From contig CAVYSE010000017.1 in NCBI GenBank assembly GCA_963771075.1, forward strand, positions 104,021 to 168,020: a stretch of DNA of 64,000 nucleotides, in the 5' to 3' direction. A model generated the notes under the pieces. It searched no databases. It was given only the letters and a program-made list of their open reading frames with translations, and was not told the DNA's origin. Origin of the DNA: a candidate division FCPU426 bacterium. GTDB taxonomy: Bacteria; Oederibacteriota; Muellerivitia; Muellerivitales; Muellerivitaceae. Both the position numbers and the translations under genes were made by a program. How positions within the stretch are numbered: position 1 is the first letter of the stretch; each line of letters begins with the position of its first letter. Positions 1 to 64,000 of the stretch are shown here, one piece after another.

Positions 1-1071
1 AGCCAAGCGGGAAAAATAATCGCGCAGAACGGGGACGCTTACGACTATTGCCTGACCAAACGGTACTTTTACCACAATACCGTCAAATTCCTAAGTTATG
101 GGTTGAAAGATCACGTCAAGCTTTTTACCCTGCCCGAAGGACTGGCACCCCTGCAAGCCAACGCCAATAGGGGCCTGCTCTTCATCCTCATGAATGAGCA
201 AAAAGGGCTCGCCCAAAACATTCAATCCCTCTACCCTCACAGCCAGTTTGAGCCGGTCCCGAACCCCAATGGCAACCCCCTGGTTTATTGTGTCCGGGTG
301 CCTGCCAGTGACGTGGCCCAAGCCAAGGGACTTTTCATGCAAACTTCGACTGGCATCACCACTCAATTGCCTGCATTTCCGGAGGGCCTGCCTTCCGGGC
401 CATTCAAGGCTTCCTTACGTGGGACGGTCTATCTGGATCGCACCGCGGTTTACTCCTTTGAAGCGAAGTCCAATGCCTCCGTTTCCTGGTCCATCGGAAC
501 CCATAAGATCCGGTCGGGGCAAACCTTGAGTTTTGCGAAAGGGTTTTACCGGGTCGAGATCAATTTGAACGCGTCCAATGCGGGACCCGTTTCCCTCCAA
601 TTGCTTTCGAAAGCGGGGATTGAATCTCCCGTCGGGCTTGGCAACGACCGTTTCACCACGCTGGACATGGCGAGAGGTTTGAAAGGCTCCTACTTCGACC
701 AAGATAGCGTCGTGGGTGTTCCCCTAGTACAACAATGGGATCCTTTCCTTAACTTTTACGACAGCTCCGACTTCCCCTACCTGAACACGAGGGAATCCAT
801 CCTGTGGGAGGGCCAATTGAACGCTCCCACCACCGGACTCTACAAGTTCCTCGCCCGAACTGATGAATACACGAAAGTTCTCATCGACGGGAAAATCGTT
901 GTCCCTTGGAGTCGTGGCCCCTCCGGGTCTTCTTTCTTAAAGGCTGGCCCCCATCATTTTCAGGTCGTTTTCCAGAAAATTTTGGGTCCCAGTTTGACCT
1001 TATGTTGGACGCCGCCCGGTTCCAAGGATATGGAAGTCATCCCTAACCGTTATTTTGGGTACACCGACTGA
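1..1071 (+). CDS. 5'-truncated GT-C-associated protein; visible part is the soluble region with PA14-like domain(s); paralog of 1124..3763
   Basis: Frame is open from base 1 (SQAGKIIAQNGDAYDYC...). It aligns by eye with the C-terminal third of the next ORF (FPEGLPSGPF vs FPLGLPAGPF; RGLKGSYF vs RGLKGYWY; QKILGPSLTLCW vs KNLGPSFTLVW). PA14-like pattern WEGQLNAPTTGLYKF..TDE...IDG. Confidence 0.8.
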   Translation, partial: SQAGKIIAQNGDAYDYCLTKRYFYHNTVKFLSYGLKDHVKLFTLPEGLAPLQANANRGLLFILMNEQKGLAQNIQSLYPHSQFEPVPNPNGNPLVYCVRVPASDVAQAKGLFMQTSTGITTQLPAFPEGLPSGPFKASLRGTVYLDRTAVYSFEAKSNASVSWSIGTHKIRSGQTLSFAKGFYRVEINLNASNAGPVSLQLLSKAGIESPVGLGNDRFTTLDMARGLKGSYFDQDSVVGVPLVQQWDPFLNFYDSSDFPYLNTRESILWEGQLNAPTTGLYKFLARTDEYTKVLIDGKIVVPWSRGPSGSSFLKAGPHHFQVVFQKILGPSLTLCWTPPGSKDMEVIPNRYFGYTD

Positions 1072-1123
1072 TTCAAGCAAATCGCCGGAACCTATGCCGT
1101 AATTCTTATCAAGGAGACACTGA

Positions 1124-3763
1124 ATGTTTTCAAAAATCTTGAGCCAAATTCTTCCACCCGCCCTTTTCGAGGCGTGGATGAAAAAAAGAGCCCCCAAAAA
1201 GGCCCCCCCCAGAACGGCCCGGGCTCAAAAGAAAAATACCATTCTCTCCCAGGCTAAAAAAACGACCTTGCCCCCCCCGCCTCCCTTCGGCATTATTCGA
1301 TTGATCCTTGCCGTCCTTTCTTTTGGTTTTGCCGCCCTGGGCCAGATGCAATGGATTCAAATATCCGATTATTCCACCATTGGACACGGGTGGCTTTGCT
1401 TTCTGGCATCCCTCGCGCTTATGACCGGAGCCTTGTGGCCATGGAACCGCGAGACACCAAAAATGGAGCTCTTTTCCGCCCCTTTGGAAATAATCCTTCT
1501 ACTGGGTGTTTTAGCGGTTGCCGCCTTTTTCCGCCTCCATCGTTTGAGTGAAATGCCCCCGGGGATCTACGTGGATCAAGGCTTCGCGGGTTTGGCGGGT
1601 CTTCGCATTCTTCACGAGGGCTGGAGACCCTTCTGGGTCGAGGAACCCATGCATTGCAGCGCCTATCTTTTTTATCTGTTGGCGGCCTGGTTTGCGGTGA
1701 TCAAAGCCTCCAAAGTCACGCTTCTTCTTTTTTTCGTTATGATTTCCCTCGGCACCCTGCCCCTCATTTATTGGACCTTCCGCCAGTTGGCCGGACCGCG
1801 GGCTGCCCTTTTGGGCTTGTACATCCTCGCAGTCATGCGATGGAACGTGAATTTCAGCCGTAACGGCTTTCCGACCATTCAAGTCCCCTTCTATATGTTT
1901 GGCACGTCGGCTTTTCTCCTCTATGGGCTTCGAACGAAAAAAAGGTGGCCCTTCATTGTTTCAGCCGTATTTATGGGGTTGGGTTTTTACACATACCAAG
2001 CCTTCAAGATTTTCCCTGTGCTTTTGGTCGTTTGGGGACTTTATATTTGGTTCACGAACCGGGAAATAATCCGACAAAATCTACGCCATCTGGTCTTCTT
2101 CCTGGCAGTTTTTGCCGGGTTACTTTTGCCGTTTCTTTGGGTTTCTTACCAAAACAAGAATCTCGGACTGCGGGAAACCTACTTGAATATTTTTTCCACC
2201 GTCCAGTCAGCCCATAGTTTGGAGCCGGTCATCAATATGGTTTGCCGTACCGCGCGGATGTTCAACCGCGAGGGAGATTGGATTGAGCGCCATAATCTCC
2301 CCAACTACCGAATGTTGGATGACGTAACGGGCGCCCTTTTCGTTCTCGGATTTTTATTCGCTCTTTTTCATATCCGCAAGAGAAATTATTACTTCGCTAT
2401 TTCGGGTTTCCTTGTGATGTGCTTGCCCTGCCTGTTATCCCAGGATGCGGCACACGCCAACCGCATGCTGGGAACCACGCCTTTCTTGGCCTTGCTCGCC
2501 GCCATCCCCTTGTTGGAAGTTTGGTCTCGGGTGAGGAACCGATGGGGTGCCCTTGGGGAAACTTTATTCATCATCATTCTTTTGGAGCCCCTTTTTCTAA
2601 TGGGATACCAAAATTTCCAGGTCTTTTTCGGCCCCCAGCTCAACAATAACGGGATGTGGACCACCTCCGTTTGGGCAGGATTTTCCGTGTCCGAAACCAA
2701 GGTCGGAGAGAAGGTCGCCAAGGAAGGCGCCCATAACGATTGCTACCTGCCAGGGAGATTTTACGGATTTTCCAGCACTAGCTTCTTGGGTTATGACTAC
2801 CAGTCCAAGGTTCGTCAAACGAAATGGCCCCGCGATCTCGCTCCCTTCCAAACCACCGAAGCAGGGCGTGGAATTTGTTATGTTCTGACCAAGGAGCAAG
2901 AGGGTGTTTTAGGGGTATTAAAATCCCTTTATCCCCTGGGCAGGGAGGAAAAAGAAAGAGATTTGGAGGGGAATCCGATCGCGATTTATTTAACCATCTC
3001 GGAAAAGGAAATTCGGGAAGCTCACGGTCTCGACGGGGTGGTGAATGGCGTGCCCGGCCATTATGCCGACTTTCCCTTAGGCCTTCCCGCCGGGCCCTTC
3101 CACGGGATTTTCAAAGGCACCTTATTTGTGGATGGTTTTGGAAAATTTCAAGGTTCGTCCGAAACCAAGGGAAAAATTTCGTGGAAAATCGGAGGCCACA
3201 CCCTATTGCCCAATAAGCCGGTGGAATTGGCGCAGGGTTTTTATACCGTGGAAATCCATTGGGACGCTCCGGCGGGGCCGCCCGATTTGAAACTTTACCT
3301 TACCAATGAGCTGGGAAAAAACCTGCCTCTCAACCCGAGTTGCCTGACCACCTTGCCGTTGAACCGGGGCCTGAAAGGTTATTGGTACGGAGCCGGAAAC
3401 GGCCCCACCCATCCCGCATTGATCCAATGGACCCCCATCCTCAATTATCCCGTCGGGGAAGATTTCCCCTATACCACCTCGGACCTATCCATCCAATGGG
3501 ATGGAGTTCTCCTTGCGCCCGACACGGGAGATTATGCCTTCCGCGTAATCACGGATGAGTTTGGGAAGGTTGTGGTAGATGGCAAACCCCTATTCGAGCT
3601 GGGTAAAAACCAAACGGGGCTTATCCATCTGCTCAAAGGGCGGCATACCTTCCAAGTGCAGTTCCGGAAGAACCTGGGGCCCTCCTTCACCTTGGTATGG
3701 AAGAAGCCCAAGAGCGAGGTGTTTGAGCCAATACCCCTGGAAGATTTCGGGGAAACACATTAA
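1124..3763 (+). CDS. ArnT/PMT-like (GT-C fold) membrane glycosyltransferase with C-terminal PA14-like domain(s)
   Basis: AAGGAG RBS upstream; many TM helices; RLHRL..PPGIYVDQ loop; FSRNGFPT and YTYQAF segments typical of this family; PA14-like C-terminus (WDGVLLAPDTGDYAFRV.TDE.G.VVVDG). Confidence 0.85.
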   Translation: MFSKILSQILPPALFEAWMKKRAPKKAPPRTARAQKKNTILSQAKKTTLPPPPPFGIIRLILAVLSFGFAALGQMQWIQISDYSTIGHGWLCFLASLALMTGALWPWNRETPKMELFSAPLEIILLLGVLAVAAFFRLHRLSEMPPGIYVDQGFAGLAGLRILHEGWRPFWVEEPMHCSAYLFYLLAAWFAVIKASKVTLLLFFVMISLGTLPLIYWTFRQLAGPRAALLGLYILAVMRWNVNFSRNGFPTIQVPFYMFGTSAFLLYGLRTKKRWPFIVSAVFMGLGFYTYQAFKIFPVLLVVWGLYIWFTNREIIRQNLRHLVFFLAVFAGLLLPFLWVSYQNKNLGLRETYLNIFSTVQSAHSLEPVINMVCRTARMFNREGDWIERHNLPNYRMLDDVTGALFVLGFLFALFHIRKRNYYFAISGFLVMCLPCLLSQDAAHANRMLGTTPFLALLAAIPLLEVWSRVRNRWGALGETLFIIILLEPLFLMGYQNFQVFFGPQLNNNGMWTTSVWAGFSVSETKVGEKVAKEGAHNDCYLPGRFYGFSSTSFLGYDYQSKVRQTKWPRDLAPFQTTEAGRGICYVLTKEQEGVLGVLKSLYPLGREEKERDLEGNPIAIYLTISEKEIREAHGLDGVVNGVPGHYADFPLGLPAGPFHGIFKGTLFVDGFGKFQGSSETKGKISWKIGGHTLLPNKPVELAQGFYTVEIHWDAPAGPPDLKLYLTNELGKNLPLNPSCLTTLPLNRGLKGYWYGAGNGPTHPALIQWTPILNYPVGEDFPYTTSDLSIQWDGVLLAPDTGDYAFRVITDEFGKVVVDGKPLFELGKNQTGLIHLLKGRHTFQVQFRKNLGPSFTLVWKKPKSEVFEPIPLEDFGETH

Positions 3764-3782
3764 TTCGTTAAACAATAATTAT

Positions 3783-3819
3783 AAAAAAAGGGGGGGAGCC
3801 TGAGCTCCCCCCTTTTTTT
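3783..3819. terminator. Bidirectional rho-independent terminator
   Basis: A-run, GGGGGGAGC-ctga-GCTCCCCCC stem, T-run; lies between convergent genes. Confidence 0.85.
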
Positions 3820-3863
3820 ATTAAACCAACCTTTCGGGACTATTCTAAGTCCCTTGCTACCAT

Positions 3864-4868
3864 TTATTTAGTTTGGGGCATGATCACCTTGATCATGTAA
3901 ACCGAATCCGCTTCCGCCACAAGAAGTGTTCCATCGGAAGCGAAATTAATTCCACGGGGAGCATTAAATATGACCGCCCCTTTCGCATCCTTCAGGTCGC
4001 CTTGGTATTTGCCTTCCGAATTATAAACCTTAATGAACCCTCCACCCTCACCCGAAGCTACATAGAGGTTCCCTTGGCCGTCCACGGCCACATTGTTCGG
4101 ACGGGCATCAAACTTGATGATTCGTTGGACCTTTCCTGCCCCGTTGAGGAACTTTACCCGTAGATTGTCGTAATCAGGCGCGTAAAAGTTTCCCTTGCCA
4201 TCCGGAACCACTTCATAGACGTTATTGAAACAATCCTTACAATTTCCAGGCATGCCCCACTTTTCAAGCATCTCCCCCGTGGAGGATACCTTAATGATTT
4301 TCTGACCGCCGGTGTCGGCGACATAAAAATTGGTTCCGTCCCAATAGGCCCCCCGGGGCACGTAACAATTCATGGGAGCCAAGCTGATATTTTGGATATT
4401 CTTTCCCGTCACGTCGTAAACCCGGATGCTATTACTTCCGTTGTCCACCACGGTGATTTCGCCCTTGTCATTGGCGGATATATCGGCGAAGCCCACCTTG
4501 TCTTGCGGAGTATTTCCCTGGGCCTCCCCGATGCTCTTAAGGAAATCACCCGTCCGGTTGAAAAGCAGGATCCGGCGTACCTTTCGGTCGGTGACCACAA
4601 ACTTGTCCGATCCTATCGCTGCTACATCCTCAGGCTCGAATTCACCACAGGTTTTCCCCAGGCCGGTAACCTGGCCCACCACCTGGGCCTCGATGTCCTT
4701 TTTGACGTCGGTTCTGAAGAAGAAATAGTTAAAGGCGATAAATAACACGGCGTAGACAATGACTCCAAAAAGAATGAGTCCTTTGTGCCGGGAAATCTTT
4801 GCGGCCCAACCTTCTTTCTTACCCTTGGCCTTGGCGGTTTTCACCGGTACTTTCTTCTTGGCAACCAT
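3864..4868 (-). CDS. Membrane-anchored NHL-repeat beta-propeller protein
   Basis: GGAGG RBS before the ATG at 4868; Lys-rich N-terminus followed by one TM; NHL blades (FYVADTGGQKI, VAVDGQGNLYV, PRGINFASDG). Confidence 0.85.
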   Translation of the reverse strand: MVAKKKVPVKTAKAKGKKEGWAAKISRHKGLILFGVIVYAVLFIAFNYFFFRTDVKKDIEAQVVGQVTGLGKTCGEFEPEDVAAIGSDKFVVTDRKVRRILLFNRTGDFLKSIGEAQGNTPQDKVGFADISANDKGEITVVDNGSNSIRVYDVTGKNIQNISLAPMNCYVPRGAYWDGTNFYVADTGGQKIIKVSSTGEMLEKWGMPGNCKDCFNNVYEVVPDGKGNFYAPDYDNLRVKFLNGAGKVQRIIKFDARPNNVAVDGQGNLYVASGEGGGFIKVYNSEGKYQGDLKDAKGAVIFNAPRGINFASDGTLLVAEADSVYMIKVIMPQTK

Positions 4869-4949
4869 ATCTTCCTCCCTAACCCTGGCTTGATAATCCC
4901 TCATAAACAGAAAGTCATCTTAAACCAACCCTTTAAAAACACGCAAGAA

Positions 4950-5702
4950 TTAAACCCGTTCCCGGCCGGAAACCCGCTTAGAACCTGAGGAAGGAAATGG
5001 CTCCAACCGAAGCCAAAGGGCTCGGCCTAGGTATTTGAGCAGCGTGGCCAATCCGAGTTTAGACTGGCCTTGGGTCCGGTCGATGAACTCGATTGGGAAC
5101 TCCTTTACTCTTAGGCCCGCGCGGTAACAACGGTAAAGGATTTCGGAAACGGTAAAGGGGTCTCGGGCCTTCAAGGTTTCGACCCTTATGGCCCTCAGGG
5201 CCTCCCGGGTGAAGGCCCGGTAACCCGATGTTGGATCCTTCGCCCGAAGCCCGAGAACGGACTTGAGATAATATCGTGCGAAATTGCTAGTGAGCTGGCG
5301 GTAAAGGGGACGCTCCACATCTCGCCCTCCCTGAATGTAACGGCTACCCAAAACCACATCCGCCTCGCCCTTTTCCAGGGCCTTGGCCAGTTGGGGTATA
5401 TATTTGGGTTGATGGGATAGGTCCCCGTCCATTTCCACAACAATTTCTGCTCCCATGGCCAGCGCCTTCACAAAGCCATCTCGGCCTGCCCAACCGCGCC
5501 CCTTGACCGACCGGTCCCGAAGCAACAAGTGCAGTTTTTTGTCTCTTTTTCCAAGTTTTAGGACCTCGTCATAGGTCCCGTCGGGTGAAGTGTCATCCAC
5601 AATGAGGATTCGAGCCTGGGGCACGAATTTGTGAAGTAGTTGGATTAACTGTTTGATATTGGCTCGTTCGTTATAGGTGGGAACCATCACAACCGTTTTC
5701 AA
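4950..5702 (-). CDS. Polyprenol-phosphate mannose synthase-like GT2 (DPM1/Ppm1 family)
   Basis: PTYNERANI, VDDTSPDGT, MDGDLSHQP, VLGSRY and DPTSGYRAF motifs; no TM tail. Confidence 0.85.
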   Translation of the reverse strand: MKTVVMVPTYNERANIKQLIQLLHKFVPQARILIVDDTSPDGTYDEVLKLGKRDKKLHLLLRDRSVKGRGWAGRDGFVKALAMGAEIVVEMDGDLSHQPKYIPQLAKALEKGEADVVLGSRYIQGGRDVERPLYRQLTSNFARYYLKSVLGLRAKDPTSGYRAFTREALRAIRVETLKARDPFTVSEILYRCYRAGLRVKEFPIEFIDRTQGQSKLGLATLLKYLGRALWLRLEPFPSSGSKRVSGRERV

Positions 5703-5863
5703 ACGATCAAATCTCCCGAATAAATGTTGATCTCCCCGGACAAGTCCAGGGCTCTTAAATCAAAAATCAAGCTTCGATTTCATGCCTTTTGAATGGACAC
5801 CCTTCATCCTCGACCAATGCCGGAGATTACAGATCAAGTGACCAAGAAATTTGGATTCAAAGT

Positions 5864-6991
5864 TTAGCGAGCGAGTAGAACCTGTCTTTCGACTGCGGCC
5901 AGCATATCCTTTTCCTTCAAGTTGTCCATACAGGAAATCTTCGCGGTACATTGGTTCTGGTAATAGCATTGGCAGGGGCTCTTGGGAAGGACCTTTTCCC
6001 CCATTCCGTAAAGATCGATTTCCGAGTCGGAAGTGGGTCCAAAATAGGAAACCAGCCTCTTGCCCAAGGCCACTGCCACATGAAGGGCCATCGTATCTCC
6101 CGTCACCATGACCTGGCAGAGATCCACGAGGGAAGCGAATTGGCGTAGGTTGTTTTCTGTACCCGTGGGAATTACCAAACCCTTGAGACTCCTGGCGAGG
6201 GATGGCATCAAGTCCCTTTCCTCCGGCCCCCCGTAAAGCAGAACCCCGGTATGAGGTTGTTTTTTTCTCAGTTGGCGGGCCAGCCAGGCAAACCCATCCA
6301 AACGCCAGCGTTTCATGGGCCATCGGCCTCCTGACCCGATGTTGAATCCGACTATCTTTTTAAACTTGGAAAGTTTGTTTTTGGAAGAAAAGCCTTTGGC
6401 CCATTCCTTTTCCATAGCGGTCAATATCAACTGGGGTTTCTCCCCCCCATACTTAAGGCCCGCCAGTTGGAATAGGTGGGATTGGTAAGTCCGTTGGTTC
6501 GCCCGCTTGACCGTGTCAAAAATGCCCATTTCAAACCACTGTTGCGTTTCTTTTCCCAAGGGAATGACGACTCCCTCCCGGGAGAGGCCGAACCCCTTTT
6601 TCGCCGAACTATTCGCCAAGCAAAGGATTCCCGCCGCCTTTCGGCCCATATCAAAGTTGAAGGCCTGGTCAAAAAAAGTGGAAGCCAGGATTCCTGTCAG
6701 GCCGGCATCCACTCCAAGAAGAACATCGATATAGGGGTTCTTTTCTAAAAGGGGTTTGGAGGAAGGTTCGGTGACCCACCATATGACCGTATTTTTTTTC
6801 TTGGCCTTCAGGGCGGGCAGCAGGGATGTTGAGCGGAGAACATCGCCAGCCGCATCCAGCTTGATGATCAAAACGCGGTACTGCACCGCCTCAAAGCGGG
6901 GGCAATCTCTGCAAACCACCCCTTCTTTCTTATGGGGTAGGCAAGGTTTTTCCCCGGTGAAATGCCGGCAGTTGGATCGGAAAAAAAGCAT
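5864..6991 (-). CDS. Glycosyltransferase family 9 (heptosyltransferase-like)
   Basis: IIKLDAAGDVLRST, KRW, VTGDTMALHVAVALG and FGPT motifs. Confidence 0.85.
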   Translation of the reverse strand: MLFFRSNCRHFTGEKPCLPHKKEGVVCRDCPRFEAVQYRVLIIKLDAAGDVLRSTSLLPALKAKKKNTVIWWVTEPSSKPLLEKNPYIDVLLGVDAGLTGILASTFFDQAFNFDMGRKAAGILCLANSSAKKGFGLSREGVVIPLGKETQQWFEMGIFDTVKRANQRTYQSHLFQLAGLKYGGEKPQLILTAMEKEWAKGFSSKNKLSKFKKIVGFNIGSGGRWPMKRWRLDGFAWLARQLRKKQPHTGVLLYGGPEERDLMPSLARSLKGLVIPTGTENNLRQFASLVDLCQVMVTGDTMALHVAVALGKRLVSYFGPTSDSEIDLYGMGEKVLPKSPCQCYYQNQCTAKISCMDNLKEKDMLAAVERQVLLAR

Positions 6992-7031
6992 GGTTTTATC
7001 GGTTCCTTAGGTTTGAGACAGACAAGGCAGG

Positions 7032-7037
7032 ATTATA
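7032..7037 (-). promoter_or_regulatory. Putative sigma70 -10 element for the GT9 gene
   Basis: ggTATAAT about 40 bp upstream of the start; TATAAT preceded by G-rich bases also occurs upstream of rpoN and the nuclease gene. Confidence 0.4.
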
Positions 7038-7057
7038 CCTTGGCCCTTCCATACCCT

Positions 7058-8131
7058 CTAGTGATTTACCTTTTGGGCGGCCGCGTAAAGCAAAAGGCCG
7101 TTGACAACCCCTATGCTTTTCAATTCAAAGCCCGCTTTTTGAAGAGCCTCACCCAGCCGACGCCGGGTAAAATGGTGGATATGACCGCAGCGGTAGCGGT
7201 GGTATCGGCTTCCCCGCAAATATCCCATATAGAGACAGTTCAAATTAAACAGGATAAAAAAGGGGCCTAAGAAATAATCATAAGGAACCGTGATCAGAAA
7301 GGTCCCCTCCTTCTTGAGAACCCTGTTAACTTCCGCCAGGACCGCCTCCAAGTTAAACAGGTGCTCCAACACTTCACTCATCAATACCAGATCTAGGCTT
7401 TGGGGTTTTAAACCGGTCATGGAAAGGTCGGCGCATACCTTATAATCCTCTAGCCTTCCCTGCCGTTTGGCGAATTGGAGCATTTTGGAATTGATATCCA
7501 CCCCAAAAACCGGCAGGTGCTGGGTGTTCCAAAAGCAATTGCCACAGCCCAAGTCGGCCATCTTCATGCCTTTTTTGTAATAGGCACCGACATGGGAATT
7601 GAGCCGCTCGTACCGGGAACGATGGTACCAGGCCCGGAAACGGCTGACCCTGGCCTCGTCGGTCATCCCATCATAGTAATCCTCATCCATTTCTCGGTAT
7701 TCCACCTGCGCCATTCGGGCCGAACTGAAAGTGGAGATGCGATTCAAAAGGGCGTTGGATAAGGCCAAAAGGAAAAGGCAGGAGATAAGGGAGACGAGAA
7801 AGGGCCATTGGAGAGTTCTCATCAAAAACCATAGGAGCATGGAGCTTCCCGCCGAGACACAGAGGCTCATGGCGAGATGGACTGGAAGGGAGGTACGCAT
7901 CCTGATCTCTTGATTCACGTAAACAACACGGTAATAAACGAAATGGAAAGCCTGATTGAGGAATGTTCCCAGGAAAAAGGAGATGAAAGGGGACCAGGCA
8001 TTGGAGGTGAAAATGAAAAGGCCGATCCAAACGGTTCCCAGATTGACCCCTAGGCCTAAAAAACCGCCCAGCAGGAATATTAGGACAGCGGGATAGCGCC
8101 AACGGTGAACAACCTTGTGCTCCGGCATCAT
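7058..8131 (-). CDS. GtrA-like membrane domain fused to a class I SAM methyltransferase
   Basis: About four N-terminal TM segments with a GtrA-like pattern (GLGVNLG...LNQAFHFVYYR); C-terminal ADLGCG, SEVLEHL and GHIHHFT motifs. Confidence 0.7.
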   Translation of the reverse strand: MMPEHKVVHRWRYPAVLIFLLGGFLGLGVNLGTVWIGLFIFTSNAWSPFISFFLGTFLNQAFHFVYYRVVYVNQEIRMRTSLPVHLAMSLCVSAGSSMLLWFLMRTLQWPFLVSLISCLFLLALSNALLNRISTFSSARMAQVEYREMDEDYYDGMTDEARVSRFRAWYHRSRYERLNSHVGAYYKKGMKMADLGCGNCFWNTQHLPVFGVDINSKMLQFAKRQGRLEDYKVCADLSMTGLKPQSLDLVLMSEVLEHLFNLEAVLAEVNRVLKKEGTFLITVPYDYFLGPFFILFNLNCLYMGYLRGSRYHRYRCGHIHHFTRRRLGEALQKAGFELKSIGVVNGLLLYAAAQKVNH

Positions 8132-8916
8132 TTAGCTTTTTTCGCTATTAGGAAATAGGCCACTCCCTTCTCGGTATGGGAAAAGAGGGCCCGGCGAACC
8201 AGTCCAGGGGCCAAGATCCGGGTGAAAATCCTGGGTGTGATAACCCATCGGCCGAGGAAAATCTTGAAAAATTTCGAGAGAAGGGCCGGAATCAACCAAC
8301 GCTCATAGGCATGAAAAGCGTCGATGGAGACAAAATACTCGGACTCCACCATTTTCAACCCCGCCTTCCTGAACCGAATTTCCCAGGTTTTCGCGTCATT
8401 CACATGGTAGTGCTTGAAAATTTTATTTAACCCGTCGATGTAACGCTTTTCCATTCCTCCCATTCCCAAAACTCGGGCAATTCCTCCGAAAAAGGAATGG
8501 GTGTTGTAACATTCGCTTGGGACCGTAATCATCAAACGCCCACCCGGCTTCATGACTCGGGCGATTTCCTTAAGGGCACCATCAATATCCGGAACATGCT
8601 CCAAAACGCAATTGCTGATGACGGTCTTGAAGCTCTTCGAAGGAAAGGGCATGCGGTTGACACTTCCGCAAATCGTCTTTTGGTAAGCCTGGCGCCTTTG
8701 GGCAAGCGCGACTTCCTTTTGATCCAAGTCGATCCCAGCCTCAAGGGGTTCACCAAACACAGTCTGGGCGAAAAACCCATCCCCGCACCCCACGTCTAAC
8801 ACTGGACCTAGTAGAGGTCTTCGGGCGAACTGCTCGCATTCGAGGGATCTCCAAAAAGAAAGGGCCACGGGGCAGGAAGAAAGATAAGCCTTAAAAAATT
8901 CATCGCGGGTTTTCAA
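8128..8916 (-). CDS. Class I SAM-dependent methyltransferase
   Basis: VLDVGCGDG, ISNCVLEHVPD and MKPGG motifs; overlaps the next gene. Confidence 0.85.
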   Translation of the reverse strand: MKTRDEFFKAYLSSCPVALSFWRSLECEQFARRPLLGPVLDVGCGDGFFAQTVFGEPLEAGIDLDQKEVALAQRRQAYQKTICGSVNRMPFPSKSFKTVISNCVLEHVPDIDGALKEIARVMKPGGRLMITVPSECYNTHSFFGGIARVLGMGGMEKRYIDGLNKIFKHYHVNDAKTWEIRFRKAGLKMVESEYFVSIDAFHAYERWLIPALLSKFFKIFLGRWVITPRIFTRILAPGLVRRALFSHTEKGVAYFLIAKKAK

Positions 8917-9144
8917 TCAAACCTTCTTTCAGGATTCCAGGAAAACGAACGGGAAGAATTAGCTTCAAAAGAATATCCTTTGAAAATATTGAAATCCAGT
9001 TGAATTTAGGCATTTTACACGCTCCCCTCCGTTTACCCCCTATTCGATCCAAGGTCCTGATCGGGTCTAAACCACAGTAAAGGGGATCAACAATTCTTTG
9101 AATGAAAATCCTCCCCTTTTTTCCCGAAAAATGGATTTCGGGGT

Positions 9145-11172
9145 ATGATGAATCGGCCGAGATTTTTCGGATGGATAGTTGAATACCTTTATGCCTTGGG
9201 GAAATCTTTGACCCACCTCGCCGAAAAAATCAAACTCCTACCCGGGCCCATCCTCATCTTGGGCGCCAGCGGTTTTGTGGGTGCCAATTTATTGCGCCAA
9301 CTACTCACGCAAAGGCCCGATGTTTTCGGGACCTATTTTCATTTTCCCGCTTGGCGCTTGGAGGGGATTCCCGCCGACGTCTTGGTTCAAGTGGACCTTC
9401 TTCACGAGTCGAAATTGGATGAAGTACTCCAGAAGGTCAACCCCAAGGTTCTGTTTAATTGTTTGTCCTATGGCGCCTATTCATTCGAAACCCAACATGA
9501 CCGGATCTACCAGACCAATTTCATCCTCACCGAAAAAATCCTCCGAAAACTGGACCCTCTTCATTTGACCGCCTACGTGCACTCCGGTAGTTCCTCGGAA
9601 TATGGGGACCACGGAGCGGGTCCCGTCGAGGAAGAATGGGCCCTCCCTAACAGCGAATACGCCGTCTCGAAACTATCCTGCGCCCATCTCTTGAATTATT
9701 ACGGAAAAAAGAAAGGCCTACCCTGCGCCAATTTGCGTCTTTACTCTGTTTACGGCCCCCTGGAAGATTCTTCCCGGCTCATTCCCGCCCTCATCCAGGA
9801 GGGATGTCATGGGAAATATCCCCCGCTGGTCGAACCCAAAGTTTCCCGTGATTTCGTTTATGTGGAAGATGTTTGCGAGGCCTTTTTGGATGCCGCATTG
9901 GGGCTGAAGCGTGAAAATTACGGTGATTCATTCAACATCGGAACTGGAACCAAGACCACGATTGCCGACGCGGCCTACACCGCGAAAAAGATCCTCCAAA
10001 TCCAGGCCGAACCTTCCTTTCAAAAGATGGAAAATCGCGCTTGGGATCTTCGAGATTGGTACGCCAACCCCGAAAAGGCCAAAAGAAGTTTAGGTTGGAA
10101 AGCCCGCACTTCCTTCGAGGAGGGGCTTCGCCTGACCATCCAATGGTATCTAGGCCTTCCGGACAAGGATGCCTATCGGCAAGCGTCCAAAATCTCCGCT
10201 CCCAGAGAGGCCCGAAGCGTATCAGCCATCGTGGCTTGCTACAAGGATGGACAAGCCATCTCGCTGATGCATGAACGGCTGACGGCGGTTTTCCGCAAAC
10301 TCGGAATCGATTACGAAATCATCTTCGTTAATGACAACAGCCCGGATAACTGCGAGGAGGTTATCACACAACTGAGCGCCTCGGACCCCCATACCCTCGG
10401 TATCTCCCACTCCCGAAATTTCGGTTCCCAATCAGCGTTCCGAAGCGGCTTAGAAATCGCCACCAAGGGCGCTTGTGTTCTTTTGGACGGGGATCTACAG
10501 GATCCCCCCGAGGTCATCGAGACATTCGTGGCGAAATGGCGAGAAGGTTACGAGGTCATTTACGGCCGCCGGGTGAAACGGGAGGCTACCCTTTTCATGC
10601 AGCTGGCCTATAAAACTTTTTACAGGATTTTCGAGTATTTTTCCTATTTGCCCATTCCCCGGGACGCGGGTGATTTTTCCCTTATCGACCGCCGTGTAGT
10701 CCAAGCGATCTTAAAATTTCCGGAGCGGGACCTTTTCTTGAGGGGAATTCGGGCCTTTGTGGGTTTTAAGCAAACGGGAGTGGACTATGTCCGACCCGAG
10801 CGAGTTTTCGGGAAAAGCACGAACAACCTTTTTAAAAACTTGAATTGGGCGAAAAAGGGAATCCTTTCCTACAGTTACACTCCTTTGAGTATGCTGACCT
10901 TCCTTGGCACCCTATTGTTTCTTCTCGGTCTTTGCCTGGGCGTTTATCAGCTTTTTTTTCGCCTTTTATACCCGGACCAAACCCCCAAGGGAATGACAAC
11001 CCTTCTTCTTTGCATTTTGGTTTTTGGCTCCATCAATTTATTCGGTCTGGCCATCTTGGGCGAGTACATCGCAAAAATATTCGAGGAAGTTAAACAGCGC
11101 CCCCATTTTGTCCGCCGGGCCATTATCCAAAACGGTTTGGTTCGGCCGGTCGTCGAAACACCCAAGCTTTGA
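9145..11172 (+). CDS. NAD-dependent sugar epimerase/dehydratase fused to a polyisoprenyl-phosphate GT2 (ArnC/GtrB-like); start uncertain
   Basis: GASGFVG, GSSSEYG and YAVSK (SDR motifs); then FVNDNSPD, SRNFGSQ, LDGDLQDPPE, GDFSLIDR and two C-terminal TMs ending GEYIAKIFEE. Confidence 0.9.
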   Translation: MMNRPRFFGWIVEYLYALGKSLTHLAEKIKLLPGPILILGASGFVGANLLRQLLTQRPDVFGTYFHFPAWRLEGIPADVLVQVDLLHESKLDEVLQKVNPKVLFNCLSYGAYSFETQHDRIYQTNFILTEKILRKLDPLHLTAYVHSGSSSEYGDHGAGPVEEEWALPNSEYAVSKLSCAHLLNYYGKKKGLPCANLRLYSVYGPLEDSSRLIPALIQEGCHGKYPPLVEPKVSRDFVYVEDVCEAFLDAALGLKRENYGDSFNIGTGTKTTIADAAYTAKKILQIQAEPSFQKMENRAWDLRDWYANPEKAKRSLGWKARTSFEEGLRLTIQWYLGLPDKDAYRQASKISAPREARSVSAIVACYKDGQAISLMHERLTAVFRKLGIDYEIIFVNDNSPDNCEEVITQLSASDPHTLGISHSRNFGSQSAFRSGLEIATKGACVLLDGDLQDPPEVIETFVAKWREGYEVIYGRRVKREATLFMQLAYKTFYRIFEYFSYLPIPRDAGDFSLIDRRVVQAILKFPERDLFLRGIRAFVGFKQTGVDYVRPERVFGKSTNNLFKNLNWAKKGILSYSYTPLSMLTFLGTLLFLLGLCLGVYQLFFRLLYPDQTPKGMTTLLLCILVFGSINLFGLAILGEYIAKIFEEVKQRPHFVRRAIIQNGLVRPVVETPKL

Positions 11173-11183
11173 TAGGTCGTCCG

Positions 11184-12095
11184 ATGAAAAAAATAAAATG
11201 GGTCTCCCGATCCTGCCCGGTTTGCGGCTCTCGGGACTCATCCCGCATCTTTGCCGAACCCCGCTACAAACTGGAAAAGTTGGGAGCTTTTGCCTTCTCC
11301 TCTCGCAAAATCCCTGAATATATGCATTATCGGCTGGTGGAATGCCCCTCTTGCGATCTTCTGTACGCCACCCCCCTGCCCTCCCAGAAAGACCTGACCC
11401 GGGCCTATCACGAGGCGGCTTTTGACAGCTCCGAGGAAGCTCATTCCGCAGCCCGCACCTACGGCCGAATTTTGGAGAGATTCTTGGAGGACTTACCGAA
11501 AAAAAGACGGACGCTGGATATTGGGACGGGGGACGGGGCTTTCTTGGAGGAACTTTTATCGAGAGGATTTAAGGAGGTTCGAGGCGTGGAACCTTCCCCG
11601 GCTTCCATCCAAGCCTGCCTTCCCCAGGTAGGGCCCTTGATCCAGCAGGGGCTTTTCGACCAGAAACGATATAAAAGGGAAAGTTTGAGCCTGGTGTCCT
11701 GTTTCCAAACCATAGAACACCTTTTTGATCCCCTTGCCATGGCCAAAGATGCCCAACGGATCTTAACCAAGGGAGGCGCACTTTTTCTGGTCGGGCATAA
11801 CCGCCGAGCCTTCTCGGCAAGAATTTTGGGGCGCAGGTCTCCCATCTTCGACATCGAGCATCTTCAGCTTTTTTCACCCCGAAGCCTGAGGGTGATGCTG
11901 GAACAAGCCGGCTATGAGAGGGTTCGGGTTTTCCCGATCACAAACGCCTATCCCATCCATTACTGGGTGAAACTACTTCCCTTCCCCGGTTCCATGAAAC
12001 CTGCCCTCATCGGCTTCCTGAAGGCAATGGGAATCGGCCGTCTCGTGGTTCCCCTGCCGGCCGGCAACATGGCGGCGGTGGGATTTAAAAAATAA
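11184..12095 (+). CDS. Class I SAM methyltransferase with N-terminal Cys pairs (sugar methyltransferase-like)
   Basis: CPVC...CPSC, LDIGTGDG, FQTIEHLFDP and EHLQLFS motifs. Confidence 0.8.
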   Translation: MKKIKWVSRSCPVCGSRDSSRIFAEPRYKLEKLGAFAFSSRKIPEYMHYRLVECPSCDLLYATPLPSQKDLTRAYHEAAFDSSEEAHSAARTYGRILERFLEDLPKKRRTLDIGTGDGAFLEELLSRGFKEVRGVEPSPASIQACLPQVGPLIQQGLFDQKRYKRESLSLVSCFQTIEHLFDPLAMAKDAQRILTKGGALFLVGHNRRAFSARILGRRSPIFDIEHLQLFSPRSLRVMLEQAGYERVRVFPITNAYPIHYWVKLLPFPGSMKPALIGFLKAMGIGRLVVPLPAGNMAAVGFKK

Positions 12096-12106
12096 CCGAT
12101 CATTTC

Positions 12107-12937
12107 CTAATAGGATACGATGAGCCCGGTTTCCAGGGGAAACAGATTGACCGGGGAATCCGTATAAGCCACGTTCGCGAACCGGGGAGATGTCATGGCC
12201 CATAGTCCCCTGCCCTGGACAAAAATCTCCATTCCGTTAAGAGCCTTAAAACTAAGACCCAGGCCTCCTTCCAAAAGGAAATCCACCTCGCTACCGTTGA
12301 TGGGCACCGTCACCGTTTGATAGGTAGTGTCCACCAAGGGGATCGTGCTTCGATCTTCGTTGTAGGTTAAACCCGGACCCAAAAGGACAAAAGGCGATAG
12401 GGGGCCGGTAAGAATCCGGTAACGCACAATTCCGGCTAAGCCGATCAACATATAATTATTATTGTTCGTCAAACCCGCATTTTTATTGTTGAACTGGTCT
12501 AAGTTGAAATCAATCCAAAGGGATAAGGGGTCGGAAACCTTAAGACCCATTCCCAAGCCCAAATGGAACGCTGTGGAATAGGCTTCTTGCAAATGAGAGC
12601 TTAAAGGAATTCCCGCCCCTACGCTAATGAGGGAAAGCCAAACCCCCTGTTTGTACCGTAAATCCTCCGGCCGCACCGGTGTGGGGCTCGCGACCACCAC
12701 CCAATCCTGAAGTTTGACCTTTTCACCGATGGTGGGGGTAAATGCTTTTTCCGGTTCATTCCGAACCTCGGAAAGTGATTCCCCTACACTTGCAGACCCC
12801 TGGGTTGGCAAAGAAGCGGATGGGGTCGCACCCAGGGGTTTGGGGGTAGGAGTGGGGCTGGATAATGTTTGGCCCCAAACACACCCCCAGGCCAATAGGC
12901 AGAAAAGGGAAACTGAAGCTACCAGTCGGGAGCTCAA
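12107..12937 (-). CDS. Exported outer-membrane beta-barrel-like protein
   Basis: Signal peptide, Pro/Thr/Ser linker, alternating amphipathic strands (PFVLLGPGLTY, EGGLGLSF) and a C-terminal aromatic residue (Y). Confidence 0.6.
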   Translation of the reverse strand: MSSRLVASVSLFCLLAWGCVWGQTLSSPTPTPKPLGATPSASLPTQGSASVGESLSEVRNEPEKAFTPTIGEKVKLQDWVVVASPTPVRPEDLRYKQGVWLSLISVGAGIPLSSHLQEAYSTAFHLGLGMGLKVSDPLSLWIDFNLDQFNNKNAGLTNNNNYMLIGLAGIVRYRILTGPLSPFVLLGPGLTYNEDRSTIPLVDTTYQTVTVPINGSEVDFLLEGGLGLSFKALNGMEIFVQGRGLWAMTSPRFANVAYTDSPVNLFPLETGLIVSY

Positions 12938-13221
12938 GTCTTTTCCACTCGGGAAACCAACCGAATTTGGCTTAATACGGCATCGACTGATTCACATTTC
13001 TCGAGGGCCCCAAAGTAGATTGACGCTTTTCCCTTTTCATGAACCCGCATGGTTAATTCGGCTGCCATTTGCAAGGGGTATCCGGTCGCCTTTTGGATTT
13101 GAAGGATGACTTCATCAAAACCGTGAACATCATCGTTAAAAAGCACCACCTGCCAAGGATTATTCAATTTCGTTTCTTCGATCGTTCTATTTGTTGTCTT
13201 TTCGATGGGCTTGTTTTTCAT
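12934..13221 (-). CDS. clpS: ATP-dependent Clp protease adaptor ClpS-like protein
   Basis: WQVVLFNDDVHGFDEVI...A..LTMRVHEKGKA signature; start chosen at the internal ATG. Confidence 0.8.
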   Translation of the reverse strand: MKNKPIEKTTNRTIEETKLNNPWQVVLFNDDVHGFDEVILQIQKATGYPLQMAAELTMRVHEKGKASIYFGALEKCESVDAVLSQIRLVSRVEKT

Positions 13222-13237
13222 GTTCCGGGATTGATCC

Positions 13238-14149
13238 TTAACCCCTTTCAATAAAAGCTTTGATTTTTCTTTTCAACGATGCCTGGTCTAAGCCCACCCG
13301 TTGAAGCATATAATTCCTAGACCCGGTGATTCCCTCCGGCATCTCACAAACCCCCATGGCCTTGAAGTTGACCGCCTTTCCCAAGGAAGCGATTGTTTCA
13401 GCCACAAGGGAACTCAACCCGCCAGGAAGGTAATGCTCCTCGATGGAAATAACATTTTTGAATCCATGGATTAGCTTTTCCAGTGCCAGTGTGGGAGGTG
13501 GATTGATCGTCGCAACGATCCCGACGGTGGCGTTTCCCAATGTATTGGCCACTTCCGCCACATCGCACGCCATGCCGCCGGTGGAAAGCAATAGCACCTC
13601 CCGTCCGGACCCCACGATCTCCACGGAACCCATTGAAAAGCGACCGTTTAAACCCTCCACTTTCCTGTCCCCTCCCTTTCCAATCCGGAAATACAAGGGG
13701 CCGGGATGGTCGTAAGTGGCATAGAGGGCGTTTCGGGTTTGATCCGGGTCGGCTGGCGCGATCACCCCCAAACCCGGTTGAACGCGCATGATGGAAAAAT
13801 CTTCCAGCGAATAGTGGGAGGTGCCCGAATGCCCGTAGGAAAAACCGCCGCCGATTCCAATGATCCGCACCGGCAATTTATGCAACACGGGACCGTTTCG
13901 GATTTGTTCATAACCTCTCATGGAGGCAAAAGTTGCGATGGAATAAACATAAGGGATCCAACCATCCAGGGCCAATCCCGTTGCCAAATTCACCATGTTC
14001 GCCTCGGCAATCCCCACATTAAAGAATCGGTCCGGATAGGCGGCCGCGTATTTTTCCAACACCATGAAACCCAGGTCCCCCGTAAGGAGACATATGCGTT
14101 TGTCTTGCGCGGATATCCTTAACAAAGTTTCGACAAAGGCGGTTCTCAA
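13238..14149 (-). CDS. Transketolase-like protein, C-terminal (pyrimidine-binding) subunit
   Basis: LTGDLG, FFNVGIAEANM, YEQIRN, SHYSLED and IEEHY..GGL motifs. Confidence 0.9.
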   Translation of the reverse strand: MRTAFVETLLRISAQDKRICLLTGDLGFMVLEKYAAAYPDRFFNVGIAEANMVNLATGLALDGWIPYVYSIATFASMRGYEQIRNGPVLHKLPVRIIGIGGGFSYGHSGTSHYSLEDFSIMRVQPGLGVIAPADPDQTRNALYATYDHPGPLYFRIGKGGDRKVEGLNGRFSMGSVEIVGSGREVLLLSTGGMACDVAEVANTLGNATVGIVATINPPPTLALEKLIHGFKNVISIEEHYLPGGLSSLVAETIASLGKAVNFKAMGVCEMPEGITGSRNYMLQRVGLDQASLKRKIKAFIERG

Positions 14150-14922
14150 GGCTGATCCTCCAGCTCCCGGATCGCCTGAAGGGATTGCTCTTCATTAAGG
14201 GGATAATAATGCCATTCGAATTTGCCCTCCATGAAGGAAACACCTTTTCCCCCCACAGTCCGGGCTATCAAAACACGTGGCCGATCCCCGACTGGTGCGG
14301 AAAAGGCTTTTTCCAAGGCGCTTTGATCGTGGCCGTCCACCCTCTGGGTTTGCCATCCGAACGAACCCCATCGTTCCTCCAAGGGTTCTAGGTCCAGCAC
14401 ATCCCGGGTTTTCCCAAAGGCTTGAAGCCCATTGGCGTCTACGATCGCGGTTAGATTGGATAACCGATGATGGGCGGCGAACATGACGGCTTCCCAAACC
14501 GACCCCTCATCGCACTCCCCGTCGCTCAAAAGGATAAAAACCCTTTTTTGTTGATTTCGCAATTTCGCCGAGAGCGCCAATCCAGCTCCCACTGACAACC
14601 CATTTCCTAAGGAACCGGTGGTCAATTCAACACCCGGGATTCCGCGTTCGGGATGCACGCCAAGCCGGGAACCGTCCTGGCAATAGGTTTCAAGCTCCTC
14701 TCGCGTAATCAGGCCTTTCAAGTAAAGGGCCGCGTAAAGGGCCAAGCCCGCGTGGCCTTTGGAAAGGATGAATCGGTCGCGGAATGGTTCGGGCCCTTCC
14801 CGTAGGATCTTTTCGTACAAAACCGCCACCAAATCGCATACACAAAGGGCCGATGCGATATGGCCTACTTTCGCGATACGCGAAATTTCGATCACGATCT
14901 TGCGCAATTCCAACCCCGTCAT
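14146..14922 (-). CDS. Transketolase-like protein, N-terminal (TPP-binding) subunit
   Basis: GHIASAL, DRFILSKGH, TGSLGNG and SDGECDEGSVWEA TPP motif. Confidence 0.9.
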   Translation of the reverse strand: MTGLELRKIVIEISRIAKVGHIASALCVCDLVAVLYEKILREGPEPFRDRFILSKGHAGLALYAALYLKGLITREELETYCQDGSRLGVHPERGIPGVELTTGSLGNGLSVGAGLALSAKLRNQQKRVFILLSDGECDEGSVWEAVMFAAHHRLSNLTAIVDANGLQAFGKTRDVLDLEPLEERWGSFGWQTQRVDGHDQSALEKAFSAPVGDRPRVLIARTVGGKGVSFMEGKFEWHYYPLNEEQSLQAIRELEDQP

Positions 14923-14944
14923 GGGAACTCCTCTTTCCAGCGGA

Positions 14945-15784
14945 TCAGTCCAGTTTCATAGAATCGGTATAGGACAAAGAATTGATGTTTTTGCCTAATT
15001 TATATATTTGATAGGTCGGCCCACCCTTGCATCCCATCACCAAAACGAGATAACGGAAACCTAACACGCGGATCACTTGCCTGGCAATCACGGGGCAGTC
15101 ATCCTTGGGCTTGGGGTTTTTCAGTTTGGCCAGGAAAGACGAGTGGATTTTATCGACCGTGAAATCCATTCCGGACGGATCCTCTTCGCTAGCCTGGGGT
15201 TGATCCTTGGCCGCCGTATTCGGCGGCACGGAAACAAACAACACCCATTCCAACACTTCAGCCGCAGTATCCCTGGAAAACTTGGAGGTCACCTTTCTGA
15301 GCGGTTTGGTGTCAATTTTAAAATCGATCCCATATTCGCCATCAGCCCCGTCGTAATAGGCCTGATAGCCGGTCGGTTTCGTGACACCCAAAAACTTGAT
15401 TTCATCCAAGGCCGGAGCGTAGCCGAAAGCCCATAATTTCTGACCAGGAGGAGGGAGCAGGTTTTGCCGGGCTGTGTTGTTTTTTAATTTCGGCGGGTGC
15501 TCCCGCATTAATTTGCTCAAGTCCTTTTCCTTTGGATGAAGATTGGGGATCAAGCCGATCTTTAAAAGGAATTTTTTGATGTCGAGTTGGATAGCCGGGT
15601 CATACAAACCCTTTAATCGCTGAACGGGGGCTGTTTGAATCAATTGGCAATGACGAAACGCAAAAAAGGCAGGTTGGCTCAAAGTGTTTCCGGCAATTAA
15701 GGATCCGGCGGCGGACAAAATCCAAAACACCCCCAGTACCTGGAAGAACCAAAGGCGAATATAACGTTGGCTGGAGTGGGTCAA
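14945..15784 (-). CDS. Hypothetical exported or membrane-anchored protein
   Basis: 279-aa ORF with a hydrophobic N-terminus; no recognised domain. Confidence 0.55.
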   Translation of the reverse strand: MTHSSQRYIRLWFFQVLGVFWILSAAGSLIAGNTLSQPAFFAFRHCQLIQTAPVQRLKGLYDPAIQLDIKKFLLKIGLIPNLHPKEKDLSKLMREHPPKLKNNTARQNLLPPPGQKLWAFGYAPALDEIKFLGVTKPTGYQAYYDGADGEYGIDFKIDTKPLRKVTSKFSRDTAAEVLEWVLFVSVPPNTAAKDQPQASEEDPSGMDFTVDKIHSSFLAKLKNPKPKDDCPVIARQVIRVLGFRYLVLVMGCKGGPTYQIYKLGKNINSLSYTDSMKLD

Positions 15785-16093
15785 TCTAACCTCTACGGGA
15801 TCATTCTAACCTTATTTGGACGCGCTAAGGTTCCCAAGACTGTTCATAATTTTAAACAAAAGAGGCAAAGTAGGAAAACGATGTTTTTCTGGAAGAAATT
15901 GCTCCGGGAGGCTTTATGGATTCCGTGATAAGGATGAATAACGTAAAACTTTTGCCTTCCGGACGAACCACTTTTCATCTTTATTAAAATGACGATTCAC
16001 CAAATCAACCCAACGGATCAAGTCGCCTCGTTATAACTTGGTGGTTAAAAGCGTTTCAAAGCAAAGAATACAAAGTGTTTCCAATTACGATTT

Positions 16094-16834
16094 TTATATC
16101 TTCTTGGGATCGTTTTCTATTCGAGAGCAAACATAATACTGCGCCCCCAGGGGGAGCCAGCTCAACCAGCGATCCAAAGCGGAAAACACAGGACTCCTAT
16201 ACGGCGTGAAAATAAGATAACCCGTTTCCGTGAGACGGCAGACCGCTTTTCGGAAAAGCCGTCGGACTTTTCCCATTCCTAAGAGGACCGCGTCATCATC
16301 CAACTCGCAACGGTGAACCGCCACCTGGGTCAATGGATTGAGGGGGTTATGCTCGAACACGATCACTAACCCGCCTTTTTTGGTGACTCGGATCATCTCC
16401 TCCGCGAACCTGTCCCAACCTTCCGGAACCACATGGTGCATGACGCATATGGCGAAGGTCACATCCATGGAATGATCTTTGTAGGGGAGGGTTTTTCCAG
16501 CGTAATACCGGTAGGCGGCCTTGGGGTTCAGGGCCTCTGCCTTTTCCACCACGCCCCGGTCCACGTCAATCCCGTGGACCTTTTTGAAATGGCCCGTGAG
16601 ATAGTAATCGGTAAGACCAACCCCGCAACCCACGTCTAGGATATTCAACTTGGAAGGATCCCCCAGGGAACGGCGGACCAATTCCAAAAGTTTTTTCACC
16701 TTTGCCTCGGTGAAAAAGGCCAGGTCCTGTCCAATGAAGGCTATGGATTTTTGGATTTCCTGGCGGTAAGTCTCTTTGTAGTACCCGAAATTGACCCTTA
16801 AATCATAAGGCCTTTTTGATTTTTTCGATGGCAT
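16094..16834 (-). CDS. Class I SAM-dependent methyltransferase
   Basis: ILDVGCGVG, CVMHHV and FEHNPLNPLT motifs. Confidence 0.85.
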   Translation of the reverse strand: MPSKKSKRPYDLRVNFGYYKETYRQEIQKSIAFIGQDLAFFTEAKVKKLLELVRRSLGDPSKLNILDVGCGVGLTDYYLTGHFKKVHGIDVDRGVVEKAEALNPKAAYRYYAGKTLPYKDHSMDVTFAICVMHHVVPEGWDRFAEEMIRVTKKGGLVIVFEHNPLNPLTQVAVHRCELDDDAVLLGMGKVRRLFRKAVCRLTETGYLIFTPYRSPVFSALDRWLSWLPLGAQYYVCSRIENDPKKI

Positions 16835-16964
16835 TCATTTTTCTCATACTTTCAAAAGATGAACCGCCGGGTCCAAACGACTATCCATGACAGTTTACTA
16901 GCCTGATATAAACGAAACACCGAATTAAAGGTGGAAATGAGCCCGGCTTACCCCCGAACGTTTC

Positions 16965-18011
16965 CTAATTCGACTGCTGGACCGGAAGGTCATAGACGGA
17001 GATGGCGTTCTTTTCGGCAGCAATCAGTTTGCCATCGGTCGTCACGCATAATCCCACAACCGTGCGGTAGGCCAAGTCGGAATCGGGATTTTGCACCGCC
17101 AAATCGCCCAAATATTTCCCGTCGATCGCGGAATAGACCTGGATAAATTGGTCGTTATTGAAGCAAACGTAAAGACGACCTATGCCGTCCAATGCAAGCG
17201 CCACGGGCGCGGATCGGAGGTTGATACGCTGGATCACTTGACCCGAGGGGTCCATGATCTTCACCCGGTTGTTCCCCGAATCGGCGATGTACAGGAAATT
17301 ACGGGCGTCCGATATCCCCGCCATGGGATTGCTCCACTGGTTCTTGCCCTTGCCCGCCCCCGAGTAGATCTTGTCCGAGGACCCATCCGGCCTCATGATG
17401 ACTACCCGGTTGCTTCCGGTGTCGGAAATAATGAAATTATCACCCACGCATCCCAATCCGACCGGGTTGTAAAAATAGCCTGTGGGGGAAGCGTCCACTG
17501 TCGGGAGGGGCTTCCCTTCCGGGGTGAACCCATGAATTAGGATCTTACTCGAATTATCCAAAACATGAATGTTGCCCTTGGTATCGGAAGCGATCCCGCT
17601 CAAGCCATTGCGGGGGTCTTTGGGACCGACCTGGGGGCTGAAGGACCTCACGAGCTTTCCCTCTTCCGTGAATTCCAGGATACGGTAGTTGGGGTTATCC
17701 GAAAGGGCGACTCGGTTCTGGGTAGTGGCGCAAATTCCCCAAGATTTGAAAGGCCCGCAAGAGAGCTTGTCACCCGAGAAACGGTTCACCAGGTGGATAT
17801 ACAATTCTTTTTTTGCCGGATAAAAGTTAATTTTATCCTTTACCAAAAAGCCGATGACGGCCACTACCGCCAAAACACCCAGGATCAGCAGGCCGGAACT
17901 CGAAGAAGAGGACCCTTGAGTTGTGGAAGATACCGTCGAAGGGGTTTCCACCGGCATGACCGCGATGGGGGTTGCGGTTTTCGATTTTTTGACATTCTTT
18001 TTTGGAGCCAT
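16965..18011 (-). CDS. Membrane-anchored NHL-repeat beta-propeller protein
   Basis: Lys-rich N-terminus, Ser/Thr linker, one TM; blades ISDTGSNRV, YIADSGNNRV, ALDGIGRLYV; GAGGTG RBS. Confidence 0.85.
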   Translation of the reverse strand: MAPKKNVKKSKTATPIAVMPVETPSTVSSTTQGSSSSSSGLLILGVLAVVAVIGFLVKDKINFYPAKKELYIHLVNRFSGDKLSCGPFKSWGICATTQNRVALSDNPNYRILEFTEEGKLVRSFSPQVGPKDPRNGLSGIASDTKGNIHVLDNSSKILIHGFTPEGKPLPTVDASPTGYFYNPVGLGCVGDNFIISDTGSNRVVIMRPDGSSDKIYSGAGKGKNQWSNPMAGISDARNFLYIADSGNNRVKIMDPSGQVIQRINLRSAPVALALDGIGRLYVCFNNDQFIQVYSAIDGKYLGDLAVQNPDSDLAYRTVVGLCVTTDGKLIAAEKNAISVYDLPVQQSN

Positions 18012-18280
18012 AATTCACCTCGTGGACTTAATAAAAACGTTTTTTAAGAAGGATACGTTATAAAAGTTTTTCTGCTCTCTTTCAATGCTTAATCCGCGTA
18101 AGGGGGTCAAAAAAAGACGGATTAACCCGGTTTCTTGGGGTCTGATGGGGGTGAATGGCCTTTTCAGCTGGATTTTTTCACCGGGCGCCGATCTCGAACA
18201 ACCTTCCCGCGGGTCCAGTCGTTGCGAAGCCATGTCCCCCTTTATCCAACCGCCCGAGGAGATTTGCGACGAGGGAAAAT

Positions 18281-21106
18281 TTAGAGATTAAACGAATTCC
18301 AAATGGATTTTTCCGTTCCCTTGGGGGCGCTTTCCTGTCGAATGAGAATATCAGGAAGCTTCTGGGACTTTTGATAGCAAGTCACCACCTTCAACCGGTG
18401 GTCTCCGGCCTCCAGAGGGATTACTTTTCGGAGTTCCAGCGGGGAGGCAAGAACGTAGCCATCGGGGTATCGGTTAAACCGTGCAAAAAAAGCGTCCATC
18501 CATTCATGCCCATCGATCCAAATTTTGGTTCTCCCATCGGCCTTCAGGTTCACCTCATATTTTCCGCCCTTCTCCATATGGAACTTTCCCTCCACTTGGA
18601 CCGCCTCGGTATCCATGTTGATGGGTGGAGCGGTGGCATCGGTCACGCTGACGGCTCGGTCCTGAATGTCCAGGATTCCAAATCCCAAGCCGGACTTGCC
18701 GGAAGCATAGCGGCGCTCCCAAAATGGCGCGGTGATGGGTTTGACCTCAAAGAGCGGCTCCTGCGGAACCGGGGGAAGGGGTTTGCCGGGTTGCGCCGCT
18801 CGTCCACTCGTGATCCGGGCGTATCTCTTTTGTGCTTTCGAGTAAAGTTCCGTCGCGTTGGAAATGTCCGTTACCGGAATCTGGCACCGTAGGGCCAGGG
18901 CGATTTCTCCCGCGACCGGATCAGTCCCTTTTACGGGATTAAACTGGGCTGCGGGGGTTTCTTTTTGGATTCGATCCTTGGTCGCGGAATCCGCGGCCTC
19001 AAAATAAACCACCACATCGTGGCCTTTGGTTTCTTTCGGGTCTTGATACAAGAAATTGGTGGGATGAAGAACACAAGCCGGATGGCCTTCATAGAGGGCC
19101 CCCGCGACCGATCCTCCGACGCCATCGGTCAAAAAGACAAGATTTCCGTGGTCGATGTCCTGGCGGGCTTGCCGTTCCACCGCGATATAGCGGTCCTGAT
19201 ATTTCAAAAACCATTGGCCATAAATATGTTGTATATCCACTCGGACCGTCCAGACCGCAAACCCCGCAAGGAAGAGGCAGAAGAGTTTTGTTTCCCATCG
19301 GTTCGGGGAATTTTGTGGCAAACGCGACCATAGCTCTTCCAATCCCATCGCCCCCAGAACCAGGAATGGGACCACACAACCGATCAATCTTCCTGTGTGG
19401 GCCTGCTGGGTGAGGAAGTAGGGGGTGATCCCCGCCAGCGCCGTCAAAAGCAGGCCGATTCTTTCCCAGCTCAGCCTGGCTAAGATCACGGCCAAACCCA
19501 GGGCAATGAGGACTATTTCCGAATATCCAAAAAAGGAGTCTTTCGGGGCCAGCATGTCCAACCGGTCGGTTCCGTTAAAAAAGAGGGTTTGGAGGGCCAG
19601 CACGGCTTCCGAGTAGATCCGCGAGAAGTAACCCATCCATCCAATTCCCCCCGGAGTCACGATATAGGCCTGCACATTCTTCACGAGGGACTCATGGGTC
19701 ATGACCGGAAAGGTGAGGATCACAGACATCCAGGACCCCGCGAGCCAGCCGGTCCAGGTTCCACTTTGCGACCAGTCGCGTGGTTTTCGAAGGATGTAAA
19801 CGGCAAAAACCAGGTAGAGGGCGAGGAGAACCGCCGGGGGCCCACAGTAAACCCAATCGCAGAGATAAGTAAACAAATTGTTCGCCGGGAAAACGCCGAT
19901 GGTATAAAGAAAGTAAAGTGTGAAGTAGGCGAGGGTGGTTAAGAGCAGGATTTTGGCGGAAAAATCGAGCCGCCGTTCCTTGCTATCTCGGGCCCAAACC
20001 CAGACCCATGACACGAACAGGAAAAATGGAATGAAAATCCTGTAGGGAGTGTAGGTGTAGGCGCCAAATGAAAGGGCCAAGCCCCATTGAACAAAACGAG
20101 CGGGAGTGGGTTTGCGCAGGAGGCGCACAAAAAACAACAGGGCGAGGGCCACCCCCAAGGACAGGCTTTGGAGGCTCAGTCCCTGAAGGGTTCTCATGAT
20201 TAGGGGTTTGCTGACAGCTCCCAAAGCTGCGGCCCAGAGGCCCAACCGGCGATTCAGTAGTTCCTTACCGATGAGGTATAGGGCACAAATGGTCGCCAGG
20301 TCCACGGCGACCCCGGCTATCCTCTGGGTAACGAGTGAAGTCATCGAGGGAAAAAGTTTCCATAGAAAAACGCAAAGATAAGCGAAAAAGGGTTCCCGGT
20401 AGCCCAGGGGGAAAACAAAGGCATCCCCAAAATCGTTGAGGTCCGCAACCCTTCGCACATCCAGGATTTCGGTCGCTTGGACTGACCCATAGGCCCCCAT
20501 CGGTGAAAACCCTTGATAGAGGCAAAGATAAGCCCCCAATCCCAAAAAGAGGGTGAGCAAACCATAAGCCACAGGCGCCGAAAGATCGGTGCCAGACGAT
20601 CTTTCCGGCAAGATCCTGAAACCAATGATCAATCCAACCCATAAAAACAACAAGACGGGGTAAGATTCCTTAAAGGGAAGCCGCAAGGCCAAGGGCATCA
20701 TCCAGCTAAAACTGGGGAAACTGATCAGGAGGATTGAAAAACAGGCTATCAGCAAAAGAAAGAGGATGGCAGCTCCCCCGGTTAAACGGGACGTGTCGAT
20801 GAAAATCTTTTGGAAACCGGGGATTCGGCGGATGGGAATGCGCCCCTGGCGATACAGCTGGATCATGAGGATCACGAGGGCGGTGGTCAGAAGAATCTTG
20901 GTGGAGGCATTGAGATCATGGCGGGTCAGGAGAAAGACCGCTCCCGCCAGGAGCGCCACGGGAAGCCCCAGTTCCCGAAAATCGAAAGAGGGCTTTTTCG
21001 CGCCGGGCTGACCCGATGGGGAAAGAGGCCGGGAATCCGGAGGAAGACGATCCGGTCTTTCCCCTTTTGATGTTTTTTTCTTTTTAGGCGAAGGCATAGG
21101 GCTCAT
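18281..21106 (-). CDS. ArnT/PMT-like (GT-C) membrane protein with a C-terminal PA14-like domain
   Basis: Multi-TM region with YREPFFAY, LYLIGKEL and GAYTYTPYR; C-terminus GKYEVNLKADGRTKIWIDG...LEAGDH. Confidence 0.75.
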   Translation of the reverse strand: MSPMPSPKKKKTSKGERPDRLPPDSRPLSPSGQPGAKKPSFDFRELGLPVALLAGAVFLLTRHDLNASTKILLTTALVILMIQLYRQGRIPIRRIPGFQKIFIDTSRLTGGAAILFLLLIACFSILLISFPSFSWMMPLALRLPFKESYPVLLFLWVGLIIGFRILPERSSGTDLSAPVAYGLLTLFLGLGAYLCLYQGFSPMGAYGSVQATEILDVRRVADLNDFGDAFVFPLGYREPFFAYLCVFLWKLFPSMTSLVTQRIAGVAVDLATICALYLIGKELLNRRLGLWAAALGAVSKPLIMRTLQGLSLQSLSLGVALALLFFVRLLRKPTPARFVQWGLALSFGAYTYTPYRIFIPFFLFVSWVWVWARDSKERRLDFSAKILLLTTLAYFTLYFLYTIGVFPANNLFTYLCDWVYCGPPAVLLALYLVFAVYILRKPRDWSQSGTWTGWLAGSWMSVILTFPVMTHESLVKNVQAYIVTPGGIGWMGYFSRIYSEAVLALQTLFFNGTDRLDMLAPKDSFFGYSEIVLIALGLAVILARLSWERIGLLLTALAGITPYFLTQQAHTGRLIGCVVPFLVLGAMGLEELWSRLPQNSPNRWETKLFCLFLAGFAVWTVRVDIQHIYGQWFLKYQDRYIAVERQARQDIDHGNLVFLTDGVGGSVAGALYEGHPACVLHPTNFLYQDPKETKGHDVVVYFEAADSATKDRIQKETPAAQFNPVKGTDPVAGEIALALRCQIPVTDISNATELYSKAQKRYARITSGRAAQPGKPLPPVPQEPLFEVKPITAPFWERRYASGKSGLGFGILDIQDRAVSVTDATAPPINMDTEAVQVEGKFHMEKGGKYEVNLKADGRTKIWIDGHEWMDAFFARFNRYPDGYVLASPLELRKVIPLEAGDHRLKVVTCYQKSQKLPDILIRQESAPKGTEKSIWNSFNL

Positions 21107-21163
21107 AACCTCTTAAAAGTCTATGCTGAGTTCTCATCTCCCGGCATGTTAAAGTCAGGCCTT

Positions 21164-21925
21164 TCAGGCCGGGGGCAACCGGTAAACCCAAACGTTATAG
21201 CTTCCCGCGACGACCAAATAACCCTCCGGCGTCACGCAAAGATATTTCGCGTCCAAATAAGTCCGGTTCACGTCCGGTTTCTCGACCGTCAGGTCTCCCA
21301 GAAATTGGCCAGTGGCCCCCGAAAAGACCTGGATGAAATTATAGTTCCCATACCCCACATAAACGCGATCCTGCTTGTCCAAGGCGATGGTCCAGGGTTT
21401 TTCCTTGAGTTGGAGGCGGTACATAAACACGCCCTTGGAATCGATGACCTTGAGCCTCAAGTAATCGGACTCCACCTGGTAAGTACGCCCATTCACGGGC
21501 TCCGTTATGGAGTTTTCTGGATTGAAGGTGCCGAACTTATCGATCATTTCGGAATTCAGGAACTGCCCCTTTTGATCGAATAGAAAAACGGTTTTCCCAT
21601 CGGCGCTCAACACGGCAATCTTGCCCTCCCCGGGACAACAAATCCCCCGTATGGTGAGCGGCCCGGATTTTTGACCCGTTCCGTCGAAATGGCACATGAG
21701 ATAAACCATGATCTTCGGGTGGGGCCAGCAACTAACCCCTCCCTGGTTAAAACGGTCCCAACCAAAACTGCAAGCCAATAAAAGGGGGATGCCGATCACC
21801 CAGGGCATCAGTCGGCTCCACAAAGACAAGGAAGCAGGAGGGGATAGGTTTTCCACGGGAAGGATTGGGGATTCCGGTACGGTGGAAGCGGCGTTGGTTT
21901 TAGAGGTGTTTTTTTGTTTATTCAT
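21164..21925 (-). CDS. Short membrane-anchored NHL-like protein, paralog of 16965..18011
   Basis: Shared C-terminal blades (IALDKQDRVYV, FIQVFSGATGQFLGDL vs FIQVYSAIDGKYLGDL). Confidence 0.75.
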   Translation of the reverse strand: MNKQKNTSKTNAASTVPESPILPVENLSPPASLSLWSRLMPWVIGIPLLLACSFGWDRFNQGGVSCWPHPKIMVYLMCHFDGTGQKSGPLTIRGICCPGEGKIAVLSADGKTVFLFDQKGQFLNSEMIDKFGTFNPENSITEPVNGRTYQVESDYLRLKVIDSKGVFMYRLQLKEKPWTIALDKQDRVYVGYGNYNFIQVFSGATGQFLGDLTVEKPDVNRTYLDAKYLCVTPEGYLVVAGSYNVWVYRLPPA

Positions 21926-22195
21926 TCTTTTTTAATCAGGACGGCCGAATAGGAGAAAAAGCCAAGTTATTATCCTTAATCCTTAAAAAGATTGCCAGCT
22001 TGAAATGGCCGAGCGGCCTTGGTTCATTACAAGGAGGAATTGCCGGACCTGCGCTTTACACTGTCCGCTTCAACGCTTTACAATGTGACTACCGATAGGC
22101 TTTCGCGATCCTGATTAAGACGCGGATTCTTTTTCAACTTTATCAAAATTGAGAGGGCAGACTCTCTCGAATCGAACACTTCGCCCCGGGATCCT

Positions 22196-24871
22196 ATGCC
22201 GCGTCCATTAAAAAAATATCAACCCGACTCGAACCGAAGTTCAACCACTGGACAACCGGCGGGAGAAAATCTGAACCAGGCCCCGTCCCCCCACCCCAAA
22301 TCCCCCTGGGATATTCCGATTTACGTCCTGATGGGCTTGTCCTTCCTCTTGTTGTTCCTCCGAAAGACCGGGTGGGGAGAAGATCTCTTGGCCCTTTCCA
22401 TCCTTTTATTCTTTACGAAAAACAGCTTGGTTCGATGGCTGGCCAAGCCCTTGCGCTGGCTCTTCTTCCTCACCCCCTTCAAGCTCTTTATCTTGCTTCT
22501 GTTATGCTGGACGGGGTTTTCGCTAGTTTTGTTGACCTTCCCCTCCCACCGCTGGATGATCCCCCAGGCCACCGCCCTCCCCTTTCAATACTCACTGGAG
22601 GCGATGTTCGCCTGTTGGGCGGGAATCGTTGTGATCATGAAGCTCTTCCCCTCCAGTTCCACAGTCCCCAAGGATCTTTCTCCCTGGACAGCCGGGTTCT
22701 GGCTCCTTCTCATCCTGGGCGTGGATGCCTATTTGATCTTCTACAACGTGGACAAGCCCATTGGGGCGGCCTCGGAGGACACCGTGGTTTTTTCGGCCTT
22801 TGCCCGGCTGGTGTTCGACCTGAAAGATTACCGTTTCTTTTTCAACGGCGGCGCAGGCAACAGCTGGCAGCCTTTCTACCAATGGCTAATGAATTTGCTT
22901 TGGTACGTGAACCCGGATACCCCGGGAGTCCTCCTGGAAAGGATCACTTCCGCGTGCGTGAACCTTGCCATCGTGATCTTTCTATACCTGGCCGGCAAGG
23001 AAGCCGCCGGAAGACGGGTCGGGGTCTTCGCGGCAGGACTCGCCACGATCTGCCTGCCCCTTCTGACCAAAACCCTCGCCTGCCAGCACGGCAACACCCA
23101 CACCCTCTTTGTCGCCCTGTCCCTTTGGCTATTCTTCCGGACTCTCCGCTCCCCCAAACTCATTAATTTTTTGCTTTGGGGAACGTCGGTGGCCCTGGGT
23201 ATATACGCCTATATCATGTTCAGGCCCCTAGTCCCGCTCTTTGTTTTCAGCTCCCTTCTCTGGATCTATTTGAAACGAAAGGAAGAACGCGTCATTGATA
23301 AATCCGTCCACTTGGCTGTTTTCCTGACCCTCTTGATCTTCTTCTTTTACATCTTCTTTACCAACCACCTTTACGCGACCGACAACGACCTGGCCCGCAT
23401 GGTCAACGTCTTCGGGCCATGGCTGCCCTGCATGGTTGTGGGTCTCTTTGTGGGGATCGTCCTTGCCTCCGCCCCACGCCTGATGTCCGTCGCCGACCGG
23501 TATCCGGGTCTGCTGGGTTGGGTGGCCGGTACCTGGATCTGCATGATCATTTCCTTCCCTCAGATGGCGAATCCCCACGAGCTATGGAACATGGTCTCGG
23601 CGGGAGCCTCCGGCAGGCCCATGACCTTCAAATCCGTCCAGGTTTACACCTACTTCTTTGATGTTCATTCCTGCGATTGGATCAACCTGCATTTCCCCAA
23701 CGATTCCTTTTTCGGTTTCACCGAATTGATATTCGGTGCGCTCGGTCTGGCCCTTGCGCTGGTTCGGCCCAACCTGAACCGGGTTTACCTCCTCCTGGCA
23801 TTTCTATCGACTTTCGGGGTCTGGCTTTTGTCCGAATCCACCCACTCGGAGCGAATGATGGTTTGCGTTCCCCCCTTCCTGTTGCTTGGCGCCATGGGTG
23901 CGGGGCAGGTTTGGGACTGGATCACCCTGGCCACCCGAAGCGTCTTGGCCCGGGTCATCGCCGCAGTTTTCCTGGTGGGCCTGTTCGAATGGACGGCCCA
24001 GGGCGACTTTGACCGCGTACACAACCAATGGGCCGGATGCGTTTATGACGTGGATAACGCGGTTTGCCAGAGGGCCGCGAACGACCAAAAAGAGGGAAAA
24101 AGGGTCTACATCGGTCCCGACCTGACCTGGACCCGCATTTCCTACATGCTTTATGAGAACCACCCGGTGCAGGTCCTGAAACACGTCAACCCGATCTATG
24201 TGGCCCCCAATGACAAACCCCAGGACCTGGTAATCTATTTCCGGGGTAAGGACGACCATCAACTGGACGACCAGATGGCCAAGGATATTCAGGCCGCATT
24301 CCCGAAGGTTACTTTCGAGACCATCCGAAATCCGTTTGACGAAAACGGCTGGCCCCTAGGTTCCCGTTGCCAGATCGCTTTCGCGGACATCCTGCGCAAC
24401 CGAAAACAGACCATCTTTCAGGTCAAGAAGATCAAACCGCCCGTCTGGACAAGGGAATACTTCGCCGCCGACACGGGCATGCGTCCTGCCGTGCTGGATT
24501 GGGTGGATTGCGTTCCCCATATCTCGGATCCCTTCCCCACCGACATCAAAATGGATTACGAGGGATACCGCTACCAGGGGGTTATCCACGTGAAAAAAGG
24601 GGGGAAATACAAGATCAATTGCGCCAATGATTCCCGGACCATCCTGAAGATCGACGGGAGGGATGTATTAGACATGGTTTTCCCGCGAACTGAGCATTTC
24701 ACCACACCCGCCCGCACGGACACCAATACCCTCAACCTAGAAGCGGGCAACCACACAATCCAGGTCACCGGCCTGATCCCCCAGACACACCAGCCCCCAG
24801 TAATCACCTTGAGTTCCTTAGGCACCCCGGACCTAAAGGACCTATCCCTTTGGTCCTCTTTCGACTTTTAA
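22196..24871 (+). CDS. ArnT/PMT-like (GT-C) membrane protein with a C-terminal PA14-like domain; paralog of 18281..21106
   Basis: PNDSFFGFTE vs PKDSFFGYSE; LYLAGKE; GGKYKINCANDSRTILKIDG...LEAGNH; similar C-termini (SLWSSFDF vs SIWNSFNL). Confidence 0.75.
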   Translation: MPRPLKKYQPDSNRSSTTGQPAGENLNQAPSPHPKSPWDIPIYVLMGLSFLLLFLRKTGWGEDLLALSILLFFTKNSLVRWLAKPLRWLFFLTPFKLFILLLLCWTGFSLVLLTFPSHRWMIPQATALPFQYSLEAMFACWAGIVVIMKLFPSSSTVPKDLSPWTAGFWLLLILGVDAYLIFYNVDKPIGAASEDTVVFSAFARLVFDLKDYRFFFNGGAGNSWQPFYQWLMNLLWYVNPDTPGVLLERITSACVNLAIVIFLYLAGKEAAGRRVGVFAAGLATICLPLLTKTLACQHGNTHTLFVALSLWLFFRTLRSPKLINFLLWGTSVALGIYAYIMFRPLVPLFVFSSLLWIYLKRKEERVIDKSVHLAVFLTLLIFFFYIFFTNHLYATDNDLARMVNVFGPWLPCMVVGLFVGIVLASAPRLMSVADRYPGLLGWVAGTWICMIISFPQMANPHELWNMVSAGASGRPMTFKSVQVYTYFFDVHSCDWINLHFPNDSFFGFTELIFGALGLALALVRPNLNRVYLLLAFLSTFGVWLLSESTHSERMMVCVPPFLLLGAMGAGQVWDWITLATRSVLARVIAAVFLVGLFEWTAQGDFDRVHNQWAGCVYDVDNAVCQRAANDQKEGKRVYIGPDLTWTRISYMLYENHPVQVLKHVNPIYVAPNDKPQDLVIYFRGKDDHQLDDQMAKDIQAAFPKVTFETIRNPFDENGWPLGSRCQIAFADILRNRKQTIFQVKKIKPPVWTREYFAADTGMRPAVLDWVDCVPHISDPFPTDIKMDYEGYRYQGVIHVKKGGKYKINCANDSRTILKIDGRDVLDMVFPRTEHFTTPARTDTNTLNLEAGNHTIQVTGLIPQTHQPPVITLSSLGTPDLKDLSLWSSFDF

Positions 24872-25011
24872 GGGTATCTCCTAGCTCCTCAGCTGAAACC
24901 CCTCGTACAATTCAACTCTTCGCTCATGTTTTTAAAAGGGGGAAACTCATCCGGTCTGCAATTCGATCGGCTTATTAAATTAGGGATTATCCTGTCCACA
25001 GTTCGAAATCA

Positions 25012-27090
25012 CTATTGGGCATGGAACCAGCCTTGCTGTTTGACGAACTCCAATCCCCTCTTGGCTTCCGCGTGGTTGGGATCCAGATCCAGTACCTTCT
25101 GGAACATCTCACCCGCCTTTTGCCCCTGCCCCAGGTTCAGGGCCGCCACCGCGGCGTTGAAATAAGCATCCTTGTATTTCGGATCTAATAGCAAAGCTTT
25201 GGCGTAATAATCCAATGCTTCCGAGTTCCTGCCCAGATGCACCAGGGCATTTCCCACGTTGAAGGCATAAATCGGATCAGTTGGGTTAAAGTTCTGGCAC
25301 CAGGCATATTGTTGGAAAGACTTAAGATAATCCTGAAGAATTTGTAACTGATCCTGGGGGTTGGGTGGCTTGGAAAGTCTCGCCGTCGCGTCATCCGCCC
25401 GGTTCTCGAAATAAACTCCCAACCCATTGCGGTCCACGGCGTAATCTTCTAGGATCCATTGGCGGGTGCGCATGTCTATCGGGATGCTGGAGTCCGACAG
25501 ATGGCGCATTCGAAGGGCATCCCATAAATATCGGGCCTTGAGCTCATCCAACGGAGGCAGGGTTTGGTTGATGAAACATTGGTAAACCAACCCGTAGGGC
25601 AAGAGGTTCTGGACGGGCTGGGTCTTGGAATCGATCTGGTTATAGCTTAAGAACTGAGGTATCGAGTTGTTCTTGAGGATGAGCCAGGACATGAGGTTGG
25701 AAATCGATTCGTTGCCCATGGGCTGCCGGGAAAAGGGCACGGAAAGTTTCGGGTGCTGAAAATTCAAGTCACGCCTTATCCAGTCCATGGGTAGGCCATC
25801 CACCCCCACCACCGCCAAGTCGGGCCGGAACCTTTCCACCCATTGGAAATACCAGGAAGGAAAGACCAGCCCGTCTCCCCGGCAAAAGAAAAGCGAGTTC
25901 TCCGGAAGACACTTGAAGCTGTTCAGGGTGAAATCATAAACGTAACTATAGTTCGTCTGCCGGTCTTTGAGGGTTCGGAAAGTCCCCAACCCAAGGGCCC
26001 ATAAAGCAAGCAGGACCGCAACGCCCGCCAAAAATCTTTTCTTAAGTGCCGGTTCCAATTGGTCTTGAAACTGTCCTATTCCCCATCCCAAAAAGATCAA
26101 AACCATCAAATGGGTCGGGAGGATATAGGAACTGATCAGGTAAAACCGGTCCACTGAAAGATGCAGGTAAAGGCTGACGGTCAATAGAAGGCAGGCCCAC
26201 CCCGTGATTAAACCTATCGCCAGGGGTACTTTCTTCTTTAATAGAGGCAGTGCGAAAACCAAGGCCGCAAGCGAAAGACCCGCGAATTCCACCCACTGTC
26301 CCGTGAAAGCGTACTGGGCCTGTGAGAACCAATCCGACAGGGACCCATTGGCCTCGGCTCCCTGGTATTCCCGACGGGCCAGGACAAAAAGGAAATTCTT
26401 CAAATTCCAGGGGCTTCCCCAGTTCAGGAGGGGCCCCCGGGTGGAAAGAATAGGCAAGGCCAGCCAAAGGGACGAGCCCAGGGTGAAACAAGCCGCCATC
26501 GGGAACAGGCCCCCTTCTTTCACCGAACGTTTTTCCCTTTCCAAGTAGGCCATCGCGACCAAACCCGGCGCAGAAACGACTAGGGTCATCCAATGGTGGG
26601 TGAAAAAGATTCCAGCCAGGAAAGCCGCCAACCAGGTTTTCCCTTCCCGCAGTGACCAAAAGAGGCCTAAGAGAAATAGGGCGTTCAATTCGTAAACCTC
26701 GCCCTTCGCGCTCAAGGCTGCGGGATAAAGGCTGGCACCCGTAACCCACATCAGGGCGATAGGCACGGCGAACCTGGGGTTAACACGCAACGCTTTTACA
26801 AGGAAAAGGAAAAGCAAAACACAAACAATAGCGGCAAGAAAGGCCGATAAAAGGTTCACCCGAAAGGGAATCCCTCCCAACGAAAACAATGTGGCGATGT
26901 GACCCAGCAGGGTCAGGAAGGGATAACCGGGAGGGTGCGGCACGCCCAAGGTCGCGGCGGCGGTAATGGTTTCCGGGCTGTCGTCCCCGTAAAAGGATGG
27001 GTTCAGGGCAGACAACAGAAAATGGAAAGCGGCTAAGAAAAGTAAAAAAGGAACCAGGAAACGGATGAACCCGGAGGATAATTTCATCAA
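25012..27090 (-). CDS. DUF2723 / TMEM260-like GT-C glycosyltransferase with C-terminal TPR repeats
   Basis: GDDSPE...TLGVPHPPGYP signature, RVNLLSA and EVYELN motifs, many TMs; TPRs (AFNVGNAL..LGR..EAL.YY.KAL.LDP). Confidence 0.85.
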   Translation of the reverse strand: MMKLSSGFIRFLVPFLLFLAAFHFLLSALNPSFYGDDSPETITAAATLGVPHPPGYPFLTLLGHIATLFSLGGIPFRVNLLSAFLAAIVCVLLFLFLVKALRVNPRFAVPIALMWVTGASLYPAALSAKGEVYELNALFLLGLFWSLREGKTWLAAFLAGIFFTHHWMTLVVSAPGLVAMAYLEREKRSVKEGGLFPMAACFTLGSSLWLALPILSTRGPLLNWGSPWNLKNFLFVLARREYQGAEANGSLSDWFSQAQYAFTGQWVEFAGLSLAALVFALPLLKKKVPLAIGLITGWACLLLTVSLYLHLSVDRFYLISSYILPTHLMVLIFLGWGIGQFQDQLEPALKKRFLAGVAVLLALWALGLGTFRTLKDRQTNYSYVYDFTLNSFKCLPENSLFFCRGDGLVFPSWYFQWVERFRPDLAVVGVDGLPMDWIRRDLNFQHPKLSVPFSRQPMGNESISNLMSWLILKNNSIPQFLSYNQIDSKTQPVQNLLPYGLVYQCFINQTLPPLDELKARYLWDALRMRHLSDSSIPIDMRTRQWILEDYAVDRNGLGVYFENRADDATARLSKPPNPQDQLQILQDYLKSFQQYAWCQNFNPTDPIYAFNVGNALVHLGRNSEALDYYAKALLLDPKYKDAYFNAAVAALNLGQGQKAGEMFQKVLDLDPNHAEAKRGLEFVKQQGWFHAQ

Positions 27091-27112
27091 GGAACTCCGT
27101 TACTTGAATATC

Positions 27113-28861
27113 TTAAAACAGGATGGCCTTGAGTTCTGGAGGGACACCCTCGCGGATCAGGTTCAACACCTCGTCTGGCGTACGAAGTTTCAGGGCCTCC
27201 CGGGCGATATTTTGGGCAATGTCAAAGGGCATCAAGCGAATGACCTTCTTGATCTCTGGGATCACGGACATCGAAACGGAAAACTCATCCAAACCCATCC
27301 CGAGCAACAGGGGTACGCACTGGGGATCTCCCGCCATTTCCCCGCACATCCCCGCCCACTTGCCATGACGGTGACAGGCCTCAATGGTCATTTGGATCAA
27401 CCGCAAGATGGCAGGATTGAGGGGCTCGTAAAGGTAGGCCACCGCCTCATTCACGCGGTCCACCGCCAGTGTGTATTGGATTAAGTCGTTGGTGCCGATG
27501 GATAAAAAATCCAGTTCCTGGATCAAAAGGTCCGACATGAGCGCCGCCGATGGAATCTCGATCATGGCGCCGATTTCGATGCGATCCCTCAAGATCTTCC
27601 CTTCCAGCTTGAGTTCCTTGGTGCACTCGGCCAGCACCTGCTTGGCCTGACGCACCTCGTCCAGGTTGGAAATCATCGGAAACATCACCTTGATCGGGCC
27701 GGACGCAGCCGCCCGCAGGATGGCCCGTAGCTGGGGCTTGAATATGTCTGGACGTTTGAGGCAAAAACGAATCGCGCGCAAGCCCAAAAAGGGGTTTGAT
27801 TCCTGGGGTGCGTTCAGGTGGCTAAGGACCTTGTCCCCGCCCAAGTCCAGGGTGCGCAAGATGGCGGGGCTAACCCCGGCCTTTTCGGCCAGGTTGCGGT
27901 ATGCCTCGTACTGTTCCTCCTCGCCGGGTACCTCGGCGCGGTCCAGGAAAAGGAACTCGGTGCGGAACAGGCCCACACCCTCCGCACCGTGCCGGAAAAT
28001 CTCGTCCAGTTCCTGCGGAATCTCGATGTTTGCGGCTAAGGTCACTTGATGCCCGTCGGGCGTGATCGCAGGAAGGGACCGAAGCTCCTCCAGGCTACGC
28101 TGAAAAGCCTCGTAGCTTTCCTTCAGTCGCTGGTATTGTTTGAGGGTTTGGGGGTTGGGGTTGACGACCACCAGCCCCTTGTTGCCGTCCACGATGAGGA
28201 TATCCCCGTCCTCCACCTCCCCCACCAGGGTTTGCATACCAACCACCGCTGGAAGGCCCAGAGAACGGGCCACGATCGCCACATGGGAGGTTCTCCCACC
28301 CACGTCCGTGCAGAATCCCTTCACCCGGTCCGTGGGCATGGTCACGGTATCGGAGGGGGCCAAATCTCGGGCCACCACCACCACCTCCCGGTCCAATTTC
28401 TTGAGCTGGTCCCTTTCCGTTCCCATGAGGTTCTTCAACAGCCGTTCGCCCACATCCTGGATGTCCACCCCCCGCTCACGGAAATAAGGGTCTTCCAGGG
28501 TGGCAATGAGGGTCTTGAACTTTTCCAAGCCCTCGGCGACCAGATGTTCGGCGTTCAGCCTTCTTTTCGAGATGGCCTCGGGAATCTCCTCCAGGAAGAG
28601 CGGATCCTCCAAGACGACCTGGTGGGCCTGGAAAATGGCGACGTGCTCGTCCCCTAATTTTTCCTGCATCCGGGTCTCTAACTCGAGGATCTGTTCCTTG
28701 GTCTTGCGTAAGGCATCCCGGTAACGGTTCGATTCGAATTCCACCTCCTCGGGGCGCAAGGCGCGCCGCGGGACGGAAAAACCCTGGGGATAATAAAGAT
28801 ATACGGGGCCGATCCCGATACCGCCGGAAGCGGCGACTCCCTGGAAGATCTTTTCAGGCAA
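27113..28861 (-). CDS. ptsI: PTS enzyme I (PEP-protein phosphotransferase)
   Basis: GGRTSHVAI phospho-His motif, GVGLFRTEF, NPFLGLRAIR, SIGTNDL and GMCGE. Confidence 0.97.
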   Translation of the reverse strand: MPEKIFQGVAASGGIGIGPVYLYYPQGFSVPRRALRPEEVEFESNRYRDALRKTKEQILELETRMQEKLGDEHVAIFQAHQVVLEDPLFLEEIPEAISKRRLNAEHLVAEGLEKFKTLIATLEDPYFRERGVDIQDVGERLLKNLMGTERDQLKKLDREVVVVARDLAPSDTVTMPTDRVKGFCTDVGGRTSHVAIVARSLGLPAVVGMQTLVGEVEDGDILIVDGNKGLVVVNPNPQTLKQYQRLKESYEAFQRSLEELRSLPAITPDGHQVTLAANIEIPQELDEIFRHGAEGVGLFRTEFLFLDRAEVPGEEEQYEAYRNLAEKAGVSPAILRTLDLGGDKVLSHLNAPQESNPFLGLRAIRFCLKRPDIFKPQLRAILRAAASGPIKVMFPMISNLDEVRQAKQVLAECTKELKLEGKILRDRIEIGAMIEIPSAALMSDLLIQELDFLSIGTNDLIQYTLAVDRVNEAVAYLYEPLNPAILRLIQMTIEACHRHGKWAGMCGEMAGDPQCVPLLLGMGLDEFSVSMSVIPEIKKVIRLMPFDIAQNIAREALKLRTPDEVLNLIREGVPPELKAILF

Positions 28862-28864
28862 GGT

Positions 28865-29137
28865 CTACTCCTTTTCCCCGAACTTTTGCGCGAGAAGCTG
28901 TTTGAGCGCCGACAGGGCGTCCTTGGCGTCGTCCCCCTCAGCCACAAATTCCAGTTCCGTTCCCTTCGCCGCGGCCAAGGTCATAAGCCCCATGAGGCTC
29001 TTGGCATTCACGTTTTGGACCCCGTGGTGGATGGTGATCTGGCTTTTGAACTTGTTCGCCACTTTCACCAGTTCCGCGGCGGCCCTCAAGTGAAGGCCCA
29101 GCTTGTTGGAAATGGTCAAATTCTCGGTTGCTTTCAT
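28865..29137 (-). CDS. ptsH: HPr phosphocarrier protein
   Basis: GLHLRAA (His15 region) and NAKSLMG (Ser46 region). Confidence 0.95.
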   Translation of the reverse strand: MKATENLTISNKLGLHLRAAAELVKVANKFKSQITIHHGVQNVNAKSLMGLMTLAAAKGTELEFVAEGDDAKDALSALKQLLAQKFGEKE

Positions 29138-29147
29138 GACGGCCCTT

Positions 29148-30089
29148 TCAATTGACGATGGATCCTGGATTCAGGGTGTGCCCCCGGTCCAGGGTGGCGC
29201 CCTGGACCGGGGGACACCCGGCAGCCGATGAGACGACCGGCATGGTAGCCCCTGGCAAGCCTGGGGTCGTGCTCAACTCGGGCCAATAAGCCAGCATCAG
29301 TGCGAACAAGATCACCGCATAAAACAATTGGCCCGGGCTTATCTTTCGATGGAGCGCGAAAGTGAATAGAACCAGGATGGCGCCGAAGAACCCCAGCTTC
29401 ATCAGAAACAAGCCTGGCTGGGCCTCCAAATCAGTCCGATTCACGAAGACAATCAGCACCGCGACCAACAAAACCGAGGCGATGCGGATTCCACGGATGG
29501 CTTCCTGAAATCCAAAACGCCTCAGGGAAAGGACCACCTGGTCGCTTTTTTTGTAACCCAACCGGAAGCCCAAAAACCTCATCCCCAGATGGACTATATT
29601 GAAGGAAACCAGGAACAAAAGGGGAACCACCCAACATTCCACCTGAGGCCCCAGGGCCTGGGTCATGACTAACGTCACCGCCAGAAGACCGCAATAGGGG
29701 CGGATCGTCGCCCAGAAGAAATTGTCCCCCATGGCCGCAAGGGGGCCCATCATTCCCACCTTTAAAGCGTTTATTTCCTCTTCCTTCTGTTTTTGAAGTT
29801 CATGGGAGGCTTGGACCCTTTCCTCTTCCATTTTTATGACCGCCCCTAATATGAAAGAAGCCATATAGGGATGGGTGTTAAAGTAATCCAAATGGCGGGA
29901 TAAAACCTCGCCCCTCTCCCCCTTGGGGTAGAGGCGCCGAATCACAGGGCAAAGCACGTAGGCTACTCCGTAATTCAAATAACGCTCGAAATTCCAGGCT
30001 GCCTGGAGGAAAAGGCTCCTAACAAAGGCCGATGAGAGCGAGGGGAGGCCCGCCCGGATTGCGGCCCCAGGTTTTGTTTCCGGGCTCAC
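29148..30089 (-). CDS. PTS mannose/fructose/sorbose family IID component
   Basis: QAAWNFER, FNTHPY and MGPLAAMGDNFFW motifs. Confidence 0.93.
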   Translation of the reverse strand: MSPETKPGAAIRAGLPSLSSAFVRSLFLQAAWNFERYLNYGVAYVLCPVIRRLYPKGERGEVLSRHLDYFNTHPYMASFILGAVIKMEEERVQASHELQKQKEEEINALKVGMMGPLAAMGDNFFWATIRPYCGLLAVTLVMTQALGPQVECWVVPLLFLVSFNIVHLGMRFLGFRLGYKKSDQVVLSLRRFGFQEAIRGIRIASVLLVAVLIVFVNRTDLEAQPGLFLMKLGFFGAILVLFTFALHRKISPGQLFYAVILFALMLAYWPELSTTPGLPGATMPVVSSAAGCPPVQGATLDRGHTLNPGSIVN

Positions 30090-30853
30090 GAGACTTCTCC
30101 TTTTCCAACCATCATCAAGATGGCTCCAAAACCGGCCAAAACTGCCAATCCCACCAGGCCCACCCCGTGCAGGTGGCCAAAAAGAGCTAGCGCGAGAATG
30201 ACTGCCAGGGACAAAATCAGGGTCAAGGCCATGCGTTTTTCTAATACCAGGTCAATCACCGCAGCCGCCCCCAATGCCAATAAAAGCCAATGGGCATAGC
30301 GCAGGCCCTCCACCACCTTATCGGGAAGGATGAAAAAAAAGTTGGCGCTTAAGTGAACGACAGTCAACCCCAAAAGAGCCATCAAAAACCCTTTTAAGAA
30401 AAGTTCCGTGATCACCGCCCAGTTGACCCATTCGAATGTTTTCAAGTGGCTTCCTAATGCCATGCGTTGCGCGAAATGGACCCAGCGAACATGGAATTTC
30501 CTCAACTCGATTTCCGCTTGGGTAGAAAAGAGGGCCAGCGGTATGACAATGCCCAAAGCATAGGTGATCGCGGCCTCGGCGTTCCCACCCCGGCCCACCA
30601 ACTCGCAAGCGAAGGCCACGGAAATACCCGAAAGCATGCAAAGGTCCAGGGGTAGGTGCGCGCCCACGGGTACGTCCGCGATCCAAAGAAGCTCGATCAA
30701 TGCTCCCATCGTCAAACCCAGCTCCACGTGTCCCGTCACCAGGCCCACCAGCGGCCCCACCACGATGGGCCGGGATAGCATAAATTGACCGACAGCGGAC
30801 ACGTCCAAACTCAGGAGGCCCAATAGCAGGGATAAGGGAAGCAAGGAAGGCAT
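30086..30853 (-). CDS. PTS mannose/fructose/sorbose family IIC component
   Basis: QFMLSRPIVVGPLVG...GALIELLW...PVGA; start coupled (TGATG) to the GH57 stop. Confidence 0.9.
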   Translation of the reverse strand: MPSLLPLSLLLGLLSLDVSAVGQFMLSRPIVVGPLVGLVTGHVELGLTMGALIELLWIADVPVGAHLPLDLCMLSGISVAFACELVGRGGNAEAAITYALGIVIPLALFSTQAEIELRKFHVRWVHFAQRMALGSHLKTFEWVNWAVITELFLKGFLMALLGLTVVHLSANFFFILPDKVVEGLRYAHWLLLALGAAAVIDLVLEKRMALTLILSLAVILALALFGHLHGVGLVGLAVLAGFGAILMMVGKGEVS

Positions 30854-33027
30854 CACGGTTTCGCAAGCTCCTTCCACTGGTGATTTAAACCGGCCTTGAA
30901 GGTCTCGCCTGGATCTAAGGCTACTTCCCATCCGAACATTAGGCAGGAACCTTGGTATACCCTCTCAAAGCCGCCTTCGGATTGGGATATAGTCTCGACA
31001 GGGTAACGGAAAAAGATCGCTTCTTTTTCCAGTTTAAACAGGAGATCCAGATTCAGCCAACCGTCCGTCATTCCCGCCACCTTCACGTTGAGTTCAATGC
31101 CGGTACTGTTGAGCCGGGAATGGTCGAGTACTTTTCCCTTGACGTAATAATTGCGGTCCGGTGCGTTCCCCGCAAGCAAGGTCAAGTTCCATTCGTTGAA
31201 ATACAGGAACCTCAGTTCCCGATCTCCGAGGTTTTTCAACCCGATTTGAACTTCCAGCTCAAAATCTCCCGGCTGGAACGAAAGGTCTTTTTTCAACCCA
31301 AAGGTCTGGCCCTCGACCCTACCCATCCTAGAAAGCGAAACCCTCAGGGGTTGGCCTTTTTTCTTGGGTTCCATGATCGCGGGCTCAAATACTCCTCGGC
31401 GAAAATCGGACAATTCCACAGCCCGGGAGGTATAAAAATCATCCACGGTCGTTCCCAAAGGGGCGAAACGGTCTACCAAGCTTACCCGGCGGTCGGCGTC
31501 ATAAAAGAGTTTCTTTTCCAAACCCGGTTCCCTGGTTCGAACCAAGTCATGAATACTGGACACCCCCCCTTCCTGACCTCCCCCTTGGGCGTGATGCAAT
31601 AATTTGGCGTGGTAGGCTTCCCGCCGCCGGGTGAGGGTGTCGGAAAGGTTGATGGGATGTTTGAGGTAATCCAGCTCAGATAGGGTTCCTCCTTGCGCGG
31701 GTTCAATCAGGCTATGAAAACCGGAGGATTCCACTACAATTTCCTCATATCCATCCTTATTAAAGTCGGTACGTTGGGCTTGAATCCCATGCCGGTAAGG
31801 GGGCAGGATAGCGTCAGCCGCCTTCTCCGCCGTGATCAAATTTTGGTAAAGGGCAAACCTCAGGTGGTTCAGGTACAATCCGCCGAACACCCCATGCCAG
31901 AAGGCGCAATTACATTCACCCCGATAAAGGGCGGTTTCCGCTTCCGCCAGGAGCGCCTTTTGTTTGGCGATGGTTTTGGAGGGTTTATGCTCCCGCGCCC
32001 TCTGCACCTTGTCCGAAACCCACAATAGTTTCTTGTGCAATTGGTTACTTTCATCGTATTTAGACAGGAAGTGGCGCCAAAACCCTCCCTTGAGGTAACG
32101 TTCGTAACGAGGCATCTCGCCCCGGTTCTCCACTTCTCGGCACAGGCCCTCGAAATCGGCGGAGGCGTCTGGGGGGAGGGCCCATTCACCCATCTCGCTG
32201 TAGCTTCCCGTGGGCAGGCTCAAACGGCCCAGGGGAGGGTACGCCTGGACGTAATCGGCGAAAGAGATGCTTTTCAGCCAATCGGAGTTCGCCTCCAGGG
32301 CGCTGAAAAACCTTTCCAGGTAGCCGCCCCTTTCCTCGTAAACCCATTTGTATGTGTCCGGCCAACCCCCGAATTTCTCACCGTCATCCATCAGGACGAC
32401 GCATCGGTTCCCCGCCTCGGTGGCCACGGAACGGAAATAATTTATGCTCTCATCCACGTCATGAAAGGGCATGATCTTGCGCATTCTTTGGGATATTGGG
32501 AAAACCCCGCAGGTAAAGCCCTGCTCCTCCATGAGGTAATAACCAAAAGTCTGATCCTCCCGGAGCCCTGCCGACTTGAAATGGGCATCATCCAAAACCA
32601 AGTATTTAACGCCCGCCTGGGCCAGGGTCTTGGTTAGGTGAGGTTCCCATACCCGCTCCGCTGTCCACATTCCCTGAGGGATCACGCCGAAATGCCTCAT
32701 GATGAAGGAATTCATGCGTTCAATCTGGCCTAGCTTGTCCCGGTCGGGCAGGATTGACAGGATGGGCTCGTACATTCCCCCGGTGAATAGTTCCACCTGG
32801 CCCCGCTTCACCAGTGTTTTCAACCGGTCCAGAGTTTCCGGGCGGTTGGCCTCGAACCATTCCAATAGGGGTCCAGTCACGTGGAAGGCGCATTTGACCT
32901 TGGGGTGCCGTTCCAACACCTGCAGGAAAGGATAGTAAGAGCATTTGTCCAGGGCCTCGAAGACCTCCCCGAAATTGCCGACGGGCTGGTGGTTGTGAAC
33001 CCCGAATATGAAATGAACTTGATTCAT
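30853..33027 (-). CDS. GH57 4-alpha-glucanotransferase/alpha-amylase
   Basis: HNHQPVGNF, GMWTAERVWEP (nucleophile Glu), DDGEKFG (acid/base Asp), FWHGVFGGLY and SQSEGGFERVYQG. Confidence 0.92.
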   Translation of the reverse strand: MNQVHFIFGVHNHQPVGNFGEVFEALDKCSYYPFLQVLERHPKVKCAFHVTGPLLEWFEANRPETLDRLKTLVKRGQVELFTGGMYEPILSILPDRDKLGQIERMNSFIMRHFGVIPQGMWTAERVWEPHLTKTLAQAGVKYLVLDDAHFKSAGLREDQTFGYYLMEEQGFTCGVFPISQRMRKIMPFHDVDESINYFRSVATEAGNRCVVLMDDGEKFGGWPDTYKWVYEERGGYLERFFSALEANSDWLKSISFADYVQAYPPLGRLSLPTGSYSEMGEWALPPDASADFEGLCREVENRGEMPRYERYLKGGFWRHFLSKYDESNQLHKKLLWVSDKVQRAREHKPSKTIAKQKALLAEAETALYRGECNCAFWHGVFGGLYLNHLRFALYQNLITAEKAADAILPPYRHGIQAQRTDFNKDGYEEIVVESSGFHSLIEPAQGGTLSELDYLKHPINLSDTLTRRREAYHAKLLHHAQGGGQEGGVSSIHDLVRTREPGLEKKLFYDADRRVSLVDRFAPLGTTVDDFYTSRAVELSDFRRGVFEPAIMEPKKKGQPLRVSLSRMGRVEGQTFGLKKDLSFQPGDFELEVQIGLKNLGDRELRFLYFNEWNLTLLAGNAPDRNYYVKGKVLDHSRLNSTGIELNVKVAGMTDGWLNLDLLFKLEKEAIFFRYPVETISQSEGGFERVYQGSCLMFGWEVALDPGETFKAGLNHQWKELAKP

Positions 33028-33551
33028 AGATTCTCGTTTTTATCCTCAGGGTTCGCCGGGGGCAGCGAGTTCCCCTTTAATTCGGGAAGGTATTTTTCAA
33101 GCGGTTCGCGGGTGTCGCCCGGAACGGCCCGCACTTCCAATTCCAATCCCAGGGCCTTAAGCTCTTTAAACGCATGGATATCCCTCTCGTCCACGCAAAC
33201 GATGGAACAAATTTGGCGTTTCCCTTCGCAATAGTGCATCCCCCCCACATTGATGGAACTCACCTTGCCGCCCGTTCGGATGAAGGCCAGAACGTCCTGT
33301 GGATTGCTGAACAAAAGAAGGGCTTTTTCGGTCCCACCCCCGCGAGTCGCCTCAGAGGCGTCGGATAAGGTCAACAAACTTACCTTAAGGTTCGATGGAA
33401 CGGCCATTTCCATCAGGGTTCGTTGCATCGCGTTCGCCGCAATGGAATTATTGGCCACGATGATCCGTTCAATGCTGAGGGCCCGGGCCCATCCCACTAC
33501 CACCTGACCATGGATAAGCCGATCGTCTATGCGTATCAGAAGCAGGTCCAT
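33024..33551 (-). CDS. PTS mannose-family IIB component
   Basis: RIDDRLIHGQV phospho-His motif; INVGGM. Confidence 0.95.
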   Translation of the reverse strand: MDLLLIRIDDRLIHGQVVVGWARALSIERIIVANNSIAANAMQRTLMEMAVPSNLKVSLLTLSDASEATRGGGTEKALLLFSNPQDVLAFIRTGGKVSSINVGGMHYCEGKRQICSIVCVDERDIHAFKELKALGLELEVRAVPGDTREPLEKYLPELKGNSLPPANPEDKNENL

Positions 33552-33561
33552 ATTTTTCCGT

Positions 33562-33975
33562 TCAACCCTGTTGTTTTCCCTGGATCAGGTCCTGGGCCCA
33601 AAGGACCCCGTCTTTTCCTGCTTTGGCCACTTCAGGCGCCAGTGATTTGATATTCGAGTCTCCCTGATGAGATACAGCTTTCAAAAGCATGGGCAGATTA
33701 ACCCCGGTAATCAGTTGAATGGGCCTTTCTTGGGAGAGCCGGAAGGTGACGTTGAATGGGGTCCCCCCCAGCATGTCCACCAGTACAAAGGACCCTTCTC
33801 CCTGGGGATCTACTTCTTCCAGGGCCTTTTCAAGCTTTTGTTGAAAAGTTTCAAGCGAATCGGAACCTTCCAAGGCCACAGCGGCAAGGCCCTGGTTTTC
33901 CCCAAGAATCAAGCGCAAAGTTCCCACCAGGGACCTTCCCAGCTCCCCATGGGTCGCGACGACGATACCAATCAT
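33562..33975 (-). CDS. PTS mannose-family IIA component
   Basis: IVVATHG, VDMLGGTPFN and ITGVNLPML motifs. Confidence 0.95.
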   Translation of the reverse strand: MIGIVVATHGELGRSLVGTLRLILGENQGLAAVALEGSDSLETFQQKLEKALEEVDPQGEGSFVLVDMLGGTPFNVTFRLSQERPIQLITGVNLPMLLKAVSHQGDSNIKSLAPEVAKAGKDGVLWAQDLIQGKQQG

Positions 33976-34250
33976 GACTTTCCTTTCCTAGACAATGGGC
34001 AGGGGTACAACCCGCCACATGATAAACGGGCTTGGTGTTGGGAACAATCGGCTCCCTGATTAGTTTGGAATTTGCGCAGGATAAAATCCGCGAATTCCAT
34101 GATTCCCAATAACAACGGCAATTTATGCCGATTTCAACTGATCTTGCCGTCTAAAAAACGGTTTGTTTATCTACTTTTAGTACGATTCCCGATCAAGACA
34201 AACCTCGGGGAAACCAATGGATGACCGCAATTTCTAAATCTCGGGAAGGA

Positions 34251-35516
34251 TTAAATGACCAACCTTCGGATAATTGCCCGGCCCAGCTTGAAGGGACTAT
34301 GACGAACAAAATCTTCTTTGTGCAATAGGTTAGCCATGACCAATTTCACGCCAAGTTCCTCAACCTTTTCTTCATCCACCTCCACGGGTTGTTGTCCCGA
34401 ATCTGCGTACTTTTTCAATAGGGAAACGGGCGGCGTTTCCTGGTTGGCGATTACGTAATGGACAAAACTCGGCCCGGTGTGGCGGAAAATGGCTTTAAGA
34501 TGGTCTGAAACGGTGTACTGGTCCGTTTCTCCCGGCTGGGTCATGACGTTGCAAACGTAGATTTTCACGGCGCGGGAGAGGGCAATCCGCTCGGCCACTT
34601 CCGGGATTAATAGGTTAGGAATCACGCTGGTGAAAAGACTTCCCGGTCCCAGTACGATCGCATCCGCTTCCAGAATGGCTTTCATCACCTCTTTGTTGGG
34701 CTTGACTCTCTGTTTGAGCATCACCTTTTCAATGGGCGATTTGCTGGTGGGGATCAAGGACTCACCGGTGAGTACGCGGCCGTCCTTGAACTTGGCCTGC
34801 AGAACCATAGGGTCAAAGGTCACGGGCATGACCGTTCCCCGGGTGGCGAAAAGCCGACTGGACTCCTCCACGGCCCGGCCAAAGTCCCCCGTGATTTCCC
34901 TCATGACCGTGATGAACAAATTGCCGAAACTGTGCCCCTTCAGATCGCCATGGCTCTTAAATCTGTATTGAAACAGGTCATTTAAGAGGGTTTCCTGATC
35001 GGAAAGGGCCACGATGCAATTGCGGATATCACCGGGAGGCGGTGTTCCGAAATCCTGTCTTAAGCGGCCCGAGCTTCCCCCATCATCGGCCACCGTTACC
35101 ACTGCCGTCAGGTTGCTCGTGTAATGCTTGAGGCTATAAAGCACATTAGGCAGTCCCGTACCCCCACCGACCGCCACTATTCGGGGGCCCCTTTTCAAGC
35201 GAAGCCGGTTATAGGCGATATTAACGAAATCTTTCTCCCGAGCCGGTATCAAGATGGTCAGGACGAAGTAAAGGGATCGCCTCACACCCAAAACCAATCC
35301 AAAAATGGCCAATACAATGAGCAGGAAATCAGCGAACTTCAGATGCTGAATGTGATCGCTGAATTGCTGGATAACAGGCGGATTGTAATGAATCCCGGCG
35401 GTGTGCTGACTCATGAGCCCGGAAAAGCCGACCCCTAAGACGATCAAGGAGAGGGTCATCAGGAGCAGCCAGCGTTTCAAACGGATCCCAGGATAGAGCC
35501 AACGTAGCCAGTTCAT
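34251..35516 (-). CDS. yvcK: YvcK/GlmR family protein with N-terminal TM segments
   Basis: [40 protein letters not shown] and NVMTQPGET motifs. Confidence 0.92.
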   Translation of the reverse strand: MNWLRWLYPGIRLKRWLLLMTLSLIVLGVGFSGLMSQHTAGIHYNPPVIQQFSDHIQHLKFADFLLIVLAIFGLVLGVRRSLYFVLTILIPAREKDFVNIAYNRLRLKRGPRIVAVGGGTGLPNVLYSLKHYTSNLTAVVTVADDGGSSGRLRQDFGTPPPGDIRNCIVALSDQETLLNDLFQYRFKSHGDLKGHSFGNLFITVMREITGDFGRAVEESSRLFATRGTVMPVTFDPMVLQAKFKDGRVLTGESLIPTSKSPIEKVMLKQRVKPNKEVMKAILEADAIVLGPGSLFTSVIPNLLIPEVAERIALSRAVKIYVCNVMTQPGETDQYTVSDHLKAIFRHTGPSFVHYVIANQETPPVSLLKKYADSGQQPVEVDEEKVEELGVKLVMANLLHKEDFVRHSPFKLGRAIIRRLVI

Positions 35517-36484
35517 CCCGGGGTCTCTTTATCCTGTTTTTTCTGCCGTTCCGATTCCTCGGCCATGATTCGGGTGACCCGATCCGCGAATTCCTGGGCC
35601 GTGAAATAACCCAGCTTCATGAGACGGTGGTTCATGGCCGCCACCTCAATGATAACCGCCAAATTCCGGCCGGGCCTCACGGGTATCACAAAAGTGGGTA
35701 TCTCCACGTCAAAGATCTTCAAGGTGGAAGGGGTCAACCCCAGCCGGTCATATTCTTTCTTGGCATCCCATTCCTCCAGCCGTACCACCAACTCGATGCG
35801 TTTCTTGTCCCGTATGGCGCCCACACCAAAAAGACTTTCTATATTAATGATACCCAGGCCGCGAATTTCCATGTGATGCTTGATAATTTCCGACCTGGAG
35901 CCCATCAGAATGCGGTTGGCTAAACGCTTGATGTAAACCAGGTCGTCCGCCACAAGCCGGTGTCCCCGTTCGACCAGGTCTAAGGCGCATTCGCTTTTTC
36001 CGATGCCCGAGGTTCCCAAAACAAGAATACCCACCCCATATACATCCAGCAGCGTGCCGTGAATCGTGGTTTCAGGGGCAAATTCCTCCTCCAGGAAAAC
36101 CGATATTTCGGAAACAAACTTGGTGGTGGGGGTGGGAGTGGTGAAAACGGGGATCTTTTGGCGGCGGGCCTCCAGGATAAGTTCCTGGGGCGGTTTGACC
36201 TTGTGGGTGACAACGATGGCGGGAATGCGGTAAGCCAGTAGGGTCTGGAAAATTTTTTTGCGATGGGCGGGCTTAAGCGTGGCCAGGTAATGAATCTCGG
36301 TTTTTCCCAGAATCTGCAAACGCTCGTAAGCGAACCACTTCAAATAACCGGTCAGGGCCATTCCCATTCGGTTGATGTCCACGCTGACGATGTAGCGTTC
36401 CGCCATTCCCTCTTCGGCCAGCGGGGTCAAGCGCAACCGTTCTTTGGCCTGCTGGAAAAGGGCATCCACCGAAATTTTTTTCAT
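35513..36484 (-). CDS. hprK: HPr kinase/phosphorylase
   Basis: GTSGIGKSE Walker A, LVADD, EIRGLGII and PGRNLAVIIEVAA motifs. Confidence 0.97.
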   Translation of the reverse strand: MKKISVDALFQQAKERLRLTPLAEEGMAERYIVSVDINRMGMALTGYLKWFAYERLQILGKTEIHYLATLKPAHRKKIFQTLLAYRIPAIVVTHKVKPPQELILEARRQKIPVFTTPTPTTKFVSEISVFLEEEFAPETTIHGTLLDVYGVGILVLGTSGIGKSECALDLVERGHRLVADDLVYIKRLANRILMGSRSEIIKHHMEIRGLGIINIESLFGVGAIRDKKRIELVVRLEEWDAKKEYDRLGLTPSTLKIFDVEIPTFVIPVRPGRNLAVIIEVAAMNHRLMKLGYFTAQEFADRVTRIMAEESERQKKQDKETPG

Positions 36485-36562
36485 TTTGTTTTTCCCGGCG
36501 GCATGAATGTAAGACCGGTTTGGTTTACGAATGACCCCCGAAAGGGGAGGTCCGAATGGGCT

Positions 36563-37027
36563 TCAATGCTTAAGTTTTTCTTCCTCTTGAATGATCTTGA
36601 TTACATCTTCTGGCGTTTTGGCCGATAGCAATGATTTACGAAAGTATTTGTCCTTCAAGAGGCTGGATATCCGGGCAAGGGCCTTCAAATGGGCGCCTGC
36701 GGCACCCTCGGGAGCCACTAAAAGGAAAAAAATGTTCACCGGCTCCCCATCCAGGGAATCAAAACTAATTCCCTCGGGAGATAGGCCGAAGGCCGCCGCC
36801 AGGTCAGTGACGGTATCCGACTTCCCGTGGGGAATAGCAATCCCCTGGCCGATACCGGTCGAACCCAACTCTTCCCTCTCCAGCAAGGTCTGGATCATCT
36901 TTTTCTTATCCTTGACCTTGCCTGAATTGACCAATAGTTCCACCAATTCCTTGATGGCGTCCTTTTTGTTTTTGGACTCCAGGTTCAATTTGATAGCGTC
37001 AGAAGTTAAAAAATCCAGGATTTGCAT
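36563..37027 (-). CDS. ptsN: PTS IIA (Ntr/fructose-mannitol type)
   Basis: REELGSTGIGQGIAIPHG and HLKALA motifs; GGAGG RBS; position after rpoN-hpf. Confidence 0.9.
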   Translation of the reverse strand: MQILDFLTSDAIKLNLESKNKKDAIKELVELLVNSGKVKDKKKMIQTLLEREELGSTGIGQGIAIPHGKSDTVTDLAAAFGLSPEGISFDSLDGEPVNIFFLLVAPEGAAGAHLKALARISSLLKDKYFRKSLLSAKTPEDVIKIIQEEEKLKH

Positions 37028-37070
37028 CAGGGTCCTCCCCAAGAAATGGTGCTTCTTTTGAATCCCCGGC

Positions 37071-37631
37071 TCAGTATTCCGGTTCAATAAGGCCGATGTG
37101 GTGATCCTTGCGTTTGTAAACGACACAAGTTTTATCCGTGTCCGCGTCTAAAAAAACCAGGAATTCATGTTTTGAAACGGAAAGCTGCATTGCCGCCTCT
37201 TCCGCAGTCATGGGCTTGATCTCATGCTTCTTGGATCGAATAACCTCGAATTCTTCCCCCTCCGCTCCGGGGGGAATGAGCCCATGAATGACAGAGGAGG
37301 CCTTTGCGCCCGGGGCATGGCGGTGTTCCACGCGTTTCTCTTTGTTTTTCTTTGCCTGTTTCTCTAGACGGTCCAAGGCGGAATCGATGGAATTATACAT
37401 GTCCCGGGAAGTGGCTTTGGCCGAAAGCTTCAAATGTTTGGCCGACAAGATAACTTCGCAAAGATGCAGGTTTCGCTCATAGGTCAGGATCACGTGGGCT
37501 TCGGTAATCTGTCCTAGATAGCGTTCCACTCGATGAATTTTTTCTTCCACCTGATTCGTCAGGGCATCGCTCAATTTTTCGTGGCGGCTGGTAATGTTTA
37601 ACTTGAATTTCGTATGGGCTTTTCGGAACAA
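37071..37631 (-). CDS. hpf: Ribosome hibernation promoting factor (long HPF); start uncertain
   Basis: DMYNSID.A.DRLEKQ and the C-terminal KPMTAEEAAMQL...VVYKRKD domain. Confidence 0.92.
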   Translation of the reverse strand: MFRKAHTKFKLNITSRHEKLSDALTNQVEEKIHRVERYLGQITEAHVILTYERNLHLCEVILSAKHLKLSAKATSRDMYNSIDSALDRLEKQAKKNKEKRVEHRHAPGAKASSVIHGLIPPGAEGEEFEVIRSKKHEIKPMTAEEAAMQLSVSKHEFLVFLDADTDKTCVVYKRKDHHIGLIEPEY

Positions 37632-37684
37632 GGGAAACCCCCAATGGTGGTGAAGAGGCGACTTAAGCGCCTAAAAGAGGGGTT

Positions 37685-37712
37685 ATTCTAACATTCGATA
37701 GTGGGAAGTCAA
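37685..37712 (-). promoter_or_regulatory. Sigma70-type promoter for hpf-ptsN-hprK-yvcK
   Basis: TTGACT-16 bp-(TG.)TAGAAT; both hexamers are retained in the diverged copy at 59149-59176 while the spacer differs. Confidence 0.7.
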
Positions 37713-37742
37713 TCGAAGGAGGGAAGGAGAAATCCCCAATTG

Positions 37743-39281
37743 TCAGAGTTTTCGTCTCTGGGACGCCGAAGGAATCCTCAATTCCTCCCGATACTTGGCG
37801 ATGGTGCGGCGTGCAATAGAAAGACCGTCTTGAGTGAGAATTTGCATGATCTTCTGATCCGAGTATGGTTTGCGGGCGGGTTCCTGGGACACTAATTCCT
37901 TTATCCTTTCTTTGACCGTTAACGATGAAATATCCATGCCGTCGGAGGATTCCAAACCGCTGGTGAAGAAATACTTCAATTCGAACAAACCCCTGGGGGT
38001 CTGGACATACTTGTGGGTGGTTACCCGGGATACGGTGGATTCATGCATGCCAATCATGTCGGCGACCTGTTTCAAGGTCAGAGGTTTCAATCCAACTAGT
38101 CCTGACTCCAGAAAATCCCGTTGAATGCGGAAAATAGCCTCCGTGACACGATAGATTGTCTTGCGCCTCTGCTCAATGTTTTTAATGAGCCAAAGAGCGG
38201 ACTGGATCTTCGACTCAAGAAATTTCTTTGTTTCCTTGCCTCCCAAGGTCGATTTATCGCGCAAAAGCTTGCGATAATAACCTGAGATTCGCAGCTTGGG
38301 CACCGGCTCGTCATTCAAAACCACCACGTAATCGCCCTCGATCTTACGCACACTCACATCCGGGGTGATGTACTTGGTATCTTCGGATTGGAAAGCCCGA
38401 CCCGGTTTGGGGTCCAACGTGGCGATAAAATCCAATATGGGCCTTAGCTCTTCTTCCGCGCACTCCAAACCCTTGGCAAGGGTTGAATAACGGCGTTTTT
38501 CTAAATCATCGAAGAAATCATGAACTACCCGGTAGGCTTTCCGAGCTATCTCCCCAACCTTGCTTTCCAATTGAAGAAGCAAACATTCCCTTAGATTCCT
38601 GGCTCCCACGCCAGTCGGCTCAAAGGATTGGATCGTTTCCAGGGATTTCTCAAGTTTATCCAGGGGAATTCCTTGAGTGATAGAGATGTTTTCGAGGGTA
38701 TCGGTCAAATAACCGTTTTCATCCAGATTGCCAATGAGCAACTTACCTAGGGACAGTTCCTCGTCCCCCTGGGTTACTAGCAACAGCTGCCATTCCAAAC
38801 TTTCGGCGAGTGTTTGGATTCGGGTGATGGATGCCTCGACATAATCCCTTTTTTCTTGCTCCGCCCCCGAGTCTTCCGAACCCCCATAATTTCCGGGACC
38901 ACCCTCATAATCGTCGCCCTGCCCCATGAGGGCCCAGGCCTCGATGTCGAAATGATCCCCTTCTTTCAAGTGCTCCACCACATCATTCGTGGATCGTTGT
39001 TGAAGTCTTTCGAGCAATTCGGCTTCGGCGGTGTTGGTTTCCTGGGAGGCGTCGGCGGGAGGGGCGGGAGAAACGGTCTTATCGTCGGCCGTTTCAGCAG
39101 GGGCTTCCTCTTGTTCCTCCTCCAGAACCGGATTTTCCATCATTTCCTTCTCGACCCACTCCTTCAGTTCCAGGGTGGACAGCTGAAGGATCTTCATGGC
39201 CTGCTGCAACATGGGCGTCATGATCATGCGCTGTTGCATGCGCTGATGCATTCCGAAATTTTGGCGCATATTCCATGCCAC
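37743..39281 (-). CDS. rpoN: RNA polymerase sigma-54 factor
   Basis: MTPMLQQAMKILQL region I, HESTVSR HTH and ARRTIAKYRE RpoN box. Confidence 0.97.
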   Translation of the reverse strand: MAWNMRQNFGMHQRMQQRMIMTPMLQQAMKILQLSTLELKEWVEKEMMENPVLEEEQEEAPAETADDKTVSPAPPADASQETNTAEAELLERLQQRSTNDVVEHLKEGDHFDIEAWALMGQGDDYEGGPGNYGGSEDSGAEQEKRDYVEASITRIQTLAESLEWQLLLVTQGDEELSLGKLLIGNLDENGYLTDTLENISITQGIPLDKLEKSLETIQSFEPTGVGARNLRECLLLQLESKVGEIARKAYRVVHDFFDDLEKRRYSTLAKGLECAEEELRPILDFIATLDPKPGRAFQSEDTKYITPDVSVRKIEGDYVVVLNDEPVPKLRISGYYRKLLRDKSTLGGKETKKFLESKIQSALWLIKNIEQRRKTIYRVTEAIFRIQRDFLESGLVGLKPLTLKQVADMIGMHESTVSRVTTHKYVQTPRGLFELKYFFTSGLESSDGMDISSLTVKERIKELVSQEPARKPYSDQKIMQILTQDGLSIARRTIAKYREELRIPSASQRRKL

Positions 39282-39305
39282 CCGGTAGGAGGTAACTGCG
39301 CAAGA

Positions 39306-39311
39306 ATTATA
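39306..39311 (-). promoter_or_regulatory. Putative -10 element for rpoN
   Basis: ggTATAAT about 25 bp upstream of the start. Confidence 0.4.
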
Positions 39312-39376
39312 CCTTTTTTAGCAGAATTAGAGGAATTTCATTAACTTGCTCTTTTATTAACATTTATAAAGTTCTT

Positions 39377-40600
39377 TCAATCAGACCAGCCCTTTTGGAA
39401 CCTTGTCTTTTCCCATTGGCCAATCCAAAAGTCAAGATCAAAGGGTTTTGGATATTCTAAATGTCCTTTCCTAATTCCCCGTCCGCCCTTGAAGATCGAC
39501 TTTAAGGTGCGAAAATTTTCCGGATTGACCAAGGGATCAAACTGGTAAAGTGCAAAGTCAGCCCACTTCCCCTTCTCTAATGATCCAATGGAATCTTCAT
39601 TCAATACCTTCGCCGCTTCCGAAGTGGCCATTCTCAAGCATTGGGCAGGCGTCATCCCGGTCTCTTGAAGATCCTTCCACTCCTGTGTGGAAACTCCATA
39701 AGGCATATGGGGATTACCTGCGTCGGTTCCGTAGGCCACCCTCCCGCCTAGTGAAAGGTATCGTTCTAGGTTCTGCATGCTGTGGTAATGCCCTTCCCGA
39801 AAACCATGCCGGCAAAACTGGCCGAAGGGATGATCCAAACGTCTTTTCCATTCTTGCGCCCATCCTTCGTGCGCGTGCAATGTCGGTAGGATTATAATTT
39901 TCTTTTTCACCGCTTCTTTCCAAAGGTCGTCTGAAACAGGCCGGGCGGGCATATGGGCCAATTCATCCACCCCATGAGCCACACAAAGCTCAAAGTCCAT
40001 TTCATTGGTGATATGGGCCGTAACACGCATCCCAAGTGCATGAGCGGCCGAAACTATCCCATCCATTTCGGCCTTGGAAAGACAAGGGCCTAGTTCATGT
40101 TCTAAACCGATTTTAATGACGTCCATTCCGAGTCCGGACAGCTTTTGGACCCGGTCCTGAGCTTGATAACGACCTTTAATCGTAAAGGCAACACTCGGGC
40201 CCCACACGTTCTCGGGATAGCCTCCCGGACAAGTCAGGACCGGTCCCGAAGTGAACAACCGGGGAGATACAACACGTCCGGATCGTTCCTTCGCCTTCCA
40301 TTCCAAGGCCGTATTCGCATCGCTGGCCAAATCACGGGCCGTGGTAACTCCATTCCGTAAAAAGCTGGCGAGAACTTTCTCATTGACCAAGGCATGAACA
40401 TGTAGATCAATTAACCCAGGCAATAGAAATTGACCCTTTCCCGGAATTTCTTCTAATGCCTCGAACAACGGAGCTTTTGACGAAGGCCCGGCGTAGATTA
40501 TTTTCCCACGGAAAACCAACAGGACCGATTCCAAAATCGGTTGATCATGGACCCCGTCGTAAAGAGTGGCTTTTAAAATGGCAAGGTCGACTTTCAACAT
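39377..40600 (-). CDS. Metal-dependent amidohydrolase family protein
   Basis: LPGLIDLHVH, GVTTARD, VTAH, GTDAG and GSLEKGKWAD motifs. Confidence 0.9.
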   Translation of the reverse strand: MLKVDLAILKATLYDGVHDQPILESVLLVFRGKIIYAGPSSKAPLFEALEEIPGKGQFLLPGLIDLHVHALVNEKVLASFLRNGVTTARDLASDANTALEWKAKERSGRVVSPRLFTSGPVLTCPGGYPENVWGPSVAFTIKGRYQAQDRVQKLSGLGMDVIKIGLEHELGPCLSKAEMDGIVSAAHALGMRVTAHITNEMDFELCVAHGVDELAHMPARPVSDDLWKEAVKKKIIILPTLHAHEGWAQEWKRRLDHPFGQFCRHGFREGHYHSMQNLERYLSLGGRVAYGTDAGNPHMPYGVSTQEWKDLQETGMTPAQCLRMATSEAAKVLNEDSIGSLEKGKWADFALYQFDPLVNPENFRTLKSIFKGGRGIRKGHLEYPKPFDLDFWIGQWEKTRFQKGWSD

Positions 40601-40699
40601 AATTCTCCGTAACCCATCGGACCTTCGACTTATTTATGGAGGCCAATACAGCTTCGCTCAAACGCCGGACAAACTAGTCCCTTTCGCCAAAACCACTTT

Positions 40700-41607
40700 T
40701 TACTGGCCCAAAACGTCATTCAAAAGATAGGCCAGCCTTACTCCCGCCTTTTCCAACTGATGTTCCATGATAAATCTCATTTTGCCGTTTTCATAATCCT
40801 CGGGCAAATCCCGACCCCAGCGGTTCTTCGGCAGGGGTCCCCTCGGCAACTCGTCATAGATGTTTTTCTGAGCGATTAAAAAAGACTCGTAAGCCCATTG
40901 CTCGGGAGTTCCCCCAACCCAATTGGATTCGTCGTTCGGATCCATCCCGGACTCCAGCCGGGTGGCCATTTCTCGAGGGGATTGGGTATTGGTTGTTTCA
41001 AACCCATCATCATACGCCGAGCCAGCATGCGGGGGATGGATAATGGGTTGTGTTTCAAAAAGATCATCCCAGTACTTGTGGAGACATATCCAAATTTTCT
41101 TATTCCCTTTTTTAGACGGGATCGTAAACCATTTCTCGTTCCCCCCCGGTCGTTATCATCGGCGCAATGCAGGGGCTGGTGCAGATCGCCCACAAAATGC
41201 ACCAAAAACTTCAAGGCCTCCCTTTTAACACCTTTTTTACCGAAAGGTTCCCGTAAGATTTGAACATCTTTATTAATCTGCTCCACCACGCAGTCCTCAT
41301 ATCGGCAAGCGGTTTCAAGGTCGAATTGCCCCTGGCCCTCCCGAACGTCGAGATTCAAGTAATGCCAGGGAGCCGTCTCCGGCCTTACATGGACAATGGC
41401 GTCGGCCCAAGTGGAAATCGAGGGCATATCTCGGTCTTGGCCTAACAATTCCCGGACAGACCTCCGGGCCTTGGGATTTAAACGGTCCTGGGCGATCCAG
41501 GCTATCGTTTTGTGGCCCACCGCCCCCCAAGCTTTTAGCGAACCGGGATAGGAAAAAATAAAGGTCAAGAAGGCGGCGATCAAAATATTACGCTTAGGGA
41601 AAGTCAT
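40700..41607 (-). pseudogene. S1/P1 nuclease, split by a one-base frameshift in a G7 run (possibly a sequencing error)
   Basis: AWGAVGH, WADA, WHYLN and HFVGDLHQPLH motifs. One extra G at 41141-41147 gives DRGGNEKW...LHKYWDD and joins the QLEKAGVRLA C-terminal ORF. Confidence 0.85.
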
Positions 41608-41750
41608 GGGTTTATCCAAAAAAGTCTGAAGAATATCGGCCTCGGATTATAACCCATCCAATTTAAAAAGTTTCAAAGCAGCGAAAGAAAGATAATCTTC
41701 AACCAAGATTTGGGCCCATCAATGGCCGCCGACAAGATAATCCCCAATTA

Positions 41751-41783
41751 AATAAAAAAGGCCAGCCTTGTTTGGCTGGCCTT
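41751..41783 (-). terminator. Rho-independent terminator of the GH5 gene
   Basis: AAGGCCAGCC-aaacaa-GGCTGGCCTT followed by a T-run on the minus strand. Confidence 0.85.
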
Positions 41784-41804
41784 CGGTTGCTTGATTTTAC
41801 TTGT

Positions 41805-44800
41805 TTATCGAAGGACTAACATTTTCCCAACCGAATGGCCGCTGTTGGTGGTCACCACGACGTAATAAAGACCGCTCGCCAGCGGATTGTTCCAATTATC
41901 AACAAGGGAAATTTTCGGGTCATCCCCATACATCTTACTATACGTGTGTTTAAACACTTTTCGGTAAGCTACTGTGTAGATTTCCACGGTTACGGAATTG
42001 CCCGTGTAGACCGGGGGACGAACAGCTACCTGGGCTGTACCATCCGCCGGGTTGGGGTATATCACAGGAACGCTTAAAGCAACCGGGGTATTGGTAATGG
42101 TGGCGGTAATTGTACCGGTGGTGGTTACCGTAAAGGTTAAGGTGGGGGTAATCGTGGCTGTGACCGTTAAGGATGGAGTCGGTGTGATCGTTTGAGTATT
42201 GGTAGACGTTAAGGTAGAGGTATTCGTTGGGGTTGAAGTGGCTTGCTGGCAATTCACGGTATTGCCCAAAACGGGCAGACCCGATATTGACACCGGTTGG
42301 CCGCCGTTATTGGAGCTTATCCCCGTTAAACCACTGATTGAGAACTGATAGGTTCCGATGGCCGAATTATTGAAATTCACCTGGAATTGCAGACTCACAG
42401 GCGAAGAGGTGACCGGGAAGTTATTCAAAGGTAACGTCGCAGTATTGCCCGTAAATCCTGTTATGGATCCCTCGAAAATTCCATTGGCATAAACGCTAAC
42501 ACTTGTAATGTTGGCTGCGTTCCCTCCAATGTCATCAAGAGTCACGTTCGTCAAGTTCACGGATAAGCTGGTCGTGTTGGTAAGGGTGGCCGACACCACC
42601 GTGACGCCAGAGCTTCCCGAGAGGGTATTTACCGTTGATGTAGTGGAACTCAAGTTCAAAACATTCGATGTAGGTGTAGATGTTGCAGTTTGTGTTGATG
42701 TCGCCGTCTGAGTGGAGGTTGTGGTCGATGTGTCGGTAGGAGTATTCGTTGAAGTATAGGTATGAGTATAGGTGAAGACTGGAGTGTCGGTATTCGTTGG
42801 GGTTACTGTAATCGTACTAGTGGCTGTAGACGTGTTGGTCGCTGTTGAAGTGGCTGTTGACGTCGGTGTAAACGTAACCGTTGAGGTAAAGGTAAACGAA
42901 GCGGTCGAGGAAGGCGTACCCGTCGCTGTAGATGTATCGGTCGATGTTGGAGATTGGGTATTGGTGGGTGTGTTGGTAACTGTTGTGGTATGGGTTTCCG
43001 TAAACGTATTGGTCATAGTTGGAGTATTCGTTACGGTGAAGGTATGGGTCTCTGTAAAGGTCGGTGTCAAAGTGGACGTAAAAGTGGGGGTTCTCGTAAT
43101 AGTAGAAGTCGCCGTGGATGTGAGTGTATTAGTTACAGTGGGTGACAAGGTCAGTGTCGGGGATAAGGTAATTGTCGGACTAAAGGGGAAAGTAGCAGTA
43201 GACGTTTCCGTGATGGTATACGTTGAAGTGATCGTGGGAGTCATCGTACGGGTCGCTGTCGAAGTCGATGTTGAGGTCGAGGTAAAAGAAGAAGTCGGCG
43301 TGTTAGTCACCGTCGATGTGTAGGTAGCGGTCGAAGTAGAGGTCGCCGTTGAGGTATGGGTGGGGGTATGGGTCGATGTAAACGTAACCGTACTGGTTAA
43401 TGTATTTGTCGGCGTAAATGAGGCGGTGATGGTCGGTGTAAGGGTCACCGTCGGGGACAAAGTGATCGTTGGGCTTAACGGAAATGTGGCCGTTGGGGTG
43501 CCTGTTTGGGTCGGGGTTCCCGTAACGGAATTGGTCGGGGTGTTCGTGGGAGTCAAAGTGCGCGTAGCGGTTGAGGTAGAAGTCGAGGTGCCCGTGAAAG
43601 ATGCGGTCGAAGTATGGGTCGACGTAAATGTCGCCGTGGCAGTCGCTGTAAAGGTGGAAGTTCCTGTTGAAGTGCGGGTGGCAGTCGCAGTGGTCGTAAA
43701 GGTGGAGGTCGGGGTCGAAGTTAGCGTTGGGGATAAGGTAATGGTTAAGGTAAATGGAGATGTTGCGGTGGGTGTTCCCGTGATTGTGGAAGTCATGGTA
43801 CGGGTAGCTGTCGTTGTACTAGTTGAAGTAGAGGTAATAGTTGACGTGAAAGTGCCGGTTGACGTGGCAGTATAGGTACTGGTCAAAGTCTTAGTCGTTG
43901 TTTGGGTTGGAGTCGCGGTAGGAGATAAAGTATTAGTCGCTGAAAATTGAGTGGTCGCAGTGGGAGTCCCGGATAGGGTTGAGGTAGAGGTAGCAGTCGA
44001 GGTGTAGGTTGAAGTTGATGTGCGGCTTGAAGTCGATGAAGCTGTGGGAGTCACCGTTCCCGTACTCGAGAGTGTCGCGGTCGGTGTCATCGTCCTTGTA
44101 TATGTCGGAGTAGGCGTAATTGTATTCGTGGGACTACTTGTAAAAGTCAAAGTATTGCCCACAGTCGCTGTTAAAGTGGCAGTCACGGATGGGGTTGAGG
44201 ATTTTGTGGGCGTGTTGGAGGATGTTGAAGTTTGGGAAGGCGATGGAGACGCGGTGTTGGTGCGTGTAGTAGTAACTGTATTGGTATTGGTTAAAGCCAC
44301 CGTAGGTGTGCGAGTGGGAGTAAAGGTTGAGGTTTTTGCTACAGCGGAAGGGGTGGGCGTAATAGGCAGAGTCGAACCCGATAAGCAGACGTCGTTGATA
44401 TACATGCCAAAGGTCGTAGGTCCACCTTGGGTTTCCCATTGAAGGGCCAGCACTTGGGTGATGGCCTGGGATAGCCACATCGTGACCCCCGCGCTGTTAT
44501 GGGGCGGTGAATCGCCATCGCCACCATTCCAGTCCTGAAACTCCATTGCATTAATAGGAAAGCTCTCAAGAATCCAAGTATTAGCCTGGTTCACAACAAA
44601 ATTTTGACCGTATTGGTTCCCGTTACCCCCGCACGCAAAATACTGGCCTTGCCAAGTAATTGGCTCCTGGTTGATCGAGGGGTTGTTGAGCTGGAACCGG
44701 AGAGTTACGGGAGCCACCGTGGTTCGGACATAAAACGCGAAATTCGTCACCCAATTCAGGTTGGTATAACCCACCTGGAGATCGGTTTGCAGGCCGAAAC

Positions 44801-46277
44801 CGCAATAAGTTGCGGGTGAGCTTGTGCCGTTCTCGCTATATCCGCCACTTACGAAAGCCGAATAAGTTTCACTATTTGGGCCCGCAACGGCGCTGCTTAG
44901 GCAAGCCGTGCAATACAAATTAGTAGCGGGACAACTGGCGTAAGACAACATGGGGCTCGATGTTTCGGGTGCGCCGCTTCCAAGACTTTCCCAATTATAG
45001 GCCGACCAAGAACCGTTTAAGTTGTTGGTGGCGTAGGGCGCGCTCGTGTAGGGGCTCTGTGAAAAATTGGAGAGCATGAAGCAATTTCCTTCGGTGGGAA
45101 CGGGAGTGGGGGTATAGGTCGCCCCGCCTATGGCGGAATCGCAGGATGGATTCGCCGTACCCGTCAAAGAATTATAGACATACTGTCCGTGATAAGACGT
45201 GGGACTGTAGCCCGTCCAACTCGAGAGCAAGGGAGGGGAATTGGTCACTGACATGTTCCAAGCTGTCCAGCTTAAATTTCCTGGATCAAGAACACTTGAA
45301 ATAAAATTTTGTGTGAACGCAGCGGTCCCGCAAGTAGCGCAGGGCCCAAACTCGCCAACCATCACGGGATAAGTGGTTGTAGATACGTTGACCGTTTGAT
45401 TCGCATTATTAGAATAAATATGGCAGTCGTACAAAACCCCATTTCCACTCGTGGTCGAAAGTTCGTAGTTGGGCAAAATGCTTGCCAAATCGTTGCACCA
45501 GTTGAGACCCCCGGCAATACAAATATTGTTGGCACCTGTATTACGCACTGCGGTTAGCAAAGCGTTCATACCAGGAGTATTGAACGAACCCGCCGACCCG
45601 CCGCTGTACCAGGCACTAGCGCCTAGGGTGTAGGGCTCGTTGTATAAATCAAAGAAAACCGCTGGATTGTTCATAGACCTGGCCGCCACGGAACTCCAAA
45701 AGGTGACAGCATTATAGTCCGCCATCTCCTGCTGGCCTGTGGCTGTTCCCCAACCCGCTCCCGTTGGGGGAGTAGTCGCTGAACTGGAGGTGCCTGAAAA
45801 GTGAAGATCGAGAATAATGTAACAATTTTGTGAGGAGCAAAGACTGACCAATTGATCCACCATGGCTGGATAACTATCGGGATAAAAAAACCACCGATCC
45901 TGGTTCAAGGGCAAACGAATAAAATTACTTTTCCAAGTATCGATAGCCTCGGTTGCAGTTGCGAGAATCCCAGATGGGTTAGCGTCATTGACTCCAAACT
46001 CGAGACCGTCGATGTCCACACCCCTCAAACGGACCGTGCACCCGCTACTCGCGTTGACGATTGCGCTACCATTAATTTTCAGTTGGGGGGGGGCTGCTTG
46101 GGCCGGTTGTGATAAAAGCAAAAGGCCAAAGCTTACAAGTAGAGCTATTAAATGGCGTTTAAATCGATTTAACGAAAACCGGATGAAGGGATTCATTAGG
46201 GAATAAAGCGCAGAAGAAAATCTCAAAATATCCTCCAAAACTTTACAGGTCTGAAATCCGGGGCAACGGCGAGACAA
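41805..46277 (-). CDS. Secreted GH5 glycoside hydrolase with a CBM-like domain, long Thr-rich region and T9SS-CTD-like C-terminus; start uncertain
   Basis: Signal peptide ending AQA; RLRGVD, IRLP, ILDLH, DLYNEP (acid/base) and PVMVGEFG (nucleophile); C-terminus YPNP...EIYT...LASGLYY...K. Confidence 0.88.
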   Translation of the reverse strand: MSRRCPGFQTCKVLEDILRFSSALYSLMNPFIRFSLNRFKRHLIALLVSFGLLLLSQPAQAAPPQLKINGSAIVNASSGCTVRLRGVDIDGLEFGVNDANPSGILATATEAIDTWKSNFIRLPLNQDRWFFYPDSYPAMVDQLVSLCSSQNCYIILDLHFSGTSSSATTPPTGAGWGTATGQQEMADYNAVTFWSSVAARSMNNPAVFFDLYNEPYTLGASAWYSGGSAGSFNTPGMNALLTAVRNTGANNICIAGGLNWCNDLASILPNYELSTTSGNGVLYDCHIYSNNANQTVNVSTTTYPVMVGEFGPCATCGTAAFTQNFISSVLDPGNLSWTAWNMSVTNSPPLLSSWTGYSPTSYHGQYVYNSLTGTANPSCDSAIGGATYTPTPVPTEGNCFMLSNFSQSPYTSAPYATNNLNGSWSAYNWESLGSGAPETSSPMLSYASCPATNLYCTACLSSAVAGPNSETYSAFVSGGYSENGTSSPATYCGFGLQTDLQVGYTNLNWVTNFAFYVRTTVAPVTLRFQLNNPSINQEPITWQGQYFACGGNGNQYGQNFVVNQANTWILESFPINAMEFQDWNGGDGDSPPHNSAGVTMWLSQAITQVLALQWETQGGPTTFGMYINDVCLSGSTLPITPTPSAVAKTSTFTPTRTPTVALTNTNTVTTTRTNTASPSPSQTSTSSNTPTKSSTPSVTATLTATVGNTLTFTSSPTNTITPTPTYTRTMTPTATLSSTGTVTPTASSTSSRTSTSTYTSTATSTSTLSGTPTATTQFSATNTLSPTATPTQTTTKTLTSTYTATSTGTFTSTITSTSTSTTTATRTMTSTITGTPTATSPFTLTITLSPTLTSTPTSTFTTTATATRTSTGTSTFTATATATFTSTHTSTASFTGTSTSTSTATRTLTPTNTPTNSVTGTPTQTGTPTATFPLSPTITLSPTVTLTPTITASFTPTNTLTSTVTFTSTHTPTHTSTATSTSTATYTSTVTNTPTSSFTSTSTSTSTATRTMTPTITSTYTITETSTATFPFSPTITLSPTLTLSPTVTNTLTSTATSTITRTPTFTSTLTPTFTETHTFTVTNTPTMTNTFTETHTTTVTNTPTNTQSPTSTDTSTATGTPSSTASFTFTSTVTFTPTSTATSTATNTSTATSTITVTPTNTDTPVFTYTHTYTSTNTPTDTSTTTSTQTATSTQTATSTPTSNVLNLSSTTSTVNTLSGSSGVTVVSATLTNTTSLSVNLTNVTLDDIGGNAANITSVSVYANGIFEGSITGFTGNTATLPLNNFPVTSSPVSLQFQVNFNNSAIGTYQFSISGLTGISSNNGGQPVSISGLPVLGNTVNCQQATSTPTNTSTLTSTNTQTITPTPSLTVTATITPTLTFTVTTTGTITATITNTPVALSVPVIYPNPADGTAQVAVRPPVYTGNSVTVEIYTVAYRKVFKHTYSKMYGDDPKISLVDNWNNPLASGLYYVVVTTNSGHSVGKMLVLR
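42660..44370 (-). repeat. Thr-alternating low-complexity coding region
   Basis: Several hundred residues of T-x-T-x with a recurring TATxxFxxTxTLSPT unit. Confidence 0.9.
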
Positions 46278-46576
46278 AGTAATTCTATCTCAGTTATTTG
46301 ATTTGGTGGGACAGGACAACATTTTTTATTGAACGATTTTAACGAGCAACCCGGCCTTTTTGAAAAATATTTAAGATGCTAATTTTATACTCATGAAATA
46401 ATTGGACAGCTTCTTTAATTAAACGATTCCAAGTGTGTGTTTTTTTAAAAAGAACAACCTCTTTACCCCCCCACAAATCGTTTTTGGTCCCTTAAAAAGT
46501 AGGTTTTTCAACCTTTTTAATAAAACAAATTGAACGTATGAAGGAAAATGCTAGCTGAATCATCTTAAAAGAATTC

Positions 46577-46582
46577 TATAAT
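46577..46582 (+). promoter_or_regulatory. Putative -10 element for the lipoprotein gene
   Basis: TATAAT in an AT-rich divergent intergenic region, with a GGAG RBS before the ATG at 46624. Confidence 0.45.
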
Positions 46583-46623
46583 GCTTTCCGTTGTGGTTGT
46601 AGAGTCCTAGAACGGAGACCTGA

Positions 46624-47253
46624 ATGAAGTTCAAAACCTTTTTAAGATATATCCCAATTTTTTTAGTCTCACTGATTTCTTTGTTCGTCGCCTGCACTCG
46701 CATCAACACAACCCCCGTTCCCAATCCGACATTCCCCCCTCAAACGATCTGGAGTAATGGCACCGTCGGTACTTGGTTTGGAAATGTTTTAAACGGAAAC
46801 AGTGGTGGATGTTGCCCCTCAACTAGTTCTATTTCTTCGGCATCGGATAATATTTCCGGTGATACAAACACCCTTCTTCTGTCCACAACCTATACTCATG
46901 GCTTTTATTTTTATTCTGCTTCAACCCCTTCGAATCCCTCTTCCTATTATTCCAAGGGCCATTTGCAATTTGATATTCGGTTGGAACAACCGCCCTCTCT
47001 TTTCACCTTGTTGTATGTGGAGTATCTTCTTCAGGCAAACAACGATAATGGGGCGGTCACTTTTAGCCCAAACTTCATAAATTCTTTGAGTACAACTTCA
47101 TTCACACATGTTTCTTTGCCCTTTACGACCTTCACCCCAGATTACGAAGCACAAAGCATTGATACGCCTTTTGAGATTTCCTGGCAAACCACTTCAGCCC
47201 CTTCAAACGGCAATATCGTAACCCTCGACGACATCGTCTGGACAGCCAATTAA
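46624..47253 (+). CDS. Lipoprotein with a CBM/galactose-binding-like beta-sandwich
   Basis: Lipobox-like LFVA-C; GHLQFDIR, FTHVSLPF and VTLDDIVW pattern. Confidence 0.65.
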   Translation: MKFKTFLRYIPIFLVSLISLFVACTRINTTPVPNPTFPPQTIWSNGTVGTWFGNVLNGNSGGCCPSTSSISSASDNISGDTNTLLLSTTYTHGFYFYSASTPSNPSSYYSKGHLQFDIRLEQPPSLFTLLYVEYLLQANNDNGAVTFSPNFINSLSTTSFTHVSLPFTTFTPDYEAQSIDTPFEISWQTTSAPSNGNIVTLDDIVWTAN

Positions 47254-47289
47254 AATTCAGGATCTCCAACCCTAAAGGTAACTTTTTAT

Positions 47290-48389
47290 TTATCCCACTT
47301 TCGCCGGGTGTCCTTTTTTCTCATATTGTAAAATAAAGTTTTCCACCAGTTCATGGGCCTCTGAATCGGAATACTGAACTGGCGGTGTTTTGAAAAAATA
47401 GGCGGAAGGCCCCTCTATTGGCCCTGAAAGTTTATGGTCCAAGGCCAATTTGCAACAGCGAATAGCATCGATGCCCACCCCGGCGCTGTTGGGTGAATCC
47501 CAAACTTCCAATTTCAGTTCAATCGTCACGGGTACATCACCAAATTCCCTGCCTTCCAAGCGTATATGGGCCCATTTGCGGTCCTGCAGCCAGGGAACAT
47601 AATCGGAAGGGCCAATATATATATTTTCGGGTTCGATCGGATGGGACAACTGGCTGACGACCGCTCCGGTCTTAGATATCTTTTTTGATTCCAACCTCTC
47701 CCGTTCCAACATGTTCTTAAAATCCATGTTTCCGCCGAAATTCAGCTGACTGGTACGGTCAAGGATCACTCCCCGGTCGGAAAACATTTTGGCCAGGACA
47801 CGATGGGTGATGGTGGCTCCTACCTGGGCCTTAATGTCGTCCCCGAGAACGGGGACCCCGGCGTCGGCGAATTTTTTCGCCCAAGCGCTGTTGGAAGCGA
47901 TGAAAACCGGCATGCAATTGACCACGCCCACCCCGGCCTTCAGCGCCTCGTTCATATAAAAATGGGTGGCTTTCTCGCTGCCCACGGGCAGGTAATTGAC
48001 CAGCACGTCCGTGCGGGTTTCTTTCAGTATTTTCGCCACGTCCACGGGCTTTTCTTTGGATTCGATCACTATTTCCCGGTAATACTTTCCCAATCCATCC
48101 AAGGTATGGCCACGCTCCACCTTCACCCCAGCGCGGGCACATCGCTAAATTTGATCGTGTTGTTAATGGGCGCAAAAATAGCCTCGGAAAGGTCCTTCCC
48201 CACTTTGTTGGAATCCACATCAAAGGCGCAGGAAAATTCAATGTCGCCCACATGATATGAGCCTAAACGCACATGCATCAGACCCGGAACGAAACTCTCT
48301 TCCTCGGCGTCCCGGTAAAAACGCACACCTTGAACCAAGGAAGAGGCACAGCAACCCACTCCCACCAAGGCCACCCGAATCTTAGGCAT
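47290..48389 (-). pseudogene. ino1: Myo-inositol-1-phosphate synthase, frameshifted near 48128 (likely a sequencing error)
   Basis: [52 protein letters not shown] and VWDSPNSAG; one base is missing relative to the mirror copy. Confidence 0.9.
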
Positions 48390-48425
48390 AGTCGTCAAGC
48401 TCCTGAAAAAATGAATCCTTTTATC

Positions 48426-48439
48426 GGCCCCGAGGGGCC
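48426..48439. other. Mini-hairpin close to the symmetry axis of the giant palindrome
   Basis: GGCCCC-GA-GGGGCC inside the roughly 90-bp non-mirrored spacer. Confidence 0.7.
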
Positions 48440-48441
48440 TT

Positions 48442-49560
48442 TTGATGAACCCAAAAGACACGCTGTATAACCGTGTGGCTGTGGTAGGAGTGGGTTGCTG
48501 TGCCTCTTCCTTGGTTCAAGGTGTGCGTTTTTACCGGAATGCCGATGAAGAGAGTTTCGTTCCGGGTCTGATGCATGTGCGCTTAGGCTCATATCATGTG
48601 GGCGACATCGAATTTTCCTGCGCTTTTGATGTGGATTCCAACAAGGTGGGGAAGGACCTTTCCGAGGCTATCTTTGAGCCCATTAACAACACGTTCAAAT
48701 TCAGCGATGTGCCCGCGCTTGGGGTGAAGGTGGAGCGTGGCCATACCTTGGATGGATTGGGAAAGTATTACCGGGAAATAGTGGTCGAATCCAAAGAAAA
48801 GCCCGTGGACGTAGCCAAAATATTGAAAGAAACCCGCACGGACGTGCTGGTCAATTACCTGCCCGTGGGCAGCGAGAAAGCCACCCATTTTTATATGAAC
48901 GAGGCGCTGAAGGCCGGGGTAGGCGTGGTCAATTGCATGCCGGTTTTCATCGCTTCCAACAGCGCTTGGGCCAAAAAATTCGCCGACGCCGGGGTCCCCG
49001 TTCTCGGGGATGACATTAAGGCCCAGGTAGGCGCGACCATTACCCATCGTGTCCTGGCCAAAATGTTCTCCGACCGGGGAGTGATCCTCGACCGTACCAG
49101 TCAGCTGAATTTCGGCGGAAACATGGATTTTAAGAACATGTTGGAACGGGAGAGGTTGGAATCAAAAAAGATATCTAAAACCGGAGCGGTCGTCAGCCAG
49201 TTGTCCCACCCGATAGAACCCGAAAATATATATATTGGTCCTTCCGATTATGTTCCCTGGCTGCAGGACCGTAAGTGGGCCCATATACGCTTGGAAGGCA
49301 GGGAATTTGGTGATGTACCCGTGACGATTGAACTGAAACTGGAAGTTTGGGATTCACCCAACAGCGCCGGGGTGGGCATCGATGCTATTCGCTGTTGCAA
49401 ATTGGCTTTGGACCATAAACTTTCAGGGCCAATAGAGGGGCCTTCCGCCTATTTTTTCAAAACACCGCCAGTTCAGTATTCCGATTCAGAGGCCCATGAA
49501 CTGGTGGAAAACTTTATTTTACAATATGAGAAAAAAGGACACCCGGCGAAAGTGGGATAA
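48442..49560 (+). CDS. ino1: Myo-inositol-1-phosphate synthase, mirror copy lacking the authentic start
   Basis: Intact frame from [10 protein letters not shown] onward; the N-terminal [10 protein letters not shown] derives from spacer sequence. Confidence 0.85.
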
Positions 49561-49596
49561 ATAAAAAGTTACCTTTAGGGTTGGAGATCCTGAATT

Positions 49597-50226
49597 TTAA
49601 TTGGCTGTCCAGACGATGTCGTCGAGGGTTACGACATTGCCGTTTGAAGGGGCTGAAGTGGTTTGCCAGGAAATCTCAAAAGGCGTATCAATGCTTTGCG
49701 CTTCGTAATCAGGGGTGAAGGTCGAAAAGGGCAAGGAAACGTGTGTGAATGAAGTTGTACTCAAAGAATTTATGAAGTTTGGGTTAAACGTAACCGCACC
49801 ATTATCGCTGTTTGCCTGAAGAAGATACTCCACATACAACAAGGTGAAAAGAGAGGGCGGTTGTTCCAACCGAATATCGAATTGCAAATGGCCCTTGGCA
49901 TAATAGGAAGAGGGATTCGAAGGGGTTGAAGCGGAATAAAAATAAAAGCCATGAGTATAGGTCGTGGAAAGAAGAAGGGTATTTGTATCGCCGGAAATAT
50001 TATCCGTTGCCGATGAAATAGAACTGGTTGAGGGGCAACATCCACCACTGTTTCCGGTTAAAACATTTCCAAACCAAAAACCGATGGTGCCATTACTCCA
50101 GATTGTTTGAGGGGGCCAAGTCGGGTTTGGAACGGGGGTTGTGTTGATGCGGGTACAGCCGACGAATAAAGAAATCAGTGAGACTAAAAAAATTGGGATA
50201 TAGCTTAAAAAGGTTTTGAACTTCAT
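49597..50226 (-). CDS. Lipoprotein, mirror copy of 46624..47253
   Basis: Same 209-aa length with several substitutions; LFVG-C lipobox-like motif. Confidence 0.65.
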   Translation of the reverse strand: MKFKTFLSYIPIFLVSLISLFVGCTRINTTPVPNPTWPPQTIWSNGTIGFWFGNVLTGNSGGCCPSTSSISSATDNISGDTNTLLLSTTYTHGFYFYSASTPSNPSSYYAKGHLQFDIRLEQPPSLFTLLYVEYLLQANSDNGAVTFNPNFINSLSTTSFTHVSLPFSTFTPDYEAQSIDTPFEISWQTTSAPSNGNVVTLDDIVWTAN

Positions 50227-50582
50227 TCAGGTCTCCGTTCGAGGACTCTACAACCACAACGGAAAGCATTATAGAATTCTTTTAAGATGATTCAGCTAGC
50301 ATTTTCCTTCAAACGCTCAATTTGTTTATTAAAAAGGTTGAAAAAACCGACTTTAATAAGGGACCTAAAATGATTTGTGGGGGAAAAGAGGTTGTTATTT
50401 AAAAAAACACACACAAGAAATCGTTTAATTAAAGAAGCTGAACAACTATTTCATGAATATAAAATTGGCTTATAAAATTAGCATCTTAAATATTTTTCAA
50501 AAAGGCCGGGTTGCTCGTTAAAATCGATTGATAAAAAATGTTGTCCTGTCCCACCAAATCAAATAACTGAGATAGAATTACT

Positions 50583-53500
50583 TTGTCTCGCCGTTGCCAT
50601 GGATTTCAGACCTGTAAAGTTTTGGAGGATATTTTGAGATTTTCATCTGAGCTTTGTTCCCTAATAAATCCATTCATTAGGCTTTCGTTAAATCGATTTA
50701 ATAGCCGTTTAATCGCTCTTCTTGTGAGCTTCGGTCTATTGGTTTTATCCCAACCAACCCAAGCAGCCCCCCCCCAACTGAAAATTAATGGTAGCGCAAT
50801 CGTCAACGCGAGTAGCGGGTGCACAGTCCGTTTGAGGGGTGTGGACATCGATGGTCTCGAGTTTGGAGTCAATGACGCTAACCCATCTGGGATTCTCGCA
50901 ACCGCAACCGAGGCCATCGATACTTGGAAAAGTAATTTTATACGTTTGCCCTTGAACCAGGATCGATGGTTTTTTTATCCCGATAGTTATCCAGCCATGG
51001 TGGATCAATTGGTCAGTCTTTGCTCCTCACAAAATTGTTACATTATTCTCGATCTTCACTTTTCAGGCACCTCCAGTTCGGCGACTATTCCCCCAACGGG
51101 AGCGGGTTGGGGAACCGCAACAGGTCAGCAGGAGATGGCGGACTATAATGCTGTCACCTTTTGGAGTTCCGTGGCGGCCAGGTATGAGAACAATCCAGCG
51201 GTTTTCTTTGACCTTTACAACGAGCCCTACACCCTAGGAGCTAGTGCCTGGTACAGCGGCGGGTCGGCGGGTTCGTTCAATACTCCTGGTATGAACGCTT
51301 TACTAACCGCAGTGCGTAATACAGGTGCCAACAATATTTGTATTGCCGGGGGTCTCAATTGGTGCAACGATTTAGCAAGCATTTTGCCCAACTACGAACT
51401 TTCGACCACGAGTGGAAATGGGGTTTTGTACGACTGCCATATTTATTCTAATAATGCGAATCAAACGGTTAACGTATCTACAACCACTTATCCCGTGATG
51501 GTTGGCGAGTTCGGGCCCTGCGCTACTTGCGGGACCGCTGCGTTCACACAAAATTTTATTTCAAGTGTTCTTGATCCAGGAAATTTAAGCTGGACAGCTT
51601 GGAACATGTCAGTGACCAATTCCCCTCCCTTGCTCTCGAGTTGGACGGGCTACAGTCCCACGTCTTATCACGGACAGTATGTCTATAATTCTTTGACGGG
51701 TACGGCGAATCCATCCTGCGATTCCGCCATAGGCGGGGCGACCTATACCCCCACTCCCGTTCCCACCGAAGGAAATTGCTTCATGCTCTCCAATTTTTCA
51801 CAGAGCCCCTACACGAGCGCGCCCTACGCCACCAACAACTTAAACGGTTCTTGGTCGGCCTATAATTGGGAAAGTCTTGGAAGCGGCGCACCCGAAACAT
51901 CGAGCCCCATGTTGTCTTACGCCAGTTGTCCCGCTACTAATTTGTATTGCACGGCTTGCCTAAGCAGCGCCGTTGCGGGCCCAAATAGTGAAACTTATTC
52001 GGCTTTCGTAAGTGGCGGATATAGCGAGAACGGCACAAGCTCACCCGCAACTTATTGCGGTTTCGGCCTGCAAACCGATCTCCAGGTGGGTTATACCAAC
52101 CTGAATTGGGTGACGAATTTCGCGTTTTATGTCCGAACCACGGTGGCTCCCGTAACTCTCCGGTTCCAGCTCAACAACCCCTCGATCAACCAGGAGCCAA
52201 TTACTTGGCAAGGCCAGTATTTTGCGTGCGGGGGTAACGGGAACCAATACGGTCAAAATTTTGTTGTGAACCAGGCTAATACTTGGATTCTTGAGAGCTT
52301 TCCTATTAATGCAATGGAGTTTCAGGACTGGAATGGTGGCGATGGCGATTCACCGCCCCATAACAGCGCGGGGGTCACGATGTGGCTATCCCAGGCCATC
52401 ACCCAAGTGCTGGCCCTTCAATGGGAAACCCAAGGTGGACCTACGACCTTTGGCATGTATATCAACGACGTCTGCTTATCGGGTTCGACTCTGCCTATTA
52501 CGCCCACCCCTTCCGCTGTAGCAAAAACCTCAACCTTTACTCCCACTCGCACACCTACGGTGGCTTTAACCAATACCAATACAGTTACTACTACACGCAC
52601 CAACACCGCGTCTCCATCGCCTTCCCAAACTTCAACATCCTCCAACACGCCCACAAAATCCTCAACCCCATCCGTGACTGCCACTTTAACAGCGACTGTG
52701 GGCAATACTTTGACTTTTACAAGTAGTCCCACGAATACAATTACGCCTACTCCGACATATACAAGGACGATGACACCGACCGCGACACTCTCGAGTACGG
52801 GAACGGTGACTCCCACAGCTTCATCGACTTCAAGCCGCACATCAACTTCAACCTACACCTCGACTGCTACCTCTACCTCAACCCTATCCGGGACTCCCAC
52901 TGCGACCACTCAATTTTCAGCGACTAATACTTTATCTCCTACCGCGACTCCAACCCAAACAACGACTAAGACTTTGACCAGTACCTATACTGCCACGTCA
53001 ACCGGCACTTTCACGTCAACTATTACCTCTACTTCAACTAGTACAACGACAGCTACCCGTACCATGACTTCCACAATCACGGGAACACCCACCGCAACAT
53101 CTCCATTTACCTTAACCATTACCTTATCCCCAACGCTAACTTCGACCCCGACCTCCACCTTTACGACCACTGCGACTGCCACCCGCACTTCAACAGGAAC
53201 TTCCACCTTTACAGCGACTGCCACGGCGACATTTACGTCGACCCATACTTCGACCGCATCTTTCACGGGCACCTCGACTTCTACCTCAACCGCTACGCGC
53301 ACTTTGACTCCCACGAACACCCCGACCAATTCCGTTACGGGAACCCCGACCCAAACAGGCACCCCAACGGCCACATTTCCGTTAAGCCCAACGATCACTT
53401 TGTCCCCGACGGTGACCCTTACACCGACCATCACCGCCTCATTTACGCCGACAAATACATTAACCAGTACGGTTACGTTTACATCGACCCATACCCCCAC

Positions 53501-55055
53501 CCATACCTCAACGGCGACCTCTACTTCGACCGCTACCTACACATCGACGGTGACTAACACGCCGACTTCTTCTTTTACCTCGACCTCAACATCGACTTCG
53601 ACAGCGACCCGTACGATGACTCCCACGATCACTTCAACGTATACCATCACGGAAACGTCTACTGCTACTTTCCCCTTTAGTCCGACAATTACCTTATCCC
53701 CGACACTGACCTTGTCACCCACTGTAACTAATACACTCACATCCACGGCGACTTCTACTATTACGAGAACCCCCACTTTTACGTCCACTTTGACACCGAC
53801 CTTTACAGAGACCCATACCTTCACCGTAACGAATACTCCAACTATGACCAATACGTTTACGGAAACCCATACCACAACAGTTACCAACACACCCACCAAT
53901 ACCCAATCTCCAACATCGACCGATACATCTACAGCGACGGGTACGCCTTCCTCGACCGCTTCGTTTACCTTTACCTCAACGGTTACGTTTACACCGACGT
54001 CAACAGCCACTTCAACAGCGACCAACACGTCTACAGCCACTAGTACGATTACAGTAACCCCAACGAATACCGACACTCCAGTCTTCACCTATACTCATAC
54101 CTATACTTCAACGAATACTCCTACCGACACATCGACCACAACCTCCACTCAGACGGCGACATCAACACAAACTGCAACATCTACACCTACATCAGATGTT
54201 TTGAACTTGAGTTCCACTACATCAACGGTAAATACCCTCTCGGGAAGCTCTGGCGTCACGGTGGTGTCGGCCACCCTTACCAACACGACCAGCTTATCCG
54301 TGAACTTGACGAACGTGACTCTTGATGACATTGGAGGGAACGCAGCCAACATTACAAGTGTTAGCGTTTATGCCAATGGAATTTTCGAGGGATCCATAAC
54401 AGGATTTACGGGCAATACTGCGACGTTACCTTTGAATAACTTCCCGGTCACCTCTTCGCCTGTGAGTCTGCAATTCCAGGTGAATTTCAATAATTCGGCC
54501 ATCGGAACCTATCAGTTCTCAATCAGTGGTTTAACGGGGATAAGCTCCAATAACGGCGGCCAACCGGTGTCAATATCGGGTCTGCCCGTTTTGGGCAATA
54601 CCGTGAATTGCCAGCAAGCCACTTCAACCCCAACGAATACCTCTACCTTAACGTCTACCAATACTCAAACGATCACACCGACTCCATCCTTAACGGTCAC
54701 AGCCACGATTACCCCCACCTTAACCTTTACGGTAACCACCACCGGTACAATTACCGCCACCATTACCAATACCCCGGTTGCTTTAAGCGTTCCTGTGATA
54801 TACCCCAACCCGGCGGATGGTACAGCCCAGGTAGCTGTTCGTCCCCCGGTCTACACGGGCAATTCCGTAACCGTGGAAATCTACACAGTAGCTTACCGAA
54901 AAGTGTTTAAACACACGTATAGTAAGATGTATGGGGATGACCCGAAAATTTCCCTTGTTGATAATTGGAACAATCCGCTGGCGAGCGGTCTTTATTACGT
55001 CGTGGTGACCACCAACAGCGGCCATTCGGTTGGGAAAATGTTAGTCCTTCGATAA
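50583..55055 (+). CDS. GH5/CBM/Thr-rich secreted protein, mirror copy
   Basis: 1490 aa; near-identical to 41805..46277 except near the N-terminus. Confidence 0.88.
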   Translation: MSRRCHGFQTCKVLEDILRFSSELCSLINPFIRLSLNRFNSRLIALLVSFGLLVLSQPTQAAPPQLKINGSAIVNASSGCTVRLRGVDIDGLEFGVNDANPSGILATATEAIDTWKSNFIRLPLNQDRWFFYPDSYPAMVDQLVSLCSSQNCYIILDLHFSGTSSSATIPPTGAGWGTATGQQEMADYNAVTFWSSVAARYENNPAVFFDLYNEPYTLGASAWYSGGSAGSFNTPGMNALLTAVRNTGANNICIAGGLNWCNDLASILPNYELSTTSGNGVLYDCHIYSNNANQTVNVSTTTYPVMVGEFGPCATCGTAAFTQNFISSVLDPGNLSWTAWNMSVTNSPPLLSSWTGYSPTSYHGQYVYNSLTGTANPSCDSAIGGATYTPTPVPTEGNCFMLSNFSQSPYTSAPYATNNLNGSWSAYNWESLGSGAPETSSPMLSYASCPATNLYCTACLSSAVAGPNSETYSAFVSGGYSENGTSSPATYCGFGLQTDLQVGYTNLNWVTNFAFYVRTTVAPVTLRFQLNNPSINQEPITWQGQYFACGGNGNQYGQNFVVNQANTWILESFPINAMEFQDWNGGDGDSPPHNSAGVTMWLSQAITQVLALQWETQGGPTTFGMYINDVCLSGSTLPITPTPSAVAKTSTFTPTRTPTVALTNTNTVTTTRTNTASPSPSQTSTSSNTPTKSSTPSVTATLTATVGNTLTFTSSPTNTITPTPTYTRTMTPTATLSSTGTVTPTASSTSSRTSTSTYTSTATSTSTLSGTPTATTQFSATNTLSPTATPTQTTTKTLTSTYTATSTGTFTSTITSTSTSTTTATRTMTSTITGTPTATSPFTLTITLSPTLTSTPTSTFTTTATATRTSTGTSTFTATATATFTSTHTSTASFTGTSTSTSTATRTLTPTNTPTNSVTGTPTQTGTPTATFPLSPTITLSPTVTLTPTITASFTPTNTLTSTVTFTSTHTPTHTSTATSTSTATYTSTVTNTPTSSFTSTSTSTSTATRTMTPTITSTYTITETSTATFPFSPTITLSPTLTLSPTVTNTLTSTATSTITRTPTFTSTLTPTFTETHTFTVTNTPTMTNTFTETHTTTVTNTPTNTQSPTSTDTSTATGTPSSTASFTFTSTVTFTPTSTATSTATNTSTATSTITVTPTNTDTPVFTYTHTYTSTNTPTDTSTTTSTQTATSTQTATSTPTSDVLNLSSTTSTVNTLSGSSGVTVVSATLTNTTSLSVNLTNVTLDDIGGNAANITSVSVYANGIFEGSITGFTGNTATLPLNNFPVTSSPVSLQFQVNFNNSAIGTYQFSISGLTGISSNNGGQPVSISGLPVLGNTVNCQQATSTPTNTSTLTSTNTQTITPTPSLTVTATITPTLTFTVTTTGTITATITNTPVALSVPVIYPNPADGTAQVAVRPPVYTGNSVTVEIYTVAYRKVFKHTYSKMYGDDPKISLVDNWNNPLASGLYYVVVTTNSGHSVGKMLVLR

Positions 55056-55076
55056 ACAAGTAAAATCAAGCAACCG

Positions 55077-55110
55077 AAGGCCAGCCAAACAAGGCTGGCC
55101 TTTTTTATTT
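55077..55110 (+). terminator. Rho-independent terminator, mirror copy
   Basis: AAGGCCAGCC-aaacaa-GGCTGGCCTTTTTT. Confidence 0.85.
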
Positions 55111-55252
55111 AATTGGGGATTATCTTGTCGGCGGCCATTGATGGGCCCAAATCTTGGTTGAAGATTATCTTTCTTTCGCTGCTTTGAAACTTTTTAAATT
55201 GGATGGGTTATAATCCGAGGCCGATATTCTTCAGACTTTTTTGGATAAACCC

Positions 55253-56160
55253 ATGACTTTCCCTAAGCGTAATATTTTGATCGCCGCCTTCTTGACCTTT
55301 ATTTTTTCCTATCCCGGTTCGCTAAAAGCTTGGGGGGCGGTGGGCCACAAAACGATAGCCTGGATCGCCCAGGACCGTTTAAATCCCAAGGCCCGGAGGT
55401 CTGTCCGGGAATTGTTAGGCCAAGACCGAGATATGCCCTCGATTTCCACTTGGGCCGACGCCATTGTCCATGTAAGGCCGGAGACGGCTCCCTGGCATTA
55501 CTTGAATCTCGACGTTCGGGAGGGCCAGGGGCAATTCGACCTTGAAACCGCTTGCCGATATGAGGACTGCGTGGTGGAGCAGATTAATAAAGATGTTCAA
55601 ATCTTACGGGAACCTTTCGGTAAAAAAGGTGTTAAAAGGGAGGCCTTGAAGTTTTTGGTGCATTTTGTGGGCGATCTGCACCAGCCCCTGCATTGCGCCG
55701 ATGATAACGACCGGGGGGGAACGAGAAATGGTTTACGATCCCGTCTAAAAAAGGGAATAAGAAAATTTGGATATGTCTCCACAAGTACTGGGATGATCTT
55801 TTTGAAACACAACCCATTATCCATCCCCCGCATGCTGGCTCGGCGTATGATGATGGGTTTGAAACAACCAATACCCAATCCCCTCGAGAAATGGCCACCC
55901 GGCTGGAGTCCGGGATGGATCCGAACGACGAATCCAATTGGGTTGGGGGAACTCCCGAGCAATGGGCTTACGAGTCTTTTTTAATCGCTCAGAAAAACAT
56001 CTATGACGAGTTGCCGAGGGGACCCCTGCCGAAGAACCGCTGGGGTCGGGATTTGCCCGAGGATTATGAAAACGGCAAAATGAGATTTATCATGGAACAT
56101 CAGTTGGAAAAGGCGGGAGTAAGGCTGGCCTATCTTTTGAATGACGTTTTGGGCCAGTAA
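55253..56160 (+). pseudogene. S1/P1 nuclease, mirror copy with the same G7 frameshift (55713-55719)
   Basis: Both ORF fragments translate identically to the left-arm copy. Confidence 0.85.
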
Positions 56161-56259
56161 AAAGTGGTTTTGGCGAAAGGGACTAGTTTGTCCGGCGTTT
56201 GAGCGAAGCTGTATTGGCCTCCATAAATAAGTCGAAGGTCCGATGGGTTACGGAGAATT

Positions 56260-57483
56260 ATGTTGAAAGTCGACCTTGCCATTTTAAAAGCCACTCTTTA
56301 CGACGGGGTCCATGATCAACCGATTTTGGAATCGGTCCTGTTGGTTTTCCGTGGGAAAATAATCTACGCCGGGCCTTCGTCAAAAGCTCCGTTGTTCGAG
56401 GCATTAGAAGAAATTCCGGGAAAGGGTCAATTTCTATTGCCTGGGTTAATTGATCTACATGTTCATGCCTTGGTCAATGAGAAAGTTCTCGCCAGCTTTT
56501 TACGGAATGGAGTTACCACGGCCCGTGATTTGGCCAGCGACGCGAATACGGCCTTGGAATGGAAGGCGAAGGAACGATCCGGACGTGTTGTATCTCCCCG
56601 GTTGTTCACTTCGGGACCGGTCCTGACTTGTCCGGGAGGCTATCCCGAGAACGTGTGGGGCCCGAGTGTTGCCTTTACGATTAAAGGTCGTTATCAAGCT
56701 CAGGACCGGGTCCAAAAGCTGTCCGGACTCGGAATGGACGTCATTAAAATCGGTTTAGAACATGAACTAGGCCCTTGTCTTTCCAAGGCCGAAATGGATG
56801 GGATAGTTTCGGCCGCTCATGCACTTGGGATGCGTGTTACGGCCCATATCACCAATGAAATGGACTTTGAGCTTTGTGTGGCTCATGGGGTGGATGAATT
56901 GGCCCATATGCCCGCCCGGCCTGTTTCAGACGACCTTTGGAAAGAAGCGGTGAAAAAGAAAATTATAATCCTACCGACATTGCACGCGCACGAAGGATGG
57001 GCGCAAGAATGGAAAAGACGTTTGGATCATCCCTTCGGCCAGTTTTGCCGGCATGGTTTTCGGGAAGGGCATTACCACAGCATGCAGAACCTAGAACGAT
57101 ACCTTTCACTAGGCGGGAGGGTGGCCTACGGAACCGACGCAGGTAATCCCCATATGCCTTATGGAGTTTCCACACAGGAGTGGAAGGATCTTCAAGAGAC
57201 CGGGATGACGCCTGCACAATGCTTGAGAATGGCCACTTCGGAAGCGGCGAAGGTATTGAATGAAGATTCCATTGGATCATTAGAGAAGGGGAAGTGGGCT
57301 GACTTTGCACTTTACCAGTTTGATCCCTTGGTCAATCCGGAAAATTTTCGCACCTTAAAGTCGATCTTCAAGGGCGGACGGGGAATTAAGAAAGGACATT
57401 TAGAATATCCAAAACCCTTTGATCTTGACTTTTGGATTGGCCAATGGGAAAAGACAAGGTTCCAAAAGGGCTGGTCTGATTGA
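56260..57483 (+). CDS. Amidohydrolase, mirror copy
   Basis: 407 aa; one visible difference (GIKKG vs GIRKG). Confidence 0.9.
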   Translation: MLKVDLAILKATLYDGVHDQPILESVLLVFRGKIIYAGPSSKAPLFEALEEIPGKGQFLLPGLIDLHVHALVNEKVLASFLRNGVTTARDLASDANTALEWKAKERSGRVVSPRLFTSGPVLTCPGGYPENVWGPSVAFTIKGRYQAQDRVQKLSGLGMDVIKIGLEHELGPCLSKAEMDGIVSAAHALGMRVTAHITNEMDFELCVAHGVDELAHMPARPVSDDLWKEAVKKKIIILPTLHAHEGWAQEWKRRLDHPFGQFCRHGFREGHYHSMQNLERYLSLGGRVAYGTDAGNPHMPYGVSTQEWKDLQETGMTPAQCLRMATSEAAKVLNEDSIGSLEKGKWADFALYQFDPLVNPENFRTLKSIFKGGRGIKKGHLEYPKPFDLDFWIGQWEKTRFQKGWSD

Positions 57484-57578
57484 AAGAACTTTATAAATGT
57501 TAATAAAAGAGCAAGTTAATGAAATTCCTCTAATTCTGCTAAAAAAGGTATAATTCTTGCGCAGTTACCTCCTACCGG

Positions 57579-59118
57579 GTGGCATGGAATATGCGCCAAA
57601 ATTTCGGAATGCATCAGCGCATGCAACAGCGCATGATCATGACGCCCATGTTGCAGCAGGCCATGAAGATCCTTCAGCTGTCCACCCTGGAACTGAAGGA
57701 GTGGGTCGAGAAGGAAATGATGGAAAATCCGGTTCTGGAGGAGGAACAAGAGGAAGCCCCTGCTGAAACGGCCGACGATAAGACCGTTTCTCCCGCCCCT
57801 CCCGCCGACGCCTCCCAGGAAACCAACACCGCCGAAGCCGAATTGCTCGAAAGACTTCAACAACGATCCACGAATGATGTGGTGGAGCACTTGAAAGAAG
57901 GGGATCATTTCGACATCGAGGCCTGGGCCCTCATGGGGCAGGGCGACGATTATGAGGGTGGTCCCGGAAATTATGGGGGTTCGGAAGACTCGGGGGCGGA
58001 GCAAGAAAAAAGGGATTATGTCGAGGCATCCATCACCCGAATCCAAACACTCGCCGAAAGTTTGGAATGGCAGCTGTTGCTGGTAACCCAGGGGGACGAG
58101 GAACTGTCCCTAGGTAAGTTGCTCATTGGCAATCTGGATGAAAACGGTTATTTGACCGATACCCTCGAAAACATCTCTATCACTCAAGGAATTCCCCTGG
58201 ATAAACTTGAGAAATCCCTGGAAACGATCCAATCCTTCGAGCCGACTGGCGTGGGAGCGAGGAATCTAAGGGAATGTTTGCTTCTTCAATTGGAAAACAA
58301 GGTTGGGGAGATCGCTCAGAAAGCCTACCGGGTGGTTCATGATTTCTTCGATGATTTAGAAAAACGCCATTACCCAGCCCTTGCCAAGGGTTTGGAGTGC
58401 GCGGAAGAAGAATTAAGGCCCATTTTGGACTTTATCGCCACACTGGAACCCAAACCGGGCCGGTCTTTCCTGACCGAGGATACCAAGTACATTATTCCCG
58501 ACGTGAGCGTGCGTAAGATCGAGGGGGATTACGTGGTGGTTTTGAATGACGAGCCCGTGCCCAAACTGCGAATCTCAGGTTATTATCGCAAGCTTTTGAG
58601 GGACAAATCGGCACTGGGCGGCAAGGAAACAAAGAAGTTTCTTGAGACGAAGATTCAGTCCGCTCTTTGGCTCATTAAGAACATCGAGCAGAGGCGCAAG
58701 ACAATCTTCCGGGTCACGGAGGCTATTTTCCGCATTCAGCGGGAATTTCTGGAGTCGGGACTGGTTGGTTTGAAACCTCTGACCTTCAAACAGGTGGCGG
58801 ACATGATTGGCATGCACGAATCGACCGTGTCCCGGGTAACCACCCACAAGTATGTCCAGACCCCCAGGGGTTTGTTCGAATTGAAGTATTTTTTCACCAG
58901 CGGTTTGGAATCTTCCGACGGCATGGACATTTCCTCGTTGACGGTGAAAGAAAAAATCAAGGAACTGGTGTCCCAGGAACCCGCCCGCAAACCCTACTCG
59001 GATCAGAAGATCATGCAAATTCTCACTCATCGACGGCCTTTCCATTGCGCGTCGCACCATCGCCAAGTACCGCGAGGAACTGCGCATTCCTCCCGCCTCC
59101 CAGAGACGAAAACTGTGA
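57579..59118 (+). pseudogene. rpoN: Sigma-54, mirror copy; diverged in the 3' half and frameshifted near 59030 before the RpoN box
   Basis: Identical N-terminal protein half, then substitutions; ARRTIAKYRE is present in a shifted frame ending at the TGA at 59116-59118. Confidence 0.85.
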
Positions 59119-59148
59119 CAATTGCGGGATTTCTCTTTCCCCCTTCGA

Positions 59149-59176
59149 TTGACTTCCCTCGGTCGAATGTTAGAAT
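59149..59176 (+). promoter_or_regulatory. Sigma70-type promoter, diverged mirror copy
   Basis: TTGACT-16 bp-TAGAAT. Confidence 0.65.
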
Positions 59177-59217
59177 AAGCCCTCATTTTTAGGGGCTTCT
59201 GTCGCCTCTTCCCATTT

Positions 59218-59788
59218 TTGGGGGTTTCCCTTGTTTCGAAAAACCCTACGAAATTCAAACTGAACATCACCAGTCGCCACGAAAAATTAAGCCATGCCTT
59301 GACGAACCAGGTCGAAGCGAAAATCCAACGGGTGGAACGCTACCTGGGACAAATTACCGAGGCCCACGTCATCCTGACCTACGAGCGCAACCTGCACCTT
59401 TGCGAGGTCACATTGACCGCCCGCCACCTGAAGCTTTCAGCCAAATCCTCTTCCCGGGACATGTACCATTCCATCGATTCGGCCCTAGAAAGGCTTGAGA
59501 AGCAGGCGAGGAAAAACAAAGAAAAGCGCGTGGAACGCCGCCACGCACCGGGCGGAAAAGCCGCATCGGTCATCCACGGACTCATTCCCCCTCCTTGAGG
59601 GGGAGGAATTTGAGGTGATTCGGTCCAAGAAGCACGAAATCAAGCCCATGACGGTCGAGGAGGCGGCGATGCAGCTTTCCGTCTCAAAGAACGAATTCCT
59701 TGTTTTTTCTGACGCTGAAACGGACAAGACATGCGTGGTTTATAAGCGCAAGGACAACCACATCGGCCTCATCGAACCGGAATACTGA
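59218..59788 (+). pseudogene. hpf: Long HPF, diverged mirror copy, frameshifted near 59595
   Basis: Two overlapping ORFs (59218..59598 and 59495..59788) cover the N- and C-terminal domains. Confidence 0.85.
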
Positions 59789-59832
59789 TCCGGGCCATTG
59801 AAAGAAGCACCATTTTTGGGGGAGGAACCCTA

Positions 59833-60297
59833 ATGCAAATCCTGGATTTTTTGACGTCTGACGCCATCAAACTGAACATGGAGTCCAAGAGCAAGAAGGA
59901 CGCCATCAAGGAATTGGTGGAACTGCTGGTCAAGTCGGGCAAGGTCAAGGACAAGAAAAAAATGATCCAGACCCTCTTTGAACGGGAGGAACTGGGCTCC
60001 ACCGGCATCGGCCAGGGGATCGCCATTCCCCACGGCAAGTCGGACACGGTCACTGATCTCGCGGCGGCTTTCGGCCTGTCCCCCGAGGGGATCAGTTTTG
60101 ACTCCCTGGACGGCGAGCCGGTGAACATCTTTTTCCTGTTGGTGGCCCCCGAGGGCGCCGCGGGCGCCCACTTGAAGGCCCTGGCCCGGATTTCCAGCCT
60201 CCTGAAGGACAAGTATTTCCGCAAGTCCCTTCTCTCGGCCAAGACCCCCGAGGACGTGATCAAGATCATCCAAGAGGAAGAAAAGCTTAAGCATTGA
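59833..60297 (+). CDS. ptsN: PTS IIA-Ntr, diverged mirror copy
   Basis: Intact 154 aa; few amino-acid changes but many synonymous changes. Confidence 0.9.
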   Translation: MQILDFLTSDAIKLNMESKSKKDAIKELVELLVKSGKVKDKKKMIQTLFEREELGSTGIGQGIAIPHGKSDTVTDLAAAFGLSPEGISFDSLDGEPVNIFFLLVAPEGAAGAHLKALARISSLLKDKYFRKSLLSAKTPEDVIKIIQEEEKLKH

Positions 60298-60382
60298 AAG
60301 CTCATTCAGCCCGCAGCTCGGGGGCCATTCGCCGGCCGAACGGATTTAAAAGACTTTCCTGTGGACTGCCTGGTAAAACCCT

Positions 60383-61359
60383 ATGAAAAAAATATCGGTG
60401 GACTCCCTCTTCCAGCAGGCCAAGGAAAGGCTGCGCCTGACCCCCTTGGCCGAGGAGGGCATGTCGGAGCGCTTCATCGTGAGCGTGGACATCAACCGCA
60501 TGGGCATGGCCCTAACCGGTTATCTCAAGTGGTTCGCCTACGAGAGGCTGCAGGTGCTGGGCAAGACCGAGATCCATTACCTGGCCACCCTCAAGCCTGC
60601 CCAGCGCAAGAAGATCTTCCAGACCCTCTTGGCCTACCGCATTCCCGCCATCGTGGTCACCCACAAGGTCAAGCCCCCCCATGAGCTCATTGCCGAAGCC
60701 CGGCGCCAAAAGATCCCCGTTTTCACCACCCCCACCCCCACCACCAAATTCGTTTCGGAAATTTCGGTGTATCTGGAAGAGGAATTCGCGCCTGAAACCA
60801 CCCTGCACGGCACATTGCTGGATGTCTACGGCGTGGGCATCCTGGTTTTGGGAACCTCCGGGATCGGCAAAAGCGAATGCGCCCTGGACCTGGTGGAACG
60901 TGGGCATCGGCTGGTGGCGGACGACTTGGTTTACATCAAGCGCCTGGCCAACCGCATCCTCATGGGTTCGCGGTCGGAAATCATCAAGCACCACATGGAA
61001 ATCCGGGGCCTGGGGATCATCAACATCGAAAGCCTTTTCGGCGTGGGCGCCATCCGGGACAAGAAACGCATCGAACTGGTGGTGCGCCTCGAGGAATGGG
61101 ACGCCAAGAAGGAATACGACCGGCTGGGGCTGACCCCCTCCACCCTCAAGATCTTCGACGTGGAGATCCCCACCTTCGTCATACCGGTCCGGCCCGGCCG
61201 GAACCTGGCGGTCATCATCGAGGTGGCTGCCATGAACCACCGTCTCATGAAGCTGGGCTACTTTACGGCCCAGGAATTCGCCGACCGGGTCACCCGAATC
61301 ATGGCCGAGGAATCGGCCCACCAACAACAGAAGGGCCGGCCCAAGGGACCCTGGGATGA
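60383..61359 (+). CDS. hprK: HPr kinase/phosphorylase, diverged mirror copy with an apparent frameshift in the last codons
   Basis: All motifs intact; the reading frame misses the expected ATGA-overlap stop at 61357-61359. Confidence 0.88.
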
Positions 61360-62615
61360 ATTGGCCGCGCTGGCTCTATCCCGGCATCCGACTCAAACGC
61401 TGGTTTCTCCTCATGATTCTCTCCCTGGTGCTCTTAGGGGTAGGTTTTTCCGGCATCATGAGCCAGCACATCGGCGGCATCCACTACAATCCTCCTGTCA
61501 TCGAGCAACTCGGCGAATACTTGAAGCATCTTAAGTTTGTTGATTATTTTCTCATTCTCCTGGCTTTTCGGCCTGTTCCTGGCTTATCGACGATCCCTAT
61601 ATGCCATCTTGACCATCCTGATTCCCGCGCGGGAAAAAGAATTCGTCAATATCGCCTATAGCCGTCTCCGCTTGAAAAGGGGTCCCCGCATCGTGGCGGT
61701 GGGCGGGGGAACGGGCCTGCCCAACGTTCTTTACAGCCTCAAGCATTACACCAGCAACCTGACGGCCATCGTGACCGTGGCCGACGACGGGGGAAGTTCG
61801 GGACGGCTGCGCCGCGATTTCGGCACCCCACCCCCGGGGGACATTCGCAACTGCATCGTGGCCCTGTCCGACCAGGAAACCCTTCTGAACGACCTTTTCC
61901 AGTACCGCTTCAAGGGGCACGGCGACCTGAAGGGGCACAGCTTCGGCAACCTCTTCATCACCGTCATGAAGGAAATCACGGGGGATTTCGGGCGGGCGGT
62001 GGAGGAATCCGCCGGCTCTTCACCACCCGGGGAACGGTCATGCCCGTCACTTTCGAACCCATGGTGCTTCAGGCCAGGCTGAAAGACGGAAGGGTGATGA
62101 CCGGCGAGTCCCTGATTCCCACGGGAAAATCCCCCATCGAGAAGGTCATGCTCAAACAAAAGGTCAAGCCCAACAAGGAAGTCTTGAAGGCCATCCTGGA
62201 GGCGGACGCCATCGTCTTGGGGCCGGGAAGCCTCTTCACCAGCGTGATTCCCAACCTGTTGATCCCGGAGGTGTCCGAGCAGATTGCCCTCTCCCGTGCG
62301 GTGAAAATTTATGTTTGTAACGTCATGACCCAGCCCGGTGAAACCGACAACTACAGCGTCGCCGACCATCTCAAGGCGCTTTTCCGGCACACGGGCCCGG
62401 GTTTCGTTCATTACGTGATCGCCAACAGGAAATAGCCGCCCTCCCTCCTGAAAAAATACGCCGATTCGGGCAGCGGCCCGTGGAGGTGGATGAAGAAAAA
62501 GGTTGAGGAAACTGGCGTGAAATTGGTCATGGCTAACGTATTGCACAAAGAAGATTTCGTGCTTCATAGCCCGTTCAATTTGGGCCGGGCCATTGTCTGA
62601 AGGTTGGTGATTTAA
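61356..62615 (+). pseudogene. yvcK: YvcK, diverged mirror copy with multiple frameshifts
   Basis: Fragments 61356..61661, 61537..62082 and 62040..62435, plus a degraded tail. Confidence 0.85.
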
Positions 62616-62905
62616 TCCTTCCCCGAAGAAAATACTGAAAATTGCGGTCATCCATTCGTTTGCCCGAGGTTTGTCTTGATCGGAAATGATCCTAAAGTAG
62701 ATAAACAAACCGTTTTTTAACGGCAAGATGAGTTGAAATCAGCATAAATTGCCGTTGTTATTGGGAATCATGGAATTCGCGGATTTTTGTCCTACCGCGA
62801 GAAATTCCAAACTAATAAGGAAGCCATTGTTCCCGACGCTGAGACCCATTTATGGTGTGTGGGCGGGTATGATCCCCTGCCCATTGTCTAGGGAAAAGGA
62901 AAGTC

Positions 62906-63320
62906 ATGATTGGTATCGTCGTCAGCAACCCATGGGGAGCTGGGAAGGTCCCTGGTGGGAACTTTGCGCTTGATTCTTGGGGAAAACCAGGGCCTTGCCG
63001 CTGTGGCCTTGGAAGGTTCCGATTCGCTTGAAACTTTTCAACAAAAGCTTGAAAAGGCCCTGGAAGAAGTAGATCCCCAGGGAGAAGGGTCCTTTGTACT
63101 GGTGGACATGCTGGGGGGGACCCCATTCAACGTCACCTTCCGGCTCTCCCAAGAAAGGCCCATTCAACTGATTACCGGGGTTAATCTGCCCATGCTTTTG
63201 AAAGCTGTATCTCATCAGGGAGACTCGAATATCAAATCACTGGCGCCTGAAGTGGCCAAAGCAGGAAAAGACGGGGTCCTTTGGGCCCAGGACCTGATCC
63301 AGGGAAAACAACAGGGTTGA
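62906..63320 (+). pseudogene. PTS mannose-family IIA, mirror copy with a one-base insertion near 62924
   Basis: The ATG at 62906 is out of frame with the ATHGEL body; the remainder matches the left copy. Confidence 0.85.
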
Positions 63321-63330
63321 ACGGAAAAAT

Positions 63331-63858
63331 ATGGACCTGCTTCTGATACGCATAGACGATCGGCTTATCCATGGTCAGGTGGTAGTGGGATGGGCCCGGG
63401 CCCTCAGCATTGAACGGATCATCGTGGCCAATAATTCCATTGCGGCGAACGCGATGCAACGAACCCTGATGGAAATGGCCGTTCCATCGAACCTTAAGGT
63501 AAGTTTGTTGACCTTATCCGACGCCTCTGAGGCGACTCGCGGGGGTGGGACCGAAAAAGCCCTTCTTTTGTTCAGCAATCCACAGGACGTTCTGGCCTTC
63601 ATCCGAACGGGCGGCAAGGTGAGTTCCATCAATGTGGGGGGGATGCACTATTGCGAAGGGAAACGCCAAATTTGTTCCATCGTTTGCGTGGACGAGAGGG
63701 ATATCCATGCGTTTAAAGAGCTTAAGGCCCTGGGATTGGAATTGGAAGTGCGGGCCGTTCCGGGCGACACCCGCGAACCGCTTGAAAAATACCTTCCCGA
63801 ATTAAAGGGGAACTCGCTGCCCCCGGCGAACCCTGAGGATAAAAACGAGAATCTATGA
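63331..63858 (+). CDS. PTS mannose-family IIB, mirror copy
   Basis: Protein identical to 33024..33551. Confidence 0.95.
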   Translation: MDLLLIRIDDRLIHGQVVVGWARALSIERIIVANNSIAANAMQRTLMEMAVPSNLKVSLLTLSDASEATRGGGTEKALLLFSNPQDVLAFIRTGGKVSSINVGGMHYCEGKRQICSIVCVDERDIHAFKELKALGLELEVRAVPGDTREPLEKYLPELKGNSLPPANPEDKNENL

Positions 63859-64000
63859 ATCAAGTTCATTTCATATTCGGGGTTCACAACCACCAGCCCG
63901 TCGGCAATTTCGGGGAGGTCTTCGAGGCCCTGGACAAATGCTCTTACTATCCTTTCCTGCAGGTGTTGGAACGGCACCCCAAGGTCAAATGCGCCTTCCA
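63855..64000 (+). CDS. GH57, mirror copy, truncated by the window end
   Basis: MNQVHFIFGVHNHQPVGNF... Confidence 0.9.
   Translation, partial: MNQVHFIFGVHNHQPVGNFGEVFEALDKCSYYPFLQVLERHPKVKCAF

Follow-up and report, generated by a model that had tools for sequence, protein, structure and literature searches.

A variable cluster of GT-C/PA14 enzyme genes as candidate part of a lipid-linked O-glycosylation system for threonine repeats in an uncultured bacterium of candidate division FCPU426

ArnC/ArnT and GtrA/GtrB/GtrC are lipid-sugar modification systems whose acceptors are lipid A or O-antigen. They share their donor logic with the locus described here, and ArnT is a top fold match of one of its enzymes, but they carry no PA14 or NHL parts and the likeness to GtrA at our locus is weak. 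In streptococci, pairs of a GT-A and a GT-C enzyme glycosylate Ser/Thr-rich regions (PMC12041528). The Pgf system (PgfS, PgfE, PgfM1 and PgfM2) and GtrB/PgtC2 described there resemble the present locus in combining a GT-A lipid-sugar synthase and an epimerase with GT-Cs that modify Ser/Thr-rich regions beyond the cytoplasm; they differ in that their GT-Cs are of the YfhO type, which in our genomes does not follow the repeats, in having no PA14, NHL or DUF2298 parts as described, and in their far fewer acceptors and enzymes. The GT39 enzyme Cbes_1864 of Caldicellulosiruptor bescii is needed to glycosylate secreted enzymes with Thr-Pro linkers (PMC6151902). Set beside the locus by description only, it is likewise a membrane GT-C with acceptor linkers alternating Thr and Pro, but it is a single enzyme in a Gram-positive host and its predicted sugar-binding module is N-terminal (PMC6151902). 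Human TMEM260 (PDB 9rql; PMC10214176) has the GT-C, Rossmann-like and TPR layout of the TMEM260-like protein found here and adds mannose to a sequon of IPT domains (PMC10214176; bioRxiv 10.64898/2026.03.17.711096). Finally, Agl23 of the haloarchaeal Agl22/Agl23 pathway (TIGR03663, with its partner TIGR03662/DUF2298) is described as a putative flippase whose substrate, hexose-P-dolichol, serves the assembly of N- and O-glycans outside the cell (PMC11182771).

Lipid-sugar and GT-C glycosylation of Ser/Thr-rich regions is thus known, not however with the enzyme families described below or at such a scale. A literature search, from whose coverage most subscription journals were excluded, gave, among the papers listed, no description of PA14-fused bacterial GT-Cs or of the transketolase cassette described below, nor a link in print between DUF2298 and Thr-x repeats; for DUF2298 no relevant paper was among the 15 of 90 matches listed, which mostly concerned a plant gene.

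The window, i.e. the whole stretch of 64,000 nucleotides analysed, opens with a 27 kb gene cluster whose features are collected in the table. We consider the chances about even (roughly 0.5) that this cluster is the variable half of a periplasmic lipid-linked O-glycosylation system for the Thr-x (alternating threonine) stretches of some 150 secreted proteins of this uncultured bacterium, the constant half being encoded elsewhere in the genome.

Table. Features of the analysed window, with positions counted from its first nucleotide.
Feature	Position	Strand	Remarks
GT-C/PA14 enzyme 1, 3' part	1..1071	+	whole gene 990 aa, begins 1901 bases before the window; first-loop Asp kept
GT-C/PA14 enzyme 2, 879 aa	1124..3763	+	membrane domain of GT-C type, a small alpha/beta domain and a pair of beta-sandwich domains, PA14 being the last
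Single-helix NHL beta-propeller protein	3864..4904	-	family co-distributed with the GT-C/PA14 family
GT2, dolichol-phosphate-mannose-synthase type	4950..5702	-	predicted polyprenyl-phosphate sugar synthase; conserved core
GT9 (heptosyltransferase-like)	5864..6991	-	Cys-rich start; conserved core
Weakly GtrA-like membrane domain fused to SAM methyltransferase	7058..8131	-	
SAM methyltransferase	8128..8916	-	
NDP-sugar epimerase/dehydratase fused to PgfS/ArnC-type GT2	9145..11172	+	member of a widespread four-gene cassette
SAM methyltransferase of the epimerase-GT2 cassette	11169..12095	+	
Split transketolase (two genes)	13238..14922	-	same cassette; inverted here relative to epimerase-GT2
SAM methyltransferase	16094..16834	-	
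Second single-helix NHL beta-propeller protein	16965..18011	-	
GT-C/PA14 enzyme 3	18281..21106	-	fast-diverging branch; lacks the first-loop Asp kept by relatives
Short protein, NHL look-alike	21164..21925	-	resembles the second NHL protein (16965..18011), judged by eye only; no Pfam match
GT-C/PA14 enzyme 4	22196..24871	+	fast-diverging branch; first-loop acidic pair kept
TMEM260-like GT-C with TPRs	25012..27090	-	22 bases behind ptsI, same strand; one of eight paralogues
Example candidate acceptor, secreted, 1490 aa	41805..46277	-	long Thr-x stretch, T9SS-type C-terminal domain

Most of the gene content given by the initial annotation was recovered: five GT-C-type genes (four with PMT_2 and PA14, one TMEM260-like with TPRs), two GT2s of the type loading sugars onto polyprenyl phosphate, four methyltransferase domains, an epimerase and a split transketolase. 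The GT-C gene described as truncated is cut by the window edge but is whole in the genome, with a YfhO-type GT-C directly upstream. Wzx, Wzy, WaaL and an ABC exporter had been reported as absent and gave no family match among the 24 proteins scanned; in agreement with the view that this is not an O-antigen locus, Wzx/Wzy-type loci sit on two other contigs (C23 and C18). The GT9, the two NHL propeller genes with their shorter look-alike, a ClpS and an outer-membrane barrel had been overlooked. Since the strand changes five times within 27 kb, the stretch is not one operon. Nor did its description as one assembly line hold, as some 70 GT-C-like genes are spread over the genome and relatives keep only a core of GT9, GT2 and GT-C/PA14.

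The supposed use of lipid-linked donors is supported for the locus. For the separate GT2, the dolichol-phosphate mannose synthase structure 5mlz was the only solved-structure match at E<=1e-8 (E 7e-27), and a D-G-D motif aligns with its DXD-type motif, so that a polyprenyl-phosphate sugar synthase is predicted from sequence. The GT2 fused to the epimerase has the PgfS model as best match (E 1e-64; 219 bits with a model cut-off of 500). In the proposed flippase-like fusion the likeness to GtrA is weak: the domain scores 13–16 bits over profile positions 2–117 against a PF04138 cut-off of 26.1, and the whole genome yielded no GtrA match that passes this cut-off. Some likeness does persist, with E values of 0.11 and 0.02 in two of five homologues and GtrA as the top two Atlas matches (score 0.75).

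PMT_2 in GT-C/PA14 gene 3 (E 0.003) and PA14 in gene 4 (E 0.0026) lie below the Pfam cut-offs. The GT-C fold that had been assumed was borne out for gene 2, the one of the four for which a structure was predicted (pLDDT 92.7): against AglB the model gives Z 27.8, rmsd 4.7 and 375 aligned residues, and Z ranges from 22 to 28 against AglB, STT3, ALG12, ArnT and Pmt. The fit to ArnT, AftD and ALG9/12 is of similar quality to that with enzymes acting on proteins, and the modelled fold does not tell protein from glycan acceptors. The PA14 fold was also recovered in gene 2 (Z 14.4), but the conserved acidic pair, presumably the PA14 lectin motif for calcium-dependent sugar binding, is not kept in the family, with Asp in 25% and 27% of 110 aligned rows. 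D151 of gene 2 in the first outer loop is present in all 114 family rows; gene 1 has Asp and gene 4 Glu-Asp in this loop. Gene 3 has no Asp at the aligned site, in contrast to each of the 27 gene-3/4-type relatives whose sequence spans the loop, and its product is possibly inactive, judging from the alignment. Genes 3 and 4 gave no match to the gene-2 profile at E 1e-10, so that results obtained with it carry no direct information on these two.

The core itself does co-occur in relatives, whose loci were found by alignment search of genome contigs, a single-protein search having given no match. Of all neighbours of gene 2 the GT9 is conserved best. GT9 and GT2 form the stablest part of the locus: they lie at most 2 kb apart in 8 of 12 genomes and are also paired in four loci of families f7 and f10. 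Around the core the cargo varies and includes GH3, GH125, spermidine-synthase-like, acyltransferase and GDP-mannose dehydratase genes and tandem GT-C arrays. Such variability suits the idea that unrelated glycosylation genes with several products gather at a hotspot between ptsI and a sugar-ABC/metK block, as do the strand switches, the number of GT-C-like ORFs in the genome and the transketolase cassette, which travels on its own (only one of its 80 loci has a GT-C/PA14 match). As an account of the whole cluster we regard it as improbable, given the fixed core and the distribution and physical linkage shared by GT-C/PA14, NHL and DUF2298 in two phyla; it is probably true of the cargo and not of the core.

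The stability of the GT9-GT2 pair bears on a further alternative, in which the GT-C/PA14 enzymes would add sugars to a glycan or glycolipid of the envelope, in this bacterium the LPS core and in Chloroflexota some other lipid-anchored glycan. The acceptor would be made by the GT9 and the donor by the GT2, as in ArnC/ArnT or GtrB/GtrC, and the match with Thr-x repeats would reflect shared ancestry. The GT9 family is tied to LPS core, LpxC is present in the source organism, and a second GT9, heptose-pathway-like genes and an MsbA-like transporter lie 16–28 kb upstream; the fold of gene 2 is equally compatible with it. We think this possible but unlikely, for three reasons. Many families that bear repeats and keep GT-C/PA14 (f3, f8, f11, f13, f15 and f17–f21) gave no close GT9 orthologue (E<=1e-58). 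A search for LpxC found none in the five Chloroflexota genomes with the best gene-2-family matches, which hold full-length members; this supports an acceptor other than lipid A for the enzyme family. The first-loop motif of distant family members is mostly DE. A first-loop DE motif occurs in protein O-mannosyltransferases; the source for them names D77 of Pmt1 only.

The reading as a glycosylation system for Thr-x stretches draws on the distribution of the repeats. The genome has 152 ORFs with at least six consecutive Thr-x units, and about 21,500 Thr/Ser-x units were counted in 151 ORFs. Of 81 genomes across the phylum, 63 have the repeats and 18 do not; in two of the 63 (G033 and G044) the count is no higher than in the reversed-pattern control. 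The gene-2 family, to which genes 1 and 2 belong, is present in all 63 repeat genomes at E<=1.3e-43 and in none of the 18 others, where only two partial matches were seen (E 4e-30 and 3e-21). DUF2298 shows the same pattern (63/63 and 0/18), and the NHL family nearly so (61/63 and 1/18). On an rpoB tree, built without G054 (no rpoB match) and G051 (in pieces, left out), only two changes explain the 18 repeat-less genomes. The co-distribution therefore amounts to some two independent events, and the same pattern would be shown by any gene whose gain or loss fell on these branches. GT-C expansion as such was rejected as a correlate, PMT_2 matches numbering 15–19 in five repeat-rich and 4–47 in five repeat-less genomes; repeat-less G028, with 47, holds a large GT-C set.

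In Chloroflexota DUF2298 is present in all 34 genomes with a strong gene-2-family match, against a base rate of 104 in 151, and in one member an NHL propeller is fused to the GT-C/PA14 enzyme. The link to Thr-x repeats is loose there: 13 genomes with at least 20 pattern matches have no DUF2298, and among genomes of at least 3 Mb neither repeat association holds (p 0.26 and 0.29).

DUF2298 belongs to a second operon on contig C1 (128–144 kb), next to an Agl23-family gene (TIGR03663; 141187–143589; 245 bits, cut-off 126). This gene is the counterpart of the haloarchaeal pathway; the GT-Cs of the window, with 21–28 bits, are far below the same cut-off. In G025 the DUF2298 operon is directly next to GT9-GT2-GT-C/PA14, and in G029 the two are less than 15 kb apart. 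The predicted DUF2298 structure (pLDDT 92.9) matches STT3 with Z 14.3, rmsd 7.3 and 481 aligned residues, the first 46 rows of the comparison being all GT-C enzymes or domains and the next unrelated row having Z 5.2. Foldseek gave E 6e-7 to DPY19 and 9e-7 to AglB, and the C-terminal domain matches that of AglB with Z 10.3. As modelled, the protein is a GT-C fold with an STT3/AglB-like C-terminal domain; its kinship is in fold only, as comparisons by sequence and profile linked it neither with a solved structure nor with the gene-2 family. E123 is invariant. Pfam, we take it, already places DUF2298 with GT-C, and the co-occurrence of TIGR03662 and TIGR03663 has presumably been noted by curators.

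The starter role given to the TMEM260-like enzyme in the initial annotation did not survive comparison. All 18 repeat-less genomes are rich in members of its family, which is missing or marginal (none, or E>=7e-16) in 15 repeat-rich genomes of families f7 and f10, so that its distribution over the 81 genomes does not track the repeats. YfhO-type enzymes were rejected as starters likewise, being present in 18/18 repeat-less genomes and in 0/15 of the f7/f10 group. The TMEM260-like protein matches human TMEM260 with E 1e-23 over residues 13–455 and keeps five of six tested active-site residues (D52, H67, R264, Y267 and D441, the last within a conserved R-G-D441). The mannose contact R355 is Ser; in the human enzyme R355A retains about 20% activity, according to the accessible part of the preprint (bioRxiv 10.64898/2026.03.17.711096). 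Among the eight paralogues, a number in which the bacterium also departs from human TMEM260, D52 and H67 are kept in all and Asp at 441 in seven. The enzyme is predicted to be active in protein O-glycosylation, on acceptors other than the Thr-x stretches. A self-contained line, started by this enzyme with a mannose on Thr-rich proteins and lengthened by the four PA14 enzymes, could appeal to the residues kept and to the gene flanking the locus in several relatives; with the distribution above, eight paralogues, the R355 change and a gene 3 without its first-loop Asp, we consider it very improbable. The comparison thus lowers the TMEM260-like enzyme as a candidate starter for Thr-x repeats, and narrows some 70 GT-C-like genes to two unnamed GT-C families worth assaying.

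For the preferred system of a variable and a constant half, we infer the acceptor, the sugars and the order of steps from the folds, motifs, gene order and distributions observed. The GT2s would load single sugars onto polyprenyl phosphate; among these sugars there is likely an unusual one, made by the transketolase-epimerase-methyltransferase cassette. The lipid-sugar would then be flipped, for which the Agl23-like protein of the C1 operon is a likelier candidate than the GtrA-like fusion. The first sugars on Thr-x may be added by the constant DUF2298 pair and the conserved genes 1 and 2, with DUF2298 favoured as chain starter because its copy number is near-fixed at two. The fast-diverging genes 3 and 4 would add further, strain-specific sugars, and the NHL propellers are likely periplasmic partners.

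More tentatively, and with the odds against it, DUF2298 as starter, GT-C/PA14, NHL and an Agl23-like flippase might form one old, undescribed lipid-linked O-glycosylation pathway through which Thr-x repeats, in Chloroflexota as in this phylum, receive a dense mucin-like coat. We know of no identified enzyme that O-glycosylates the Thr clusters of archaeal S-layer proteins. DUF2298 matches are found, together with Agl23, in Haloferax and Methanosarcina, and if this pathway reading were true DUF2298 would therefore be a candidate for that role. Its presence in the genetically tractable Haloferax volcanii makes the lead testable by a single deletion.

All genes that the initial annotation listed in the locus are present where it placed them. 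The first GT-C/PA14 gene is truncated only by the window edge, the whole gene in the genome encoding 990 amino acids, and the call of a GtrA-like domain is weak. Overlooked were a GT9 gene and the NHL propeller genes, and a YfhO-type GT-C gene lies upstream of the first GT-C/PA14 gene. The stretch contains five strand switches, and ptsI is followed after 22 bases by the gene for the TMEM260-like enzyme.

Features of the locus and of related regions in the source genome (window positions; negative values lie upstream)
Feature	Position	Remarks
Candidate locus	1-27090	
GT-C/PA14 gene 1	1-1071	3' part
GT-C/PA14 gene 2	1124-3763	
GT2	4950	DPMS-like
Cassette	9145-14922	transketolase N and C, epimerase-GT2 fusion, methyltransferase
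GT-C/PA14 gene 3	18281-21106	
GT-C/PA14 gene 4	22196-24871	
Inverted duplication	32882-48377 and 48472-64000	15.5 kb, 94% identity, reaches contig end
Thr-x protein, C-terminal T9SS-type sorting domain	41805-42200	25.7 bits, cut-off 23
Upstream span (L073, L001)	-28446 to -11030	SIS, two PfkB, HAD, GT9 and MsbA-like genes; three unannotated membrane proteins (440-570 aa)
Second operon (L089)	contig C1, 128-144 kb	GT2, PMT_2, two DUF2298, two NHL, GT2, Agl23-family gene above cut-off

The predicted model of the gene 2 product (pLDDT 92.7) agrees with the proposed GT-C fold (Z 27.8 to AglB, 27.0 to STT3, 24.2 to ALG12, 23.9 to ArnT and 23.7 to Pmt), and on this model the product is a GT-C, with a small alpha/beta domain and two beta-sandwiches beyond the membrane part. 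In the alignment of the gene-2 family (relatives of genes 1 and 2) D151 is kept in 114/114 rows, and a later loop carries a second motif, G-D-x-N-x-R-H-N; distant members retain both motifs, the first mostly as DE. The acidic pair of PA14 is not conserved in the family, so that a lectin role of this domain is only putative. Genes 3 and 4 form a fast-diverging branch without a match to the gene-2 profile at E 1e-10, and gene 3, aligned with its relatives, has no first-loop Asp. Genes of this type occur in four relatives (G004, G020, G012, G018) as tandem arrays of three to six (L035-L038, L042), grouping into recurring subtypes, each with its own first-loop motif. Fusions of PMT_2 with PA14 are common, most frequently in the Chloroflexota and Acidobacteriota (Atlas clusters). 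In distant families (L239, L240, L242) an LPG_synthase_TM (flippase-like) gene adjoins or lies near the GT-C/PA14 gene. The nearest models of the fused GT2 are PgfS and ArnC, with scores below cut-off.

We consider, with a probability of about one half, that the locus serves periplasmic, lipid-linked O-glycosylation of Thr-x stretches, the alternating-threonine stretches of secreted proteins. The chain would be started on Thr-x by DUF2298 enzymes and the products of genes 1 and 2, while genes 3 and 4 and the cassette would provide variable extension. Six or more consecutive Thr-x units are found in 152 ORFs of the source genome. When other residues take the place of Thr, P gives 14 ORFs and each of S, A, L, E, K, D and N at most 6; V and G also count high, probably as opposite-strand shadows of Thr-x DNA. 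Many Thr-x proteins have a T9SS-type sorting domain at the C-terminus and would therefore cross the periplasm; of 91 ORFs recognised by our own sequence pattern for such ends, 84 carry repeats.

The Thr-x codon pattern and six families were searched in one set of 81 genomes of the phylum. Repeats are present in 63, counting G033 and G044 though they are no higher than control, and absent from families f4, f5, f12, f14 and f16. The gene-2 family is found in 63/63 repeat genomes at E <= 1.3e-43, with two partial matches among the other 18 (the boundary between full and partial was set post hoc, after the data were seen). DUF2298, mostly in two copies, is found in 63/63 against 0/18, and the NHL alignment, which matches other NHL proteins too, in 61/63 against 1/18. 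Of the families with repeats, only some have GT9 orthologues. On an rpoB tree (28 genomes and outgroup) two changes explain the repeat pattern, which therefore represents about two independent events, not 81.

That the line is started by the TMEM260-like enzyme is very improbable. Its sequence retains D52, H67, R264, Y267 and D441, all reported essential in the TMEM260 preprint (bioRxiv 10.64898/2026.03.17.711096), and lacks R355; the enzyme is present in 18/18 repeat-less genomes and, among the 15 repeat-rich genomes of f7 and f10, absent from 5 and marginal in 10. The YfhO type is likewise found in 18/18 repeat-less genomes and in 0/15 of f7 and f10.

DUF2298 has a predicted GT-C fold with an STT3/AglB-like C-terminal domain. 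In one relative (G025) its operon runs straight into NHL-GT9-GT2-GT-C/PA14, and in another (G029) it lies within 15 kb of the GT-C/PA14 locus. On C1 the ORFs of PMT_2 (955 aa) and of DUF2298 (1110 aa) abut at a frameshift within a low-complexity linker; relatives have a single frame of about 2060-2200 aa there. In the Chloroflexota DUF2298 is present in 34/34 genomes with a strong gene-2-family match, within 9 kb of that gene in at least 7 of the best 13 (hand count), and one gene-2-family member is fused to NHL. In this phylum the repeats follow the enzymes less closely: 90/104 genomes with DUF2298 have them against 24/47 without, an association not significant among genomes of at least 3 Mb, and 13 repeat-rich genomes are without DUF2298. 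For the gene-2 family the figures are 63/71 with and 50/79 without; its top three scores coincide with the top three repeat counts. The link among the enzymes is thus firm and that to the Thr-x acceptor moderate. An envelope glycan as acceptor is a possible, rather doubtful alternative. LpxC is found in the source organism; no LpxC turned up in the five best-matching Chloroflexota genomes.

The locus is not a self-contained system. Genome matches include 33 PMT_2, 9 TMEM260-like and 13 YfhO; 50 distinct GT-C-like ORFs were counted (71 after one BLAST round, some being fragments), and four of the six gene-2-family genes lie outside the window. Wzx/Wzy-type loci are on contigs C23 and C18. Relatives keep the site, bounded by the TMEM260/ptsI end on one side and a sugar-ABC/metK block on the other, with differing cargo, and the cassette is widespread without GT-C/PA14. 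A mixed hotspot is unlikely. GT9 and DPMS-like GT2 lie within 2 kb in 8/12 genomes, and a gene-2-family gene and GT9 share a contig within 31 kb in 11/17 family members, the other 6 having genes split over contigs or no GT9 match. Of the cassette loci (L154-L233), 37 span at least 9 kb; transketolase is present in 36 of these and the methyltransferase in 33. Membrane proteins that flank the cassette number 61, of which 12 match PMT_2, GT87 or DUF6311 and about half match nothing.

The glycosylation logic proposed matches that of streptococcal Pgf and GtrB/PgtC2 (PMC12041528), C. bescii GT39 (PMC6151902) and haloarchaeal Agl22/Agl23 (PMC11182771). In a partial coverage of the literature we found neither this set of enzymes nor its connection with Thr-x repeats described.

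Two relatives, G014 and G024, have more than 3,000 Thr-x pattern matches each, well above most others. The inverted duplication doubles an rpoN-PTS block and one Thr-x protein, and is possibly two strains joined in assembly.
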